DNA of 64,000 nucleotides from Planctomycetota bacterium (GTDB taxonomy: Bacteria; Planctomycetota; B15-G4): NCBI GenBank assembly GCA_021604805.1, contig BQJR01000002.1, forward strand, positions 936,391 through 1,000,390, written 5' to 3'. The notes under the pieces were generated by a model that ran no database searches, was not told where the DNA came from, and was given only the letters and a program-made list of their open reading frames with translations. Shown in pieces: positions 1 to 64,000 of this stretch. Each line of letters opens with the position of its first letter. Within the stretch, counting starts at the first letter, position 1. A program made the position numbers and the translations under genes.

Positions 1-773
1 GCTGTCCTTTCGCCGAGACGCTTCACGAAGCGAGCGTAGTCGTCGGGTGTGTCGATTCCCAGGCCGTCATTGTCGCTGGAAATCACGCCGATGGACATGC
101 CCATGGCGAGCGCGCGGAGCTGTTCCAGGCGCTCGCGGAGCTCGATCCGGGCTGGCGGCGCGGCGGCGAAGCGCAGCAGCGCGTCGCGGCGCCAGGCGTA
201 GACGCCGAGATGCAGCCAGATGCCCTCGGGGTCGCTGCCGTGCGGGATCGTGGAGCGCGAGAAGTAGAGCGCGCGGCCGGCGTCGCTGCAGACGACTTTC
301 ACGGCGTTCGGGTCCACGGCGAGGTCGGCCTCGTGCGCGCCGAGCGGCCGCGCCATCGTGGCCAGCTCGTCGCCGTGTTCGTGCAGCCGGGCCACCAAGC
401 GCTCGAGGTCTTCGGGTTCGATCTCGGGCTCGTCGCCCTGCACGTTCACCAGGATCTCGTGGGGCAGGCGGCCGGCCACCTCGGCCATGCGGTCGGTGCC
501 CGAAGGGTGCGACGGGTCGGTCATGAGCGCTTCGGCGCCGAAAGCCGCGCAGGCCTCGGCGATGCGCGCGTCGTCCGTGGCCACCACGACATCGCTGAAG
601 CAGCGCGCGCGACGTACCTGTTCCCACACGTGCTGGATGAGCGGCTTGCCCGTCTCGGCGAGCAGCGGTTTCCCCGGCAGCCGGGTCGACGCCCAACGCG
701 CGGGGATCACGGCGGCCGCGCGCGGCGCGTCGTCGTCGCGCGGCGCGTTGCTGTCGCGCGCTGAGTCACTCAC
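1..773 (-). CDS. kdsB: 3-deoxy-manno-octulosonate cytidylyltransferase (CMP-Kdo synthetase), 3' end runs off the window
   Basis: Not in the ORF track because the stop lies outside the window. Manual translation from GTG at 773: MSDSARD...AVIPARWASTRLPGKPLLAETGKPLIQHVWE...VATDD...HPSGTDR...VNVQGDEP...GIDTPDDY, which are KdsB motifs. The start overlaps the upstream stop (GTGA). Confidence 0.93.
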   Translation of the reverse strand, partial: MSDSARDSNAPRDDDAPRAAAVIPARWASTRLPGKPLLAETGKPLIQHVWEQVRRARCFSDVVVATDDARIAEACAAFGAEALMTDPSHPSGTDRMAEVAGRLPHEILVNVQGDEPEIEPEDLERLVARLHEHGDELATMARPLGAHEADLAVDPNAVKVVCSDAGRALYFSRSTIPHGSDPEGIWLHLGVYAWRRDALLRFAAAPPARIELRERLEQLRALAMGMSIGVISSDNDGLGIDTPDDYARFVKRLGERT

Positions 774-1384
774 GCGTCGACCTCGACATCCACTTCGACT
801 TCTTGATCGCGCAGCCGACTGTGCCCCTCTGGATTGGCGACGAACTGCAGCCCGCCCACGTGCGAGTAGTACTCGTTCATGATCAGCTTGCACTGACCGA
901 AGGCGGTGCGCGCCTCGCGGTCGGCACTGTCTTGCGGCTCGAGCCACTCGGACCACACGCCGTCGCGCAGCACGTGCAGGCTGCTGGGGAGTGCCGCGCC
1001 CAGTGTCTTCGAAGCCGTGCCGCCTGGCGCTCCGATCGCCCGCGCTCCCGTGCTCGGCCCACTCCCGCCACGCGTGGCGTGCCGATCGAAACCGGCGCGC
1101 TCCAAGGAAGCCAGCAACTGTCCGATGAGCTGGTCGGGCGCGAGCTTCAGATCCGCGTTCTTGCGCTGCTCCGAGTACACGTCTTGGAGGCCCGGATGCG
1201 TCTCGTTGGCGAGCGCGAGCTGGATCCCTTGCTCGGCGTCGTACAATCGCACCTCCACGCGGCTCCCCGCGGGGAAGGTCACTTCCGGGATCGACGAGCA
1301 GGCGCCCGCGCTGAGCCCCAGCAACAAGAGGGCCAGCCAGGGGCCGGGTCGACAGCGAGCAGTTCTCGGGATGGAAGGCAGCAT
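770..1384 (-). CDS. hypothetical lipoprotein
   Basis: ATG at 1384 gives MLPSIPR...WLALLLLGLSAGAC (hydrophobic stretch plus lipobox-like Cys). Translationally coupled to kdsB. Confidence 0.65.
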   Translation of the reverse strand: MLPSIPRTARCRPGPWLALLLLGLSAGACSSIPEVTFPAGSRVEVRLYDAEQGIQLALANETHPGLQDVYSEQRKNADLKLAPDQLIGQLLASLERAGFDRHATRGGSGPSTGARAIGAPGGTASKTLGAALPSSLHVLRDGVWSEWLEPQDSADREARTAFGQCKLIMNEYYSHVGGLQFVANPEGHSRLRDQEVEVDVEVDA

Positions 1385-1472
1385 TCGCGGGGGCCGTGAG
1401 AGTTTCCGGAGTGCGTCAAGCCGAGGGTTCGGCGGCGCGCGCAACCCCCATGGGAAGGCAAGGCCCGAGAGC

Positions 1473-2171
1473 GTGTCAAGCGCAGCACCCAGCAAGGTCG
1501 TTCCGCCGTGCACGCGCGAGGAGCTGAACAGCTTCCCGTCGCAGCTCGTGAAGGACGAAGGCCCCGGCGCGCCGCAGGTCACGCGCTTCGAGCTCCCCGA
1601 GGGCGCCGTGATCCTCAAGGAGTGGACGCCGTCGGGTCATTTCCTGCTGCGTTGGTGGGCCGGCCAGATCATGCGCCGCGAGATGCAGCACTACGCGCTG
1701 CTCGACGGCACGCCCGGCATCCCGCGCTTCCGCGGCGCCTTCGATCGCAACGCCTTCCTGATCCAGTGGGTCGACGCGCAACCGCTCAAGCGCCGGCTCG
1801 GCAAGCCGCTCATGGAAACCGCGCTCGACAACCTCGAACGCGTGCTCGCCGGCCTGCACCAACGCCGCTTCGCGCACCTCGATCTGCATCAGCGCCTGAA
1901 CACGCTCGTCGGGGCTGACGGCGAAGTCTGGCTGATCGACCTCGGCCAAGGTCTCAACTGTCAGCGCGGTCCGATCCGTCGCCTGCTCTTCCCGCTGCTC
2001 GCGCGCATCGACCGGCGCGCGCTCGACAAGTTCCGCGCGCGCTACGTGCCGCACACGATCCCCGAGGCCCGTCGCGATCGCCTCGTGAAGCGCTACGGCG
2101 AGCGCAAGACGGACCACTTCAAGCACTTCCACCGCTGGGTGCGCCGCCTGCTCTCCGACGACGCCGACTGA
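1473..2171 (+). CDS. small kinase-fold protein (RIO1/Kdo-WaaP LPS kinase-like)
   Basis: ILKEW lysine strand, catalytic loop HLDLHQRLN and LIDLG (DFG-like). Start re-picked at GTG 1473. Confidence 0.7.
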   Translation: MSSAAPSKVVPPCTREELNSFPSQLVKDEGPGAPQVTRFELPEGAVILKEWTPSGHFLLRWWAGQIMRREMQHYALLDGTPGIPRFRGAFDRNAFLIQWVDAQPLKRRLGKPLMETALDNLERVLAGLHQRRFAHLDLHQRLNTLVGADGEVWLIDLGQGLNCQRGPIRRLLFPLLARIDRRALDKFRARYVPHTIPEARRDRLVKRYGERKTDHFKHFHRWVRRLLSDDAD

Positions 2172-2181
2172 TCGCGACGCG

Positions 2182-3591
2182 TCAGAACTGGAAGTAGATG
2201 AACGCGTTGGAGCTCGACATCACGAAGATCAGCACGCCGATCACGAGCCCCATCAGCACGCCTTGCACCACGGTGGGCAGCGCGAGCAGTCGCTTGGTGA
2301 AGCCCGCGTAGAATTTGGCCGGCTGGTAGTGCGTGAGGATGCTGGCCGCGATGGCCAACCAAGCCCAGATGGGCAGCTCGTTGCCCTCGCCGAACTCGGT
2401 GAGCACGGCCGCCACCGACTCGAAGGACTCGCCGCGCACCGCGAGCAGCGTGAAGGACACGAAGCTCAGCGTGAACACGAAGGACAGCGCCTTCTTGAAG
2501 GGCGTCGTGGCGAACTGTTTGCCGCCGCGCAGACGCTCGAACCAACGCTCGAGCGCCATGGCGATGCCCTGGAACAAGCCGTAGAGCAGCCAGAGCACGC
2601 TGGCACCGTGCCACAACCCGATGATCACCATGGTGACGATCAGGTTGAACACCACGCGCGGTTCGCTGGCTTTGCTGCCGCCCAGCGGGAAGTACACGTA
2701 GTCGCGCACCCAGAACGAGAGCGTGGTGTGCCAGCGTCGCCAGAACTCGCGGATCGACTTGGACTGCATCGGCTGCAGGAAGTTCTCGGGCAGGTCGAAG
2801 CCGAACAGTCGCGCGGTGCCGATGGCGATGTCGGAGTAGCCCGAGAAGTCGAAGTAGATCTGGAACGAGAAGCCGAAGGTCGCGAGCACGTGCACCCACG
2901 CTGCCCACTCTCCGGGTGAGTTGTGCACCGGGTCCACGAGGTAGAGCGCGAGCGTGTCGGCGATGAGCGCCTTCTTCATCAGGCCCGTGCCGATGCGGTA
3001 CAGGCCGTCGTGCAGGCGGGCGCGGTCGAAGCGCGGCTTCCACTCGAGCTGCGGCAAGAAGCTGCTCGCGCGCACGATCGGTCCCGCGACGAGCTGCGGG
3101 AAGAAGCTCACGAAGAGCGCGAAGTCGAGCAGGTTGCGCGCCGGCTTGAGCGTGCCGCGGTACACGTCGATCGTGTAGGAGAGCGTTTGGAACGTGTAGA
3201 AGGAGATGCCCACGGGCACCACCGCGCTCCAGGCGGCCGTGCGCAGCGCCGCGCCCGCGCCGTCTTCGGGGAGCACGGGTTCGAGCAGTTCCACGGTCCA
3301 CAGCGAGTACTTGAAGTAAGCCAGCAACCCGAGGTTGCCGGCCAGGCTGAGGAGCAGCACGGCCTTGCGCCGCGACTTCGTGGTCGACGCCTCCATCCAC
3401 TGTGCGCAGTGATAATCGAGCACGGTGGAGAACACGATCAGCAGCAGGAACCACGGCTCCCACGATCCGTAGAACACGTAGCTGGCGGCGAGCAGCAGCA
3501 CGCTGCGCGCGTTGCGGTGTCCGGCGATCAGCCAGAACAGGCCGAGCACGATGGCCAGGAAGACGCCGAACTGCCAGGTGTGGAAGGCCAA
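2182..3591 (-). CDS. MBOAT family O-acyltransferase (AlgI/PatA/DltB-like)
   Basis: Multi-TM protein with PVGISFYTFQ, FFPQLVAGPI, QIYFDFSGYSD, FWRRWH and GLWHGA (catalytic His). Confidence 0.93.
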   Translation of the reverse strand: MAFHTWQFGVFLAIVLGLFWLIAGHRNARSVLLLAASYVFYGSWEPWFLLLIVFSTVLDYHCAQWMEASTTKSRRKAVLLLSLAGNLGLLAYFKYSLWTVELLEPVLPEDGAGAALRTAAWSAVVPVGISFYTFQTLSYTIDVYRGTLKPARNLLDFALFVSFFPQLVAGPIVRASSFLPQLEWKPRFDRARLHDGLYRIGTGLMKKALIADTLALYLVDPVHNSPGEWAAWVHVLATFGFSFQIYFDFSGYSDIAIGTARLFGFDLPENFLQPMQSKSIREFWRRWHTTLSFWVRDYVYFPLGGSKASEPRVVFNLIVTMVIIGLWHGASVLWLLYGLFQGIAMALERWFERLRGGKQFATTPFKKALSFVFTLSFVSFTLLAVRGESFESVAAVLTEFGEGNELPIWAWLAIAASILTHYQPAKFYAGFTKRLLALPTVVQGVLMGLVIGVLIFVMSSSNAFIYFQF

Positions 3592-3600
3592 GGTTCCGGG

Positions 3601-4773
3601 TCAGCCTCGGGGGTTCGCTTGGCGACGGGCGGCGAGCGTGTCGAGCAGCTCGGGCTCTTGCTCGAAGGCGCGCATGAGTTCCGTGCCGATGATGCGATGG
3701 CCGAGTGCCGACCAGTGACGCTCGTCCACGGTGAAGCGGTCCACGTTGGAACCGATCTGCAGGATGGCCTCGTCGAGTACCCAGACTTTGAAGCCGATGC
3801 CCTCGAGGCGTGCGCGCAACGCGAGCGTGGGTTCCTCACGCGGCATGTCGAGCGCCGGGCCGCCGCGCTGCGTGCTCGAGAGCTTCCACTTGTTCCAGAT
3901 CTCGTCGCTGCCCTGGTGCGCTTCAGGGATCAGTACCGCGCGCACTTCCACCTCGTGTTGCGCGGCGAAGGCGGCGAACTCGCGCAGCTCGTTCCACACC
4001 GGCTGCATCATCGACTCGGCCTCGGCGCTGCGTGGCCGTTCGCTGTAGATGAAGCGCCGCAGCTCCGGGGGGCGATCTCCCGACGACGCCAGTTGGGCCC
4101 GGTAGCGCGCGTAGAGGTTGGAGCCGAGCAGCAGCTTGTGGGCGCGCACCGCGAGTGACGCGAAGACCGCGGGGAAGGCTTCCACCACGTCGCGGGGGGC
4201 GATCTCGCCGTCGACCGTGGTCCAGTTCGCCGCCGACGAGGGGTCGAGCAGCATCTGCGCGCCGGGCGAGATCACGAGCAGGATCAGGTCGGGCTGCAGC
4301 ACCGGGTTCAGCTTCATCGCGCGACGTGCCGACTGCATCGCCGAGTACCCGTTCACGCCGCCGTTCAGCACGCGCGTGCCCGGGTGCTCGCGGCTCAGCA
4401 GCGTTTGCAGCACGTTCGACCAGATCTGGTCGTCTTCATCGGTGCCATCGCCGAAGGTGCGCGAGGCGCCCATGCCCAGCAGGCGCAGCTCGCGCGGGTC
4501 GGCGTCGGCGGGGATCTCGGGGCCGCGCAGGCCGTGCGAGTTGATGTGGGTCTTGCCGTCGTTGAGCGTGGCGCCGGGCTTGTTGGTCCAGGCGAGGTGC
4601 TCGTCGACCTCCAGCGCTCCGGGGCGGCGCAGATCGCGGTCGGTGTCGTAGGCGCCAGCGGCGAAGTCGGCGATCACGAGCCCGACAAGAATGCCGACGC
4701 CCACTTTGCAGAGCGCCCCGAAGACGAATCGCCGCGTGGGCAACGTGTCGGTGGGGGAGCCTTCGGCGGTCAT
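3601..4773 (-). CDS. SGNH/GDSL hydrolase-fold protein, probable O-acetyltransferase partner (AlgJ/PatB-like)
   Basis: N-terminal TM, HINSHGLRG, GASRTFG (block I Ser), NGGVNGY and DERHWS (DxxH). Lies directly upstream of the MBOAT gene. Confidence 0.8.
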   Translation of the reverse strand: MTAEGSPTDTLPTRRFVFGALCKVGVGILVGLVIADFAAGAYDTDRDLRRPGALEVDEHLAWTNKPGATLNDGKTHINSHGLRGPEIPADADPRELRLLGMGASRTFGDGTDEDDQIWSNVLQTLLSREHPGTRVLNGGVNGYSAMQSARRAMKLNPVLQPDLILLVISPGAQMLLDPSSAANWTTVDGEIAPRDVVEAFPAVFASLAVRAHKLLLGSNLYARYRAQLASSGDRPPELRRFIYSERPRSAEAESMMQPVWNELREFAAFAAQHEVEVRAVLIPEAHQGSDEIWNKWKLSSTQRGGPALDMPREEPTLALRARLEGIGFKVWVLDEAILQIGSNVDRFTVDERHWSALGHRIIGTELMRAFEQEPELLDTLAARRQANPRG

Positions 4774-5183
4774 CGCGCGCGGTCGAATCGGGAGTCGGGA
4801 CGTCCGTTGGTGCCCGGCCACGCGAGGCCGACCAAAGGTGAACGCCCAAGACTACCCCATCGACGGAGCGTGAGGCAGCGGTGAGCGAAGCAGGTGCGCG
4901 GCGCTCCCGAGCGGGGGGCGTTGCGCGCGGCGCCGCACTCGGGGGCGGGTGAGGTGCGCGCTCGGGTCACTGTGAGCGAGCACTCGGGCGTCGTCGCCTC
5001 GCGCTTCATGCCGCGCGCGTTCGAGAATTCGAACACCCAAGATCACGGTGTCGGCTGTCGCGTGCGCAACTTGATCCTGTGGTGGGGACTAGATTCGGCG
5101 ACAGTGCGGGCCTAGTATCGCCGTCGCGGTTGTTAAGTGTGTTTGTTTCCCAAGCAGTAGGCGGTGATCTGGGAGGGTGTGCC

Positions 5184-6002
5184 GTGGACGGCGTCGAGCG
5201 CGTCATGGTGCTCGGGATCTTCATTGTGATCGTGTTGATCCTGGGTGTCTTGGCTTGGGATGCGAGCAGTGAAGACCCAACAGCAGTGCTGGCTCCGGGA
5301 GCTGATGGCGGTTCCGGAGCCAGTTCTGCTGCCTTGAGCGACAACAGTTCGGAAGGCAGGGCTTCGAACCCACGCGGTGAGATGGCTCCCGGTCCGTCGC
5401 TCTCCGAGCGGCTGCTCGAGCGTCGTCGGAAGGACAACCGGGCCGGGAGCGACGAGTTGCGCGCCGGCGTCGGCCGTCCCGCGGAGCGCCCCGGCGCCAA
5501 GCAGGCCGACGAGCGCGTGGCCCACGCGAGCACGAAAGAGCCCGCCTCGCAGAGCGCGCCGCGCTCCGAGGTCCCCAGCCTGAGCTCGTCCACCCGCGTC
5601 CCCACCAGCAAGCCCGCGCTGCGCACCCACACGGTGCAAGAGGGCGACACCGCTTGGCGCATCGCCAGCAAGCACTACGGCCCCGGCGACATGAACGCGA
5701 TCCTCGACATGATCCAGGACGCGAACCCCGGCCTCGACCTCGAGCAGTTGGGTCTCGGTCAGGTCATCACGTTGCCGGCCAAGGCGCCCGCCAACGCGGT
5801 GCTCCCCGCTCCGCAAGAGCGCGCCGCCGCCGGGGAAGGCCGCCTCTACAAGGTGGTGTCCGGCGACACGCTGCACGGCATCGCGCAGGAGCAGTTCAAC
5901 GACTCCGGTCGCTGGAAAGAGATCTACGACCTCAACCGGCACCTGATCGCCAGCCCGTCCGACCTGTCTGTCGGCGTGACGCTGGTGCTCCCCGAGAAGT
6001 AG
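5184..6002 (+). CDS. LysM peptidoglycan-binding protein (N-terminal TM anchor, two LysM domains)
   Basis: HTVQEGDTAWRIASKHYG and YKVVSGDTLHGIAQEQF...IYDLNR. GGAGG lies upstream of GTG 5184. Confidence 0.9.
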   Translation: MDGVERVMVLGIFIVIVLILGVLAWDASSEDPTAVLAPGADGGSGASSAALSDNSSEGRASNPRGEMAPGPSLSERLLERRRKDNRAGSDELRAGVGRPAERPGAKQADERVAHASTKEPASQSAPRSEVPSLSSSTRVPTSKPALRTHTVQEGDTAWRIASKHYGPGDMNAILDMIQDANPGLDLEQLGLGQVITLPAKAPANAVLPAPQERAAAGEGRLYKVVSGDTLHGIAQEQFNDSGRWKEIYDLNRHLIASPSDLSVGVTLVLPEK

Positions 6003-6009
6003 GCCGCGC

Positions 6010-7161
6010 ATGACAGGCCGCCTGCTGGTCGGCCTGATGTCGGGGACTTCTTGCGACGGTGTCGACGCCGTCCTCGCGAGCTTCAGCGGCACACCCGGCG
6101 CCGCCGACTTCAGCGCGCGCGTGTTGGCGCACGCGCAACGCTCGTACAGCGCGAGCTTCCGTGGGCGACTGTTGCGCTTGCCGGGGGCGCGCGCGCCCGA
6201 ACTCGCGCGTCTCGATCGTGAGCTCGCCGAGCGCTTCGCCGAAGCGGTGAGTGACGCCTTGCAGCTCGCAGGTGTCGCGCGGGACGACGTGCGTGCCGTG
6301 GCCTGCGCGGGTCACACCGCCGTGCACCTCCCCCCCGACGAACACGACGAAGGCGGCACGCTCGTGCTCGGCGACGGCGACCGCATCGCCGCGCTCTGCG
6401 GCCTGCCCGTGCTCTCCGAGTTGCGCGCCGCCGACCGCGCCGTGGGCGGCATGGGCGCACCGCTCGTACCCTTCGCCGACGCCTGCTTGCTGCGCGACCC
6501 CGAGCGCCCCGTGGCCACGCTGAACCTCGGCGGCATCGCGAACCTCACCTGGATCCCGCCCGAAGGCGCGCCGCTGGCCTTCGACACCGGCCCCGGCAAC
6601 ATGCTGCTCGATGCGCTCGTCCACTCACGCAGCAACGGGGAGCAGACGCACGACAGCGGCGGCGCGCTCGGCTTGGCCGGCGAGCCGGATCTCGCCTGGC
6701 TGCAGCGCACGCTCGCCACCGACGACTTCGTGAGCGCCGCGCCGCCCAAGTCCACCGGACGCGAGCGCTACGGCGCGAGCTTCCTGCGCACCCACGCCGC
6801 CGCCCTCGATGCGCTCTCCCTGCGCGACGCCTGCGCGACGCTGGCCGCGTACACGGTCGAGTGCGTGGTGCACGCGCTGCGTACGCACACACCGGCGCCG
6901 CCCGCGCAGCTGGTCGTGTCGGGCGGCGGCGCGCTCAACGATTGCCTGATGCACGGACTGCGCGCGCGCTTGCCCGAAGTGCTCGTGGCCGACAGCGAGG
7001 CCGCGCTGGGCGTTCCGGTCTTCGCGCGCGAAGCGCTGGCCATGGCGCTGCTCGCCGACGCTTCGCTGCTCGAGCTGCCCGGCAACGTCCCCGGGGTGAC
7101 GGGGGCGAGGCGTGCTGTGCGTCTCGGCAAGCTGAGCCCCGGCCCGCGCTCCTGGCGCTGA
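6010..7161 (+). CDS. anmK: anhydro-N-acetylmuramic acid kinase
   Basis: GLMSGTSCDGVDA, GGMGAPLVP, NLGGIANLT, FDTGPGNMLLD, PKSTGRE, SGGGALN, REALAMA. Confidence 0.95.
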   Translation: MTGRLLVGLMSGTSCDGVDAVLASFSGTPGAADFSARVLAHAQRSYSASFRGRLLRLPGARAPELARLDRELAERFAEAVSDALQLAGVARDDVRAVACAGHTAVHLPPDEHDEGGTLVLGDGDRIAALCGLPVLSELRAADRAVGGMGAPLVPFADACLLRDPERPVATLNLGGIANLTWIPPEGAPLAFDTGPGNMLLDALVHSRSNGEQTHDSGGALGLAGEPDLAWLQRTLATDDFVSAAPPKSTGRERYGASFLRTHAAALDALSLRDACATLAAYTVECVVHALRTHTPAPPAQLVVSGGGALNDCLMHGLRARLPEVLVADSEAALGVPVFAREALAMALLADASLLELPGNVPGVTGARRAVRLGKLSPGPRSWR

Positions 7162-7243
7162 CCGCGCGCCCCGCGGTCGCTTCGCTTGCGCCTCGCCCGT
7201 GCGGGGGTCATGCTTCCGCGCTCGCCTCGCCTGGAGATTCGTC

Positions 7244-8107
7244 ATGGAGCCCGTTCGCATCGCCGTCATCGGAGGCTCCGGTCTCTACTCGATGGAAGGC
7301 CTCGACAAGGTGCGCGAGGTCACGCCCGACACGCCCTTCGGCAAGCCCAGCGACGCGATCACCGTGGCCGAGCTCGATGGCATCCCGCTGGCCTTCCTGC
7401 CGCGTCACGGCAAGGGTCACCGCTTGTTGCCCACCGAAGTGCCGAGCCGCGCGAACATCGCCGCGCTCAAGGGTCTTGGCGTCGAGAAGATCTTGTCCTT
7501 CTCCGCCGTGGGCAGCTTGTGCCAGGAGATGGCGCCACGTCACTTCGTGGTGCCCGACCAGCTGATCGATCGCACGCGGCATCGTCCTGACACCTTCTTC
7601 GGCGACGGCATCGTGGGGCACGTGGCCTTCGCCGATCCCTTCGCCAACTCGCTCGGCAAGATCCTGTTCGACGGCATGGCCGAGCTGAACGATGTCACGC
7701 GGCATCACGGCGGCACACTCGTGTGCATGGAAGGCCCGCTGTTCAGCACGCGCGGCGAGAGCGAGCTCTACCGCAGCTGGGGGGCGCAGCTGATCAACAT
7801 GTCGGCGCTGCCCGAGAGCAAGCTCGCGCGCGAAGCCGGCATCGAGTACGGCCTCGTGTGCATGGTCACCGACTACGACTGCTGGCACACCGATCACGAC
7901 GACGTCGACATCCAGATGGTGATCGCCAACCTCGTCGCCAACGGGGCCAACGCCCAGGAGCTGATCCGCAAGGTGCTGCCCAAGGTGGCCGCCGCCCCGC
8001 GCGACGAAGCCATCGCCAAGGCCAGCGAGTTCGCCGTGATCACGGCGCCCGAGTTGCGCCCGGCCGACACCGTGGCGCGCTTGAAAGGCATCATCGACGG
8101 CATCTGA
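7244..8107 (+). CDS. mtnP: S-methyl-5'-thioadenosine phosphorylase
   Basis: IAVIGGSGLY, TPFGKPSD, FLPRHG, EGPLFSTRGES, NMSALPE, VTDYDCW. Confidence 0.93.
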   Translation: MEPVRIAVIGGSGLYSMEGLDKVREVTPDTPFGKPSDAITVAELDGIPLAFLPRHGKGHRLLPTEVPSRANIAALKGLGVEKILSFSAVGSLCQEMAPRHFVVPDQLIDRTRHRPDTFFGDGIVGHVAFADPFANSLGKILFDGMAELNDVTRHHGGTLVCMEGPLFSTRGESELYRSWGAQLINMSALPESKLAREAGIEYGLVCMVTDYDCWHTDHDDVDIQMVIANLVANGANAQELIRKVLPKVAAAPRDEAIAKASEFAVITAPELRPADTVARLKGIIDGI

Positions 8108-8225
8108 GCGCTGCGGCGCGCGCCCCGCTCGGGCAGGGAACCCACGTCAGAATCCGAGTCGGGAGCACTTCTTTGGTGCTCCTTTCCGGCCTCGCTGACA
8201 CCATGGGGGCTCACTCGGAGCTCCC

Positions 8226-9608
8226 ATGCGCCCGCTTCGCCGACTGTTCGTCTTGCCCGCCCTCGCGCTGCTCGCGACTTCGCTGAGCGCCGACACCCTG
8301 TTCGTCCCGGGGAACGCGGCCACGCTGAGCGAGGCTGCCGACCTCGCACAGCCGGGTGACCGGATCGTGCTGCGCGGCGCACAACCGTTGGGCGGCACGG
8401 TGCTCAACGACCTCACCGACATCGAGATCCTCGGCAAGGACGGCGCGCTGCTCGATGCCGCGGGCGACGACTACGCGCTGGCGCTGTCCGGTTGCAGCGG
8501 CGTGCGCGTGCGCGGGCTGCGCTTGGCGAACTCCGCGTCCCACGGACTCTTCGCGGTGGCTTGCGACGAACTCGACATCGAACGCGTGCGCATCGACCAC
8601 GCCGGCTTCGTGGGCCTGCTGCTCTCGAACTGCCACGGAGTGCGCATCACACGTCTGCGCGTGGAGAGCAGCTCCGGACCGAGCGTGAGCGCCAGCGAGA
8701 GCACCGACGTGGAACTCACGCGCTCGCAGCTCAACGACTCCGGCGGCAACGGCGTGTTGCTGTTCGACGCGCGCCGCGTGCTCGTGGACCGCGTGCGCGT
8801 GACCGACAGCGCCGGCCACGGCTTGTTCGCCGACGACTCGCTCGAGCTCGAGATCACCCGCAACCGCTTCCTGCGCCCGGGCGGCTCAGGCGTGATCCTG
8901 GACGGCAACCAGCAGGCCTCGCTGGTGCGCGACAACCTCGTACGTGCCGGCAACCTCGACGGCATCAGCGTGAGCGGCAGCACGACCGTCGTGGAGCGCA
9001 ACCGCATCCGCGACGTGCAGGGCTTCGGGCTGCGACTCAGCGGGCCCGCCGACGCCAACTTGCAGAGCCGCGACAACCGCATCCGCAACACCGTCGGGAA
9101 CGGCCTGGAGTTGACGACGTCCGATCAAGGCTCCGAGGGCGATCGCGTGCGCGCCGTCGGCGGACACGGCGCGCTCGTGCACGGCGACGGCCTCAACCTC
9201 ACCGACCTGCGCGTGACCCAGTGCGCGCTCGACGGCGTCCACGTGCAGCCCGCCGTCGCGCCCTTCTTCAACAGCGCCAACGTGTTCGACCACGTGCAGG
9301 TGCGCAAGGCCGGCGGGCACGGTTTCGCGGTGGAGCAAGGCACCGGCACCATGCTCGTCAGCGACTGCCGCGTGTCGGGCGCGCAAGGCCACGGCATGCT
9401 CCTCGAAGATGCCGGCGGCACCTACGACGACAACCGCGTGCGAGGCGCCGGCGAGAACGGCATCGACGTGAGCTCGGGCAACAACCTGTTCCGCGACAAC
9501 AAGGTCAACGGTTCGAGCGGCCTCGACCTCAACGACCATCCGCCCAGCGGTCAGTCGAACTTCTTCCTCGGCAACGACTTCGGCACGGGCGACCCGGCGC
9601 CGCTCTGA
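8226..9608 (+). CDS. secreted right-handed parallel beta-helix repeat protein
   Basis: Signal peptide (MRPLRRLFVLPALALLATSLSA), then AADLAQPGDRIVL and many ~22-aa G-[ILV]-x-[LV]...N-x-[IV] repeats. Confidence 0.85.
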   Translation: MRPLRRLFVLPALALLATSLSADTLFVPGNAATLSEAADLAQPGDRIVLRGAQPLGGTVLNDLTDIEILGKDGALLDAAGDDYALALSGCSGVRVRGLRLANSASHGLFAVACDELDIERVRIDHAGFVGLLLSNCHGVRITRLRVESSSGPSVSASESTDVELTRSQLNDSGGNGVLLFDARRVLVDRVRVTDSAGHGLFADDSLELEITRNRFLRPGGSGVILDGNQQASLVRDNLVRAGNLDGISVSGSTTVVERNRIRDVQGFGLRLSGPADANLQSRDNRIRNTVGNGLELTTSDQGSEGDRVRAVGGHGALVHGDGLNLTDLRVTQCALDGVHVQPAVAPFFNSANVFDHVQVRKAGGHGFAVEQGTGTMLVSDCRVSGAQGHGMLLEDAGGTYDDNRVRGAGENGIDVSSGNNLFRDNKVNGSSGLDLNDHPPSGQSNFFLGNDFGTGDPAPL

Positions 9609-9690
9609 GCTGGCGGTGCGTGCGGCGCGAACGCCACGCGCGCCGACGCAGCCTGCGAGCGTTGTGCCACCGCGCTGCGAGCCGCGCGGC

Positions 9691-10443
9691 TCAGACGCTC
9701 CCGAAGAGTCGGCGCAGTCGCAGGCCGATCAAACCCATCGCCGGCGTGTCGCCGCCGAGCTTGGCCTTGTGCGTGCTCGGCGTGGCGAAGGGCACCGGCA
9801 CCTGCACGATCTTGAGCTTGGCGGAGCTCGCCGCGGCGAGCGCCTCGGCCTTGATGCGATGGTCGGCGGCCTTCAACTTGCCCGCGATCTTGCGCAGCGC
9901 GTCCATGCGGTAGGCGCGGAAGCCTGACTCGACGTCGTCGATGGGGGCGCCGGTGGCGAAGCGCGCGAGGCCTTGCCTGCGACGCGGTTCGTCGTCGCCG
10001 CCACCTTCGCTCTTGGAGCGCGCGCCCACGGCGACATCCGCGCCGGCTTGCAACGCCTCGATGAGCTTGGGGATCTGGAGCAGGTCGTCGGTGCGGTTGG
10101 CGGCGCACTCGAGCACGTACTCGTAACCGTGTTCGCTGTCGGCGGCCCACTTGTAGGACTCGCGCAGGGCGAAGCCGCGACCCTTGTTGCGTCCGGGGCG
10201 GCGCAGCAGGTGGATGCGCTCGTCGTCGGCGGCCCAGGTGCCGGCGCGCGACCAGGTCTTGTCGAGGCTGTCGTCGTCGGCGATGAGCACGTGGATGTCG
10301 GGGTCATCCAGATCCAGGAAGCGCTCCATCACCCAGTCGATGTTGTCGCGCTCCTCCTTGGTGGGCACCACGAGCAGGCAGCGCGGATGCACGCCGGAGG
10401 GCTTGGTGGGCGGACGCTTAGGAGGGATCGGTTCGTCGGACAT
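9691..10443 (-). CDS. glycosyltransferase family 2 (polyprenol-monophosphomannose synthase-like), degenerate DxD motif
   Basis: LVVPTKEERDNI, IADDDSLDKT, HLLRRPGRNKGRG, ADVAVGAR, DVESGFRAYR. The expected MDAD reads ECAAN. Confidence 0.8.
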   Translation of the reverse strand: MSDEPIPPKRPPTKPSGVHPRCLLVVPTKEERDNIDWVMERFLDLDDPDIHVLIADDDSLDKTWSRAGTWAADDERIHLLRRPGRNKGRGFALRESYKWAADSEHGYEYVLECAANRTDDLLQIPKLIEALQAGADVAVGARSKSEGGGDDEPRRRQGLARFATGAPIDDVESGFRAYRMDALRKIAGKLKAADHRIKAEALAAASSAKLKIVQVPVPFATPSTHKAKLGGDTPAMGLIGLRLRRLFGSV

Positions 10444-10621
10444 GAGCCTCGGTGTTCCCGTTGCGATGAGCGGTGCGATGAGCGGTTTCGGCGATCAGGC
10501 GCCGAGAGAGCCTAGCCGCTGGATCGGGGTGCGGTCGACAGCGGGGTCGGGAAGCGAGGCCGGCCGGTGGGCTGCCCCGCGTGTGGCTCAGCTCATTCCG
10601 CACGCGGTCCCACTTCAGGTG

Positions 10622-10738
10622 TTGATTGAGGAGGATCGTGACGCCGTCAGCGCCGATGTTGCCCACGGCGAGGTCAGGCGCGCCGTCCTGGTTGAGATCT
10701 GCGATCGCGATCGAGCTGGGTCTCTCCGGCGCGACGTC
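10622..10738 (-). pseudogene. orphan FG-GAP repeat, 3'-end remnant of an FG-GAP gene
   Basis: Translates as DVAPERPSSIAIADLNQDGAPDLAVGNIGADGVTILLNQ. It is out of frame with, and downstream of, the stop of 10759..13281. Confidence 0.7.
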
Positions 10739-10758
10739 GTGCCGTGCCGCGGCGTGCT

Positions 10759-13281
10759 TCAGCGCACAGACTGGTTGAGCAGCACCGCGAAGCGGTTGGG
10801 GTGGCCGCTGGCGATGAGGTCGAAGTCGCCGTCGCCGTCGAGGTCGTCGACCAGGATGCCACCGGACCCGCCACTCCCCGGGAAGCGGCCCGCCGACTCG
10901 AAGCTTCCATCGCCCTGGCCGAGCAGGATCTCGACATCGAAGGATGACCAGCGCCTCGTCGCGAGGTCCACGATGCCGTCGCCATCCAAGTCTGCGATGA
11001 CGATCGAGTGCACGGACTTCGCAGCGAGCGGAACTGCCGGGCCGAAGCTGCCGTCGCCGACGCCGAACAGGATCACCGCATCGTGTTGATTGTTGAGGGT
11101 GACCAGGAGGTCGGGGATCGCGTCGCGGTTGAGATCGCCGACGGTCAGTTGCGTGATGGACAAGCCGGGCCCGTAGATCTGCAGCGGGCCGAAGGTCCCG
11201 TCGCCCGCACCGAGCGCGACGACCACTCCCGGCTGGCCGTCGAGGAACGCGAGATCGAGATTGCCGTCTCCATTCAGGTCTTCGAGCGCCAGCCCGAGTG
11301 AGGACGGCGCGGTGGCGACGGCTTGGGGCGCGCCGAACGTTCCGTCGCCGATTCCGAGCATGAGCTTCACGGTGTCGACGCCGCCACCCGTGGAGGAGAG
11401 GGCGAGGTCGGGAGCGCCGTCGTTGTTCAGGTCGCCGATCGCCACGTAGCCTGGGTCGGTGCTCACCGGGTAGCTGGTCACGGCGCCGAGTGTTCCGTCA
11501 CCCAGGCCCAGCAGCACCCACACGGCGCCCAGCGCGCGGGTCCCGACGACGTCGGGGATGCCGTCGCCGTTCAGGTCGGCGATGGCCAACGACCAGAATG
11601 AGCCGTGCGAGGTCGGGTGGATCTGGGCGACGCCGAAGCTTCCGTCACCGTTGCCGAGCAGGATCGAGATGTTGCCGAGGCCTGCGGCGACGATGTCGGT
11701 GAAGCCGTCGCCGTTCATGTCGGCGAGCTCGCCGTGGCCGGTCCCCGGGCCGGCGGAATAAGCGGGGGCGGTGATGAAGCTGCCGTCGCCCTTGCCGGGC
11801 AGAACGATGAGGTTGTCCCCGCCGGCGTTCAGCACCGCGAGGTCGACGAGACCGTCGTCGTCGAGGTCTTCGATCATCACGAAGGACGGCCGGACGTCTG
11901 CGACGAAGTGCGTGGCCTCGCCGAAGCTGCCATCGCCGTGACCGAGCAGGACCGTCGCGTCGAAGGAGTCCTCGTTCGCGAGGACGAGGTCTGGCGCGCC
12001 GTCGCTGTTCAGGTCACGGATGGCGACCGAGCTGGGGTCCTCGCCCACGGTGATGGAGAGGTTGTCCGCGAAGGTCCCGTCACCCAGGCCGAGTCGCACG
12101 GAGACCCGATCTTGACCGGGGCAGGCGACCGCCAGGTCGAGCAGCCCGTCGCCGTTGAGGTCACCGAGCTCGAGGTCTCTCGGGTTGCTCTGTGCGGAAA
12201 CGCTCTGCGTGAGCGTGAACTGGCCGTCGCCGACTCCGCCGAATACCGACACCGTGCTCTCGCCCCGGTTCGCGACGACCAGGTCGAGCGCGCCGTCGCC
12301 GTCGAGGTCCCCGGTGTCGAGCGCGGTCGGGAGGTTGCCCACGCTGAGGTTCTGCGCGACGGCGAAGCTGCCGGTTCCGTCGCCGAGCAGCACGGTCACG
12401 CTGTCGTCGGCGCCGCTGAGCGGGGGGCCTTCATTGGCGAAGGCGAGGTCGAGCGCGCCGTCGCCGTTCAGGTCCACCAGGATCACGGCGGCGGGAACGT
12501 CTCCGGTGGCGACGGGCGTGGCGATGCCGAAGGTGCCGTCTCCCTTGCCGAGCAGGATGGTCACGTTGTCGGCTCCACTGTTCGCGACGGCGAGGTCGGC
12601 GAGGCCGTCCGAGTTGATGTCGCCGACGGCGACGGAGCGCGCTTGGGCGCCGGTGGCGAACTTCTGCGGAAGACAGAAGCCGCCGTCGCGCTCACCGAGC
12701 ATGACGGACACAGAACCCGTGTCCCGGTTGCTCACGACGAGGTCGAGGCGGTCGTCCCCGTTGAAGTCGTGGAACACGCCCGAGTTCGGGCTGGAGCCGA
12801 CCGCGTAGGAGAGACCCGGGAACAGCGGCTCGGTGTGGCCCTTCTCGAGCACCGACACCACGAGGGTGTTCGACGCCGAGTAGCCGCCCTCGGCCCCGGG
12901 GTCCTGGATCCAGAACTGCGCTGCGACCTCGAAACCGGCGGGCAGTTCGGAGGGAACCTTGAACCGCAGGCTGAGCCCGCCCGCCGCGTCGGTTGACAGG
13001 GTCGGCAGCACGGCATCCAGCGCCGGCCCGAGGATGCCTCCCTTGAAGGGCACGCCGATCTGCGTCAGCCCGAGCACGAGCGTGGCGTTGGCGTGGGGCA
13101 AGGCGCCGCTGAGCCGCAGACGGTTCTCAGTGGAACCGGCCTGGGTTGAGCCGCTGCCCGAGAGTGCCGGCACGAGCGCGTCGGTTCCGGCTGTGCCCGG
13201 CCAGGTGACGCTGAACCCGCCAGCGTGCAGCGACGGGCAAAGCAAGGCGAGCGCAGCGATCCAACTCAGAGCAGTGGACAC
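10759..13281 (-). CDS. secreted FG-GAP/VCBS repeat protein (14 repeats) with N-terminal ~120-aa module
   Basis: Signal peptide followed by 14 D-[LIFM]-[ND]-x-D-G-x-x-D-[LIV] repeats, counted by hand. Confidence 0.9.
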   Translation of the reverse strand: MSTALSWIAALALLCPSLHAGGFSVTWPGTAGTDALVPALSGSGSTQAGSTENRLRLSGALPHANATLVLGLTQIGVPFKGGILGPALDAVLPTLSTDAAGGLSLRFKVPSELPAGFEVAAQFWIQDPGAEGGYSASNTLVVSVLEKGHTEPLFPGLSYAVGSSPNSGVFHDFNGDDRLDLVVSNRDTGSVSVMLGERDGGFCLPQKFATGAQARSVAVGDINSDGLADLAVANSGADNVTILLGKGDGTFGIATPVATGDVPAAVILVDLNGDGALDLAFANEGPPLSGADDSVTVLLGDGTGSFAVAQNLSVGNLPTALDTGDLDGDGALDLVVANRGESTVSVFGGVGDGQFTLTQSVSAQSNPRDLELGDLNGDGLLDLAVACPGQDRVSVRLGLGDGTFADNLSITVGEDPSSVAIRDLNSDGAPDLVLANEDSFDATVLLGHGDGSFGEATHFVADVRPSFVMIEDLDDDGLVDLAVLNAGGDNLIVLPGKGDGSFITAPAYSAGPGTGHGELADMNGDGFTDIVAAGLGNISILLGNGDGSFGVAQIHPTSHGSFWSLAIADLNGDGIPDVVGTRALGAVWVLLGLGDGTLGAVTSYPVSTDPGYVAIGDLNNDGAPDLALSSTGGGVDTVKLMLGIGDGTFGAPQAVATAPSSLGLALEDLNGDGNLDLAFLDGQPGVVVALGAGDGTFGPLQIYGPGLSITQLTVGDLNRDAIPDLLVTLNNQHDAVILFGVGDGSFGPAVPLAAKSVHSIVIADLDGDGIVDLATRRWSSFDVEILLGQGDGSFESAGRFPGSGGSGGILVDDLDGDGDFDLIASGHPNRFAVLLNQSVR

Positions 13282-13598
13282 GGGGAGACTCCAGGTGAGG
13301 TGTGAGCCGGCTGGCTGATGTCCGCGATGACGCGGGCGCTTCGAGCGAGCCTTCGGGGGCGCGCACCGAGAAGCCGCCTCCCCTCAGTCGGCGACTCGGT
13401 CGGGCGGGAACGCGATACAGCGCTGATCCGGCTGCGCGCCGGTGCGCGGCACGCCCTGTGACACGGCCGCCCGCGAACACGGGAACGAGGCCGCCGGTGC
13501 CGGGCCCTGAATCGGGGTCGGGTCGACTACAGGAGTTGGCGCCGCGCTCGATGCAGCGCGACGACCAAGTGAGAGTGAGCGCGTGAGAGCGCGCAGGC

Positions 13599-16500
13599 TC
13601 AGTCGGGCAGCTCATTCAGCAACACCGACACCAAGCCGGAGGTTGCCACCGCGAGGTCGGGCGCGCCGTCCTGATCGAGGTCGCCGATCACGAGCTCGCC
13701 GGGGGAGTCACTGGTGGCGAAGCCTTGCGGGACTGCGAAGTCGCGCGCGCCCAAGCCCAGCAGCACCGAGACTTTGCGCGACACGCTGTCGGTGACGGCG
13801 ATGTCAGGCTGGCCGTCCTGGTCGATGTCGCTGAGGCCAACTCCCGAGGGCGCCTTGCCGGCGGCGAAGTGCGCGGCAGGCGTGAAGTTGCCGTCGCCGA
13901 GGCCCCAGAGCACCGACACCTGCTGTGAAGTCGCGTTGGCCACGAGCGCGTCGAGTTCGCCATCCAGGTCGAGGTCACCCAGCGCGAGCGAGGTCGGCGT
14001 GTCGCCGGTGGCGAAGCTCATCGCCGCGCCGAGTGTGCCGTCGCCGACACCCAGCAACACGGAGAGGCGGTTGCTCAGGGAGCTCGTGCGGACGAGATCG
14101 AGCGTGCCGTTCTGGTCGAGGTCGCCGAGAGCGCAGTCATCGAGCGTTCCGATCTGCTGCGAGGCGAACAGTTGTTCGGGGCCGAAGCCGCCGCCTGTGC
14201 CGAGCATCACGCTCACCGAGTGGCTGCCGGTGTCGCCGAGGAACACGAGATCCTCGAGGCCGTCGGCGTTCATGTCGCCGCTCGCGAGAGCGCGCACCGG
14301 TCCGTGGGTGGCGATGTCCGAGCGCGCGAGGAAAGCGCCGTCGCCAGCACCGCGCAGCACGGCCAGCTCGTCTTGGCTTTCTTTCGTGGCGAGGATGTCG
14401 GGTAGGCCGTCTTGATTCAGGTCGACGATGGCCATCCCCTCGGGCCGGAAATCACCGAGGTAGTTGGTCGGCGGACCCAAGCTGGAGTCGCCGTTGCCGC
14501 GCAGGACCGACAGCTGCAGCAGGTTCGCAACGGCGACGTCGGGCAAGCCATCGAGATCCAGATCACCGATGGCCACGCGCTCCGGAGCGATGCCGGCCCC
14601 GAAGGTCTGAACGGGTAGGAAGCCGTTGCTGCCGCGGCCGCGCTGGACCAGCACACCATTGTTCGAGGCGCTGACGAGGTCGGGGAACCCGTCGAGATCG
14701 AGGTCGCCGACCTCCACCGACCGTGGGGTCCCGAACACGGTGTAAGCCTGAGGCGCGCCGAAGACGCCGAGCCCCGTGCCGTTCAGCACCGACATGATGC
14801 CGGTGGCCGGGAAGAACCCGATCGAGCCACCGACCGCCAAGTCGGGCAGACCGTCGAGGTCGAAGTCCTGCATCGCCACGGAGATCGGGTTGGAGCCGGC
14901 CGGATAGGCGCTCACGGAATCGAAGTCGCCGCTGTCGTCGCTGAGCAAGACCGTGACGCCGTCGTGGGTGGACACGGCGAGGTCGAGGAAGCCGTCGAGA
15001 TCGGCGTCGCCGAGGGTCATTTCGGTGGGAGCGACACCCAAGGGTGTGGTCGTCGGCGCAGCGAAGCTCCCGTTGCCGAGGCCGAGACGCACGCTCACGC
15101 TGTTCGAAACCAAGTTGACGGTGGTGAAGTCGGGCGCGCCGTCGGCATTGATGTCGCCCGCGGCGATGGCGATCGGGTTGCCGCCCACGGGGAAAGCCTG
15201 GTGCGCCCCCAAGGAGCCGTCGAGCTGACCTAGGAGCACACTCACGTTGCTGGAGAAGCGCGCAGGCGTGGCGGTGTCGGGGCGGCCGTCGAGGTTGAAG
15301 TCGGCGACGGCCAAGTCTTCGGGAGGGGCGCCGACCTGGTAGATCTGCGCGCCGAAGTGTCCGGCGCCTGAGCCCGGGAGCAGCGTGAGTCCTTCGGTGG
15401 AGCTGCTGCAGCCGACCACGAGGTCTGTCAGGTTGTCGCCGTGCAGTTCCGTGATCAGCACGGTGTTGGTGAAGCCGGCTGCTGTGAGCGAGGTCGGCTC
15501 CGCGAACTCACCGCCACCGAGCCCGCGGAACACCAGCGCCTGCGCGTTGATGGAGTTCACGGCCGCGAGGTCGTTGAGGCCGTCGCCATCGACATCGCCG
15601 AGCGCGAGCGCTTTCGGCGAGAGCCCCACGAGTCCGGGCAGCGGCACGAGCGGCGCGCTCGGGAAGTGCGGTGTGCGCGTGAAGTCACCGCTGCCGTTGC
15701 CGCGCAGGAGAGACACGTCGTCGGCGGTGCGGTTGGCGCAGAGCAGGTCGACGTGGCCGTCTTGATCGTGATCGCCGAGCGCGATGCTCGACGGGAAGGG
15801 GCCCACGTCGAAGGACTGCGCTGCCGCGAAGTCACCGTTGCCTGCGCCGAGCAGCACCCACACGTCGTCGGAGTTCTGATCGACGACAGCGATGTCGGCC
15901 GCGCCGTCAGCGTTGAGGTCGGCCACTGCGGCGCGGCGCGGAGCGCTACCGAGATCGTGGCGCGTGGTGGTCCCGAAGTCGCCGAGCCCGCTGCCGAGCG
16001 ACACCGACACGCGACCGAGGTCGCGATCGACGAGCACGAGGTCGAGCGCGCCGTCGGCGTTGAAGTCTGCGAGCTCTGCGTCAGTGACGCGGACGCCGTG
16101 CAGCGCGCGGGCGGAGCCGAGCGCGAAGCTGCCGTCGCCTGAGCCCAGCAGCACGTTCACGGCGAGCGTGTCGCCTCCCAAGTGCCGGAACTCGACCGGG
16201 TCGTTGCCGAAGGGGCCGCCGCCGGTGAGGTGTTCGAAGGCGGCTTCCACGCCGATCTCGGAAGCGCTGCCGGTGACGCCGCTGGGCTGCGCGGGCTGGC
16301 CCGCGGACTGGTTCGGCGCGAACGATCCCGAGGTTGCGCGGTTGAAGACCAGCGTGATGTCGACGTTGCCGTCGTGGTCGATGTCGCCGAGAGTGAGGGC
16401 CGCGGGATCGAGGGAGGTGCTGTGCGTGTGGGCGCTGGCGAGCGTGCCGTCGCCGAGGCCGAGCAAGGTCGAGATCTCGCGGGACGCGCCGCCGGCCACG

Positions 16501-17300
16501 ACCACGTCGGGCAAGCCGTCGTTGTTGAGATCGGCCACGCCGAGATCCACGGGGTCAGGGCTCACGCTGAACGTTTGCGCCGCGAGCAAGGCGCCGTCGC
16601 CAGCGCCGCGCAGCACGGAGACATCGGTGGACCTGGCGTTGAGCACGACCACGTCGAGCGCGCCGTCGAGATCGAGGTCGGCCACGCTCAGCGCGATCGG
16701 GCCGCCGCCCGCTGCGAAGTGTGTCGCCGCGCCGAACACACCGTTGCCGAGGCCGAGCAGAACGGAGACGTCGTCGGAGTCGGCGTTGGCGCTGAGAATG
16801 TCGAGCACGCCGTCTTGGTTGAGGTCGGCGTTCGCCACGGCGCTCGGTGCGGCGCCCACGTCGAAGCGCGGGATGGGGAAGTGCAGCCCGGTCGGCGTGG
16901 CGCCTCGCACGCTGAAGGCGAGTGTGTTGCTCGAAACCCAACCAGTGCGGGCGTCGTCGTCGGCGACCCAGAGTTGAGCGTAGACCGTGAGGCCAACGGG
17001 CACGTGGCGCGGCAGCGTGAAGGGCAGGCGCAGTCCGCCCGAAGCGTCGGTGCTGAGGTTGTGGACGACACGTTGCGGCGCGAGACCGAGCGCGTCTGCA
17101 TCAACGGCAGGGTCGCCGGCGAGCACGAGTGTGGCGACTCGATGGGGACTCGCGCCTGACACGACCAGCGTGTTCAGCGAGCCGGGGCGCGCGGCGCCAG
17201 CAGCTTCGAGCACGGGCGATTGACCGTCGCTCGCGAAGATCTGGACCGTGAGTGCTGCGAACACGATCAGCGCGTGGATCAAGCGACGGCTGCTCAGCAT
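13599..17300 (-). CDS. secreted FG-GAP/VCBS repeat protein (21 repeats) with N-terminal module
   Basis: ATG 17300 gives MLSSRRLIHALIVFAALTVQIFA (signal peptide). 21 DxDxDGxxD-type repeats. Paralog of 10759..13281. Confidence 0.9.
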   Translation of the reverse strand: MLSSRRLIHALIVFAALTVQIFASDGQSPVLEAAGAARPGSLNTLVVSGASPHRVATLVLAGDPAVDADALGLAPQRVVHNLSTDASGGLRLPFTLPRHVPVGLTVYAQLWVADDDARTGWVSSNTLAFSVRGATPTGLHFPIPRFDVGAAPSAVANADLNQDGVLDILSANADSDDVSVLLGLGNGVFGAATHFAAGGGPIALSVADLDLDGALDVVVLNARSTDVSVLRGAGDGALLAAQTFSVSPDPVDLGVADLNNDGLPDVVVAGGASREISTLLGLGDGTLASAHTHSTSLDPAALTLGDIDHDGNVDITLVFNRATSGSFAPNQSAGQPAQPSGVTGSASEIGVEAAFEHLTGGGPFGNDPVEFRHLGGDTLAVNVLLGSGDGSFALGSARALHGVRVTDAELADFNADGALDLVLVDRDLGRVSVSLGSGLGDFGTTTRHDLGSAPRRAAVADLNADGAADIAVVDQNSDDVWVLLGAGNGDFAAAQSFDVGPFPSSIALGDHDQDGHVDLLCANRTADDVSLLRGNGSGDFTRTPHFPSAPLVPLPGLVGLSPKALALGDVDGDGLNDLAAVNSINAQALVFRGLGGGEFAEPTSLTAAGFTNTVLITELHGDNLTDLVVGCSSSTEGLTLLPGSGAGHFGAQIYQVGAPPEDLAVADFNLDGRPDTATPARFSSNVSVLLGQLDGSLGAHQAFPVGGNPIAIAAGDINADGAPDFTTVNLVSNSVSVRLGLGNGSFAAPTTTPLGVAPTEMTLGDADLDGFLDLAVSTHDGVTVLLSDDSGDFDSVSAYPAGSNPISVAMQDFDLDGLPDLAVGGSIGFFPATGIMSVLNGTGLGVFGAPQAYTVFGTPRSVEVGDLDLDGFPDLVSASNNGVLVQRGRGSNGFLPVQTFGAGIAPERVAIGDLDLDGLPDVAVANLLQLSVLRGNGDSSLGPPTNYLGDFRPEGMAIVDLNQDGLPDILATKESQDELAVLRGAGDGAFLARSDIATHGPVRALASGDMNADGLEDLVFLGDTGSHSVSVMLGTGGGFGPEQLFASQQIGTLDDCALGDLDQNGTLDLVRTSSLSNRLSVLLGVGDGTLGAAMSFATGDTPTSLALGDLDLDGELDALVANATSQQVSVLWGLGDGNFTPAAHFAAGKAPSGVGLSDIDQDGQPDIAVTDSVSRKVSVLLGLGARDFAVPQGFATSDSPGELVIGDLDQDGAPDLAVATSGLVSVLLNELPD

Positions 17301-17523
17301 GTGAGGCTCCCGTTGAGTCGCGCGGTCAGCCAGGGCCCGTGCCCCGAGTGCAGCTCCCACGCCCCGCGGGCAGTTTAGGTGCCCTGCGCGATCGGGGGTG
17401 CATTTCGCGTGATCGGCCCCGGGAGCGCGTGCGATTCCCACCGCGATGCGGGGACGCCAGGGATGCCTGTCCCGCACGACGGCGCGAGCTCACGCCGCGC
17501 CAACGGTTCCCCGACCTTCAACC

Positions 17524-18501
17524 TCAGAGCGGCAGCTCAACTCCGCGCCCTGCAGCCTCGGCCGCGCTCAGCAAGCGCTTCGCCAGCGCGACGTCCAGCA
17601 CGCCCAGGCCGAGGTTCGCGGCCATCACGATCGGGGTGCCGTCGGGGCGCTTGGCGCCGGCGCCGCACACGATCTTGCCGAGCTCGTCGGTGGGTGACTT
17701 GTAGCCGACGAAGTGGCCGTGCTGCTGGTAGTGCTCGAACTGCGCGAGGTCGTCGGTGATGCAGAGATCGCTGCCGTCGAAGCAGGCTTGGTCGAAGGCG
17801 GCGTCGAAGTCGAGGCTCACGCAGAGCGTGCCGGTCTGGATGAAGGCCGGCTCGATGAAGGGCTTGGGCTCCTTCAGGATCGGCGTGGCCGTCACGATCA
17901 CGTGGCCACCGACGCAGGCTTCTTCGGCGTCGGGCGGGATGATCGAGGCCAGGTCGAAGGTCGTCATCACTTCGTCGGCGAACTTCTCTTGGGCCGACGG
18001 GTCGATGTCGTAGGCGAGCATGCGCTCGGTGTCGGGGAACACGGCGAGCAGCGCCTCGATGTTCACGCGACCTTGCACGCCGCAGCCGATGATCGTCATG
18101 ACTTCGCTGTTCGGATCGGCGAGGTGCTTGGCGGTGACCGCGGTGCAGGCGCCGGTGCGCACGGCGGTGATCTGCGCGGCGTCCATGAAGGCGAGCGGAC
18201 GACCCGTGTCGGGGTCGTTCAAGATCATGGTGCCGTGGATGTAGGGCAGACCCTTCTCGGGGTTGTTCGGGTAGCCGGCCACCCACTTGATGCCGAGCGC
18301 CGCTTGGTCGCGCACGTGCGCGGGCATGGCGTGCAGGAAGGCGTCGTCGTCGAGCCCGCCGACATCCACCTTGGGCGGCATCGAGGTCTTGCCCTCACCG
18401 TGCTGGTGCAGCGTCTGCTCGACGATCTCCACCACCTCTTTCATCGGCGGCATCAGTGCGGCGACGTCTTCGCTCGACAGGTAGCGGACGGTGTTGCTCA
18501 T
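17524..18501 (-). CDS. ornithine cyclodeaminase/mu-crystallin family protein
   Basis: SMPPKV, HAMPA, GIKWV..YPNNP..GLP, ITAVRTGA and Rossmann IIGCGVQG. Start re-picked at ATG 18501. Confidence 0.9.
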   Translation of the reverse strand: MSNTVRYLSSEDVAALMPPMKEVVEIVEQTLHQHGEGKTSMPPKVDVGGLDDDAFLHAMPAHVRDQAALGIKWVAGYPNNPEKGLPYIHGTMILNDPDTGRPLAFMDAAQITAVRTGACTAVTAKHLADPNSEVMTIIGCGVQGRVNIEALLAVFPDTERMLAYDIDPSAQEKFADEVMTTFDLASIIPPDAEEACVGGHVIVTATPILKEPKPFIEPAFIQTGTLCVSLDFDAAFDQACFDGSDLCITDDLAQFEHYQQHGHFVGYKSPTDELGKIVCGAGAKRPDGTPIVMAANLGLGVLDVALAKRLLSAAEAAGRGVELPL

Positions 18502-18593
18502 GGGACTCGGGCGTCTCGGGGCGTTTCGAAAGGTGTGCGGGTGTGCGGTGCGGGTCGGGGCGACTCGGAGCGGGGCGGCGCAGGCTTGCGCGT

Positions 18594-19148
18594 TCAGCCG
18601 CCTGCTTCGGCGGCGCGCCGGCGGATCTCGGCGAGGTCGTGCACGGGGCCCTGATCCACACCGGGGCAGAATGATGCCACATCGGCTTCCCACGTGCTGC
18701 GGCTCTCCAGCAGCTCGGGCCAGAACGGGAAGGTCGAGCACTGCTTGGGTCGCAGCCGGTAGACGCTGCACTGGCCGTCCTGGAGGAAGATGCAGGCGCC
18801 GTCGACTCCGCGGAAGGAGATGCGCCCGGCGACGCGCTCGCAGTAGTCGGCCTCGAAGCGCCGCAGCGAGACACCGAAGTGCTCCGCCAGCGCTTTGCGC
18901 TCCGAGCGCGACGAGAACACGTACTCGTAGCCGTCGCCATGGTTGTGGCAGCACTTGCCGCAGGCGGTGCACTCGAAGCGCAGGCCGTCGGCGTACCAGG
19001 GCGGCGACTCGCCCTTGGCGCGCAGGTCGTCCCAGTGTTCTTCGGGGAGCAGCGCGTCGCCGTCGGAGGTCGGCTCCGCCTCGGACGCAGGCTCGCCGTC
19101 GCGCGCGGCCTTGCCACCCGCCTCGGGCTCAGGCACCGACTCGCTCAC
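18594..19148 (-). CDS. YkgJ family cysteine-cluster (putative Fe-S/Zn) protein
   Basis: WYADGLRFECTACGKCC...CIFL..GQCSVYRLRPKQCSTFPFWPE...CPGV. The GTG start overlaps the ALDH stop. Confidence 0.88.
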   Translation of the reverse strand: MSESVPEPEAGGKAARDGEPASEAEPTSDGDALLPEEHWDDLRAKGESPPWYADGLRFECTACGKCCHNHGDGYEYVFSSRSERKALAEHFGVSLRRFEADYCERVAGRISFRGVDGACIFLQDGQCSVYRLRPKQCSTFPFWPELLESRSTWEADVASFCPGVDQGPVHDLAEIRRRAAEAGG

Positions 19149-20557
19149 GAAGCCGCGCCCGCTGCGGGCTCGTTCCACGACACGCTCAGCGGACGCGTGA
19201 ACTGGCGGTAGCCGTCGGGGCTGCCGAGGAAGCCGAAGCCCGACTGCTTCGCGCCGGCCCAGGGTGGGTCGCCCGCGCCGCCGAGCCCACGGTTCACGCC
19301 GACCATGCCCGACTCCACGCGCGCCGCGAGCTGGCGGCCGCGTTCCAGGTCGCCCGCCCAGACCGACGCTCCCAGGCCGAAGCACGAGTCGTTCGCCAGT
19401 CGCAAGGCTTCCTCCGCGCTGTCCACCGTGCGCAGCGTGGCCACGGGCCCGAAGGTCTCGTCGCGCAGCAGCGCCATCTCTTCGTTCGTGTCGGCCACAA
19501 CAGTGGCTTCCATGAACCAGCCGGCCCCTTCGCGCGCTCCGCCGCCGAGCAACACGCGCGCTCCTTTGGCGCGTGCATCCTCGATCTGCGCGAGCACGTG
19601 GGCGCGCTGCTGTTCGGTGGCCATCGGACCCATGAAGACGTCGCTGTTGCCATCTCCGACGGTGAGCGCCTGCGCGCGTTGCACCACCAGTTCCGCGAAC
19701 TTCTCCGCGGCCGGTTGCTCCACGTAGATGCGCTCCACCGAGCAGCACACCTGCCCCGTGTTACGCATCGACTCGCGCACGGCGAAGTCGGCGGCGGCTT
19801 CGAGGTCGGCGTCGGCGCACACGATCATGGGGTCCTTGCCGCCCAGCTCGAGCACCAGCCGCTTCAGGCCCTTGCTGGCCTCGGCCATGATGTGCTTCCC
19901 GGCGGCCACGCTGCCCACGAAGCCCACCAGGTCGACCTCGGCAGCCACCAGCGCTTTGCCGGTGAACTCGTCGCCCTGCACCAACTCGACCACGCCTGCC
20001 GGCAAGTGACGCTGCAAGACCTCGGCCAGCGCCGCGCCCGACAGCGGCACGAGCTCCGACGGCTTGAACACCACGCTGTTACCGGCCACGAGCGCGGGCA
20101 CGATCACCTCGCGCGCCATGCCGAGCGGAAAGTTCCACGGCGTGATCGCGGCGACGACGCCCAGCGCCTCACGCGTCAAGCGCGTGACCGTGTCGCCCTC
20201 GCGATGCAGCTCGGGCGCGAGGGCCTCCGCCGCCGACTGGGACAAACGCCGGATGCCGCCCGCACAACCCTGCGCCTCGCGACGCGCCTGCTCGATCGGC
20301 TTCCCCATTTCTGCGGTGATCAGCCGCGCCAGCTCGTCGACCAATGCGGGCTGTTCGAATTCCTTCGCGGCGGCCTCCAGCGCGTCCAACCGCGCGCTCA
20401 GCTCGAGCGCGCCCCAAGCCGGCTGCGCGGCGCGCGCACGCGCAACGGCCGCCCGGACGTCGCTTTCCGAAGCAATCGGAATGCTGGCGAGGCACTCGCC
20501 GTTGGCGGGATTCACATCATCGAGCGTGCGAACACTCGCCTCGGTTCCGGTGGCCAT
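19145..20557 (-). CDS. aldehyde dehydrogenase family protein
   Basis: ITPWNFP, FKPSE, FVGSVAAG, LELGGKD, NTGQVC and ETFGP. GGAG lies upstream of ATG 20557. Confidence 0.95.
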   Translation of the reverse strand: MATGTEASVRTLDDVNPANGECLASIPIASESDVRAAVARARAAQPAWGALELSARLDALEAAAKEFEQPALVDELARLITAEMGKPIEQARREAQGCAGGIRRLSQSAAEALAPELHREGDTVTRLTREALGVVAAITPWNFPLGMAREVIVPALVAGNSVVFKPSELVPLSGAALAEVLQRHLPAGVVELVQGDEFTGKALVAAEVDLVGFVGSVAAGKHIMAEASKGLKRLVLELGGKDPMIVCADADLEAAADFAVRESMRNTGQVCCSVERIYVEQPAAEKFAELVVQRAQALTVGDGNSDVFMGPMATEQQRAHVLAQIEDARAKGARVLLGGGAREGAGWFMEATVVADTNEEMALLRDETFGPVATLRTVDSAEEALRLANDSCFGLGASVWAGDLERGRQLAARVESGMVGVNRGLGGAGDPPWAGAKQSGFGFLGSPDGYRQFTRPLSVSWNEPAAGAAS

Positions 20558-20654
20558 CGCTTTCTCCAGGTTGGTCCCCCCCAACCGCGAAAGGCCGGTA
20601 TTCTACGCTCGGTTGCCTGCGGAGGCGATTTCGAACGTTCCTGGAGTGAGTTCC

Positions 20655-20803
20655 GAGAATCCTTGGCAGCGTTGCTGACGGCCCGCCTCTTCCTGGGTGG
20701 TGCGAAGCGGGTCAGGCAACATGGGGCGATTCAACGGACTGACATCAGGGTGGTCCCGCAGGCAACCGTTTTGCGTCCGGGCGACACCGCTGAGTCTGAT
20801 CTC
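20655..20803 (-). ncRNA. putative 6S RNA (ssrS-like) long hairpin
   Basis: Intergenic ~150 nt. On the minus strand the 5' arm (GAGATC...CGGTGTCGC...CGGTTGCCT) pairs with the 3' arm (AGGCGGGCCG...GCAACGCTG...GATTCTC) around a central bulge. The 3' CACCCAGGAAGAGGCGGG resembles the 6S 3' motif as I recall it. Not verified with a covariance model. Confidence 0.5.
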
Positions 20804-20886
20804 GCTTAGTGACGATCGCGCGCGCAGCAACTTCCGCGAACCGTGTGCGCTGACACGTTCTCCGCGGCGTGCGCCCAGCCGGGCAG

Positions 20887-22407
20887 TCAGCGGCGCTCGC
20901 CGAGCATCACGAGCTCACTCAACCAGCGCTGTTCTGGCTCGCCAGCCGCAGGGATTTCGTCGGGGTGCGACTCGACCCACTCCAGGCGCTCGGCGAGCAG
21001 CTTGCGCAGCGCGGCTTCGGCGGGGTGGTCCTGGCCCGCGAGGTTCATGGCTTCGCGCGGCCTGCCGACCATCTTGTAGAGCTCGTCCTCGCCTTCTTCG
21101 CGCACGATCAGGCGGAACTCGGGCGTGCGCACCGACCACACGCGCTCGTCGGTCCAGCCCAGCTCGCGACGCAGGTCATCCACGGGCTGACGCTCGGCGT
21201 AAGCCACGCGGGCCTCGGCGCGATCGGCGCCCGCTGCGCCGGGCAGCAAGGGCAGCAGTGATTCGCCGTCGGGAGCGGGATGGAAGCTGTTCAGGTCGCG
21301 ACCGAGCATCTGCGCCATCGTGAAGAACAGGTCGGTGTGACGCACCTGGTGGCGCACGCGGCCCACCGGCCGGTCGCCGCCCGAGAAGCGCATCAAGAGG
21401 GGCACGCGCAGCTGCGCTTCGTAGAGGTCGCGGTCGTGTCCCACGTAGCCGTGGTCGCCGAGCGCCTCGCCGTGATCCGACGTGAACATGTAGAGCTTGC
21501 GTCCGCTCAGGCCGAGCTCTTCCACGACTTTCACCAGCTCGCGCACTTCCAGGTCCACGTGCGCCAGGCGGCCGTCGTAGCGATCGAACCAGTTGAGCAC
21601 GGTTTCGTAGTCGCTGGCCTTGAACTCGGACATCAGGCCGTTGCGGTTCGGGCGCGCGCCGAAGTCCACCGGCTCGAACTCGGCCGGGTCGTGCAGCTCG
21701 GGCAGGCCGTGCAAGTGCGAGAAGTAGCGGTAGTTCGTGACGCGCGTGCCCTTGGCTGCGTCGCGGACTTGCTCTTCCTTCTCGGTGTAGTTCGCCCAGC
21801 GCCCGGGTTTGTAGGACATGTACCAGTCGCGCACGTCGCTGAAGTGCACCCACAGGAAGAAGCGCTGCGAGGTGCGACGCTTGCGCAACCAGCGCGTGGC
21901 TTCCAGGCGCACTTGAGTGGCGTGCGCGCGCTCCGCCACGACCTCGTCGAAGCCAGTGGCCACCGACTCGAGGTGTGCGGCGCCGAGGATCGCGGCGGTC
22001 TGGTAGCCGGCGTCCTTGAACACGCTGGCCATGCTCGGCACCGACTCGGCGAGGCGCTGACCGTTCTCGAGCACGCCGTGCTTGCTGGGGATCAGGCCGG
22101 TGAAGATCGTGGCCAGGCTCGGCGCGCTCTGGCTCGAGCTGGCCTGCACGTTGTCGAAGACCACGCCGGGGTCGAAGATCTCGCTGATCCGGTAGCTGCT
22201 GATGTCCCGACGGATGGCCTCGGGCACCTCGCGCTTGGGCCCGTAGCTGTAGCTGCGCATGTGGTCGGCGCGCAGCCCGCCCACGGTGATCAGCACGACC
22301 TGCTCAGGTGTTCCCGCCACGATGTAAGGGTGGATCGGGAGGTCGGAGCCGCCGCAAGAGATCAACAGGGTGCAGAGCAACAGCAGTCGAGGGCCGGCGC
22401 GGAGCAT
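20887..22407 (-). CDS. sulfatase-like (alkaline phosphatase superfamily) lipoprotein, atypical active site
   Basis: LLISC lipobox, LRADH, SAPSLATIFTG, FTSDHGE and LYEAQLRVPL. Confidence 0.85.
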   Translation of the reverse strand: MLRAGPRLLLLCTLLISCGGSDLPIHPYIVAGTPEQVVLITVGGLRADHMRSYSYGPKREVPEAIRRDISSYRISEIFDPGVVFDNVQASSSQSAPSLATIFTGLIPSKHGVLENGQRLAESVPSMASVFKDAGYQTAAILGAAHLESVATGFDEVVAERAHATQVRLEATRWLRKRRTSQRFFLWVHFSDVRDWYMSYKPGRWANYTEKEEQVRDAAKGTRVTNYRYFSHLHGLPELHDPAEFEPVDFGARPNRNGLMSEFKASDYETVLNWFDRYDGRLAHVDLEVRELVKVVEELGLSGRKLYMFTSDHGEALGDHGYVGHDRDLYEAQLRVPLLMRFSGGDRPVGRVRHQVRHTDLFFTMAQMLGRDLNSFHPAPDGESLLPLLPGAAGADRAEARVAYAERQPVDDLRRELGWTDERVWSVRTPEFRLIVREEGEDELYKMVGRPREAMNLAGQDHPAEAALRKLLAERLEWVESHPDEIPAAGEPEQRWLSELVMLGERR

Positions 22408-22494
22408 GACGCGGAGTCCAAGGGGAGGGCACGAAGGCGAAGAGTGTATCCATCGGGCGACGGGCGCACCGAACCTGCGCGCGAGCGGCGCGAT

Positions 22495-25400
22495 TCAGCG
22501 TTCGCCCGTGACCAGTCGACGTGCCTCACGCACCAAGTTGTTGGTCGTGGGGCCGGGCGGCTCGCCGCGCGACCCGAGGCTCAGCAGGGCCTCGTCGAGG
22601 TAGGCCTCGGCCAGGGCGCTGGCACCCAACCGGGTGTTGGCCATGGCCAGCACGAGCAGATCCCACTCCACGGGATACTCGCGCAGCGACGCGTTCAAGC
22701 GCTTCGCCTCGGTGAGCGCTTCGAGCGCGGCGCGGTCGTTGCCGCACCGGTATTGCGCCAGGCCCAGCACGTGCAGGACGCGCGGCTGGCCCGGCGCCAG
22801 GCGGTTCGCAGCGCGCGCCAAGCGACGCGCCTCGCGACAGGTTTCCGGATCGGCGTGACGTTCGAGCAGCAGCCCGCGCGCCGCCTCCGTGAGCAGCGCC
22901 GGGTCGCTGCCGAAGTTGCGCACGAGGCGCAGCGCCTCTTCGCGCACCACAGGGTCGAGGCGCGTGTCGGCGCGCAGCGCGTCGGCCACGGCACGCGGGT
23001 CTTCGAGCGCCTCGAGCAAGTCGGTGAAGCGCTGCTGCGCGGGTTCGAGCGCGGCCGCGCGATCGTGTCGCTGGGCGAAGCCGGGCGCGGCGCTGCCCGT
23101 CTCCCAAGTGAGGATGCGACTGCCGGCCGCCACGTGCAGACGCGCGCCGTCGGTGGAGAAGGCGAGGGCGTCGGCGGGGGCGCCGGCTTCCAGGCTCAAC
23201 AGCGCGTTGCCTTCGGGGACGGACCAGATGCGCACGCTGCCGTCGCTCGAAGCCGAGGCCAGGCGTTCGCCGCTGGGATGGAAGGCGAGGTCGTTCACGA
23301 CGCCGCGATGACCTTGCAGGCGCGCCACGAGTTGCGGCGTGTCTTTGGTGTCGTAGATGAGCACTTGGCGGTCTTCGCCGGCGCTGGCGAGCCAGCGGCC
23401 GTCGGGGCTGAAGGTCACGCTGAGCACGCCGCGCGTGTGGTCGTGCAGCGCGAGCAGTTGCGCGCCGTCGTCGAGGCTCCAGATGCGCACGCTCTCGTCG
23501 AAGGAGGCCGTGGCGATCCACGGTCGGCTGGGGTGGAAGACCACGTCGCGTACGCGGCTGCCGTGACCTTCGAGGGTGCGCGTGAGTGCGCCGCGTTCCA
23601 CGTCCCACACACGCGCGCTGCGATCATCCGACGCACTGGCGAGCAGGCGACCCGAGCTCTCGAAGCTCACGGCGTGGATCGGTTCTTGATGACCGAGCAG
23701 ACGACGGTGTTCGGCCAGTTCGCCCGTGTCGCTCACCTTCCACACGATGAGCGGGAAATCTTGATGACGGCTCGCGTCGTTGAGCCCGGCGGCGGCGAGT
23801 GTGCCGCTGTTCGAGAGCGCCACGGCTGCGCCGCCGCCGCCGGGCAGATCGCCCACGCCGAGCGAGAGCAGCGCGCCGCTGTCCCAGAGTCGTGCGCGGC
23901 CGTCCCAACTCGCCGAGAGCAGGCGCCGACCCGCGGCCGCGGCGAGCGAGCGCACGCTGTCGGTGTGACCCATGAGTTGGGTTTGCGCGGCGCCCCAGCT
24001 GAGATCCCAACTGAGCAGCGCGCCGTCGAGCGAGCCGCTCAGGATGCGCAGGCCGTCGGGGGTGCTGCAGAGCGCGCTCACGCCGTCGTCGTGGCCGAGC
24101 ATGCGGTCGAGTTCGCGGCCGGTCCACGCGTCCCACACGCGCAGGTTGCCCGAGGCCATGCCCGCGACGAGTTGCGCGCCATCGGGCGTGAAGAGCAGGC
24201 GCGTGGGGACCTCGGGCGCCACGTCGAACTCGTGCTCGGGCACTTGTGAACCCACGCTGTAGACGCGCACGACGCCGGCCTCTTCGGCACTCGCGAAGCG
24301 TTCGGCCACAGGCGAGTGCGCCACGGCGAGCACCTCGGAGTCGTAGTCGTAGAGCGTGTCGAGCAGCTCCCCCGCCACGACGTCGATCAGCGCGACCGTG
24401 CGATCGCGCGACGCGCTCACGAGCAGGCTGCCGTCGTGGGAGAGTGCGAGGTCGGTGATCTCTTGCGCGTGCGGGCGGGGCAGCGCGTAGGGGTTGCCGG
24501 TGTCGAGGCGCCAGGCGAGCACGCGGCCGTCGTCGCGGCCGGCCACTACGAGGTCGCTGCTTGCGGCGCGCGCGAGGCGCGTGATCTCGGGCGCGCGACG
24601 CGTCGCGCCTTCGGGCGGCTCGAGGCTGCCGAGCAAGGCGCCGTTGCTCGCGCCCAGCAAACGCACCTGGCCGTCGCCGCTGGCGATCACGAGCTGCGTG
24701 CTGTCGGCGCTGAAGAGCACGTCGGTGGCGGCCGACTCGCCGGGGTCGAAGCGCGCCAAGCGCTGGCCCGTGGCGGCGTCCCAGAGATCGAGTTCACCCA
24801 CCCAGGAGGCGCTCAGCACGCGCTGGCCATCGGGCGACACGCGCAGGGCGGACACAGCAGCATCGTGACGACCGAAGCGCCCCAAGCTCACGTCCGCGCG
24901 CGCGCGCAGGTGTTCCCATTCCCAGCCCCGAAGCGCTGCCGGTGCCTCCTCGAGTTGACGCAGCAGTTCGGCGCGCGAGCCATCGGCGAGCGCGGCTTGC
25001 GCGGCGGCGAGCGAGGCCATGTAGCCCTGGCGCAAGGCGCGCGCGGTGGCTTGCTCGGCGCTCACGAGCGCGAGGTCGGCGCGCGTGGCGGAGGCTTCGG
25101 CCGCGCTCTTGGCAGCCTCGGCTTCGGCGCGCGCTTGCTCCGCGTGGGCTTGTTCGGTTTGCGCTGTGTGCGTGGCCTCGACCAAGGATTGGTTGCGTTG
25201 ACGTTCGCGCACGCCCAGCCCGGTCATCGCGAGCAGGAACACGAGCAAGACTGCCGCCGTGAGTTTGTTGCGCACGACCCACTTGCGCAGTTCGACCAGT
25301 GCGCCCGTGCGGTGCGCACGCACCACGCGGCCTTCGAGGAAGGCGCGCAACTCGTCGGCCATCTCGGACATGTCGGCGTAGCGGTCGCGCGCTTCGCGGG

Positions 25401-26598
25401 CCATGGCCTTGTCGCAGATCGCCGCCAGCTCCGGGTCGACGCGCCGGTTGATCTGGTGCAGCGGACGCGGCGGGCCTTCGCGCAGCGCGCGCAACACTTC
25501 GCGCGGACCGCGTCGCTCACCGTTGGGCACGAAGGGCATCTCGCCGGCGAGCAAGTGATACAGCAGCGCGCCCACGGCGTAGACATCGCTCGACGGGCCG
25601 AGTTCCTCGAGCTCGCCGCGCGCTTGTTCGGGCGACATGTAGGCGGGCGTGCCCACCACCGCGCCGTCGAGCGTGCGCAAGGGGCTGTCGCTGCGACGCG
25701 AGCTCGCGTCGTGACGTTCGGTCTGCACGTCGTCGAGCGTGGCCGGGTCGTCGGCGCTGCCCGAGGACTCCTCAGCGCCCTCGCGCTCGAGCACCTTCGC
25801 GAGGCCCCAGTCCATCACGTACACCTCGCCGAAGCGACCCACCATGATGTTCGCGGGCTTGATGTCGCGATGCAGCACGCCCTTGCTGTGCGCGTAGGCC
25901 AGCGCCTCGCACACTTTCTGCAGCACGTTGAGCGTGCGCGGCACGGTCCAGCCATCGCGCTGGTCGTGAACGAGTTCGAAGATCGTGCGCAGGCTGCGGC
26001 CGCGCACCAGGCGCATGGTGAAGTACACGCGGCCGGTGTCGTCGAGGCCGAGTTCGTGCACCGGCACGATGCCGGGGTGATCGAGTTGCCCGGTGATCTG
26101 CGCCTCTTCGAGGAAGCGCCCGAGTTGACGCGTGCTGCTCGCGCTGTCGCTGGCTTTGGGGTCGGGCGGCAGCATCACTTTCATGGCGAGCTGTCGCCGC
26201 AGGTCGCCGTCCCAGGCGCGCAAGACCACGCCCATGCCGCCGCGCCCGAGTTCACCGCGCGTGCCGTAGCGCGCGCTGGCCGACGGGCGCGCGCTGAGTC
26301 GGCCGATCAGCTTGTCGACGGCTTCGCGCGAGGTGGGGTCGGCGGACGCGGCGTCGTCGTCGCCCACGAGGCGCAGCGTGGCGCCGGGCACGCTCGGTGC
26401 GTCGTCTCCCAAGGCATCGACCGCCCCGGCGAGACGCTGCCAGCGCGCGTGCAAGCGTTGCAGGTCGGCGGCGTGGTCGAGGTGCTCGTCGAGGAAACTC
26501 TCGAAGGGGACATCCTCGCCCTCTTCGAAGCGCTTCAGGAAGCCTTGGTAGAGCTCCTGAGCAGCGGCCGACACGGCGGCGGGATCGGGCTTGCTCAT
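22495..26598 (-). CDS. Hanks-type Ser/Thr protein kinase with TM/coiled coil, WD40 repeats and C-terminal TPR-like helices
   Basis: LGRGGMGVV, AMK, HRDIKPAN, DWGLAK, GTPAYMSPEQ, then many GH...WD/WS repeats. Confidence 0.95.
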   Translation of the reverse strand: MSKPDPAAVSAAAQELYQGFLKRFEEGEDVPFESFLDEHLDHAADLQRLHARWQRLAGAVDALGDDAPSVPGATLRLVGDDDAASADPTSREAVDKLIGRLSARPSASARYGTRGELGRGGMGVVLRAWDGDLRRQLAMKVMLPPDPKASDSASSTRQLGRFLEEAQITGQLDHPGIVPVHELGLDDTGRVYFTMRLVRGRSLRTIFELVHDQRDGWTVPRTLNVLQKVCEALAYAHSKGVLHRDIKPANIMVGRFGEVYVMDWGLAKVLEREGAEESSGSADDPATLDDVQTERHDASSRRSDSPLRTLDGAVVGTPAYMSPEQARGELEELGPSSDVYAVGALLYHLLAGEMPFVPNGERRGPREVLRALREGPPRPLHQINRRVDPELAAICDKAMAREARDRYADMSEMADELRAFLEGRVVRAHRTGALVELRKWVVRNKLTAAVLLVFLLAMTGLGVRERQRNQSLVEATHTAQTEQAHAEQARAEAEAAKSAAEASATRADLALVSAEQATARALRQGYMASLAAAQAALADGSRAELLRQLEEAPAALRGWEWEHLRARADVSLGRFGRHDAAVSALRVSPDGQRVLSASWVGELDLWDAATGQRLARFDPGESAATDVLFSADSTQLVIASGDGQVRLLGASNGALLGSLEPPEGATRRAPEITRLARAASSDLVVAGRDDGRVLAWRLDTGNPYALPRPHAQEITDLALSHDGSLLVSASRDRTVALIDVVAGELLDTLYDYDSEVLAVAHSPVAERFASAEEAGVVRVYSVGSQVPEHEFDVAPEVPTRLLFTPDGAQLVAGMASGNLRVWDAWTGRELDRMLGHDDGVSALCSTPDGLRILSGSLDGALLSWDLSWGAAQTQLMGHTDSVRSLAAAAGRRLLSASWDGRARLWDSGALLSLGVGDLPGGGGAAVALSNSGTLAAAGLNDASRHQDFPLIVWKVSDTGELAEHRRLLGHQEPIHAVSFESSGRLLASASDDRSARVWDVERGALTRTLEGHGSRVRDVVFHPSRPWIATASFDESVRIWSLDDGAQLLALHDHTRGVLSVTFSPDGRWLASAGEDRQVLIYDTKDTPQLVARLQGHRGVVNDLAFHPSGERLASASSDGSVRIWSVPEGNALLSLEAGAPADALAFSTDGARLHVAAGSRILTWETGSAAPGFAQRHDRAAALEPAQQRFTDLLEALEDPRAVADALRADTRLDPVVREEALRLVRNFGSDPALLTEAARGLLLERHADPETCREARRLARAANRLAPGQPRVLHVLGLAQYRCGNDRAALEALTEAKRLNASLREYPVEWDLLVLAMANTRLGASALAEAYLDEALLSLGSRGEPPGPTTNNLVREARRLVTGER

Positions 26599-26680
26599 GG
26601 AGACTCTCCCGGCGGCCCGCGACCGGCCCGCAACGAAGCGGCGATTCTAGCAGCGCGACGAGCTGCGCAGGACGTGCCGC

Positions 26681-27682
26681 TCAGTGGCGATGTTGGCTCT
26701 CGAAGTCTTCACGTGCGGCTTTGTGCGCGAGCTCGGCCTCGGCCGCGATGTGACCGAAAGCGGCCCAAGGCGTGCGCGCGACGATCTTGCGGCACAGCGC
26801 GTAGCCTTCTTGGGAGCGCCCCTCGGCGAGGTAGTAGGCGGCCACGCCGTAGGCCAGCGTGGCGGCTTGCGTGTCGCTGAAGTCGTCGGGCAGCAACTCT
26901 TCGGGGCTGAGTTCGCCGCGCGCCATGAGCAACAGCCGGTGGTAGGCGTGGTTCTCGTACACGTTGAGTGAGTCGGTGATGGGCGCGAGCAGGTCGTCCA
27001 GCCGCGACTTCCAGAAGCTCGTGTCGAGGTCGGGCACGCGCGCGGCCATGCGTGTGAGCATCCGGCGCGTGGTGATCCAGTGCCACCAGTTGAAGGCCAC
27101 GAGCAGGTCGTCGTTGACCGCGCTCACGGATTGCGCAGCGAGGTAAGTGCGCTCGGCTTCGGCGTACTCGCCGATGAGGTAGTGCGTGAGCGCGAGGTGG
27201 TAGTACACGTTCGAGTGTTGCGTGCTGCGCGGCACGCCGTACTGATTGGGTGCGCCGTCTTCTTCGATGCTGTCGGGGGTGAGCTGGATGAGTTCGGCGG
27301 CGCGCGCGAGGTCGAGCAGCGCGGCGCGGAAGCGGCGCGTGCTGATGAGCCTGTGACTGCGGTGACGCAACAGCCGCGAGCTGTCGGGGAAACGGTTCAA
27401 ACCTTCGCTGTACGTCTGCAGCGCTTCCTCGAAGCGAGACTCGTACGCGAGGCGCCGGCCGTACCAGATCCACGCCTCCTCGCTCTCCGGTTCGGCGCGC
27501 AGTCGGCCGAGCGCGCGCGCGGTCTGGCGCTGCAGGCGGTCGAGCTCAGCGGCGGAGAAGCGGGGCGCATAGAGCGGCGCGCCGTCGAGCGTTCGCGCGG
27601 CTGGCTCGCGCGTCTCGATGGGGGCGCTGTTCGAGGCGCAGGCGGACAGCAACAGGCAGGCGATCAGCAGGGAGGCTTTCAT
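26681..27682 (-). CDS. TPR-repeat lipoprotein
   Basis: MKASLLIACLLLSAC lipobox. TPR-like helices (WIWYGRRLAY...EAL..YSEGL; YYHLALTHYLIGEYAEA). Confidence 0.8.
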   Translation of the reverse strand: MKASLLIACLLLSACASNSAPIETREPAARTLDGAPLYAPRFSAAELDRLQRQTARALGRLRAEPESEEAWIWYGRRLAYESRFEEALQTYSEGLNRFPDSSRLLRHRSHRLISTRRFRAALLDLARAAELIQLTPDSIEEDGAPNQYGVPRSTQHSNVYYHLALTHYLIGEYAEAERTYLAAQSVSAVNDDLLVAFNWWHWITTRRMLTRMAARVPDLDTSFWKSRLDDLLAPITDSLNVYENHAYHRLLLMARGELSPEELLPDDFSDTQAATLAYGVAAYYLAEGRSQEGYALCRKIVARTPWAAFGHIAAEAELAHKAAREDFESQHRH

Positions 27683-27880
27683 GGGCGAAGGAGTATGCCG
27701 CCCCGCAGGAGCTGGGTGGAACGACCACTTGAGAAGACTCTCGCTGCTTGCCCCCGGGATTCGCTGCGCCAGTTAGAATGCCTCGCGGCGGACGTCGTTC
27801 CGCCGATGTGCTTATCCCGATGAAGCAGATCAAGTTCCGGTCTCGACTCCGAGACCGATCATCGAGATCGAGGGGATTGC

Positions 27881-28285
27881 ATGGTCCGACAAACTGCTCA
27901 GCGCAGCGCCATCCGGGAAGTTCTCAAGGAGGCAGATCGCCCCCTGAGTCCACCCGAGATCTTGAAGCTCGCGCAGCTCATCGTTCCCGCGCTCGGCCTC
28001 ACCACCGTGTACCGCACGGTGAACAATCTGGTCGAGACGAACTGGCTCGCGCCCGTGCACCTGCCCGGCGAAGCCACGCGCTACGAGCTCGCGGGCAAAC
28101 CGCCGCACTACTTCTTCCGCTGCCGAGGATGCGGTGCCGTGTTCGACGTGCCCGGTCGCATGCAAGAGATCCAGGAGCATGTGCCCAAGGGTTTCGTGGC
28201 CACCGCGCACGAAGTCTTCCTCTACGGCTTGTGCAACGGTTGTTCCATTCCCGCGGAACAGCGCGCGCGCACGATGGGGAGCTGA
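27881..28285 (+). CDS. Fur family transcriptional regulator
   Basis: RQTAQRSAI, LSPPEI, LTTVYRTVNNL, and two CxxC motifs (CRGC, CNGC). GAGGGG ribosome-binding site upstream. Confidence 0.9.
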   Translation: MVRQTAQRSAIREVLKEADRPLSPPEILKLAQLIVPALGLTTVYRTVNNLVETNWLAPVHLPGEATRYELAGKPPHYFFRCRGCGAVFDVPGRMQEIQEHVPKGFVATAHEVFLYGLCNGCSIPAEQRARTMGS

Positions 28286-28353
28286 GGAGGCCGGGGAGCG
28301 CGTCGTGACCCAGCTCGCTCGTGACGAGTGGCTGAGTGCGCGCCCGCGGTGGG

Positions 28354-29007
28354 CTACTCCGGGATGTCGATGCGCTCGCTCACCTTGTTGATCAGCGCGA
28401 ACTTCGCGCGACGGAAGAGTTCGCGCGCGGCGCCTTCCGTGGGTCGCCCGATCTGTTCGGCCACCCAGGCCCAGTCGCCCTTGGCGTAGAGGCGCGCGAT
28501 GATGACTTCGCGGTGGGCGTCGGTGAGTTCCTGCATGCACTCGTCCATCACTTGCAGCAACTCGTTCTGCGCGACGCGATCGCCCGGCATCATGATCGAC
28601 GCGGGCGGGTCGAACTGCAGCGAGCCGCTCGCCATCTTGGCGGAGATGTGCGTGAACACCTTCTCCTTGCGCTTGTCGCGCTTCTGCGCGTGGTGGTAGT
28701 CGACGGCCTCGCGGATCTTGTTCTCGGCCAGCCGCGAGAGCCACGCGATCAGGCTCGCTTCGTGACGCATCTCGAAGCGTTCGAAGGTCTTGATCGCCGC
28801 GATGAAGGTCTCTTGCAGGATGTCTTCCGCGTCGACGAGCTGGCGCATGTGCGGGCCGAGTCGGATGCGGCAGATGCGCAACACGCGGTCGTAGTAGCGC
28901 TCGAAGATCCGGTTGTAGGCCTGCAGGTCGCCGTCTTGCGCGCGCTCGACGAGCTCCAGCGAACGCGTGATGTCGTCGGCTGGGGGCTCGGGCGCGTCGC
29001 CACTCAT
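28354..29007 (-). CDS. ECF-type RNA polymerase sigma factor
   Basis: LVERAQDGDLQAYNRIFERY, DAEDILQETF, WLSRLAEN, and region 4 LTDAHREVI...VAEQIGRPTEGAARELFRRA. Confidence 0.9.
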   Translation of the reverse strand: MSGDAPEPPADDITRSLELVERAQDGDLQAYNRIFERYYDRVLRICRIRLGPHMRQLVDAEDILQETFIAAIKTFERFEMRHEASLIAWLSRLAENKIREAVDYHHAQKRDKRKEKVFTHISAKMASGSLQFDPPASIMMPGDRVAQNELLQVMDECMQELTDAHREVIIARLYAKGDWAWVAEQIGRPTEGAARELFRRAKFALINKVSERIDIPE

Positions 29008-29014
29008 CGCGGGC

Positions 29015-29887
29015 TCAGTCCCGGCGGCTGATCATGTCGGCGATCAGCCCGGCGAGCCCGGTTTGCAGCGACGCGACGAACAGGAACAGGCCGCCCTCGG
29101 CGAGGCCGTGCCCGTACACGAAGAACTCGTAGGCGGTCCAGGCCACGCCCGCGGTGAACAGCGCCATCGCGATCGGCATGAACACCTTGAGCGGCTCGAA
29201 GAACACCGACGCGCGCAGGATCAACACGAGGAAGTTGAACGTGTCGCGGATCGGGCGAATCTTGCTGCCGCCGATGCGCTGGTGGTAGTCGATCGGCACG
29301 TAGACCACGTGCTGGTTGCTGCCGAGCATGGCGAGCAAGGTGGTGGTCGTGAACGAGAAGCCGTCGCTCACCAAGCGGAAGTGGCGCGACACCGCTTCCT
29401 TGCCCATCACGCGCAGGCCCGAGTTGAGATCGGGGATCTTGTGGCCCGAGAGGTAGTTCGCGAGCCAGCGCAGGAAGGCCTTGGCCGGGCGACGGATCAG
29501 CGGGATGTGCACTGAGTCGCCGGTGCGCGAACCCACGACCATGTCGGCGCTCTCGTCGACCAAGCGGTGGTAGAGCTCGGGGATGCGCTCGTTGGGGTAG
29601 GTGCCGTCGGCGTCGGTGATCGTGATCACGTCGGCGAGGGCGCGGCGGATGCCCGTCTTGAGTGCGGCGCCGTAGCCGCGGTTGCGCGGGTGACGCAGCA
29701 GGCGCACGGCCGGCAGCTCGGCCACCAGCGAATCGACCTTGTCGGACGTGCCGTCGGTGCTGCCGTCGTCGACCACCACGATTTCGTGGGCCAGGCCCGA
29801 CTCGGCCATGGTCGCGGCGAGCTCGCGCAAGGTCGGCTCGATGCCGCCTGCCTCGTTGTAAGCCGGAATGATGATGGAGATGTCCAC
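29015..29887 (-). CDS. glycosyltransferase family 2
   Basis: IIIPAYNE, VVDDGSTDGT, NRGYGAALKTG, ITDADGTYP, DLNSGLR and two C-terminal TMs. Confidence 0.93.
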   Translation of the reverse strand: MDISIIIPAYNEAGGIEPTLRELAATMAESGLAHEIVVVDDGSTDGTSDKVDSLVAELPAVRLLRHPRNRGYGAALKTGIRRALADVITITDADGTYPNERIPELYHRLVDESADMVVGSRTGDSVHIPLIRRPAKAFLRWLANYLSGHKIPDLNSGLRVMGKEAVSRHFRLVSDGFSFTTTTLLAMLGSNQHVVYVPIDYHQRIGGSKIRPIRDTFNFLVLILRASVFFEPLKVFMPIAMALFTAGVAWTAYEFFVYGHGLAEGGLFLFVASLQTGLAGLIADMISRRD

Positions 29888-30002
29888 GGGCGCGGATCCT
29901 ATCAGTCCGAGGCGGCTGTCCGAGGGCTGCGTCCTGGCAGCAAGCCGTCGCTATGCTGAGGCGACGGGAACATCCTCCCGCTCTGATCCGTCCAAGGCCG
30001 CC

Positions 30003-31607
30003 ATGACCACGCTTCAGCCCACCCGCCGCCTGCACGCCAGCCGTCCCGCCGAGGCTGGCGTTTCCGTGGTGCTCGTGCTGCTCTCGCTGCTGTTCATGGT
30101 GGTGCTCGTGTTCCAGCTCGACTTCGCGGCCCACGTGGAGAGCGATCGCGCGCTCAACCAAGTGGAAGCGGTCAAGCTGCGCTACCTGGCCGAGGCTTGC
30201 TTGCTGCAGGCGCAATCCTCGTTGCTGCTCGACCTGGAAGAGGCGGAGGACGGTGCGAGCGGCGCCGGCGGCGACCCGCTCTCCAATGCCGGCGAAGAAG
30301 ACGGTGGCGACGACGGCGGTCCCGGCGGCAGCGCCGCACTCGACGCCGCGCAGGTCACGGGCAGCACCGACAGCTTGCTCGACGAGTGGAGCAACAGCGC
30401 CTCGCTGATCCCGCCCATGGGCGACGACTGGGACATCCTCGTCGAGGTCGAAGACGAAGACTCCAAGATCAACCTGCTCGGCATCTGGACCGAAGACGAG
30501 GAGATCCAGGAGGAGTGGCGCGAGATCGTCACCCGCTTGCTCGATCGCGCCTTCGAAGGCACCAGCCTCGACTTCTCCGCGCTCGACGCCACCGACATCG
30601 TGGGCGACCTCGACGAGTGGGCCAGCGGTCAACGCGGGAGTTTCCAGCGCGTGCCCGTGCCGCCGCGCAAGCAGAGCCAGGCGCAAGACGAAGCCGAGCT
30701 GTCCGAGCTCGACACCGACATCATCGATCGCGAAGAGCAGCACTACCCGCTCACCCTGCGCGAGCTCGCCTTCCACGAGAAGGTGCGCATGGAGCACCTC
30801 GTGGGCTTCGTGGAGGACGACGTCTTCTACCCGGGGCTCGAGCGCTACCTCACGATCTGGAGCGAGCTCGAACTCAAATCGCCGGCCTCGGAGCTCGAAG
30901 AGGATCCCTTCGGCGAGAGCCCGCTGAGCAACAACGACGACGACGACGAAGAAGACCCCGACGCCGAGGACGACGAAGACGCCGCCGACAACAGTGACCT
31001 CGAAGTGCAGCCCACGCTCGACGGCCGCGTGAACGTGAACACCGCCCCGCTCGCCGTGCTGCGCGCCCTGGCCCCGGACGACATCCCGACCAGTTTCCTC
31101 GAAACCCTCGTGGAGTTCCGCGAGCGCGTGCTCGAGGAAGCCAGCACGATCCAAGAAGAGCGATTCTCCGACCGTCGTGCCGCGGCCGATCCCGACAACC
31201 GCTCCTTGCTCGACGACGACCCCGAAGAGCCCTACGACGAAGAAGACGACCCGACCCGCTTCGTGTTCCAGGCAGCCGACGAGGTCTTCGACAAGATCGA
31301 GGAGGAGATGGAGCTCTCGGTCTTCACCGACGATGCCGATCGACGCGAGTTTGAGTCCAAGTTAGGCGTCGAAAGCCAGGTCTTTACGATCAAGATCACC
31401 ATCTCTGAGCCGCAGGATCCGCTGAACCCCACGGGCCTCGGCGCGCGCCGCAGCTTCCGCGCCGTGATCTGGCGTGCACTCACCCCCGACGGCCCGCGGA
31501 TCATCCCGCTGATGCCGCTGGAGAGCTACCGCGACCCGCGCCGCATCCCCGATGATCTGCCCTACAAGGCCGATGAACTCGCGGAGGCTCGCGCCGCCTT
31601 CCGTTGA
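30003..31607 (+). CDS. gspK: type II secretion minor pseudopilin GspK-like protein
   Basis: AG|VSVVLVLLSLL prepilin-like N-terminus, VEDEDSKINL and GRVNVNTAPLAVLRAL. Contains acidic insertions. Confidence 0.75.
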   Translation: MTTLQPTRRLHASRPAEAGVSVVLVLLSLLFMVVLVFQLDFAAHVESDRALNQVEAVKLRYLAEACLLQAQSSLLLDLEEAEDGASGAGGDPLSNAGEEDGGDDGGPGGSAALDAAQVTGSTDSLLDEWSNSASLIPPMGDDWDILVEVEDEDSKINLLGIWTEDEEIQEEWREIVTRLLDRAFEGTSLDFSALDATDIVGDLDEWASGQRGSFQRVPVPPRKQSQAQDEAELSELDTDIIDREEQHYPLTLRELAFHEKVRMEHLVGFVEDDVFYPGLERYLTIWSELELKSPASELEEDPFGESPLSNNDDDDEEDPDAEDDEDAADNSDLEVQPTLDGRVNVNTAPLAVLRALAPDDIPTSFLETLVEFRERVLEEASTIQEERFSDRRAAADPDNRSLLDDDPEEPYDEEDDPTRFVFQAADEVFDKIEEEMELSVFTDDADRREFESKLGVESQVFTIKITISEPQDPLNPTGLGARRSFRAVIWRALTPDGPRIIPLMPLESYRDPRRIPDDLPYKADELAEARAAFR

Positions 31608-31686
31608 CCGCTCGGCGCTGCGCTTCCTATCATGCGGGGCTCGTCAACCCGCGCCGGGTTGCCCGATTCAGGAAGCCCCCCAAGCC

Positions 31687-32760
31687 TTGATCCTCCTGCT
31701 CCAGTCGGACGCCAGCGCTCCTCAGCGGAGCCGGCTCCAAGCCGCCCTCTCAGCCCTCGGTCTGAGCGCGGACGCGGTGCGTCTCGGCGAACGCCACGCG
31801 ATGGTGCTCACGTCGCCGACCGACCTGCCTGCCGACTCGCTCGCGCGACTCGAAGGTGTCGAGCGCGTGCTTCCGCTCGAACAGCGCACGAGCTTGGTGA
31901 GCGAAACCTTCCGCGAAGGCGGGACCACGGTTTCGATGGGCACGGCGCGCTTCGGCGGCGGTTGGATGGGTCTCATCGCGGGGCCGTGCACGGTGGAGTC
32001 GGAGGAGGCGCTCGAGCAGATCGCGCGTCTCGTGAAGGAAGCCGGCGCCTGCGCGTTGCGCGGCGGCGTGTTCAAGGTGCGCACCTCGCCGCACAGTTAC
32101 CAAGGCGGTGGGCTCGACGCGCTGCAACGCATGCATCGCGTGTCGCGTCGTGTGGGCTTGCCGTTCCTCACCGAGTTCACCGACCCGCGCCAAGTGTCGG
32201 TGGCCGGCGAACTCGTCGACGGTGTGCAGATCGGCGCGCGTCACATGCAGAACTTCCCGCTGCTCACCGAAGTCGCGGCGCTCGGCAAACCGATCATGCT
32301 CAAGCGTCACATGGGCGCGGGTGTCGACGAGTGGCTCAGCGCCGCCGAGTACATCCTCAAGGCCGGCAACGAGCAGGTCGTGTTGTGTGAGCGCGGCGTG
32401 CGCAGCCCCGATCGTCATGTGCGCTTCCTGCTCGACGTGAGCGTGGTGCCGTACCTCAAGAGCCGCATCGGCTTGCCCGTGCTCGTGGATCCGAGTCATG
32501 CCGCGGGCGACTGGCGCTTGGTGCCCGCGTTGGCCAAGGCCGCCGTGGCCGCAGGCGCCGACGGCCTGCTCATCGAAGCGCATCCCGCACCCGAATCCAC
32601 CCGTTGCGACGCGTCCCAAGCGCTGCCGCCTGCCGACCTGCGCGCGCTCATGACCTACGTGCGCGAGCTGCTCAAGCTCGACGGTCGGCGCCTCAGTGAC
32701 GGCGCGTTGGCCCCCAGCGCCGACGACCAACCCTCCAGCCCCCGCGCCGCGAGCGCCTAA
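31687..32760 (+). CDS. aroF: 3-deoxy-7-phosphoheptulonate (DAHP) synthase, class I-beta, with N-terminal regulatory domain
   Basis: IAGPCTVES, LRGGVFKVRTSPHSYQG, QIGARHMQNF, LCERG, VDPSHA and GADGLLIEAHP. TTG start after AGGAAG. Confidence 0.85.
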   Translation: MILLLQSDASAPQRSRLQAALSALGLSADAVRLGERHAMVLTSPTDLPADSLARLEGVERVLPLEQRTSLVSETFREGGTTVSMGTARFGGGWMGLIAGPCTVESEEALEQIARLVKEAGACALRGGVFKVRTSPHSYQGGGLDALQRMHRVSRRVGLPFLTEFTDPRQVSVAGELVDGVQIGARHMQNFPLLTEVAALGKPIMLKRHMGAGVDEWLSAAEYILKAGNEQVVLCERGVRSPDRHVRFLLDVSVVPYLKSRIGLPVLVDPSHAAGDWRLVPALAKAAVAAGADGLLIEAHPAPESTRCDASQALPPADLRALMTYVRELLKLDGRRLSDGALAPSADDQPSSPRAASA

Positions 32761-32766
32761 GGAGTC

Positions 32767-33534
32767 ATGCGTAAGCCCTACATCGCCGCCAACTGGAAGA
32801 TGAACCTCGACGCCGACGCCATCGACGAGTTCTGCGCGGAGCTCTCCGAGTTCCTGCTCGACTTCGATGCCGTGCGCGTCGGCGTGTTCCCGCCGTCGCT
32901 GTACTTGCCGCAAGTGGTGCGCGCACTCGCGGGCACCGGCGCTGTCGTCGGCGCGCAGAGCTGCCGTCCCGAAGCGAGCGGCGCGTTCACCGGCGAGATC
33001 GCCGCGCGCATGGTCGCCGACGTGGGCGCCAAGGCCACGCTCATCGGCCACAGTGAACGTCGCCAGATCTTCGGCGAGACCGACGCCGACGTGGTGGCAC
33101 GTCGCGACGCCGCGCTCGCCGAGGGCCTCGACGTGATCCTGTGCGTGGGCGAAACACTCGAAGAGCGCGAAGCCGGCCGCACGAACGAAGTCGTGATCGG
33201 TCAGCTCGAAGCCGCGCTCGCCGACCTCACCCCCGACGTGGTGCGCGAGCGCGTCACGCTGGCTTACGAACCCGTCTGGGCCATCGGCACCGGCAAGACC
33301 GCCACGCCCGACCAAGCGCAGGAAGTGCACGCCAGCATTCGCGCGCGTCTCGCGGAAGGCCTCGGCGGCGAAGTCGCTTCGGCCACGATCATTCAATACG
33401 GCGGCAGCGTGAAGCCCGACAACGTGTCGGAACTCATGGCCTGTCCCGATGTGGACGGCGCCCTCGTAGGTGGCGCCTCCTTGCAACTCGAATCCTTCGT
33501 CGCCCTGCTCAGGGGCGGCCAACCTGGAGCCTGA
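32767..33534 (+). CDS. tpiA: triosephosphate isomerase
   Basis: AANWKMN, GAFTGEI, IGHSERR, AYEPVWAIGTG, YGGSVKP and GALVGGASL. Confidence 0.98.
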   Translation: MRKPYIAANWKMNLDADAIDEFCAELSEFLLDFDAVRVGVFPPSLYLPQVVRALAGTGAVVGAQSCRPEASGAFTGEIAARMVADVGAKATLIGHSERRQIFGETDADVVARRDAALAEGLDVILCVGETLEEREAGRTNEVVIGQLEAALADLTPDVVRERVTLAYEPVWAIGTGKTATPDQAQEVHASIRARLAEGLGGEVASATIIQYGGSVKPDNVSELMACPDVDGALVGGASLQLESFVALLRGGQPGA

Positions 33535-33536
33535 TC

Positions 33537-33887
33537 ATGGGCATCGTCGAAGGCATCCTCTGGGTCCTTTTCGTTCTGGCCTGCCTGCTGATCTCAGCGG
33601 TCATCCTGCTCCAAGAGGGCAAGGGTGGCGGCCTCGGTGACGCCTTCGGCGGCGCCGGCGCGCAGACCTTCGGTGTGAAGGCCGGCGGCATCACCAAGTT
33701 CACCGGCTACCTGGCCGTGGGCATCGTGGTGCTCGCCGTGGTCATCACGCAGATCCGTTCGAGCTCGTCGTCGGTGGCGGATTCGCTGTCCGACGGCACC
33801 GCGGGCGACGCAGGCCTCTCGGTGCCCGCCGGTGCCGAAGTCGGTGTCGAGACCGAGCCGGCGGTTCCCGCCGGCGACGACGGCTGA
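33537..33887 (+). CDS. secG: preprotein translocase subunit SecG
   Basis: TM followed by ILLQEGKGGGLGDAFGGAG..TFG and a second TM. Classic position after tpiA. Confidence 0.93.
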   Translation: MGIVEGILWVLFVLACLLISAVILLQEGKGGGLGDAFGGAGAQTFGVKAGGITKFTGYLAVGIVVLAVVITQIRSSSSSVADSLSDGTAGDAGLSVPAGAEVGVETEPAVPAGDDG

Positions 33888-33908
33888 CTTCGGGAAGGCC
33901 GCCGCAGC

Positions 33909-34781
33909 TTGTCGACCTTGCACTCCATGACCGGTTTCGGCCGCGCGCAGCTCGAAGCGAGCGGCGTGCGCGTCTCCGTTGAGTTGCGCAGCGTGAACGC
34001 GCGCGGGCTGAGCCTGCGCTGTCGTCTGCCCGCCGAGTGGTCGGCTCAGGAAGCGCGCCTCGAGCGAGAGTTGCGCAAGCACCTCGCGCGCGGCAGCGTC
34101 GACCTCACGGCTCGCGTGGAGCGCGCGGGCCCGGCGCCCGCGCCGCGCATCGACCGCAACGTGCTCGCGCACTACCGTCGCGAACTCGACAAGCTCGGCA
34201 CGCCCGCCGTCGACGGCGGCAACCTGTTGCGCTTGCCCGGCGTGGTCAGCGTGAAGGAGCCCAAGCTCTCGAGCACGCAGGTCGAGCGGCTGATGCTCGC
34301 GGCGTTGCGCGAGGCGCTGCAGGCCTTGCTCGACAGCCGTTCGCGCGAAGGGGCGCGGCTCGCGCGCGTGATGCGACGCGAACGCACGGTGCTCGCTCGT
34401 CAGCGCGTGGCCGTGTCACGTTCGGCGCCGCGTGTCGTGCGCCAGGCCCACGACAGCATGCGCCGTCGTCTCGACCAGCTGCTCGGCGACGCGAAGGTGC
34501 CGAGTGACGACCCGACCCTGCTGCGCGAAGTCGCCGTGCTCGCCGACCGCAGCGACGTCACCGAAGAACTCGATCGCCTCGCCAGCCACGAACAAGCCTT
34601 CGACGAGTTGCTCGCGCGCGAAGCCCCCGTGGGCCGCGAGCTCGACTTCCTGCTGCAAGAGATGGGGCGCGAGCTCAACACGCTGGGCAGCAAGTCGGGC
34701 GAAGTGTCGATCACGCAGCGCGTGATCGCGATGAAGAGCGCCGTGGACCGGCTGCGCGAACAGGCGGCGAACATCCAATGA
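33909..34781 (+). CDS. yicC: YicC/YloC family endoribonuclease
   Basis: SMTGFGRA, ELRSVN, DVTEELDRLASH, GRELDFLLQEMGRELNTLGSKS and REQAANIQ. Lies upstream of gmk. Confidence 0.95.
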   Translation: MSTLHSMTGFGRAQLEASGVRVSVELRSVNARGLSLRCRLPAEWSAQEARLERELRKHLARGSVDLTARVERAGPAPAPRIDRNVLAHYRRELDKLGTPAVDGGNLLRLPGVVSVKEPKLSSTQVERLMLAALREALQALLDSRSREGARLARVMRRERTVLARQRVAVSRSAPRVVRQAHDSMRRRLDQLLGDAKVPSDDPTLLREVAVLADRSDVTEELDRLASHEQAFDELLAREAPVGRELDFLLQEMGRELNTLGSKSGEVSITQRVIAMKSAVDRLREQAANIQ

Positions 34782-35368
34782 GCACCGCGAAACCGCAAGC
34801 CGGCCAGCTGGTCGTGATCTCGGGCCCCAGCGGCTCGGGCAAGACGAGCATCATCGAGCGACTGCGCGCGCACCCGCGCGTGCAAGTGTCGGTGTCGGTC
34901 ACCACGCGCAAGCCGCGCGCGGGAGAGGTCGACGGCGTGCACTACACCTTCGTCGACCGGGACACCTTCTTGGAGATGAATGCCGCGGGCCGTTTCGTGG
35001 AGACCAACGACGTGTTCGGCAACGGCACGCTCTACGGTTCCGACAGCCGCGAGCTGGCCGAGGCGCTGGCCGAACCCGAGCGCGTGTACATCATGGAAGT
35101 CGACACGCTCGGCGCGCGCAACATCCGCAAGGCCGGTTACGAAGGCACCTACATCTTCATCGCGCCGCCCGACGCCGCCACGCTCGAGCAGCGTCTGCGC
35201 TCGCGCGGCACCGACAACAACACCGAGATCGAACGCCGCCTCGGTCGTGCCGCCGAAGAGCGCGCCATGGCCGAAGCCGACGGCACGCTCATCGTGACCA
35301 ACGACACGATCGAGAACGCCGCGCGCAGGATCCTCGACACGCTGGGCCTGGACCCTGCCAACACCTGA
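34778..35368 (+). CDS. gmk: guanylate kinase
   Basis: ISGPSGSGKT, SVTTRKPRAGEVDGVHYTF, IFIAPP and LEQRLRSRGTD. Confidence 0.96.
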   Translation: MSTAKPQAGQLVVISGPSGSGKTSIIERLRAHPRVQVSVSVTTRKPRAGEVDGVHYTFVDRDTFLEMNAAGRFVETNDVFGNGTLYGSDSRELAEALAEPERVYIMEVDTLGARNIRKAGYEGTYIFIAPPDAATLEQRLRSRGTDNNTEIERRLGRAAEERAMAEADGTLIVTNDTIENAARRILDTLGLDPANT

Positions 35369-35438
35369 CACCGACGCGACCTCCGCTCGCGAGGTCGACC
35401 GCACCGAACACACCGAACACCACAACGAGGTCACTCAA

Positions 35439-35876
35439 ATGGATCGCACCAAGGTCATGGAGCTCGCCGAGAAGTCCGGCGGACTGTTCCGACTCACTGT
35501 GCTGCTGCAGAAGCGCGTGCGCGAGCTGGTCAACGGCGCGCGTCCGCTCGTGGAGATCGACGACGACAACCCGATCAACATCGCCATGCGCGAGATCGAG
35601 GAGGACGCCATCGAGCTCGTCGACCTCTCCGAGCAGGAGATCAAGGCGCTCGAGGCCGAGTCGCAGATGGCCAATGAGGAGGCCGAGATCCTCGAGGCCT
35701 TGCGCACGCGCGTCACGAGCGGTGGCGCTGCCGAAGCTGCCGCTGCGCCCGCCGAACCCGCCAAGAAGGCCACGAAGGCTGAGCCGGCCGCCAAGGCCGA
35801 GAAGGCCGAGAAGGCCGAGAAGGCCGAGAAGGCCGAGCCGGTGACCAACAAAGACGACGCTGGCAGCGACGACTGA
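35439..35876 (+). CDS. rpoZ: RNA polymerase omega subunit with long Ala/Glu/Lys-rich C-terminal tail
   Basis: GGLFRLTVLLQKRVRELVNGARPLV...PINIAMREI. Follows gmk. Confidence 0.88.
   Translation: MDRTKVMELAEKSGGLFRLTVLLQKRVRELVNGARPLVEIDDDNPINIAMREIEEDAIELVDLSEQEIKALEAESQMANEEAEILEALRTRVTSGGAAEAAAAPAEPAKKATKAEPAAKAEKAEKAEKAEKAEPVTNKDDAGSDD
35793..35837 (+). repeat. perfect tandem repeat (AAGGCCGAG)x5 encoding (KAE)5 in RpoZ
   Basis: Read directly from the sequence. Confidence 0.95.
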
Positions 35877-35887
35877 TCGAGCCTTTT

Positions 35888-35915
35888 CGCGGGCCCGGCG
35901 GCCGCCGGGTTCGCG
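35888..35915. terminator. GC-rich hairpin between the convergent rpoZ and PilZ genes, possible terminator
   Basis: CGCGGGCCCGGCG-GC-CGCCGGGTTCGCG inverted repeat with G-U pairs. No good U-tract on either side. Confidence 0.45.
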
Positions 35916-35918
35916 GGC

Positions 35919-36977
35919 TCAGTCCTCGCCTACGGAGGCGGCGAAGGCCGCTTCGTGGGCGAAATCCGCGAGGGCGCGGCGCTCCTTGAGTCGCACGGCG
36001 CAGAAGCGCGTGCCGAGCACGCGTCGCGTTCCGTTGCCGTCGCGCACGGACACGACCTCGGCGAGCGGCAGTCCTTGCACGGCGCCGTCGGTGTCGGAGA
36101 GCACGACGTAGAAGCGTTCGCCGCTGTCGACATCGTGTTCCACGATGAGACGCGCGCCGTCGGGTGAGATGTCTTCGATGGTCGCGGCGCGACGTCGCTC
36201 CCAGGCGGGCAGCACGCGCAACGCTTCGGGGTCGAGGCGTTCGCCCGCTTGCAGGCGTCCGCGCAGCGAGTAGGTGCCGGCGGTGCAGGGCAGCAACCAG
36301 GCCGCGATGCGACAGGCCACGCGGCGCGCCTTGCGACGGTTGTGCGGTGCGCCCACGAGCTCGTGACTCACGACCCACTCGCGGCAACCCGGCATCGGGC
36401 TGAGCAGCAGCGTGACTTCGAACTCGTCGCCGCCAGAGCCTTCGCGCTGGGCGAGCAGCTCGGTGCGGATCGACCACGGACAGTCTCTCGGTGCGACGAG
36501 CGCGAGGTTGCTCTCGTCGACCTGCACGACCCAGGCGCGCACGCGTTCGGCGCCCACGCTGTCGGAGGCGCGCAGCAGCAGCGGCTCGAAGAGCACCGGC
36601 GCGCCGGGCACGGCCGTGGGGCGCAAGCCGAGTTCTTCGCACAGCAGCGCCGCGCGCAGCGCGAAGCGTTCGGCTTGTTCGCGTTTGCGACAGCTTCCGA
36701 GTTCCGCGGCGAGACGTTGGCGCATCAAGTCGGGTGCGTCGAGCAGCGCGCGCGCCGTCTCGACGCCTTCACCGCACAGCACCTGCGCGGCGAACTGCGC
36801 GCTCGGAACCGAGAGGCCGTGAGCCGCTCCGACCGCGCGCACCAAATGGCGTGAGCGGCCGCGTTTCGAGAGCGCGGCGAGGCCCGCAGCGCCGGCGATC
36901 ACGGCACCCACCACGACCAGTTGGCTGGTCGCAGTAGCGATCCCCAGGGCTTGGGGAAAGAGATTGATGAGCGTCAT
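35919..36977 (-). CDS. membrane-anchored PilZ-domain (c-di-GMP receptor, YcgR-like) protein
   Basis: ATG 36977 and an N-terminal TM. C-terminal NRRKARR (RxxxR) and DISPDG (DxSxxG). The first ~840 aa of the track ORF is antisense shadow of ftsK. Confidence 0.8.
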   Translation of the reverse strand: MTLINLFPQALGIATATSQLVVVGAVIAGAAGLAALSKRGRSRHLVRAVGAAHGLSVPSAQFAAQVLCGEGVETARALLDAPDLMRQRLAAELGSCRKREQAERFALRAALLCEELGLRPTAVPGAPVLFEPLLLRASDSVGAERVRAWVVQVDESNLALVAPRDCPWSIRTELLAQREGSGGDEFEVTLLLSPMPGCREWVVSHELVGAPHNRRKARRVACRIAAWLLPCTAGTYSLRGRLQAGERLDPEALRVLPAWERRRAATIEDISPDGARLIVEHDVDSGERFYVVLSDTDGAVQGLPLAEVVSVRDGNGTRRVLGTRFCAVRLKERRALADFAHEAAFAASVGED

Positions 36978-37061
36978 TGTGGCGGCCACGATGGTCCCTT
37001 CTCGACCTGATGGGCTCATTGCTTGAGGCCCGTCCGTGGCCTCGCAGGCGCCGAAATCCAT

Positions 37062-39701
37062 ATGGCTCGTCCCAAATCCAGATCTCGCGGACGGAAGGCT
37101 TCCTCGGGAGGCTTTCCAGCGGTGCTGCGCGGGGTCTCGCAGAGCCTCGGGGGCCCCTGGCCGGATTCGATGCGTGAGGTCGCCTCCATCCTTTTGATGG
37201 CGGTCACGATCTTCGTGGGCCTGGCCTGCCTCAGCGCCGGCCGCGGCGACAATCTCTGCGGCCCGGCTGGCGAGGGTCTCGCGAACCTGCTGCTCGGCAC
37301 CTTTGGTTACGCGAGCTGGCTGGCCGTGTTCTGCTTCGGGCTCTGGGCGGCCTTCTTGTTCCTGCGTCGCGAGCAGCACTCGGTGAGCGTGCGCGCCACG
37401 GGTCTGTTGCTCAGCATGGTCTCGCTGAGCGCGCTGCTCACGCACTTCCTCGGCGACGCGCCCGGCCGCTTCCCCGCCGGCGGCATGCTCGGTGAGTCGA
37501 TCAACTACCACCTGCAGGTGAGCCTCGGTTTCGGCGTGGTCGGCACGCGCATCGCGCTGCTCGCCTTCACCGTGATCACCGTGGGGCTGGCCACGGACAT
37601 CGTGTACTACGCGGTGTTGGCCACGGGCCTGCAGCGCGCGGGAGAGCTCAAGACCAAGTTGCGCGACGCTGCCGTCACGCGCGGTGACAAGCCCGGCAAG
37701 TCGGGTAAGGCTGACAAGCCCGACAAGCGCAAGAACAAGCCGAAGCGTGGCGCCGGCAAGCGCGCCGCCGTCGTGGAGGACGAACTCGAAGACGAAGAGC
37801 TCGCCGACGACGAAGAGTGGGAAGACGAAGAAGAACTCGCCGCCGACGAAGGCGCTGACGCCGACGACGCTGAAGACGAAGAGTACGAGGACGACGACGT
37901 CGAGGACGGCGAAGAGCTCGAAGCCGACGACGAAACCGACGAACTCGCCGACGACGAAGAGTGGGAAGACGAGGTCGAGGAAGACGACGACAGCGTCGCC
38001 CCCGAAGACCTCGAAGAAGAAGACTGGGCCGAGGGCGAAGAAGAAGAACCCGAAGACGACGACGAAGCCTTCGAGGACGACATCTCCGGCGACTCCGAGC
38101 TCGAACGCGCCGCGCGCGCCGCGCCGATGGTGCGCCAGTCGGGCGAGGGCCAGCTCGACCTGGGGCTCGACCCCGACGGCCCGCGGCCAGTGCTCAACCG
38201 CGCCAAGGTCAGCGACTACGTCTTCCCGAGCGACGACCTCCTCGACGAGCAAGAAGCCGTCGACCAACGCGAACTCGACGCGCTGCTCGCCGACAAGACC
38301 GAAGTGCTCGAGAGCACGCTCAAGTCCTTCAAGATCGAAGCGCGCGTCGTGGAGATCCAAAAGGGCCCCGTGATCTCGATGTTCGAGATGGAGCTCGCGC
38401 CCGGCATCAAGGTCGAGAAGCTGCGCTCGCTCGAAGACGACCTCGCTATCGCGCTGCGCACGCGCACGGTGCGCATCGTGGCGCCGATCCCCGGCAAGAA
38501 CACGGTCGGCATCGAGGTGCCCAACCCGATCCGCGAGAACGTGCGCCTCAAAGCCTTGCTGCACGTGAAGGAGTTCGACGACGGCAAACAGAGCCTGCCG
38601 ATCTTCCTCGGCCGCGACGCCGCGGGCCGCCCGATGGTCGTCGACCTGGCGAAGATGCCGCACTTGCTCGTGGCCGGCGCCACGGGCTCGGGTAAGTCCG
38701 TCTGCCTCAACACGATCATCTGTTCGTTCTTGTTCACGCGCACGCCCGAGCAGGTGAAGCTCGTGTTGCTCGACCCGAAGATGGTCGAGATGTCGCAGTT
38801 CGAGAACGCGCCGCACCTCGCGTGCCCTGTCGTCAACGACATGAAGCGCGCGCCGGGCATCCTCGAGTGGGCGGTGAACAAGATGGAGGACCGCTACCGG
38901 CTGCTCTCGCGCGCCGGCGTGCGCAACATCCACTCGTTCAACAAGCTCGGCGAGGATCGTCTGCGCGAGAAGTTCGGCGAGATCGTCGACACCGAAGACT
39001 TCCCGCGCTTCTTGCCGTTCATCGTGATCGTGGTCGACGAGCTGGCCGACCTGATGATGGTGGCCGCGAAGGATGTGGAGGCCTCGATCACGCGCTTGGC
39101 GGCCAAGAGTCGCGCCGTGGGCATTCACATCATCCTGGCCACGCAGCGTCCGTCGACCAACGTGATCACCGGTTTGATCAAGGCCAACCTGCCCACGCGC
39201 GTGGCCTTCATGGTGTCGAGCAAGATCGACTCGCGCGTGATCCTCGACGTGAACGGCGCCGAACAGTTGCTCGGTCAGGGCGACATGTTGTTCCTGCCGC
39301 CGAACAGCTCCAATGTCGTGCGCGGTCAGTGCACCTTCATGAGTGAAGACGAAGTGCGTCTCGTGATGGACGCCGTGCGCACCGACCAAGGCCCCGAGTA
39401 CGAGAAGGAACTCGTGCAGCGCCGCGACGAGAACGCGCCCGACCCCAGCGATGTCGACGAGCTCTACGACCCCGCCGCGCGCTTCATCATCGGCACGCAA
39501 CGCGGCAGCGCGTCACTGCTGCAGCGCAAGTTCGCCATCGGCTACACCCGCGCCAGCCGCCTGATCGACCTCATGGCCGAAGAAGGCCTGCTCGGCGAAT
39601 ACAAGGGCAGCCAGGCGCGCGAAGTGCAGATGAGCCTGGAAGAGTGGGTGGGGCTCAACCCCGAGGCGCGCGAGTCGGAAGAAGAGGAACAGGCGTACTG
39701 A
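37062..39701 (+). CDS. ftsK: DNA translocase FtsK/SpoIIIE
   Basis: N-terminal TMs, acidic linker, RIVAPIPGKNTVGIEVPN, MPHLLVAGATGSGKS, VVDELADLM, LATQRPS, and gamma domain LLQRKFAIGYTRASRL. Confidence 0.97.
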   Translation: MARPKSRSRGRKASSGGFPAVLRGVSQSLGGPWPDSMREVASILLMAVTIFVGLACLSAGRGDNLCGPAGEGLANLLLGTFGYASWLAVFCFGLWAAFLFLRREQHSVSVRATGLLLSMVSLSALLTHFLGDAPGRFPAGGMLGESINYHLQVSLGFGVVGTRIALLAFTVITVGLATDIVYYAVLATGLQRAGELKTKLRDAAVTRGDKPGKSGKADKPDKRKNKPKRGAGKRAAVVEDELEDEELADDEEWEDEEELAADEGADADDAEDEEYEDDDVEDGEELEADDETDELADDEEWEDEVEEDDDSVAPEDLEEEDWAEGEEEEPEDDDEAFEDDISGDSELERAARAAPMVRQSGEGQLDLGLDPDGPRPVLNRAKVSDYVFPSDDLLDEQEAVDQRELDALLADKTEVLESTLKSFKIEARVVEIQKGPVISMFEMELAPGIKVEKLRSLEDDLAIALRTRTVRIVAPIPGKNTVGIEVPNPIRENVRLKALLHVKEFDDGKQSLPIFLGRDAAGRPMVVDLAKMPHLLVAGATGSGKSVCLNTIICSFLFTRTPEQVKLVLLDPKMVEMSQFENAPHLACPVVNDMKRAPGILEWAVNKMEDRYRLLSRAGVRNIHSFNKLGEDRLREKFGEIVDTEDFPRFLPFIVIVVDELADLMMVAAKDVEASITRLAAKSRAVGIHIILATQRPSTNVITGLIKANLPTRVAFMVSSKIDSRVILDVNGAEQLLGQGDMLFLPPNSSNVVRGQCTFMSEDEVRLVMDAVRTDQGPEYEKELVQRRDENAPDPSDVDELYDPAARFIIGTQRGSASLLQRKFAIGYTRASRLIDLMAEEGLLGEYKGSQAREVQMSLEEWVGLNPEARESEEEEQAY

Positions 39702-39883
39702 GCGGGCGGCGGCGCGCGGCGCCACGACACGCTGGTCGAGCCGATCCGGCGAGCCCCCTTGCGCGGCGATGGCGCGGCGCTCTGTTCTCCACGTCCGCCC
39801 ACAAAGCTTGCGATTCTGGTTAGGATGGCCGCGCTCGCGAAGTGGGGGCGAGCGTTGAGAGAATCCGCAATGGGAGTCGAAGC

Positions 39884-41092
39884 ATGGTGAGCGTTCGTCG
39901 AGCTGTGGGTGTTTCCGTGTTGAGCGTGAGCCTGCTGGGTGGCGGATTGGAGGCGTGCCTCACGCAGCTGCTCTGCAACCTGTTCAACTGCGAGGAATCT
40001 GAATCCGCTGAAGGAGACGACCCGACCCTCACGGTGCTGATCGAACGCATCGACCTGAAGATCATGCCGCTCGGCGTCGACGACGACGAGAACCCCAAAG
40101 ACGTCACGCTGAAGTCGCGCCGCAAGTTCAAACCGAGCAAGGGCAGCGACGCCGGCCTCGACCGACGCTTCCGCATGCTGGGCAAGACCGACGAGTCGTC
40201 GGCGTGCCTCAGCGGCCACGTCGACTTCACGACACCCGCCAACGCGTCGATGCGCCTAGCCATCGACACGAGCAGTGGCTTGGTGGACGGCGAGTCGCTG
40301 GCCTTCCTCGAGCGTCGCGTCTCCGCACCGGAAGAAGGTGAACCCGGCGTCGTGCGCGTGGAGGCCGTGTGGAACGAGGGCATCAACGGCCTCACCCTGC
40401 GCGCGCGCGTCGACGGGGATCTCATGGGCGACACGGCCGACTACGCCGACACCACTGAGGTCTTCGTGCAGATCGTCCACACAGGCGTGAACTCCTACAC
40501 GGTGGCGGGCGATCTCTACAACTCCTTCGGCGACGGCACCTCGTTGATCAACGGCCTGCCCGCGCCCGCGGGCGGTCATCGCTTCGCGTTCGGCGTGGAG
40601 CAGCTCGGTAAGAAGGGGCGTTTCTGGTTCACCCAACTCGCGGTCGAGGTGAGCACCTCTTACCTCGGTGGGGCGGAAGCCGCGCTCGCTTACTTGGCCG
40701 GCGCGATGATCATCAACGTCGATCTCGCCGAGGTGTTCTTCGGCTTCCCGACCGCGCTCGCCACGAATGTCGACGCGGCCCTCGGGCCCATCGCCTTCTC
40801 AGCGAGCGCACTCTTCTCGGAGCACATGGTCGCGATGGAGAAGGAGCTCTACGAGGAGAGCACCGACCTGAAGAAGCTGCACAAGATCGTCACGAAGGCG
40901 AACCAACGCGGTCTCGCTCTCGGCAAGAAGGCCGACGCCGCCGCGGCGAAGGGCGCGAAGGCCAAGGTGCTCAAAGGCTCCGTGAAGAAGCTCCGCGACG
41001 CGCTCGAAGCGCTGCTCGGCATCACGCACGGTTTCGACACGCTGAGCGCCAAGCGGCTCGGTTTGTCGGTGGAGCTCTACCTGACGGGGTGA
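39884..41092 (+). CDS. hypothetical exported protein/lipoprotein
   Basis: Signal-like N-terminus ending LEAC, coding-like codon usage, Lys-rich helical C-terminus. No family recognised. Confidence 0.65.
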   Translation: MVSVRRAVGVSVLSVSLLGGGLEACLTQLLCNLFNCEESESAEGDDPTLTVLIERIDLKIMPLGVDDDENPKDVTLKSRRKFKPSKGSDAGLDRRFRMLGKTDESSACLSGHVDFTTPANASMRLAIDTSSGLVDGESLAFLERRVSAPEEGEPGVVRVEAVWNEGINGLTLRARVDGDLMGDTADYADTTEVFVQIVHTGVNSYTVAGDLYNSFGDGTSLINGLPAPAGGHRFAFGVEQLGKKGRFWFTQLAVEVSTSYLGGAEAALAYLAGAMIINVDLAEVFFGFPTALATNVDAALGPIAFSASALFSEHMVAMEKELYEESTDLKKLHKIVTKANQRGLALGKKADAAAAKGAKAKVLKGSVKKLRDALEALLGITHGFDTLSAKRLGLSVELYLTG

Positions 41093-41122
41093 GCGCCCTC
41101 GCGGTGCGCGACCCGGAGCCCG

Positions 41123-43951
41123 TCAGCGCGTGGTGAACGCGCGTTCGTGTGCGCGCGCAGCCACGATGCGCGCCACGACTTCGTCGTCGCCCGCATCGCG
41201 TTCGGCGGTTTCCCACAGGCCGAGCGTGTGGTCGATCAGCGGGTGCCCGTTGGCGAGGCGGAAGCTCGACGACTCTTCGAGGATCACGAGCAGGTGTGTG
41301 AGCGAGACGCGGGCTTCGTCGAGCAGGTCGGTGTGGATCTGCATCCAGCCGAGGCGCGCTGCGATCAAGGCCGTCGCGCTGCGCAGCTCTTCGACTTCGG
41401 GCCAGCGTGCGTGCGCGTCGAGCATGCGCGGGAGCATCGGGCGCAGCAGGTCGAGGGCTGAGTAGCGGCGGCCGTCGGCTTCGATGAGCACCGCGAGGTC
41501 GTGCACTTGGGAGGCGAGCGTCGTCATGAGCAAGTGCTCGTCGCCCTCCACGGCGATCACGGCTTCGAGGTCGGCGATGGCGAAGTCGTAGAGCTGCTCG
41601 GACTCGCGCGTTTGCTTCAGGGCCTTGAGCGTGCGTGCCATGCCGCTCAACAAGAACGCGCGCTCTTGGCGCAGGTCGAGCGGGATCGAGTCGGAGTCGT
41701 AGCGCGCTTGCAGATCGCGCTGCACGGCCGCGCCGTAGCGGATCACGTCGACGTACGCGTCTTCGCCGACTTCGCGCGCCAGGCTGCGCTGCCACAGGTG
41801 TCGGCTGAACGAGAACACCGCTTCCATGCGACGCGCGAGCGCGAGGTCGGGATCGAGGTCGGCGCTGGCCGTGTCGGTGATGTCTTCGAGTAGCTCGAAG
41901 GCTTGGTGGAAGCGCGGCGCGGCGGCGTCGACCTCGGCGAGCGGGTTGTCCCAGTCGGCGAGCACGAGGAGCGTGTTGGCCAGGTCGAAGCGCGCCAGCG
42001 GGTCGGCGGAGTGGGCCACGCGTGTGCGCGCGATCTCCAGCGCGCGCAGCAGCCAGGCGAGTTGCGCGTCGCGCTCCTGTTCATCGCCGTGCATCAACTT
42101 GTTGGGGTCGACGCGGCCGAAGGCGCCCATGTACTCGAAGCGTGCCAGCTCGTCGCGTTCCGCCGCGCTCCACTCGCCGCCGTCGGGTGGGCCGGACGCG
42201 AGCAACTCCCGTACGGTCGCCGCGAGCTCTTCGAAGTCTTGCCGGCTCTCGTCGAGACGACCGACCAGGTTCAGCGTGGTCGCCATGTTGCGCACGATGT
42301 CGAGCCGACGCAGCACGAGCTCGCGACTGTCGGCGCGTTGCTCGAGGATCGCCGCGTAGAACTCGAGCGCGTTCTCGCGCAGGCTGCGACGCAACTCGGT
42401 CATGCCCGGCGCGCGATCGAGCACCTCGTTGCTGACTTCCACCAGCAACGTGTCGACGGCTTCGCGCGCGAGGTCGAGGTTGCCTTCGGCGCGGGCGCGC
42501 TCCGTGTTGGCGAGCGTGAGGTTTGCTTCCGCGCGATCGCGTTGGGCGGCGGTCTCGGTGACTTCGTCGCGCAGCTCATCGGCGTGGTTTGCAGTCACGA
42601 GCGCGTAGCCCGTGGGCACACCCACGATCAGCAAGCCGGCGAGCACGAGCGCGGCCGCAACCGCAGGTCGACGCTTGGCCCAGGTCGTGGCGCGATGCGC
42701 GAGCGAGGGCGGGCGCGCGAGCACCGGCTCGCTCTTGAGCAGTCGCTGCAAGTCGGCGGCGAAGGCCTCGGCGCTCGCATAGCGGCGTGCGGGATCGGGG
42801 TCCAGCGCCACCGCGCACACGGCTTCGGTGTCACGGTCGAGCGCGCGGTTCCAGGTGCGCGGCGACGGCGCGCGCGTCTCCAGGATCTGTCGACGCAACG
42901 ACTCGGTGGACTCGGCCACGAAGGGCGTGCGCAGCGTGAGCAACTCGAAGAGCGTGGCGCCCAAGCTGTACACGTCGCTGCGTGGATCGCGGCTGGCGTT
43001 CTCGCTGCGCAGGCGTTCGGCCGGCATGTAGGCGAGCGAGCCGAGCAGTTGCCCGGTGACCGTGAGGCGCGTGCTGCCGTCGCGCACGGCCAGCCCGAAG
43101 TCGAGCAAGCGCACGCGGCCGTCGACACCGAGGATCACATTGCTCGCTTTGATGTCGCGATGCAGCACGCCCTGCGCGTGCGCGTACGCGAGTGCCTCGG
43201 CCACGGTGTGCGCGATGCGCAACGCGGCGCGCACCCAGGTGTCGCCGAAGAGCGCGCTCTCACGTGCGCCAGCACCCACGGCCGAGCGACTCACGCTCGA
43301 GCGACTTGCGCTTGATGCAGTCGCCGCGCCCGCTGCGTCGGGAGTGACCGAGGGCGTGGCGTCCTGCACATCCGCGTTCTCCGTGACGCCCGCGCGCTCG
43401 CGCACCACGCGCTCCAAGTCGGCGCCGCTCAGCGTGCTCGGGTCGCGGCCCTTGAATGCGCGGATCACGTCTTCGAGGGAGGCGCCCTCCACGAACTCCA
43501 TCGAGAGCCAGGGCAAGCCGTTTTCCTCGCCCACCTCGTACAGCGGTACAATCCCGGGATGAGTGAGCGCCGCCACCAGTTCGGCCTCGCGCGCGAAGCG
43601 TTCGCGCGCCCCCGGGAACCACAGTTGCTCAGGACGCACCAACTTGAGCGCCACGCGACGCCCGAGGCGTTGTTGTTCGGCGAGGTGCACCACGCCCATG
43701 CCGCCCTCGCCGAGCCGACGCAGCAGCTTGTAGTCGCCGATGCGTTCGGGCAGCGCGTGCAGCGACGGCGCGCTCTCTTCGGGTTCGGTGAGCAGGCCCA
43801 TGTCGGCCAGGCGGCGCAAGCGTTTGCGGATCGCGTCGGCGTGTTGGGGGTGCGCGTCGCACACGGCGTCCACCGCGGCGTCGCCTTCGCCCTCGCGGCG
43901 CGTGATGCACTCCGCCACCAAGTCGGCCACGAACTCCGACGCGTCGCTCAT
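41123..43951 (-). CDS. Hanks-type Ser/Thr protein kinase with TM, coiled coil and TPR-like C-terminus
   Basis: LGEGGMGVV, VALKLV, HRDIKASN, DFGLA and GSLAYMPAE. AGGAG lies upstream of ATG 43951. Confidence 0.93.
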   Translation of the reverse strand: MSDASEFVADLVAECITRREGEGDAAVDAVCDAHPQHADAIRKRLRRLADMGLLTEPEESAPSLHALPERIGDYKLLRRLGEGGMGVVHLAEQQRLGRRVALKLVRPEQLWFPGARERFAREAELVAALTHPGIVPLYEVGEENGLPWLSMEFVEGASLEDVIRAFKGRDPSTLSGADLERVVRERAGVTENADVQDATPSVTPDAAGAATASSASRSSVSRSAVGAGARESALFGDTWVRAALRIAHTVAEALAYAHAQGVLHRDIKASNVILGVDGRVRLLDFGLAVRDGSTRLTVTGQLLGSLAYMPAERLRSENASRDPRSDVYSLGATLFELLTLRTPFVAESTESLRRQILETRAPSPRTWNRALDRDTEAVCAVALDPDPARRYASAEAFAADLQRLLKSEPVLARPPSLAHRATTWAKRRPAVAAALVLAGLLIVGVPTGYALVTANHADELRDEVTETAAQRDRAEANLTLANTERARAEGNLDLAREAVDTLLVEVSNEVLDRAPGMTELRRSLRENALEFYAAILEQRADSRELVLRRLDIVRNMATTLNLVGRLDESRQDFEELAATVRELLASGPPDGGEWSAAERDELARFEYMGAFGRVDPNKLMHGDEQERDAQLAWLLRALEIARTRVAHSADPLARFDLANTLLVLADWDNPLAEVDAAAPRFHQAFELLEDITDTASADLDPDLALARRMEAVFSFSRHLWQRSLAREVGEDAYVDVIRYGAAVQRDLQARYDSDSIPLDLRQERAFLLSGMARTLKALKQTRESEQLYDFAIADLEAVIAVEGDEHLLMTTLASQVHDLAVLIEADGRRYSALDLLRPMLPRMLDAHARWPEVEELRSATALIAARLGWMQIHTDLLDEARVSLTHLLVILEESSSFRLANGHPLIDHTLGLWETAERDAGDDEVVARIVAARAHERAFTTR

Positions 43952-43968
43952 CCAGCCAGGCTCCTGTG

Positions 43969-44685
43969 ATGCCCCCGAGCGATCCATCCTACTCGCCGAA
44001 GGACGATCCCGCCGCGGACACTGGCGCTGCGGCGGGCCGCGTCGATCCCGCCGAGACTGCGGCGAAGTCGCCGAGCGATGCGGCGCCGACGCCCCGTGAC
44101 ACCGAGTCGGCGTCGTCGGCGGATCTGGTGAGTCGCATCGCGGCCGGCGACGGCGCGGCCATGGAGCAGTTGATCGCGCAGCACTTGCCGCGTCTGCGCG
44201 CCTTCGTGCGGCTGCGACTCGGCCCGCGCCTGGCCGCCAAGGAATCCGCCAGCGACATCGTGCAGTCGGCCTGCCGCGACGTGCTCGGTCGCGCCGACCA
44301 GTTCCAGCACGGCGGCGAGGCCGGCTTCCGCGCCTGGCTCTACAAAGCCGCCACGCGCAAGATCGCCGACCGCGCCGAATACTGGGACGCCCAACGCCGC
44401 GACCCCGCGCGCGAAGCCCCCGGCGGCGACGACGCGCTGCTCAGCGCCTACACCGGCCTCGACACACCCAGCGTGGCCGCGCTCGGTCGCGAAGCGCTCG
44501 ACAACTTCGAACGCGTCTTCGCGCAACTCCCCGAAGACCACCGCGAGGTCATCGTGCTCTCGCGCATCGTGGGGCTCACGCGCGCGCAGATCGCCGCTGA
44601 GATGGGGCGCACCGAAGCCGCCATCCGCAACCTGCTGCCGCGCGCGCTCGCGCGTCTCGCCGACGCGCTCGAGCTCGAGGACTGA
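43969..44685 (+). CDS. ECF-type RNA polymerase sigma factor (kinase-associated)
   Basis: LVSRIAAGDGAAMEQL, ESASDIVQS, FRAWLYKAA and LPEDHREVIVL...IAAEMGRTEAAIRNLLPRA. Confidence 0.9.
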   Translation: MPPSDPSYSPKDDPAADTGAAAGRVDPAETAAKSPSDAAPTPRDTESASSADLVSRIAAGDGAAMEQLIAQHLPRLRAFVRLRLGPRLAAKESASDIVQSACRDVLGRADQFQHGGEAGFRAWLYKAATRKIADRAEYWDAQRRDPAREAPGGDDALLSAYTGLDTPSVAALGREALDNFERVFAQLPEDHREVIVLSRIVGLTRAQIAAEMGRTEAAIRNLLPRALARLADALELED

Positions 44686-44791
44686 ACGCAGGCCGCGCGG
44701 CGCGTTGCCGCGCGCGTCGCAGCAAGCACGCCGCAACGCTGCGCGACCCATGCTCGCCGCTGCGTTGCGAAGGTGCTCGCGAGGCACGTCC

Positions 44792-46555
44792 TCAGTAACC
44801 GAGGATGAGTTCGAGGCCGCCGCTGAACGCCACGCCGCGCGTGGCGCCGGGGTCGATCACCAACACCTGCAGGAAGGCGCTCAGGTGGCACAGTTCGTCG
44901 TCGTCGGGGAGCGCGGGCCACAAAGTGGTGCCGTTCGTCGCGACGGGGAACGACTGGATCTTGAAGGCGTCCACGAGCAGCGTGCCGTCTTTGAACGGGA
45001 TCGCCGCGGGGCTGAAGCCGAGGAACAACCAGGCCTGCGACGGCGCGCCGAGTGAGTTGCCCACGAACAACTGGAAGTTCGAGCCGAGCGTCGGCGGCGT
45101 GATGGCAACGAGGTTCGGGACGCCGAGCGTGCCGGGCCAGCCTTCGCCGTAGAGCGCCGAGTCGGGCGGGCAGCCTTCGCCCAGGTAGAACCATGCGGCG
45201 CCGGCATCGAAGCTGCCGTCGTCGTCGTGGGTGACGCCGACGAGCAGCTCGGCCACGCCGTCGCCGTTGATGTCGCCTCCCGACACGCTCGCGCCGTGAC
45301 GGTCGCCTGCCGTGCTGCTGCCGAACTCCGAGAGCAACGAACCGTCGGCGCCTGAGAACACACGCACGCGCCCGGCGTTGGTGATCGTGAACGGCGCGCC
45401 GAAGTCGAACAGCGGGATGCCGATCGCGTAGTCCTCGATGTCGTCGTGATCCAAGTCACCCACGAAGGCGGCGACTTCGCCGATCGGCGCGCTGGTCTGC
45501 CCGGCGGTGCCGGCGTGGTACTCCCAGTGCTCTTGCGCGAAGTTCACCGGAAGGATCGGCGTGTAGACGTCCACGAGTCCGTAGCCATTGAAGTTCGGAG
45601 TGCCGACCACGATCTGGCGCTCGCCGCTCGGCATCTCGCTTCCCATGCCGACCACGTAGCCCATGCGGATGCCGGCCGACGACCCCGTTCGGAATGTCGT
45701 CTCGAAGGACCCGCTGGCTCCGCTCACGTACATCACGGCGCCGATGTCCTGGTCGATCGCGAGCGTGTGGATGTGCTGACGGTCACTGTTCGGCGCGCCG
45801 ATGACCAAGCGCGCATGACGTGAGTCGAGCGACCAACCGACGTGCTGCAGCATGGCCTCGTAGGTGATGAGTCCGGGAGTCCCCGAGAGCACCGCGCGCG
45901 TGCCGCCCGCGATCTCTTCCACGAGCAGTCCCGTCGCGCCGGAGAAGACGTAGACCTTGCCCTCTTCGTCGAAGCCGCCCGTGCTGCTGTTCACGTCGTA
46001 GAACGGGGCGCCGATGGCGTAGTCGCGATGGTGGTCGAACTCGAGCAGGTTGGAGCCGCCCGCGATCGAGTGCCCGAAGCGTGAGAAGCGTTGCGTGCCG
46101 TAGTGCGTGCGGATCACGCCGCCGGTCGCACCCGAGCGCAGCTGCACGAGGCCTTCGTCGCCGAGCGGGCCGCTGCCGTAGGGCATGCCGACGAGCACGT
46201 CGTCGTGGCCGTCTTGGTCGATGTCGCCGGCGTCGGACACGGCGTAGCCGAAGAGCCCGTCGATCACCGTGCCGTACCAGTTGTAGAGCAGCGCACCCGT
46301 GGCGCCGGAGCGGATCTGCACGCGGCCCATGTCCGGGAGCACGGTGAACAGCGGGAAGAAGATCTCGCGGTCGGCGTCGGGCGAGGCGATGGCGAGGTCG
46401 CGCACGCAGTCGTTGTCGACATCGCCGATGATCTCGGTGACGGTGCCGAGGTGATCGTTCATGTGTTCGCCGTACCACTGCTCGTCGGGAGCTTGGGCGG
46501 CGAGCGGGAGCGTCGCGCAGAGCGACACGGCGAGTACGAAGTTCGAAGCACGCAT
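44792..46555 (-). CDS. secreted integrin-alpha-like FG-GAP repeat protein with C-terminal ~120-aa module
   Basis: Signal peptide, FG...GD[IV]DxDG..D...GAP repeats and xSGATG turns. Confidence 0.88.
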   Translation of the reverse strand: MRASNFVLAVSLCATLPLAAQAPDEQWYGEHMNDHLGTVTEIIGDVDNDCVRDLAIASPDADREIFFPLFTVLPDMGRVQIRSGATGALLYNWYGTVIDGLFGYAVSDAGDIDQDGHDDVLVGMPYGSGPLGDEGLVQLRSGATGGVIRTHYGTQRFSRFGHSIAGGSNLLEFDHHRDYAIGAPFYDVNSSTGGFDEEGKVYVFSGATGLLVEEIAGGTRAVLSGTPGLITYEAMLQHVGWSLDSRHARLVIGAPNSDRQHIHTLAIDQDIGAVMYVSGASGSFETTFRTGSSAGIRMGYVVGMGSEMPSGERQIVVGTPNFNGYGLVDVYTPILPVNFAQEHWEYHAGTAGQTSAPIGEVAAFVGDLDHDDIEDYAIGIPLFDFGAPFTITNAGRVRVFSGADGSLLSEFGSSTAGDRHGASVSGGDINGDGVAELLVGVTHDDDGSFDAGAAWFYLGEGCPPDSALYGEGWPGTLGVPNLVAITPPTLGSNFQLFVGNSLGAPSQAWLFLGFSPAAIPFKDGTLLVDAFKIQSFPVATNGTTLWPALPDDDELCHLSAFLQVLVIDPGATRGVAFSGGLELILGY

Positions 46556-46564
46556 GAGTCGTCC

Positions 46565-48328
46565 TCAGAAACCGGGTTGGAACTGGAGCGCTTTGCTGAA
46601 GGCCACGCCGAGCGGCGCGCCGGGGTCGATCACGAGCCCTTGCAAGTAGAAGCTCACGCCGCAGAGCGAGAGATCGAGCGGCAGCGTCGGGTGGAGCACG
46701 AGTGCGCTGCTGTTCATGGGCGCCGAGATGATCTTGAACGGCGACACGAGCAGCGTGCCGCCCTTGATCGGGAGCGACGCGGGCGCCACGCCGAGGAACA
46801 ACCACGCCGTGGTTGGTGCGCCGCTGGTGTTCGAGAGCGCCACGCTGTTCTGCACGCCCATGCTCGGTGCGAAGGCGAAGCTGAGCAGCGGTGTGCCGAA
46901 GGTCCCGGCGAGCCCCGTGCCGTAGGTGCTGACGCCGGCCGCGCACTCGATCGCTGGGAACACGAGCGCGGCGCCGACGTCATTGGCGGCGGCGTCGAAG
47001 CCGGGCGCGCCCGCGATCACGCGGCCGAGCAAGCTGGGTCCCACGCGTGCGAGCGCGACGGAAGTGCCGAGTCGGTCGAACGGTGAGCCGCCGTTGAAGC
47101 CGTTGATGTACGCGCCTGTGGCGGCGGCGTGCACGCGCACGGCGCCCGCGCTGGGGATCCCGAAGGGGCTGGCGAGACTGGAATCCGGCGAGCCGAGCAC
47201 GAGGTCGTCGAGCCCGTCGATGTCGGCGTCGAGGCCGAGCGCGAGCACTTCGCCGAAGGGCACGTCGGCGGTTCCGTCGACCACGCTCACCGGGCTCCAC
47301 GCGAAGGGGAACTCGGTGGCCGGTTGCGCCACGACCACGCGTCCGCCCACGCCGGTGCCGGGTTCGCCGAAGGCCACCTCGGGGTCGCCGCCGGGCACGA
47401 CCCAGCCCATGTCCACGGCCGCACCTGCACGCGCGCCGGCGTTCATCGGTGCGTGACTCGCGGGCGCGCCGCCGCCGGGTTGCACGACGAGCACGTAGCC
47501 GGTGTCGAGCGTGGTGCTGGCGGTGTCGAGATCCGTGAGGTCGCTGCCGGGCGCGCCGATTGCCAGGTGCCCCAGGTGCTCGCCGAGCGACGTGCCGAGT
47601 TGGCGCACGTCGACCTCGAAGTTCTGGATGCCGGGCACGTTGGGCGGCAGCAGCGTCGGGCCGCCGTAGTGCTGCGTGATCGGGTCGCCGTCCTGGCCGC
47701 CGAAGGTGAACACGGCGCCCTCTTCGTTCGAGCCGCCGACGTTGTCGTCGACATCGAACCACGGAGCGCCGATGGCGTAGTCGTCGCGGAACTCCGCGTC
47801 GAAGTCGGCGTCGCCTACGATCGATGCGCCGAAGCGCGAGAAGCGTTGCGGTCCCCAGTGCGTGCGAATCAGTGCGCCGGTGGCACCGCTGTAGATGCGC
47901 ACGGAGCCTTCCTGTCCGAGCACGTTGCTCGCCTTGGGGATGCCGATCAGGATGTCGGGGACGTTGTCGTTGTCGATCCTGCCGGCGTCAGCGACCGCGG
48001 CACCGAAGAGCGCGCCGGCGTGGCTGCCGGACCAGCCGCGGATGTACTCTCCGGTGACGCCGGAGAACACCGACACGCGCCCGACGTCCGGGTTGAGCGT
48101 GCCGGGGAAGCCCACCACGGTGTCGGCGTGCGGCGAGCCGACAGCGATGTCGCGATAGCCGTCGCCATTCATGTCGCCGACCTCGGCCACGCACTCGCCG
48201 AAGCTGTCGCCGAAGAGTGAGCCGCTCAGGGTGAGCTCGGGGGCTTGCGTGCGGGCAGCGGTCGCGAGCAGCGTGAGCAGCGCGAAACCGCTGAGTGAGC
48301 GAACGAGGTGAAGGCGCGACGGGAACAT
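46565..48328 (-). CDS. secreted integrin-alpha-like FG-GAP repeat protein, tandem paralog of 44792..46555
   Basis: Same architecture, with shared segments such as IRTH.G.QRFSRFG and DYAIGAP..DV....G...EEG.V. Confidence 0.88.
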   Translation of the reverse strand: MFPSRLHLVRSLSGFALLTLLATAARTQAPELTLSGSLFGDSFGECVAEVGDMNGDGYRDIAVGSPHADTVVGFPGTLNPDVGRVSVFSGVTGEYIRGWSGSHAGALFGAAVADAGRIDNDNVPDILIGIPKASNVLGQEGSVRIYSGATGALIRTHWGPQRFSRFGASIVGDADFDAEFRDDYAIGAPWFDVDDNVGGSNEEGAVFTFGGQDGDPITQHYGGPTLLPPNVPGIQNFEVDVRQLGTSLGEHLGHLAIGAPGSDLTDLDTASTTLDTGYVLVVQPGGGAPASHAPMNAGARAGAAVDMGWVVPGGDPEVAFGEPGTGVGGRVVVAQPATEFPFAWSPVSVVDGTADVPFGEVLALGLDADIDGLDDLVLGSPDSSLASPFGIPSAGAVRVHAAATGAYINGFNGGSPFDRLGTSVALARVGPSLLGRVIAGAPGFDAAANDVGAALVFPAIECAAGVSTYGTGLAGTFGTPLLSFAFAPSMGVQNSVALSNTSGAPTTAWLFLGVAPASLPIKGGTLLVSPFKIISAPMNSSALVLHPTLPLDLSLCGVSFYLQGLVIDPGAPLGVAFSKALQFQPGF

Positions 48329-48495
48329 GGGAACTCCTCACGGGGGGCCGTGAAGAGTCATCCGGATCGCAGGCCTCGAGGTCTCAGCGCGGAACGGGAC
48401 GGGCTTCAGGCGCGCGCCCCGGCCGCGAAGCTGAGACCACTGGAGCGGCGATCCGGATTGAGGACGTGACCCTCATTCATCACAAGGACCTCGCC

Positions 48496-50136
48496 ATGTT
48501 CCGCTTCATGTTCCGCATCTCGCCGCTCGTCGCCGCGCTGCTGCTCGCCGCGGTCGCGACCCCACTCACCGCGCAAGCCCCGCTGCTCACGATGGACATC
48601 CCGAGTGTGCAGGCCTTCGGCTACTCGGTGGACGCCATGGGCGACATGAACGGTGACGGCGCGCCCGACTTCGTGGTCGGCACGGTGAACGACGACACCT
48701 TCGACACCGACGCCGGCAGCGTGCGCATCGTGTCCGGCGCCGACGGCAGCATCCTGCTCACGCGCCTCGGCACCGAGAAGTTCGAGAACCTCGGCGAGAC
48801 GGTGGTGTGTGTGGGCGACATCGACGGCGACGGCGTGACCGACTTCGCCGCCACCTCGAAGCGCTCCGACGCCCTCGGTCCCGACGTGGGCGCGGTGCTC
48901 GTGATGTCCGGCGCCACCGGCGCCGTGATCCACGCCCTCGGCGACGTGGCCTACAAACCCTTCGGCGCCAGCGTCGCCGCGCTCGGTGACCTCGATGGCG
49001 ACGGCATCACCGAGATCGTCGGCAGCGCGAGCTTCAACGGTCCGCCCGGCGATCGCGGCGCCGTGATCGTGTTCGACGGCGCCACCGGCGCGCAGCTGTG
49101 GTCGTTCCCGGGCGTGGCCGGCGTGAGCCAAGTGCTCGGTCGTCACCTCGCCCCGCTCGACGACGTGAACGGCGACGGCCACCCCGACCTGCTCACCAGC
49201 GACGCGAACGACATGCTCGCCGGCCAGTTCCGCGGTCGCGTCTGGGTGCTCTCCGGCATCGACGGCAGCGTGATCCACGAGTGGGCCGGCAGCGTGGACT
49301 ACGAACGCCTCGGCACGGCCGTCGCCGCCGCGGGCGACGTGGACGCCGACGGCACGCCCGACATGCTCGTCTCCTGCAACAAGAACGATCAGGGCCTGAG
49401 CGCGCTGATCAGCAGCGTGCATGTGTACTCGGGCGCCACCGGCTTACGCTTGCTCACCGTGCTCGACACCGAGTACGCGAACAACTTCGGCACCACGGTC
49501 GCCGGCCTCGGTGATCGCAACGGCGACGGCCACGCCGACTTCGGCGTGTCCACGCTGGCCGGAGGCGTCAGCAAACCCGGCGTGGTCGACATCTACTCCG
49601 GCGCCGACGGCGCCTGGGTCGCACGCATGAAAGGCTCTCTGCCCGGCGACCAGTTCGGCCGCACGATCGCCACGCTCGGCGACCTCGACGGCGATGGCAA
49701 CGACGACCTCGTGGTCGGCGCGCCGGGCAGCACGAATCACTTCGTGCGCGTGATGTCGCTCGCCGGCAGCTTCGCAGTCACGGGCGCGGGCCTCGCCGGC
49801 ACGGGCGGGCTGGTTCCGAAGCTCTCAGGCTTCGGCTTCCCCGAAGGCGGTGGCAGCGTGGAGATCCGCCTGGTCGACGGGCGCAGCGTGGCGAGCTCGT
49901 TCACCTTCGTGGGCTTCGCGCCGGCGGCGCTGCCCTTCAAGCAGGGCACGCTGTGGGTCGCGCCGCCGTGGACGATCGTGTCGCTCAACCTGTCGGGCGC
50001 GGGCGGCTTCGCGGCTCCGGTGGCGCTCGACCCGAGCTTCTCAGGGCTTGGCGTCCACTTGCAGACGGCCGTTCAGGATCCCGTGGCGCCGGCGGGCTGG
50101 GCGCTCTCCAACGGGCTGTTCATGGCGGTGAACTGA
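48496..50136 (+). CDS. secreted integrin-alpha-like FG-GAP repeat protein with C-terminal module
   Basis: ATG 48496 after AAGGA, a signal peptide and 7 GD.[DN]GDG..D repeats. Confidence 0.88.
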   Translation: MFRFMFRISPLVAALLLAAVATPLTAQAPLLTMDIPSVQAFGYSVDAMGDMNGDGAPDFVVGTVNDDTFDTDAGSVRIVSGADGSILLTRLGTEKFENLGETVVCVGDIDGDGVTDFAATSKRSDALGPDVGAVLVMSGATGAVIHALGDVAYKPFGASVAALGDLDGDGITEIVGSASFNGPPGDRGAVIVFDGATGAQLWSFPGVAGVSQVLGRHLAPLDDVNGDGHPDLLTSDANDMLAGQFRGRVWVLSGIDGSVIHEWAGSVDYERLGTAVAAAGDVDADGTPDMLVSCNKNDQGLSALISSVHVYSGATGLRLLTVLDTEYANNFGTTVAGLGDRNGDGHADFGVSTLAGGVSKPGVVDIYSGADGAWVARMKGSLPGDQFGRTIATLGDLDGDGNDDLVVGAPGSTNHFVRVMSLAGSFAVTGAGLAGTGGLVPKLSGFGFPEGGGSVEIRLVDGRSVASSFTFVGFAPAALPFKQGTLWVAPPWTIVSLNLSGAGGFAAPVALDPSFSGLGVHLQTAVQDPVAPAGWALSNGLFMAVN

Positions 50137-50150
50137 AAGAGCGCGCGGCC

Positions 50151-52697
50151 TCAGAAACGGTACTCGAAGCCATCGGAAACGAGCCGCGCGCCAGAGGACT
50201 GCGGGTTCGCCTGGCCAGTGGTCTCGATGCGGATCGTGTGCCAGTCGGTGGCGCCGAAGTTGTGTTCGAAGAGTTGAGTTTGCGGCGCGAGCTCGGCGGC
50301 GTAGGTGTCGAGCGTGGCGATCTCTTCGCCGTCCACGAGCACGCGCGCCAGGCCGCCCTCGGGCGACAGGTCGGCGAACCAGCGGATCTGGTTGCCGCGG
50401 AACTCGAGCTCGCAGGCCGTGACCTCGTCGAGCGACGTGCTGGAGCTGAAGCCGTGCGCGCCGGGCTGCAACCCGCGCAACCACTTGGTGTCGTAGAGCA
50501 CGCTGGGGTGGTTGTCGGCCACGCGGATGCGTCCGCTGAGACGGCTCCAGTGGTCGCCGCCGTCGGTGCTGGTCCAGATCCAGTCGTGCGTGCTGAGGAA
50601 GAGTGTCTGGTCTTCGGCGAAGCCCGAGGAGATCTCGAGGCCGCGGGGCATGTCGAGCGGCAGGCCGTCGTTCACCGGCTGCCACGTGCGCGCCGCGTCG
50701 ATCGACTTCCATAGGCCCGAGCGCTGCGTGCTCACGAAGAGCGTGTGGTCGACGGCGAACGCGGGCGAGACGGCGATGCCTTCCACGTCGATGCCGGCGA
50801 GGTCGGGGATGCCGTGGTTCACCGCTTCCCAGCTCGCGCCCGCGTCGACACTCATGAACAGGCCGCCGCCCACGCTGCCGACCCACAAGGTGTGATCGTT
50901 GACGAAGTCGGGCGAGAGTCGGATCACGCGCAGCTCGGGATGCGTGAGGCCGTTCGAGCGCGGCGACCAGCTCGCGCCGCCGTCTTCGGAGATCCACACG
51001 CCTTCGTTGCGCGCCGCCATGAACACGGTTTGGTCCACGCTCCAGCCGGGCGAGAACACGAACTCGCGCACTTGCGCCGTGATCGACAGGTTCGCGTTGG
51101 CGAGCTGCCAGCTCTGCCCGTGATCGACGGTCTTCCACACGCCTTTGTTCTGCGCGCCCTGGCCGAAGTCGGAGGTGCCGAAGAAGGCCACGCCGTCGTG
51201 CTGGAAGTCGGGCGACATGGTGATGCCGCGCACCACGGTGATCTCGGGCGCGAGCTCGGGTGCGAACCAGTTCCGTCCGCGATCCTCAGACACCCACAGC
51301 GCGCCGTGCCCGATCATCAGCGTGTTGTCGACGGCGAAGGTGGGCGAGATCGCGATGGGCCCCATCCAGAGGCTGAAGATGTCGGTGGCGTTGGTGCGCC
51401 AGTTGATCGCGCCGTTCGCGGGGGTCGTGGGCGCACTCAAGTGACCGCCCGGAGCGCCCTGTGTCGCTGACCTCGAGCCTGCGCCTGAGCCCACGGCAGC
51501 GCCGCCGCTGCCGAGCACGCCGCCCGAGCCCACGGCTTCCCAGTGCTTGCCGGCGCTCTCGCTGATCACCAAGCCGCCGCCGAAGTTGCCCAGTGCGAGC
51601 ACGCGATCCCGCGGGAAGTCGGGCGAGATCGTGATCGTGCGGTTCACGCGTTGCGAGTAGAGGTCGACTGAGTTCCAGCTCTGGCCGTCGTTGGTGCTGC
51701 GGAACAAGCCTTCGAAGCCCGAGAGCAGCAGCATCTCGCCGCCGTCGTCGGGGAGTTTGGCCGACTGCAGCTGCACGTAATGGATCGTCGTCTGGTCCGA
51801 CAGGCCGTCGAGGCCGGTCTTGGGCTGCGGCACCCATGTGGCGCCGAGCGAGTCGGCGCGCACCACCCCGTTGAAGAGCGAGGCGAACATCGAGCCGTCT
51901 TCGCGCATCAGCAGGTCGGTCACCGCGCTGCCTTGCAGGCTGGCTTGTTCGGGCGGGAAGCTCAGGCCGCCGTCCACGCTGAAGCGCAGGCCCAGGGCGC
52001 TGCGCAGCACCACGCCGATCACGGGCAGCACGGGGAAGTCAGGATGCAGACGCAGGTCAGTGGCCACGCCGCCGAAGTCAGCGAGAGGGGTCCATGTGGC
52101 GCCGAGCGTGTCGGAGCGATGCAGCTTCGTGGAGCCGGCGTAGAACACGGGGCGTCCGTTCGTGCCGCGATGCACGGCCAGCGTGCCGAGCGAGAGTTCC
52201 GTGAGGCCGGTGTTCTTCTGCGTCCAGCTGAGGCCGTGGTCGGTGCTGCGGTAGAAGCCGAGGTCGCTGCTGAGGCCCACGATGCCGGAGCTGCTGTAGT
52301 CGGGGTCGAAGCGCACCGTGTTCACGACCAACGCGTCGAGGCCGTCGAGCACGCGCTGCCAGGTCGTGCCGTAGTCGCTGCTGCGCCAGAGGCCCGCGCC
52401 TTCGGTGCCGAGGAAGGCCGTGCCGTCGTTCACGAAGTCGGGCGACATCCGGATCTCGAGCACCTTCGACTGCACCATCTCGTGGCCGAAGGTCTGCCAG
52501 CTGCGACCTGCGTCGGTGGAGCGCGCGAACACGCGGTGCTCCGACATGTTCATCTGCGCGAAGATCGTGCTGTCCTGCGCGAAGGTCGGGGAAACGGCGA
52601 CCACGTGCACGTCGTCATGCGGGCTGTGGGCGGCTACGGGGCCAGCGCCGAGCAGGCTGGCGACGGCGAGGGCGAAGAGCGTCAAGGTGCGTGGCAT
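50151..52697 (-). CDS. secreted BNR/Asp-box (VPS10/Ycf48-like) beta-propeller protein with C-terminal beta-sandwich
   Basis: Signal peptide MPRTLTLFALAVASLLGAGPVAA, many S-x-D-x-G-x-[ST]-W Asp-boxes and SPxFxxD motifs. C-terminal FRGNQIRW...V.VDG...DTY...H.IRI domain. Confidence 0.85.
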   Translation of the reverse strand: MPRTLTLFALAVASLLGAGPVAAHSPHDDVHVVAVSPTFAQDSTIFAQMNMSEHRVFARSTDAGRSWQTFGHEMVQSKVLEIRMSPDFVNDGTAFLGTEGAGLWRSSDYGTTWQRVLDGLDALVVNTVRFDPDYSSSGIVGLSSDLGFYRSTDHGLSWTQKNTGLTELSLGTLAVHRGTNGRPVFYAGSTKLHRSDTLGATWTPLADFGGVATDLRLHPDFPVLPVIGVVLRSALGLRFSVDGGLSFPPEQASLQGSAVTDLLMREDGSMFASLFNGVVRADSLGATWVPQPKTGLDGLSDQTTIHYVQLQSAKLPDDGGEMLLLSGFEGLFRSTNDGQSWNSVDLYSQRVNRTITISPDFPRDRVLALGNFGGGLVISESAGKHWEAVGSGGVLGSGGAAVGSGAGSRSATQGAPGGHLSAPTTPANGAINWRTNATDIFSLWMGPIAISPTFAVDNTLMIGHGALWVSEDRGRNWFAPELAPEITVVRGITMSPDFQHDGVAFFGTSDFGQGAQNKGVWKTVDHGQSWQLANANLSITAQVREFVFSPGWSVDQTVFMAARNEGVWISEDGGASWSPRSNGLTHPELRVIRLSPDFVNDHTLWVGSVGGGLFMSVDAGASWEAVNHGIPDLAGIDVEGIAVSPAFAVDHTLFVSTQRSGLWKSIDAARTWQPVNDGLPLDMPRGLEISSGFAEDQTLFLSTHDWIWTSTDGGDHWSRLSGRIRVADNHPSVLYDTKWLRGLQPGAHGFSSSTSLDEVTACELEFRGNQIRWFADLSPEGGLARVLVDGEEIATLDTYAAELAPQTQLFEHNFGATDWHTIRIETTGQANPQSSGARLVSDGFEYRF

Positions 52698-52963
52698 CGG
52701 GTCTCTCGTTGCGATGGTCTTCCCCCAGCCGCGGCACGGGCTCGGCTGCAGCACGAGCTCGGTGACGGCACAGGTCCCCGTCCGACACCGATCCCGGTGC
52801 GGTGCGATCCGTTCGGCACCGAAGGTCCCGTGCTGGCGAATCGGGGGCTCCTCAGACTACAGCAGGTGCAGCGGCTTGGGGGGAGCGCCGGGCCTTCGAG
52901 GCGTCGCGGGCTTGTGGCTCGGGCTGCTAGAATCCCGCGGCCCACGTCCCCTCCCTGTGTTTC

Positions 52964-54379
52964 ATGCCTTCAGCAGTCATTCAAAGCGCGCGTCCGGTCT
53001 GCCTCGTGAGTCTCGGGTGCAGCAAGAACTTGGTCGACAGCGAGGTCATGCTCGGGCATTTGGAGCGGGCCGGTATGACGTTGGTTTCCGACCCTGCCGA
53101 CGCGCGCGTGGTGATCGTGAACACCTGCGGGTTCATCGGCGAGGCGCGCGAAGAGAGCGTCGACACGATCCTCGAGTACGTGGAGCACAAGCGCGCCGGC
53201 ACGATCGAAGGCTTGGTCGTCACCGGTTGCCTCGTGCAGCTCCACGAGCAGGAGCTCGCCAAGGAGATCCCCGAGGTCGACGCCTTCTTGGGTCTGTCCG
53301 ATTACTCCGGCGTGCCGTCGATCGTGAATCAGGTGCTCGGGCTCGAGGCGGGCGCGGCTTGCCAGGGCGGCACGGGCGAGGCCACCGCGCGCAATCACGG
53401 GCTCAGCGGCGGTGGCTCCAAAGGTGGCGACGCCGACCTCGGCCGCGCGCTGCTCACCCCGCGTCACACCGCCTACTTGCGGCTCGGCGAAGGCTGCAAT
53501 CACGTGTGCGCCTTCTGCGCGATCCCGAAGATCCGCGGCAAGCTGCAGAGCAAGCCGATGGAAGTGCTGGTCGAGGAGGCTGCCGCGCTGGCGCAGCTCG
53601 GCACGCGCGAGATCAGCCTCGTGGCCGAAGACTCCACCGATTACGGCAAAGACCTCGCGCGCGGCTACGGCCTGCCCGAACTGCTGCGCGAACTCGGCGC
53701 CATCGAGGGTCTCGACTGGATCCGCGTGCTCTACGCGCACCCCGCCACGATGGACGCCAAGCTCGCCACCGCCATGGCCGAGACCAAGAGCGTGCTGCCC
53801 TACCTCGACATGCCCGTGCAGCACGGCGATGCCGACGTGTTGCGCCGCATGCGCCGCGGCACCTCGCCCGAGCGCATCCGCGAGGTCGTGGGCTGGCTCC
53901 GCGACGCGATCCCCGACCTCACGCTGCGCACCACGATCCTCGTGGGCTTCCCCGGCGAAACCGACCAAGCCTTCCAGAACCTGATGCAGCTGCTCGAAGA
54001 CTGCGACTTCGACCGCGTGGGCTGCTTCGCCTTCTCGCCCGAAGAGGGCACCGAAGGCGGCACGCTCTCCGATCGTGTCGACGAAGCCCTCGCCGAAGAG
54101 CGCCGCCACATCGTGATGCGCTGGGCTCGCGAGCGCCTGCAGGCCGCCAACCAGGCGCGCATCGGTGGCGTGGAGCGCGTGCTCGTGGACAGCGTGGAGC
54201 CGCTCGCCGGCATCGGCGGCCTGCTCGCCGTGGCCCGCAGCCGCCGCGACGCCCCCGAGATCGACGGCCAAGTGCTGGTGCATGCCAGCGCCGAGTCCGC
54301 GATGGAAGCCGGACAGTTCGCCGATGTGAAGATCACAGGCGTAAAGGGGTACGACGTCACTGCGAAGGAGGTGGTTTGA
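52964..54379 (+). CDS. rimO: ribosomal protein S12 methylthiotransferase
   Basis: SLGCSKNLVDSE, VNTCGFI..A.EES, radical SAM CNHVCAFC, YLDMPVQH and DAPEIDG (TRAM domain). Confidence 0.95.
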   Translation: MPSAVIQSARPVCLVSLGCSKNLVDSEVMLGHLERAGMTLVSDPADARVVIVNTCGFIGEAREESVDTILEYVEHKRAGTIEGLVVTGCLVQLHEQELAKEIPEVDAFLGLSDYSGVPSIVNQVLGLEAGAACQGGTGEATARNHGLSGGGSKGGDADLGRALLTPRHTAYLRLGEGCNHVCAFCAIPKIRGKLQSKPMEVLVEEAAALAQLGTREISLVAEDSTDYGKDLARGYGLPELLRELGAIEGLDWIRVLYAHPATMDAKLATAMAETKSVLPYLDMPVQHGDADVLRRMRRGTSPERIREVVGWLRDAIPDLTLRTTILVGFPGETDQAFQNLMQLLEDCDFDRVGCFAFSPEEGTEGGTLSDRVDEALAEERRHIVMRWARERLQAANQARIGGVERVLVDSVEPLAGIGGLLAVARSRRDAPEIDGQVLVHASAESAMEAGQFADVKITGVKGYDVTAKEVV

Positions 54380-54996
54380 GCCTCCCGAACCAGCTCACTG
54401 TCCTGCGCTTCGTGCTGGCCTTCGTGCTCTTCGGTCTGCTCATGGGCACCGACGTTGCCGCCGGACCCGAGTGGTGGCCCGCCGTGGCCTCGGCGGGCCT
54501 GTTCATGTTTGCCGTCTTCACGGACTTTCTTGACGGTTATCTTGCCCGTAAATGGGAGCAAGTGTCGGTGTTCGGTCGGATCGCCGACCCCGTGGCCGAC
54601 AAGGTGATCGTGAGTGGGTCGCTTATTTTCCTCGTATCTTCCTCCTGGGCTACGCACTACTTGCCGGTTTGGGTCGTGGTGGTGATTCTGGCGCGCGAGT
54701 ACCTCGTCACAGGGCTGCGCGGGTTCATCGAGTCGCGGGGCGTGGCTTTCGGGGCCAGCTGGGACGGCAAGCTCAAGATGATCAGCCAGTGCTGCCTCGT
54801 GCCGGCGCTGTTCCTCACCCGCGGTGTCGACCTGGCGTGGGGCGGCGAGCCGGCCTGGTTGCAGGGCACGCTCACCGTGCTCGCGCACCTCTTCGTGTGG
54901 CTCACGCTGGCGCTCTCGGTGCTGTCGGCCGTGCGCTACGTGCAAGCCGCCACGCGCTTGCTGCGTCCTGCGCCGGGCGACTCGCCCACGGCCTGA
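54376..54996 (+). CDS. pgsA: CDP-diacylglycerol--glycerol-3-phosphate 3-phosphatidyltransferase (CDP-alcohol phosphotransferase)
   Basis: TTG start overlaps the rimO stop. LPNQLTVLR, TDFLDGYLARKW.QVS.FG...DPVADK, ILARE..VTGLR and GKLKM. Confidence 0.9.
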   Translation: MSLPNQLTVLRFVLAFVLFGLLMGTDVAAGPEWWPAVASAGLFMFAVFTDFLDGYLARKWEQVSVFGRIADPVADKVIVSGSLIFLVSSSWATHYLPVWVVVVILAREYLVTGLRGFIESRGVAFGASWDGKLKMISQCCLVPALFLTRGVDLAWGGEPAWLQGTLTVLAHLFVWLTLALSVLSAVRYVQAATRLLRPAPGDSPTA

Positions 54997-55048
54997 GCGC
55001 GCTGGTAGAGTGCGCGCGAAACAGTCGCCGCACGCCTCGAGGACGCGC

Positions 55049-56695
55049 ATGTCATCCAGCAGCCGTGGAGAGAGCCGACGCCGTCGCGGGGGCTCGCTGG
55101 TCACGAAGCTCACCGGCACCTTCGCGGCTCTGGTGGCGATCTTCATGATCGTCTTCTTGTTCCTGCTCACCTCTTTTGTGGAGCAGGCGGTCACAGAGCG
55201 CGTGTTGCGCCAGGCCTCGGTCGCGGCGCGCACCGCGAGCCAAGCTGACATCGCCGCCTGGACCAAGACCTTCGGCACCGAAGACCAAGGTCTCAGCCTG
55301 GCCGAGATCCAGGAGCGCTTGCAGGCGATGTCGCCCAGCGAGCGCCGGATCTACACCGACAACCCGCGTCGTCTCGCTCAAGAAGAGTGGAACAGCGCGC
55401 GCTTCGAGCGCTTCGTGCAACCCGAGAGCGAGATCGTGGCGGCCGAGCTGTTGCGCCTGTTGCCCGACGGCAGCCTCGCGCTGGCCGCCAGCTCCTACGG
55501 CGGCGATCTCGACTTCCGCCCGGTGCGCGGTGGCGGCGACGAGGCCTTCGGCACCGGTTCCGCGGTCGAAGGCATCCTCGTGATCGACGGCTCCCAACGT
55601 CGCGTGATCCGCGGCAGCCATCCGCTCACCGACCGCGACGGCGCCAAGGTCGGCGAGATCAGCGTGTACATCGCGTCGGCCTCGATCGAAGCGGCGGCCG
55701 CCCGCCTGAAGCTCAAGGTCGCCTACGTGGCCATGGCCTTCGTGCTCATCGGCGCGCTCGTGGCCTTCTTGCTCGGGCGCCGGATCAGCGGTCCCTTGCG
55801 TCGTCTCCAGGAAGACGTGCACACCGTGGCGCGTGGCGACCTCGAACACCGCACGCGCGCCCGCAGCAGCGACGAGATCGGCGAGCTCGCGCGCAGCGTC
55901 GACCAGATGACCGAGAGCTTGCGCGAGGCCCGCGACGCCGAGCGCGAGGCTGCCGCCAGCCGTCACGAGCTCGAGGTCGCGGCGGAAGTCGCGGCGCGGC
56001 TCACGCCCGAGACCTTCTTCGCGCCCGCCGGCTGGGACGTCGCCGGGTTGCATCACGAGGGCAAGGGCCCCGCCGGCGAGTACGCCGATGCGTTGCAGAT
56101 GGCCGACGGTCGCGTGGGCTACCTCGTGGCCGGCGCCTCGGGCCGCGGCGTGGCCGCCGCGCTCGTGCTCGCCATGGCGCGCTCGTTCCTGCGCGTGGTC
56201 GCCGCCAGCGAGCGCGATCCCGGCGAGGTGCTGCGCAAAGTGAACGGCCTGCTCGCGGGCGACTTGCGCCAAGGCATGTACGTCACGGCGCTGCTCGTGG
56301 TCGTCGAGCCGAACGGACGCAGCGTGAGCGTGGCCAACGCCGGTCACCCGCCGCTGCTGCACTGGCGCGGCGCCAGCCAGGACCTCGACGTCGTGCACAG
56401 CGAAGGCATCGCGCTGGGCTTCGACAGCGGGCCGGTCTTCGATCGCACCTTGCGTGTGGCCTCGGTGCAACTCGGCGACGGCGACCGCGTGGTCTTGCAC
56501 GCGCCCGGCCTCATGGAGCTCCCCGGCGCCGACGGCACCCCGCTCGGCGAACGTCGCTTCGTGTCGCTCGTGGAGCGTGAGGCGCCGCTCATCTCCGAGT
56601 CCTTCGTGGGCCGCGTCGACGCCACGCTCAAGCGCTTCGCCGGCGGTGGGCGTCTGGAAAGCGATGTCACGTTGCTCACGCTGGCGCGACTCTGA
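55049..56695 (+). CDS. membrane HAMP + SpoIIE/RsbU-type PP2C domain protein, probable pseudophosphatase
   Basis: Two TMs flanking a periplasmic domain, HAMP (PLRRL...GDL....SSDEIGELA), and a SpoIIE fold (MYVTA, NAGHPP, GIALG). Confidence 0.88.
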   Translation: MSSSSRGESRRRRGGSLVTKLTGTFAALVAIFMIVFLFLLTSFVEQAVTERVLRQASVAARTASQADIAAWTKTFGTEDQGLSLAEIQERLQAMSPSERRIYTDNPRRLAQEEWNSARFERFVQPESEIVAAELLRLLPDGSLALAASSYGGDLDFRPVRGGGDEAFGTGSAVEGILVIDGSQRRVIRGSHPLTDRDGAKVGEISVYIASASIEAAAARLKLKVAYVAMAFVLIGALVAFLLGRRISGPLRRLQEDVHTVARGDLEHRTRARSSDEIGELARSVDQMTESLREARDAEREAAASRHELEVAAEVAARLTPETFFAPAGWDVAGLHHEGKGPAGEYADALQMADGRVGYLVAGASGRGVAAALVLAMARSFLRVVAASERDPGEVLRKVNGLLAGDLRQGMYVTALLVVVEPNGRSVSVANAGHPPLLHWRGASQDLDVVHSEGIALGFDSGPVFDRTLRVASVQLGDGDRVVLHAPGLMELPGADGTPLGERRFVSLVEREAPLISESFVGRVDATLKRFAGGGRLESDVTLLTLARL

Positions 56696-57015
56696 TGCAC
56701 GTCTCCGAGTTCCAACAGCTGATCGACACGATCTACGGCGCCAAGGATCGCGAGCGCGGAACGGCCACGACCTTCATGTGGTTGGCCGAGGAGGTCGGGG
56801 AGCTGAGCCGTGCGTTGCGGCGTCAGAGTCGCGAGGAGCTGGAGGGGGAGTTCGCCGACGTGTTCGCCTGGTTGTCCACGCTGGCATCGATCCACGGGGT
56901 CGATCTCGAGGCCGTGGCCGCCGCCAAGTACGGCAACGGCTGCCCGCGATGCTCGGCCACGCCCTGTTCCTGTGCCGAACCCAAGCCGTCGCACACCGTC
57001 GCGCACGGGGCGTGA
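56695..57015 (+). CDS. MazG-like nucleotide pyrophosphohydrolase
   Basis: WLAEEVGELSRA...EGEFADVFAWL with C-terminal CPRC...CSC. TGATG coupling with the upstream gene. Confidence 0.88.
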   Translation: MHVSEFQQLIDTIYGAKDRERGTATTFMWLAEEVGELSRALRRQSREELEGEFADVFAWLSTLASIHGVDLEAVAAAKYGNGCPRCSATPCSCAEPKPSHTVAHGA

Positions 57016-57089
57016 GCGGTGAACGCGCGCGGACACGGCACGCGTGACGGCGCGTGGTGCGCCCTGCGCATCGCGATCGAGGTGCCGCG

Positions 57090-59630
57090 GTGAGCAGCCT
57101 CTTCGGCGACGACTTCCTCGAGCCGGCCGCGAAGCCGAAAGCGAAGCGCGCTGCGAGCAAGGCCGCGGGTGCCGCCACGTCGGCGCAGCGCGCTGCGTCG
57201 CAGGCGAAGCGTGGCGCGAAGGCCGCTGCCGCCGACGCCGAGCTCGCCGAGGGCCCCGTCGCGCCGCGGCTCTACGCACGCGTGGCGCCGCCGATCCCGG
57301 TGGAGGGTCTGTTCAGCTACTCGGTGCCGGAGCGCTTGGCTGAGGGCCTCGTGCCGGGGATGCGTGTCACGGTTCCCTTCGGGGCGCAGAAGCTCTCGGC
57401 CATGGTGGTCGCGGTCGACGATCAGGCGCCGCCGAAGGGTGTGCGCGCGCGGCCGCTGATCGGCGTGGTCGAGCCCGAGCCGGTGGTCGGCGCCGACTTG
57501 CTCGCGCTGAGCGCGTGGGTCGCCTCGCGCACGGGCTGCTCCTTGGGCGAAGCGCTCGACGCCACCCTGCCGCGCGCGGTGAAGACCGGTCGCACGCAGA
57601 AAACCGTGGAGCACGCCGTGCTCGTGCGCGACTTGCCCACGCTCAAACAAGCTGTGGACTACTTGCAGGAGAAGCAGCCGAAGCAGGCGCGCGTGTTGCG
57701 CATCTTGGGCGATCGCGGCGGCAACCTGCCCACGCGCGAGCTCATGTCGCTGGCGCAAGTGAGTCGCTCACCGTTGCAAACGCTCGCACGCGACGGCGAG
57801 CTGCGCTTCGAACGCGTGCGGCCGGTGAACGATCCCTTGATGAGTGAGCCCGTTGCGCGCACCGAGCCGCACGAACTCGGCACGGAACAGGCCGAGGCGA
57901 TGAAGCAGCTGCGCTTGCGCCTGAAGCTGGCCTTCGCCATGCCAGCGCCGGCCGCGCGCGCCACCGAAGCGGGCGGCGCCGCGCTCGAAGAGTTGATCGC
58001 CGAGGGGCGCCGGCGCGCGCGTTCACCGCGCTTGGAAGGCGCCACGCCGGCGGTGTTGCTGCACGGCGTCACGGGCAGCGGCAAGACCGAGGTCTACTTG
58101 CAGCTTCTCGCCGACGTCGTCGAGCGCGGGCGGCAGGGCATCGTGCTCGTGCCCGAGATCAGTCTCACGCCGCAGACCGTGCGGCGCTTCCGCGAGCGCT
58201 TCGAGCGGGTGGCTGTGTTGCACAGTCATCTCACGGATGCCGAGCGTCACGAGCAATGGTTGCGCATTCGTGCCGGTGAGGCCGACGTGGTCGTGGGCGC
58301 GCGCTCCGCCGTGTTCGCGCCGGTGCCGAAGCTCGGCCTCGTGATCCTCGACGAAGAGCAAGAAACGAGCTTCAAGCAGAACAACGTGCCGCGCTACCAC
58401 GCGCGCGAGGTCGCCATCGAACGCGCGCGACTCGCGGGCGGGCTCGCGATCCTCGGCACGGCCACGCCCAGCTTGGAAACCGAACGCCGCGCGCGCGACG
58501 GCGAGATCCCGCGGCTCGTGCTCAGCGAACGCATGGCCGGCGGGCGCACGCCCGAGATCCAACTCGTGGATCTCACGATCGAAGAGCGGCGTCACGGCTT
58601 CAGCTTGATCAGCGATCAGTTGCGCGCGGCGATGGACAACGCGCTGGGCAAGGGCGGGCAAGTGATCTTGTTCCTGAACCGCCGCGGGTGGTCGCCCGTG
58701 ATGTTGTGTCGTGGTTGCCGGTCGACGGTGAAGTGTCCCGACTGCGCCGTCGCCATGACGCTGCACAAGCGCGTGAACCGCGTGCTGTGTCACTACTGCG
58801 GGACCGAGCAGGCGCCGCCGGTGCACTGCCCGAACTGCAGCGAGCCGCTCACGCCGCTGGGTTTCGGCACCGAGAAGGTCGAAGACGAAGTGCGTCGCGC
58901 CTTCCCGGGCCACACCACCGCGCGCATGGACAGCGACACCATGACCGGCCGCGGCGCGCACGAGTCGGTGCTCTCGGCCTTCGCGCGCGGCGAGGTCTCG
59001 GTGCTCGTCGGCACGCAGATGATCGCGAAGGGGCTCGACTTCCCGAACGCCACCCTGGTGGGCGTGTTGTGTGCGGACTCGGCGCTGTTCTTGCCCGACT
59101 ACCGCGCGTCGGAGCGCACCTTTCAATTGCTCGCGCAGGTCGTGGGGCGCACCGGTCGCGGCCCGCAAGGCGGGCGCGTGGTCGTGCAGGCCTACGACCC
59201 GCGTCACGAGGCGATCCGCACCGGCGTGGCGCAGGATCACGATGCCTTCTCGCGCGCGGAGTTGAAGGCGCGCGAAGAGCTCGGCTACCCGCCCTACGGC
59301 CGGCTGTTGCGCGTGGTCGTGCAGGGCGAAGAGCTCTCGGCCACGGAACAGCGCGCGCGCGACATCGTGCAGCACTTGATCACCGAGCTCGGCGCGAGCG
59401 TGAACGGCGTGCTCGCCGGCGAAACACCCGAGGCGCGCTCGCGCGTGGAGTTGCTCGGCCCGGCGCCGGCGCCGATCCCGCGCCTGCAGCGTCGGCATCG
59501 CATTCACATGGTGGCGAAATGTCGCGACGACGAAGCCGTCGGTCTGGTGCTCGACGCGCTCGAGGGTCAGCTCACGCCGGCCCGCGGCGTGCGCGCGCTG
59601 CTCGACGTCGACCCGCTGTCGATGCTCTGA
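57090..59630 (+). CDS. priA: primosomal protein N' (replication restart helicase)
   Basis: LHGVTGSGKTEVY, LVPEISLTPQ, GARSAVFAP, TATPSLE, four CxxC, GTQMIAKGLDFP and QVVGRTGRG. Confidence 0.97.
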   Translation: MSSLFGDDFLEPAAKPKAKRAASKAAGAATSAQRAASQAKRGAKAAAADAELAEGPVAPRLYARVAPPIPVEGLFSYSVPERLAEGLVPGMRVTVPFGAQKLSAMVVAVDDQAPPKGVRARPLIGVVEPEPVVGADLLALSAWVASRTGCSLGEALDATLPRAVKTGRTQKTVEHAVLVRDLPTLKQAVDYLQEKQPKQARVLRILGDRGGNLPTRELMSLAQVSRSPLQTLARDGELRFERVRPVNDPLMSEPVARTEPHELGTEQAEAMKQLRLRLKLAFAMPAPAARATEAGGAALEELIAEGRRRARSPRLEGATPAVLLHGVTGSGKTEVYLQLLADVVERGRQGIVLVPEISLTPQTVRRFRERFERVAVLHSHLTDAERHEQWLRIRAGEADVVVGARSAVFAPVPKLGLVILDEEQETSFKQNNVPRYHAREVAIERARLAGGLAILGTATPSLETERRARDGEIPRLVLSERMAGGRTPEIQLVDLTIEERRHGFSLISDQLRAAMDNALGKGGQVILFLNRRGWSPVMLCRGCRSTVKCPDCAVAMTLHKRVNRVLCHYCGTEQAPPVHCPNCSEPLTPLGFGTEKVEDEVRRAFPGHTTARMDSDTMTGRGAHESVLSAFARGEVSVLVGTQMIAKGLDFPNATLVGVLCADSALFLPDYRASERTFQLLAQVVGRTGRGPQGGRVVVQAYDPRHEAIRTGVAQDHDAFSRAELKAREELGYPPYGRLLRVVVQGEELSATEQRARDIVQHLITELGASVNGVLAGETPEARSRVELLGPAPAPIPRLQRRHRIHMVAKCRDDEAVGLVLDALEGQLTPARGVRALLDVDPLSML

Positions 59631-59667
59631 AGCGAACCGCTCGCCCGGAACCGAAAGCCACGCACTC

Positions 59668-60216
59668 ATGCCCAAAGCGCCCGAAGAGCACGTGCTGATC
59701 AGCCGCTTCGACACGGCCATGGGCGGGACCGTGCTCGCGAGCAGCGTGAAGGGCCTGCTGTTCTGCACGCTGCCCGGTGAGCAGCGCGACTCGCTCGGTC
59801 GCTGGCTCACGCGCTTCGCGCCGCACGCTGTGATCGACGAAGGCCGTGGCCGCAACGGCAAGGTGATCGACGCGCTCTGCGGCTACCTCGCCGGCAAGCG
59901 CAAGCGCGGCCTGCCGCGCTTCGACCTCGACTTGCGCGGCACCGACTTCCAGCGCGATGTGTGGGCCACGCTGGCCGAGGTCCCGCACGGCAGCACGATC
60001 GCTTACGGCGAGCTCGCCACGCGCGCGGGTTATCCCGGGGCCTCGCGGGCATGCGGCACGGCGGCGGGCAGCAATCCGCTGCCGCTCTTCGTGCCTTGCC
60101 ATCGCGTGATCGCGAGCGGCGGTCGCCTCGGGGGCTTTGGCGGACGCCTCGACCTGAAACGCGCCCTGCTCGCCCTCGAAGGCGTGGACCGCTTCCGTGA
60201 GACGCGACCTCGCTAG
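59668..60216 (+). CDS. ogt: methylated-DNA--protein-cysteine S-methyltransferase
   Basis: GTDFQRDVW, VPHGSTIAYGELA, RACGTA..SNP and VPCHRVI. Confidence 0.93.
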   Translation: MPKAPEEHVLISRFDTAMGGTVLASSVKGLLFCTLPGEQRDSLGRWLTRFAPHAVIDEGRGRNGKVIDALCGYLAGKRKRGLPRFDLDLRGTDFQRDVWATLAEVPHGSTIAYGELATRAGYPGASRACGTAAGSNPLPLFVPCHRVIASGGRLGGFGGRLDLKRALLALEGVDRFRETRPR

Positions 60217-60800
60217 ATCAGCAGCAGCGCCGTGATGAGTGCGAGCAGCGTGGCGCAGGGCAGCGTCATCACGTTGTCGCGGCGCCAGGCGGGTTCTTCG
60301 GCGTGGAGCTCGGGCGCGGCGATGCCCCAGGCGATGAACAGTGCGGCGGCGAGGCCGTGCACCAGGGCGAGCAAGGCGGCGGGTGCGAAGCTGCCGCGCC
60401 AGAGCGCGGCGAGGGTTTCGCTGAGCGCGGGGTCCGCGCCGCTCTGTGCGCGGACCGCGATCTGGAACCATGTCGCCGCCGCGCAGAAGCTGGCCGCGCC
60501 GAGGCCGAGGCCCACGCGACGCAAGCGTTCGGCGCGCGGTGCGGCAGTGAGCGCCTGGAGCGCGACCCATAAGCCCGCTAGGCCGAGCACGTCGAAGCTG
60601 AGCGCGACGTGGCCCAGTTCGCGCGGCACGCCGGGCGGGCGCGCGAGCGTCAACGCGTTCCAGCACAGCACGCCGAGCAGGGCCGCGAACAGGAACAGCA
60701 AGCGCCGGTGCCAACGCAGACGCCCACCGCGCGGCGCGCGGCGCGTGAGCAGAGCGGCCAGGAGCAGGCCGTGGATCAGGCAGAGCAGCGCGAAGTCCAT
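60213..60800 (-). CDS. hypothetical integral membrane protein
   Basis: About 6 hydrophobic segments. Same strand as, and 30 bp downstream of, the sulfatase gene. Confidence 0.6.
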   Translation of the reverse strand: MDFALLCLIHGLLLAALLTRRAPRGGRLRWHRRLLFLFAALLGVLCWNALTLARPPGVPRELGHVALSFDVLGLAGLWVALQALTAAPRAERLRRVGLGLGAASFCAAATWFQIAVRAQSGADPALSETLAALWRGSFAPAALLALVHGLAAALFIAWGIAAPELHAEEPAWRRDNVMTLPCATLLALITALLLI

Positions 60801-60829
60801 GTGCTCTTACTTCGCGTTCCGGCGGCGCT

Positions 60830-62416
60830 TCACTTGATGTAACCCCAGCCCTTCATGCGCTCGAGGATCGCGGGGTCGATCGGTTGAGTGTTGTCGCCCC
60901 CAGCCCAGGGCAGCAGGCCTCGACGCGCCTCCATGGCTTCCACGGCGGAGCGCAGCGCGCGGCCGGCGGCCTCGGTTTGCGGACCCGGCGCGAGCGGCGA
61001 CAGTTCCTCTGGATCGCTACGACGGTCGAAGACCTGCAACGTTTCACGACCATCAGTGTGCCGGCGACGCAGCACGGCGTGGAAGTCGCCGGTGGTGAGC
61101 GAGACCATCTCGTCGCCCGGTTGATCGAGGATCGGCTTGAGCACGGCGCTCGACACGACCGGCGGACGCGCGCTGTGCTCCGCTGTGCCCGCGGCGAGCT
61201 CGTCGAGGGCGCGACCGTCTGCGCCGGGGAGTCCGGTCAGCCCGGCCAGCGACAAGATCGTGGGCGCGATGTCGGCCTGACTCACGGTGTCGCTCACGCG
61301 GCGCCCGCTCGGCAGCGCGCGCGGCAGGCGCAGGATGAACGGCACGTGGAGCAGCTCGCGGTAGAGCCCGTAGTGGTGCTCCTTGTAGCCACGCTCGAAG
61401 AAGCCCTCGCCGTGATCCGCGGTGACGACCACGAGCGTGTCCTCGGCGCGGCCGATTTCTTCGAGGGCCTGAAACACGCGGGCGAGTTGTTCGTCGACCC
61501 AGTGGATCTCGCCGTCGTAGAGCGCGCGGATCCACGCGAGATCGCGCTCGTTCATCTCGGCGTGCACGTCGGGATGCGCGGGGTAGTGCTCGGGGCTGAG
61601 CGTGCCGTTGTAGTCGGTGTCGAAGAGCCGGTCGTGCGGGGCGGGCGGGATGTAGTCGCTGTGGATGTCGTTGTAGTGCAGGAACAGGAAGAAGGGCTGT
61701 TCGCTGGGGAGCTGATCGAGGAAGGCCAGGCCGCGCGCTGTCACCTGTTCGCTGGATTGCTCCGCGAAGTAGTCGCTCTCGCGGGCGCCGGGTTCGGGGA
61801 AGCGCGTGCCGCTGGTGGAGCCTTTGGCGTCGCCTTTGCGCTCGATCATGGCGCGCAGGTCGTCGTCGGTGGCGGCGCGGGCGTACTCGTCGAAACCACG
61901 GGCGTAGCCGAACTTCTCGCCGAGGAAGGGATTGCTGTAGAAGCCGGCGGTGGCGTAGCCCGCGTCGCGGAAAGGCTCCACGAGCGTGGGGCAGGCTTCG
62001 GGGAGCAGGTCGCTGGCTTCCTCCACGCCATGGGTGAGCGCGGAGAGGCCGGTGAACAGGCTGGTGTGCGTGGGCAGCGTCCAGTTGGCCGTGGCCACGC
62101 AGTCTTCGAAGAGCACCCCTTGCTCGGCGAGGGCGCGCAGGTTCGGGGCGGTCTCGCGGGTGTAGCCGTAGGCCTCGAGGTGGTCGGCGCGCAGGGTGTC
62201 GAGCGACACGAAGAGCACGTTCAGCGGAGCGGTTTCGGTGGCCGGTTCGGCGGCGTCCGGTCCGCAGCCCGACACGCCCACCACCAGCGCGGCCGAGAGC
62301 ATGAAGCCCGCGCGGCGCTCCCCCGACCGGAGCGAGCCCGCGCAGCGCGCGGCCGACCGGAGCAAGCCCGCGAGGCGCGCGGCCGAGAGGCGGAGGGCGT
62401 CGAAACGTGGGTTCAT
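60830..62416 (-). CDS. sulfatase-like hydrolase (probable lipoprotein; alternative start 62302)
   Basis: NVLFVSLDTLRADHL, NWTLPTHTSLFTG, FLHYNDIH, YDGEI, TADHGE and LHVPFI. VSGC lipobox. Confidence 0.9.
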   Translation of the reverse strand: MNPRFDALRLSAARLAGLLRSAARCAGSLRSGERRAGFMLSAALVVGVSGCGPDAAEPATETAPLNVLFVSLDTLRADHLEAYGYTRETAPNLRALAEQGVLFEDCVATANWTLPTHTSLFTGLSALTHGVEEASDLLPEACPTLVEPFRDAGYATAGFYSNPFLGEKFGYARGFDEYARAATDDDLRAMIERKGDAKGSTSGTRFPEPGARESDYFAEQSSEQVTARGLAFLDQLPSEQPFFLFLHYNDIHSDYIPPAPHDRLFDTDYNGTLSPEHYPAHPDVHAEMNERDLAWIRALYDGEIHWVDEQLARVFQALEEIGRAEDTLVVVTADHGEGFFERGYKEHHYGLYRELLHVPFILRLPRALPSGRRVSDTVSQADIAPTILSLAGLTGLPGADGRALDELAAGTAEHSARPPVVSSAVLKPILDQPGDEMVSLTTGDFHAVLRRRHTDGRETLQVFDRRSDPEELSPLAPGPQTEAAGRALRSAVEAMEARRGLLPWAGGDNTQPIDPAILERMKGWGYIK

Positions 62417-62599
62417 GGAGGCTGCCGGTGGAGGCGCGGGGAGTTTACCCGATGCCCCGGAGCGCTTTGCCCGACGCGGGACGTGCGCGAAGTGCTCCGG
62501 ACCTTACAATCACTTGTTGCGGCTGGGTAGCGAAGTGGCTTCCCCAGTCGTGCGGCGCGATGAGCGCGAGCCGCGAGAACCCGAACGCAGGAGTGCCCC

Positions 62600-63979
<1,380 letters not shown>

Positions 63980-64000
63980 TGTCGCGAGCTTGAAACGCTA

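Follow-up and report, generated by a model that had tools for sequence, protein, structure and literature searches.

An undescribed Ig-like domain at one end of more than 100 different exported proteins of a planctomycete genome

The T9SS C-terminal domain type A of the Bacteroidota (Por_Secre_tail, PF18962; also TIGR04183) is a small, lineage-restricted Ig-like beta-sandwich with no TM segment, and a genome has about a hundred unrelated Sec-exported proteins that each end in a single copy. Cellulosome dockerins and the GC-type dockerin of the Phycisphaerae (NF041540) likewise place one terminal module on many exoenzymes with a common destination; dockerins are Ca-binding helical modules of about 70 aa, and the classical ones are mostly C-terminal and occasionally N-terminal. 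SLH, LysM and similar non-covalent cell-wall anchors are autonomous domains that act from either terminus, and those of the SLH and LysM type are usually found in tandem copies. PF07595 (Studholme, 2004, as cited in PMC8567305) is a cell-surface signal peptide specific to Planctomycetes, a short N-terminal motif, RRLxxExLExRxLLA, on giant proteins. How proteins are placed in the unusual envelope of the Planctomycetota is poorly understood, and the lineages that concern us here are uncultured. We describe an Ig-like domain of approximately 115 residues, hitherto undescribed, which lies at one end of more than 100 different exported proteins and probably retains or directs them in the cell envelope.

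The module in five beta-propeller genes

The window, by which we mean the whole 64,000 nt stretch of DNA analysed, contains five genes whose products carry the module (Table 1). Translations, a MAFFT alignment and profile envelopes bear out the initial annotation, which had reported alignable segments at these places; relative to the first segment the others are 26–43 % identical, and 10 columns of the alignment are invariant. An HMM built from these five rows alone retrieved 106 ORFs in the genome (domain E<1e-3), the best match outside the window being at 9e-32, and the likeness of the five segments is thus far above chance. Pfam matches to the five genes are of FG-GAP type only and all lie outside the module.

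Table 1. Module-bearing genes of the window and the module copy in each (window positions)
Feature	Position	Strand	Length	Description
P0001	10759..13281	-	840 aa	Signal peptide, N-terminal module, then FG-GAP_3/FG-GAP repeats; Pfam FG-GAP_3 7e-96
Module in P0001, N-terminal	12859..13200	-		HMM envelope, E 1.4e-34
P0002	13599..17300	-		Signal peptide, degenerate N-terminal module, long FG-GAP_3 array; Pfam FG-GAP_3 5e-111
Module in P0002, N-terminal, degenerate	16917..17243	-		HMM envelope, E 6e-22, from model position 9
P0003	44792..46555	-	587 aa	Signal peptide, integrin-like FG-GAP propeller, C-terminal module
Module in P0003, C-terminal	44795..45178	-		HMM, profile envelope 44795-45151; copy that was modelled
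P0004	46565..48328	-	587 aa	Signal peptide, FG-GAP propeller, C-terminal module
Module in P0004, C-terminal	46568..46951	-		HMM, profile envelope 46568-46924
P0005	48496..50136	+		Signal peptide, FG-GAP propeller, C-terminal module
Module in P0005, C-terminal	49756..50133	+		HMM, profile envelope 49780-50133; alignment

The two N-terminal copies lie few residues behind the signal peptide, that of P0001 beginning approximately 7 residues past the predicted cleavage site, and the tree places the P0001 copy in a clade of eight rows that are all N-terminal copies (99 % support). The P0002 ORF is open to 17477, with its likely start at the Met at 17300 and the signal peptide MLSSRRLIHALIVFAALTVQIFAS. 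Its module lacks the GxAGT and PFKGG blocks, as had been noted initially and as the alignment confirms; it is still predicted by AlphaFold to fold as a beta-sandwich (pLDDT 88.7), and the confidence of this model dips at residues 1–10 and 41–60, exactly where the blocks are missing.

The C-terminal copies extend to the stop codon, the proteins ending in ...LILGY (P0003), ...FQPGF (P0004) and ...FMAVN (P0005), with no TM helix or basic tail beyond the module. These ends uphold the initial view that the module is not PEP-CTERM- or LPXTG-like, a candidate that we reject since the last strand of the module closes each protein and no hydrophobic or basic tail follows it. The P0003 and P0004 copies fall together in a clade of five rows (98 % support). 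Cysteines are found at residues 3 and 97 of the P0003 module, and the ESM Atlas contains the P0003 protein, the module part of which has a TM of 0.87–0.93 to Planctomycetota clusters. The P0005 ORF is open from 48295, its likely start being the Met at 48496.

Copy number, position, passengers and distribution

The module profile matched 119 ORFs in the 4.47 Mb Planctomycetota MAG from which the window derives (89 % complete), approximately 4 % of its genes by crude gene calling and far more than the five copies noted initially. There is one copy per protein, with a second in 0/119 carriers and hence no tandem repeats. The module is C-terminal in 104 carriers (87 %) and N-terminal or stand-alone in 15; the latter are 13 FG-GAP_3 proteins and a Kelch/malectin/GSDH protein of 1695 aa, in all of which it directly follows the signal peptide, and one short stand-alone ORF that resembles a truncated FG-GAP paralog. 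A small protein made up entirely of a hydrophobic N-terminus and the module recurs in a sister family (L191 and L194), and L192 of that family has a module-only small protein too, but one that is stop-interrupted. Among the best 150 database representatives the module is at the extreme C-terminus in 147 and N-terminal in two. The C-terminal tail is of fixed length, and its last residue is Pro in 65 of the 104 C-terminal copies here and in 103 of the 147 representatives.

A signal peptide is recognized in 99/119 carriers by a crude hydrophobicity rule. None of the 119 has a TM tail after the module and a lipobox-like motif is present in just two, which leaves the module as the sole candidate for a retention device. 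FG-GAP propellers make up 49 of the carriers, and the other 70 have no FG-GAP-type Pfam match, which rules out both that the module is an integral part of the FG-GAP fold and that it is confined to FG-GAP paralogs. Other families are borne by 24 carriers (S8, M10, M36, reprolysin, Endonuclease_1, sulfatase, GSDH, CCP_MauG, Beta_helix and others), the passengers including proteases (S8, M10, M36 and M12), nucleases, one sulfatase, and the redox proteins di-haem cytochrome c peroxidase, an MtrC-like multihaem protein and three PQQ-type GSDH dehydrogenases. The annotated passengers are mainly beta-propellers (Kelch, Rax2, SBBP and GSDH in addition to FG-GAP), at least 16 carriers are not propellers, and the commonest passenger family in 96 database representatives is found in only 17 of them.

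All 42 genomes of the source class contain the module, often with at least 100 scored matches each, as do 35 of the 238 other Planctomycetota genomes sampled; across the phylum it is patchy, and all-or-none by family. At least 18,240 clusters were matched in a library of 1.84 billion proteins. N-terminal placement needs six changes on the free tree, a single clade of N-terminal copies is not rejected by the AU test (p 0.196), and these copies may trace to one single event.

Predicted fold and searches for relatives and machinery

AlphaFold models the P0003 module as an all-beta domain of eight strands (pLDDT 96.5, pTM 0.89), and the module is confidently predicted to be an autonomous, self-contained Ig/macroglobulin-like beta-sandwich. 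The initial proposal of a portable beta-sandwich agrees with this model and with passengers that are many and unrelated. The best structural matches are macroglobulin/Ig-like domains (TEP1r, alpha-2-macroglobulin, complement C3/C5 and LILRB4), headed by the TEP1r MG domain (Z 9.0, rmsd 2.4 Å, 88/128 residues) with LILRB4 and A2M at Z 8.0–8.3, although identity to the module is 8–16 % and these Z values are in the range that the tool calls common without a true relative. Foldseek gave TM values of at most 0.46 and one match at E<=1e-3. The structural comparison suggested initially has thus provided a confident fold but only generic neighbours, and the likeness to them appears to be one of fold class only. 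The conserved residues are mostly in turns (GxAGTxGxP, PFKGG), where they are mostly Gly and Pro, and otherwise in strand 7 (an invariant Gln) and at its end (Asp), so that their role may be structural and not that of a binding site. The composition of the module, acidic (median pI 4.5) and with few charged residues, offers no hint of a ligand.

The sequence databases leave the module as unrecognized as it was at first: Pfam has no match to any of the five window modules at E<=10, NCBIfam has no family that two or more of 34 modules match at E<=1 (there are five weak single-member matches, none to a T9SS family), and PDB sequences gave no match. The initial annotation had further proposed an uncharacterized export or anchoring system, and for this part searches of the genome, at its 89 % completeness, lend no support. 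Por_Secre_tail (PF18962) and exosortase (EpsH, PF09721) have no matches genome-wide, with positive controls (in Bacteroides for the former); SprA_N (PF14349) and PEP-CTERM (PF07589) have none either, but their controls were silent too. The GC-type dockerin model NF041540 has no match, and a search for a cohesin-like scaffold with repeated receptor domains found none. A C25 (PorU-family) peptidase was rejected as the machinery: one module-bearing C25 protein in a relative does not generalize, as this genome has no C25 match, 22/41 relatives do, and C25 abundance is highest where the module is scarcest.

Possible roles and comparison with known systems

The reading that we favour, tentatively but as one that may well hold, is that of a position-independent envelope-docking handle on Sec-exported proteins of certain Planctomycetota rather than a strict C-terminal secretion signal. 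An ordinary signal peptide would take the carrier across the inner membrane, where the module would fold autonomously and dock the carrier non-covalently to a shared outer-membrane or periplasmic component of the envelope, perhaps a glycan, perhaps a protein, and the propeller, protease, nuclease or redox passenger would thereby be kept with the cell. Since there are copies at both protein ends, it seems that neither terminus of the module has to be free, and a handle that functions at either end resembles binding or anchoring domains (SLH, LysM, dockerin) and not a strictly C-terminal secretion signal. The domain, its fold class, copy number, positions, signal peptides and distribution are observations; the docking and the nature of the partner are what we infer. 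A handle is also favoured by the redox passengers, whose families need partners bound to the cell, by the confident, self-contained fold, by the small module-only proteins of the sister family and by the occurrence in all 42 genomes of the class. Against such a handle we count the 87 % of copies that are C-terminal here, the 147/150 representatives, the fixed tail and the terminal Pro, which together are the pattern of a C-terminal sorting domain, as well as the possible single origin of the N-terminal copies, a stand-alone copy that resembles a truncated paralog, conserved residues that may be structural, and an acidic composition that points to no ligand.

That pattern would be expected if the module were a sorting tag for a dedicated outer-membrane translocation and/or attachment machine that would move the carriers to the cell surface, the tag being functionally analogous to the T9SS C-terminal domain and perhaps cleaved off; we consider this possible but doubtful. 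Single copies on approximately 4 % of called genes with very diverse passengers, all-or-none occurrence by family, and a fold class shared with T9SS C-terminal domains are in keeping with a tag, the C-terminal part of PorU being matched at Z 7.6 (rmsd 2.9 Å, 93 residues) in a tie with many generic Ig domains. The 15 N-terminal or stand-alone copies, of a kind not known for established C-terminal sorting domains, argue against it; the null searches for Por_Secre_tail and exosortase and the failure of the C25 link to generalize weigh the same way. It is also conceivable, though on balance unlikely, that the module tags the cargo of an undiscovered system for sorting and surface attachment that is specific to the Planctomycetota, a functional T9SS counterpart built from unrelated parts that would handle approximately 4 % of the proteome in whole classes of uncultured planctomycetes and would recognize a folded domain at either cargo end.

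Binding of an extracellular ligand, by which a carbohydrate-binding or adhesin-like module would aim its passengers at a substrate or at a surface such as a biofilm matrix and not at the cell's own envelope, seems improbable to us. An Ig-like beta-sandwich of CBM-like size would suit this role, as would the many passengers that are lectin- or adhesin-like propellers, beta-helices or malectin, and the module is independent of position, which is usual for CBMs. A porphyran-binding CBM, GH66 and dextranase domains and BhCBM56 are indeed among the weak structural matches, but at Z <8 they do not rise above generic Ig domains; moreover, no glycoside hydrolase Pfam domain occurs in the 119 carriers, tandem module repeats never occur, and the redox passengers would presumably be useless away from the cell, the di-haem cytochrome c peroxidase, MtrC-like and PQQ-type GSDH families needing cell-bound redox partners. 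A fold that is common and in which no pocket motif is detectable, the turn Gly and Pro residues and the predominance of propellers could also reflect a lineage-specific structural cap, stabilizer or spacer spread by domain shuffling and with no addressing role. We think this very improbable, since a spacer would not be expected to keep so strictly to the protein ends and to one copy, or to have a C-terminal tail of fixed length, non-propeller carriers exist, and the maintenance of more than 100 copies per genome across the whole class argues for a common function.

A single undescribed domain borne by more than 100 exported proteins in each genome can be used as a marker of the envelope and surface proteome, and it merits a Pfam/NCBIfam entry, by which thousands of 'hypothetical proteins' would become annotated. 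Its presence in 42/42 genomes of the class as against 35/238 elsewhere is a clean contrast with which phylogenetic profiling could look for its partner. A machine in that role would amount to a new secretion or attachment system, and a glycan or scaffold to a new anchoring principle.

For an envelope-docking handle the working model is that of SLH, LysM and similar anchors, autonomous domains for envelope retention, although the module differs from them in fold, has no sequence relation to them (Pfam) and is always single. With the T9SS C-terminal domain type A it has in common its small size, Ig-like beta-sandwich fold, lineage restriction and lack of a TM segment, and the way in which one copy closes each of about a hundred unrelated Sec-exported proteins, but it has no sequence match to that domain, is longer (approximately 115 aa), contains a long beta-hairpin, has a terminal Pro that is conserved, and belongs to the Planctomycetota. 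The analogy with this domain drawn initially is weakened by the N-terminal copies, which had been noted at the same time. Dockerins are alike in placing one terminal module on many proteins, whereas the fold predicted here is all-beta, with neither NF041540 matches nor a repeated-receptor scaffold in the genome. Like PF07595, a Planctomycetes-restricted mark on presumed surface proteins (PMC8567305), the module is confined in its lineage, but it is a folded 115 aa domain, and its carriers have ordinary Sec signal peptides.

The shared segment and its predicted fold

The five FG-GAP genes singled out in the initial annotation are all open and translate as described there, and the common segment it proposed is real: aligned with MAFFT, the five copies extend over approximately 125 columns with 26–43 % identity to the first, and ten columns are invariant. 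The sequence blocks it quoted are all found in the alignment, from which the GxAGT and PFKGG blocks of the degenerate P0002 copy are missing, as had been noted. In both window genes with an N-terminal module (P0001 and P0002) the copy starts a few residues past the signal peptide, and in all three with a C-terminal module (P0003, P0004 and P0005) it reaches the stop codon, with neither the hydrophobic nor the basic tail whose absence had been pointed out. These three C-terminal copies constitute a small diverged clade whose last residue is aromatic or other, and those of P0003 and P0004 contain two Cys residues. The G+C content of the window is 67–71 %. Pfam and NCBIfam report only FG-GAP-type repeats in the five genes, and the five segments scanned alone against both collections gave no match at E≤10.

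The P0003 copy was modelled by AlphaFold2 on a 34-row alignment, giving an all-beta model with a pLDDT of 96.5 and a pTM of 0.89, in which strands occupy residues 6–10, 23–25, 37–39, 47–62, 65–79, 84–86, 100–108 and 116–125. In this model the GxAGTxGxP block forms the loop after strand 1 and PFKGG the turn of the long central hairpin; a Gln that is invariant in 119/119 copies is located in strand 7, with a conserved Asp at the end of that strand, and the SN motif lies within the last strand. The degenerate P0002 copy is still predicted by AlphaFold to fold (pLDDT 88.7), with low confidence exactly at the two missing blocks. The AlphaFold and Foldseek check suggested in the initial annotation thus yielded the beta-sandwich that it anticipated, while a specific structural relative failed to appear, the matches being generic only. 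Foldseek against the PDB returned a single match at E≤1e-3, and TM did not exceed 0.46. An exhaustive VIA search placed the macroglobulin (MG) domain of TEP1r at the top (Z 9.0), above Ig-like receptors (Z ~8) and then complement and A2M MG domains, with the C-terminal part of PorU at rank 9 (Z 7.6); by the tool's own statement, models that lack a true relative commonly score in this range. A profile search of PDB sequences gave chance-level matches only (best E 0.12). Since the structural matches are generic and the PDB sequences unmatched, the module is taken to be an Ig/MG-like beta-sandwich without a specific known relative, and its fold class is an ordinary one.

Carriers and passengers in the host genome

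The host is an uncultured planctomycete whose genome consists of 11 contigs (4.47 Mb, 89 % complete). An HMM built from the five segments, as the initial annotation had proposed, matched 106 ORFs in a six-frame translation of this genome (domain E<1e-3), and a separate profile search of the same genome gave 111 matches; after two rounds of profile rebuilding there were 119 ORFs, each matched exactly once. These carriers represent approximately 4 % of 2,887 crudely called genes, and further weak C-terminal matches indicate that 119 is probably a minimum. The module ends no more than 12 residues from the stop codon in 103 ORFs and 14 residues from it in one more, and the C-terminal copies have a fixed-length tail, '...SNxLxxxxP', with Pro as the last residue in 65/104. 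It lies elsewhere than at the C-terminus in 15 ORFs; thirteen FG-GAP_3 proteins of approximately 850–1300 aa and one 1695-aa Kelch/malectin/TIG/GSDH protein have it directly behind the signal peptide, and one short ORF comprises a signal peptide and the module. By a crude hydrophobicity criterion 99 of the 119 carriers have a signal peptide, and in many of the others one is visible; a lipobox-like motif is present in only two. We note that the N-terminal copy interrupted by a stop codon (see table) could represent either a pseudogene or an error of assembly.

When Pfam was run on all 119 carrier ORFs, FG-GAP, FG-GAP_2 or FG-GAP_3 was found in 49, other families in 24 and none in 46. The possibility raised earlier that the module is confined to a few FG-GAP paralogs does not hold, the passengers being diverse. 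They include proteases (two Peptidase_S8, two M10, M36, and a reprolysin with Laminin_G_3), nucleases and hydrolases (Endonuclease_1, Exo_endo_phos and Sulfatase), redox or haem proteins (three GSDH, CCP_MauG and one MtrC-like domain) and two SBBP proteins with or without DUF7948, the remainder being Beta_helix (3), Spond_N, DUF7453 (2), TIG, Rax2 and the Kelch/malectin giant. Among 96 full-length database representatives, all of which contain the module, no Pfam family occurs in more than 17, and therefore no Pfam model covers it.

The N-terminal module occurs on two kinds of passenger. Trees point to six changes of placement, of which the starred branches force at least three; independent origins of N-terminal placement were nonetheless set aside, since a single clade remains acceptable under the AU test (p 0.196), and one shuffling event may have given rise to the N-terminal copies. 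The stand-alone ORF is located 8 bp downstream of a pair formed by opgG (MdoG) and an opgH-like GT2 gene; judged from its sequence it is probably a truncated paralog, and its 27-aa tail resembles the start of an FG-GAP passenger. The opgH-like gene is present in only 8/41 relatives and is followed by a module ORF in the host genome as well as in two genomes from a single other genus; at this gene a third genome has a partial module match on the opposite strand. A link between the stand-alone copy and opgG–opgH was rejected as too weak, the local copy looking truncated. A PKS/NRPS cluster lies upstream of the same region. In the sister family f5, small conserved proteins are found in which a hydrophobic N-terminus (a signal peptide or membrane anchor) is followed by the module only.

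Features in the window, in its genome (G000, contigs C1–C4) and in genomes of the sister family f5
Feature	Location	Strand	Remarks
FG-GAP gene P0002	window 13599..17300		degenerate N-terminal module
Kinase–WD40 protein	window 22495-26598	−	1367 aa; N-terminal Ser/Thr kinase domain, long WD40 array
Similar kinase–WD40 protein	G000 C2:227812-231288
Ser/Thr protein kinase	window 41123-43987	−	adjoins P0003–P0005 cluster
ECF sigma factor	window 43966-44685	+	adjoins P0003–P0005 cluster
Ser/Thr protein kinase and ECF sigma factor, also here	G000 C1:526708-530018
Sortilin-Vps10/BNR protein	window 50151-52754	−	867 aa; directly after P0005; no detectable module
Family of ~430–450 aa, example	G000 C1:521386-522681 (L157)		seven members; no Pfam hit
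Family of ~430–450 aa, example	G000 C2:1008356-1009717 (L158)		same family
FG-GAP_3 protein, N-terminal module	G000 C3:428351-429838	−	one TAG within match
PKS, NRPS and radical SAM cluster	G000 C4:325360-341787		PKS 2333 aa; NRPS with terminal reductase 2615 aa; B12-binding radical SAM gene
Stand-alone module ORF	G000 C4:345446-346204 = L166:7444-8145	−	signal peptide, module, 27-aa tail
f5 module-only small proteins	L191, L194		genus g19
f5 module-only small protein	L192		genus g26; TAA-interrupted
f5 genomes with expanded Peptidase_C25	G019, G022, G025, G028, G031

Distribution of the module

All 41 of the nearest genomes contain the module, many with at least 105 matches, as do 42/42 available genomes of the class, with family f5 having only 3–5 matches per genome. 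Across an even sample of the phylum 48/251 genomes match (E≤1e-5), and outside the window's own order the figure is 35 of 238 sampled Planctomycetota at the same threshold. By family the pattern is all-or-none, with, for example, 6/6 and 5/5 genomes matching in f9 and f16 compared with 0/11 and 0/12 in f8 and f17. Where relatives of P0003 are named, they come from MAGs labelled Planctomycetota or Planctomycetaceae, one MAG with the latter label having at least 138 matches, and Planctomycetota are also the commonest ESM Atlas neighbours. A genome labelled Myxococcota (G281, the source of locus L034) has two matches (best E 3e-14), which could be due to transfer, mislabelling or binning contamination.

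When 1.84 billion cluster representatives were searched, 18,240 proteins were found at E≤1e-3, 6,930 at 1e-10 and 730 at 1e-30. Among the best 150 of the 18,240 the module is C-terminal in 147, N-terminal in two and 14 residues from the end in one, and 103 of those 147 C-terminal copies end in Pro. Only three of ten clusters looked up bear names, always 'hypothetical protein', and a word-indexed protein search with the module gave four matches, none of them named. Literature searches found no description of the domain. The module is a real, very large and undescribed domain family.

Candidate partners and the role of the module

No partner or machinery was found in the host genome by models, neighbourhoods or a repeat scan. 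The GC-type dockerin, T9SS C-terminal domain and exosortase models have no matches in the genome, and the SprA_N and PEP-CTERM models gave none with their controls likewise silent. Among the neighbours of module genes genome-wide nothing is enriched except kinases (10/34 within two genes of a module gene, against a background of 0.13; uncorrected p 0.01), ECF sigma factors (5/13, against 0.13; uncorrected p 0.02) and a 430-aa family, 5/7 members of which adjoin module genes. Because these standouts are kinases, ECF sigma factors and possible carriers, the enrichment reflects regulatory context and not machinery. Proteins of the 430-aa family have a signal peptide, a beta-helix-like N-terminal part and a C-terminal region ending in Phe, which by eye resembles a strongly diverged module, although the profile did not confirm it. 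The hunt for internal repeats of a cohesin-like scaffold gave only ordinary top candidates (NRPS, PKS, UvrA-like, CarB, WD40 kinase, LVIVD, FG-GAP and a beta-helix protein), and this candidate was rejected.

A C25 (PorU-family) peptidase that would process the module specifically was likewise rejected as a general machine, since it does not track the module: C25 has no match in the host genome (control silent), matches are seen in 22/41 relatives, and Peptidase_C25 (gingipain/PorU family) is expanded to 14–30 matches per genome in f5, the class's module-scarce family. One C25 protein (L198, from one f5 genome) itself ends in the module, and it was this protein, with its parallel to PorU, that had suggested the candidate. 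The conserved f5 carriers are Sortilin-Vps10/BNR proteins of approximately 940–990 aa, present in all five genomes searched, one GSDH and one DUF7453 protein.

With a Sec signal peptide, a single terminal copy, more than 100 carriers, unrelated passengers and a restricted lineage, the module is deployed in the manner of an address or an anchor; most probably it is a handle for envelope docking or for sorting. An outward-looking ligand-binding module is improbable, and a purely structural role would be more improbable still. Between docking and a strict C-terminal secretion signal we tentatively favour a handle that would dock its carriers to the envelope, to which several observations point: the module is also found N-terminally, and on two passenger kinds; small proteins with a hydrophobic N-terminus and the module recur in f5; the carriers are without a lipid or transmembrane anchor; and the redox passengers would need contact with the cell's electron-transfer chain, as cytochrome c peroxidase, multihaem MtrC-like and PQQ dehydrogenase families generally work only in such contact. 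Against docking stand the overwhelming preponderance of C-terminal copies and their fixed tail with its terminal Pro, the AU result, by which the N-terminal copies possibly reflect one event, and the resemblance of the local stand-alone copy to a truncated paralog. A true sorting tag with putative dedicated machinery is the next possibility, rather doubtful in our estimation and ranking below the docking handle.

Among known systems, the Planctomycetes N-terminal signal motif, as presented in PMC8567305, is a different thing from the module. Membership fails on the tested features both for the T9SS C-terminal domain, which is the closest analogue in deployment, and for dockerins and cell-wall-binding domains, which are closest in logic because the module is position-independent.
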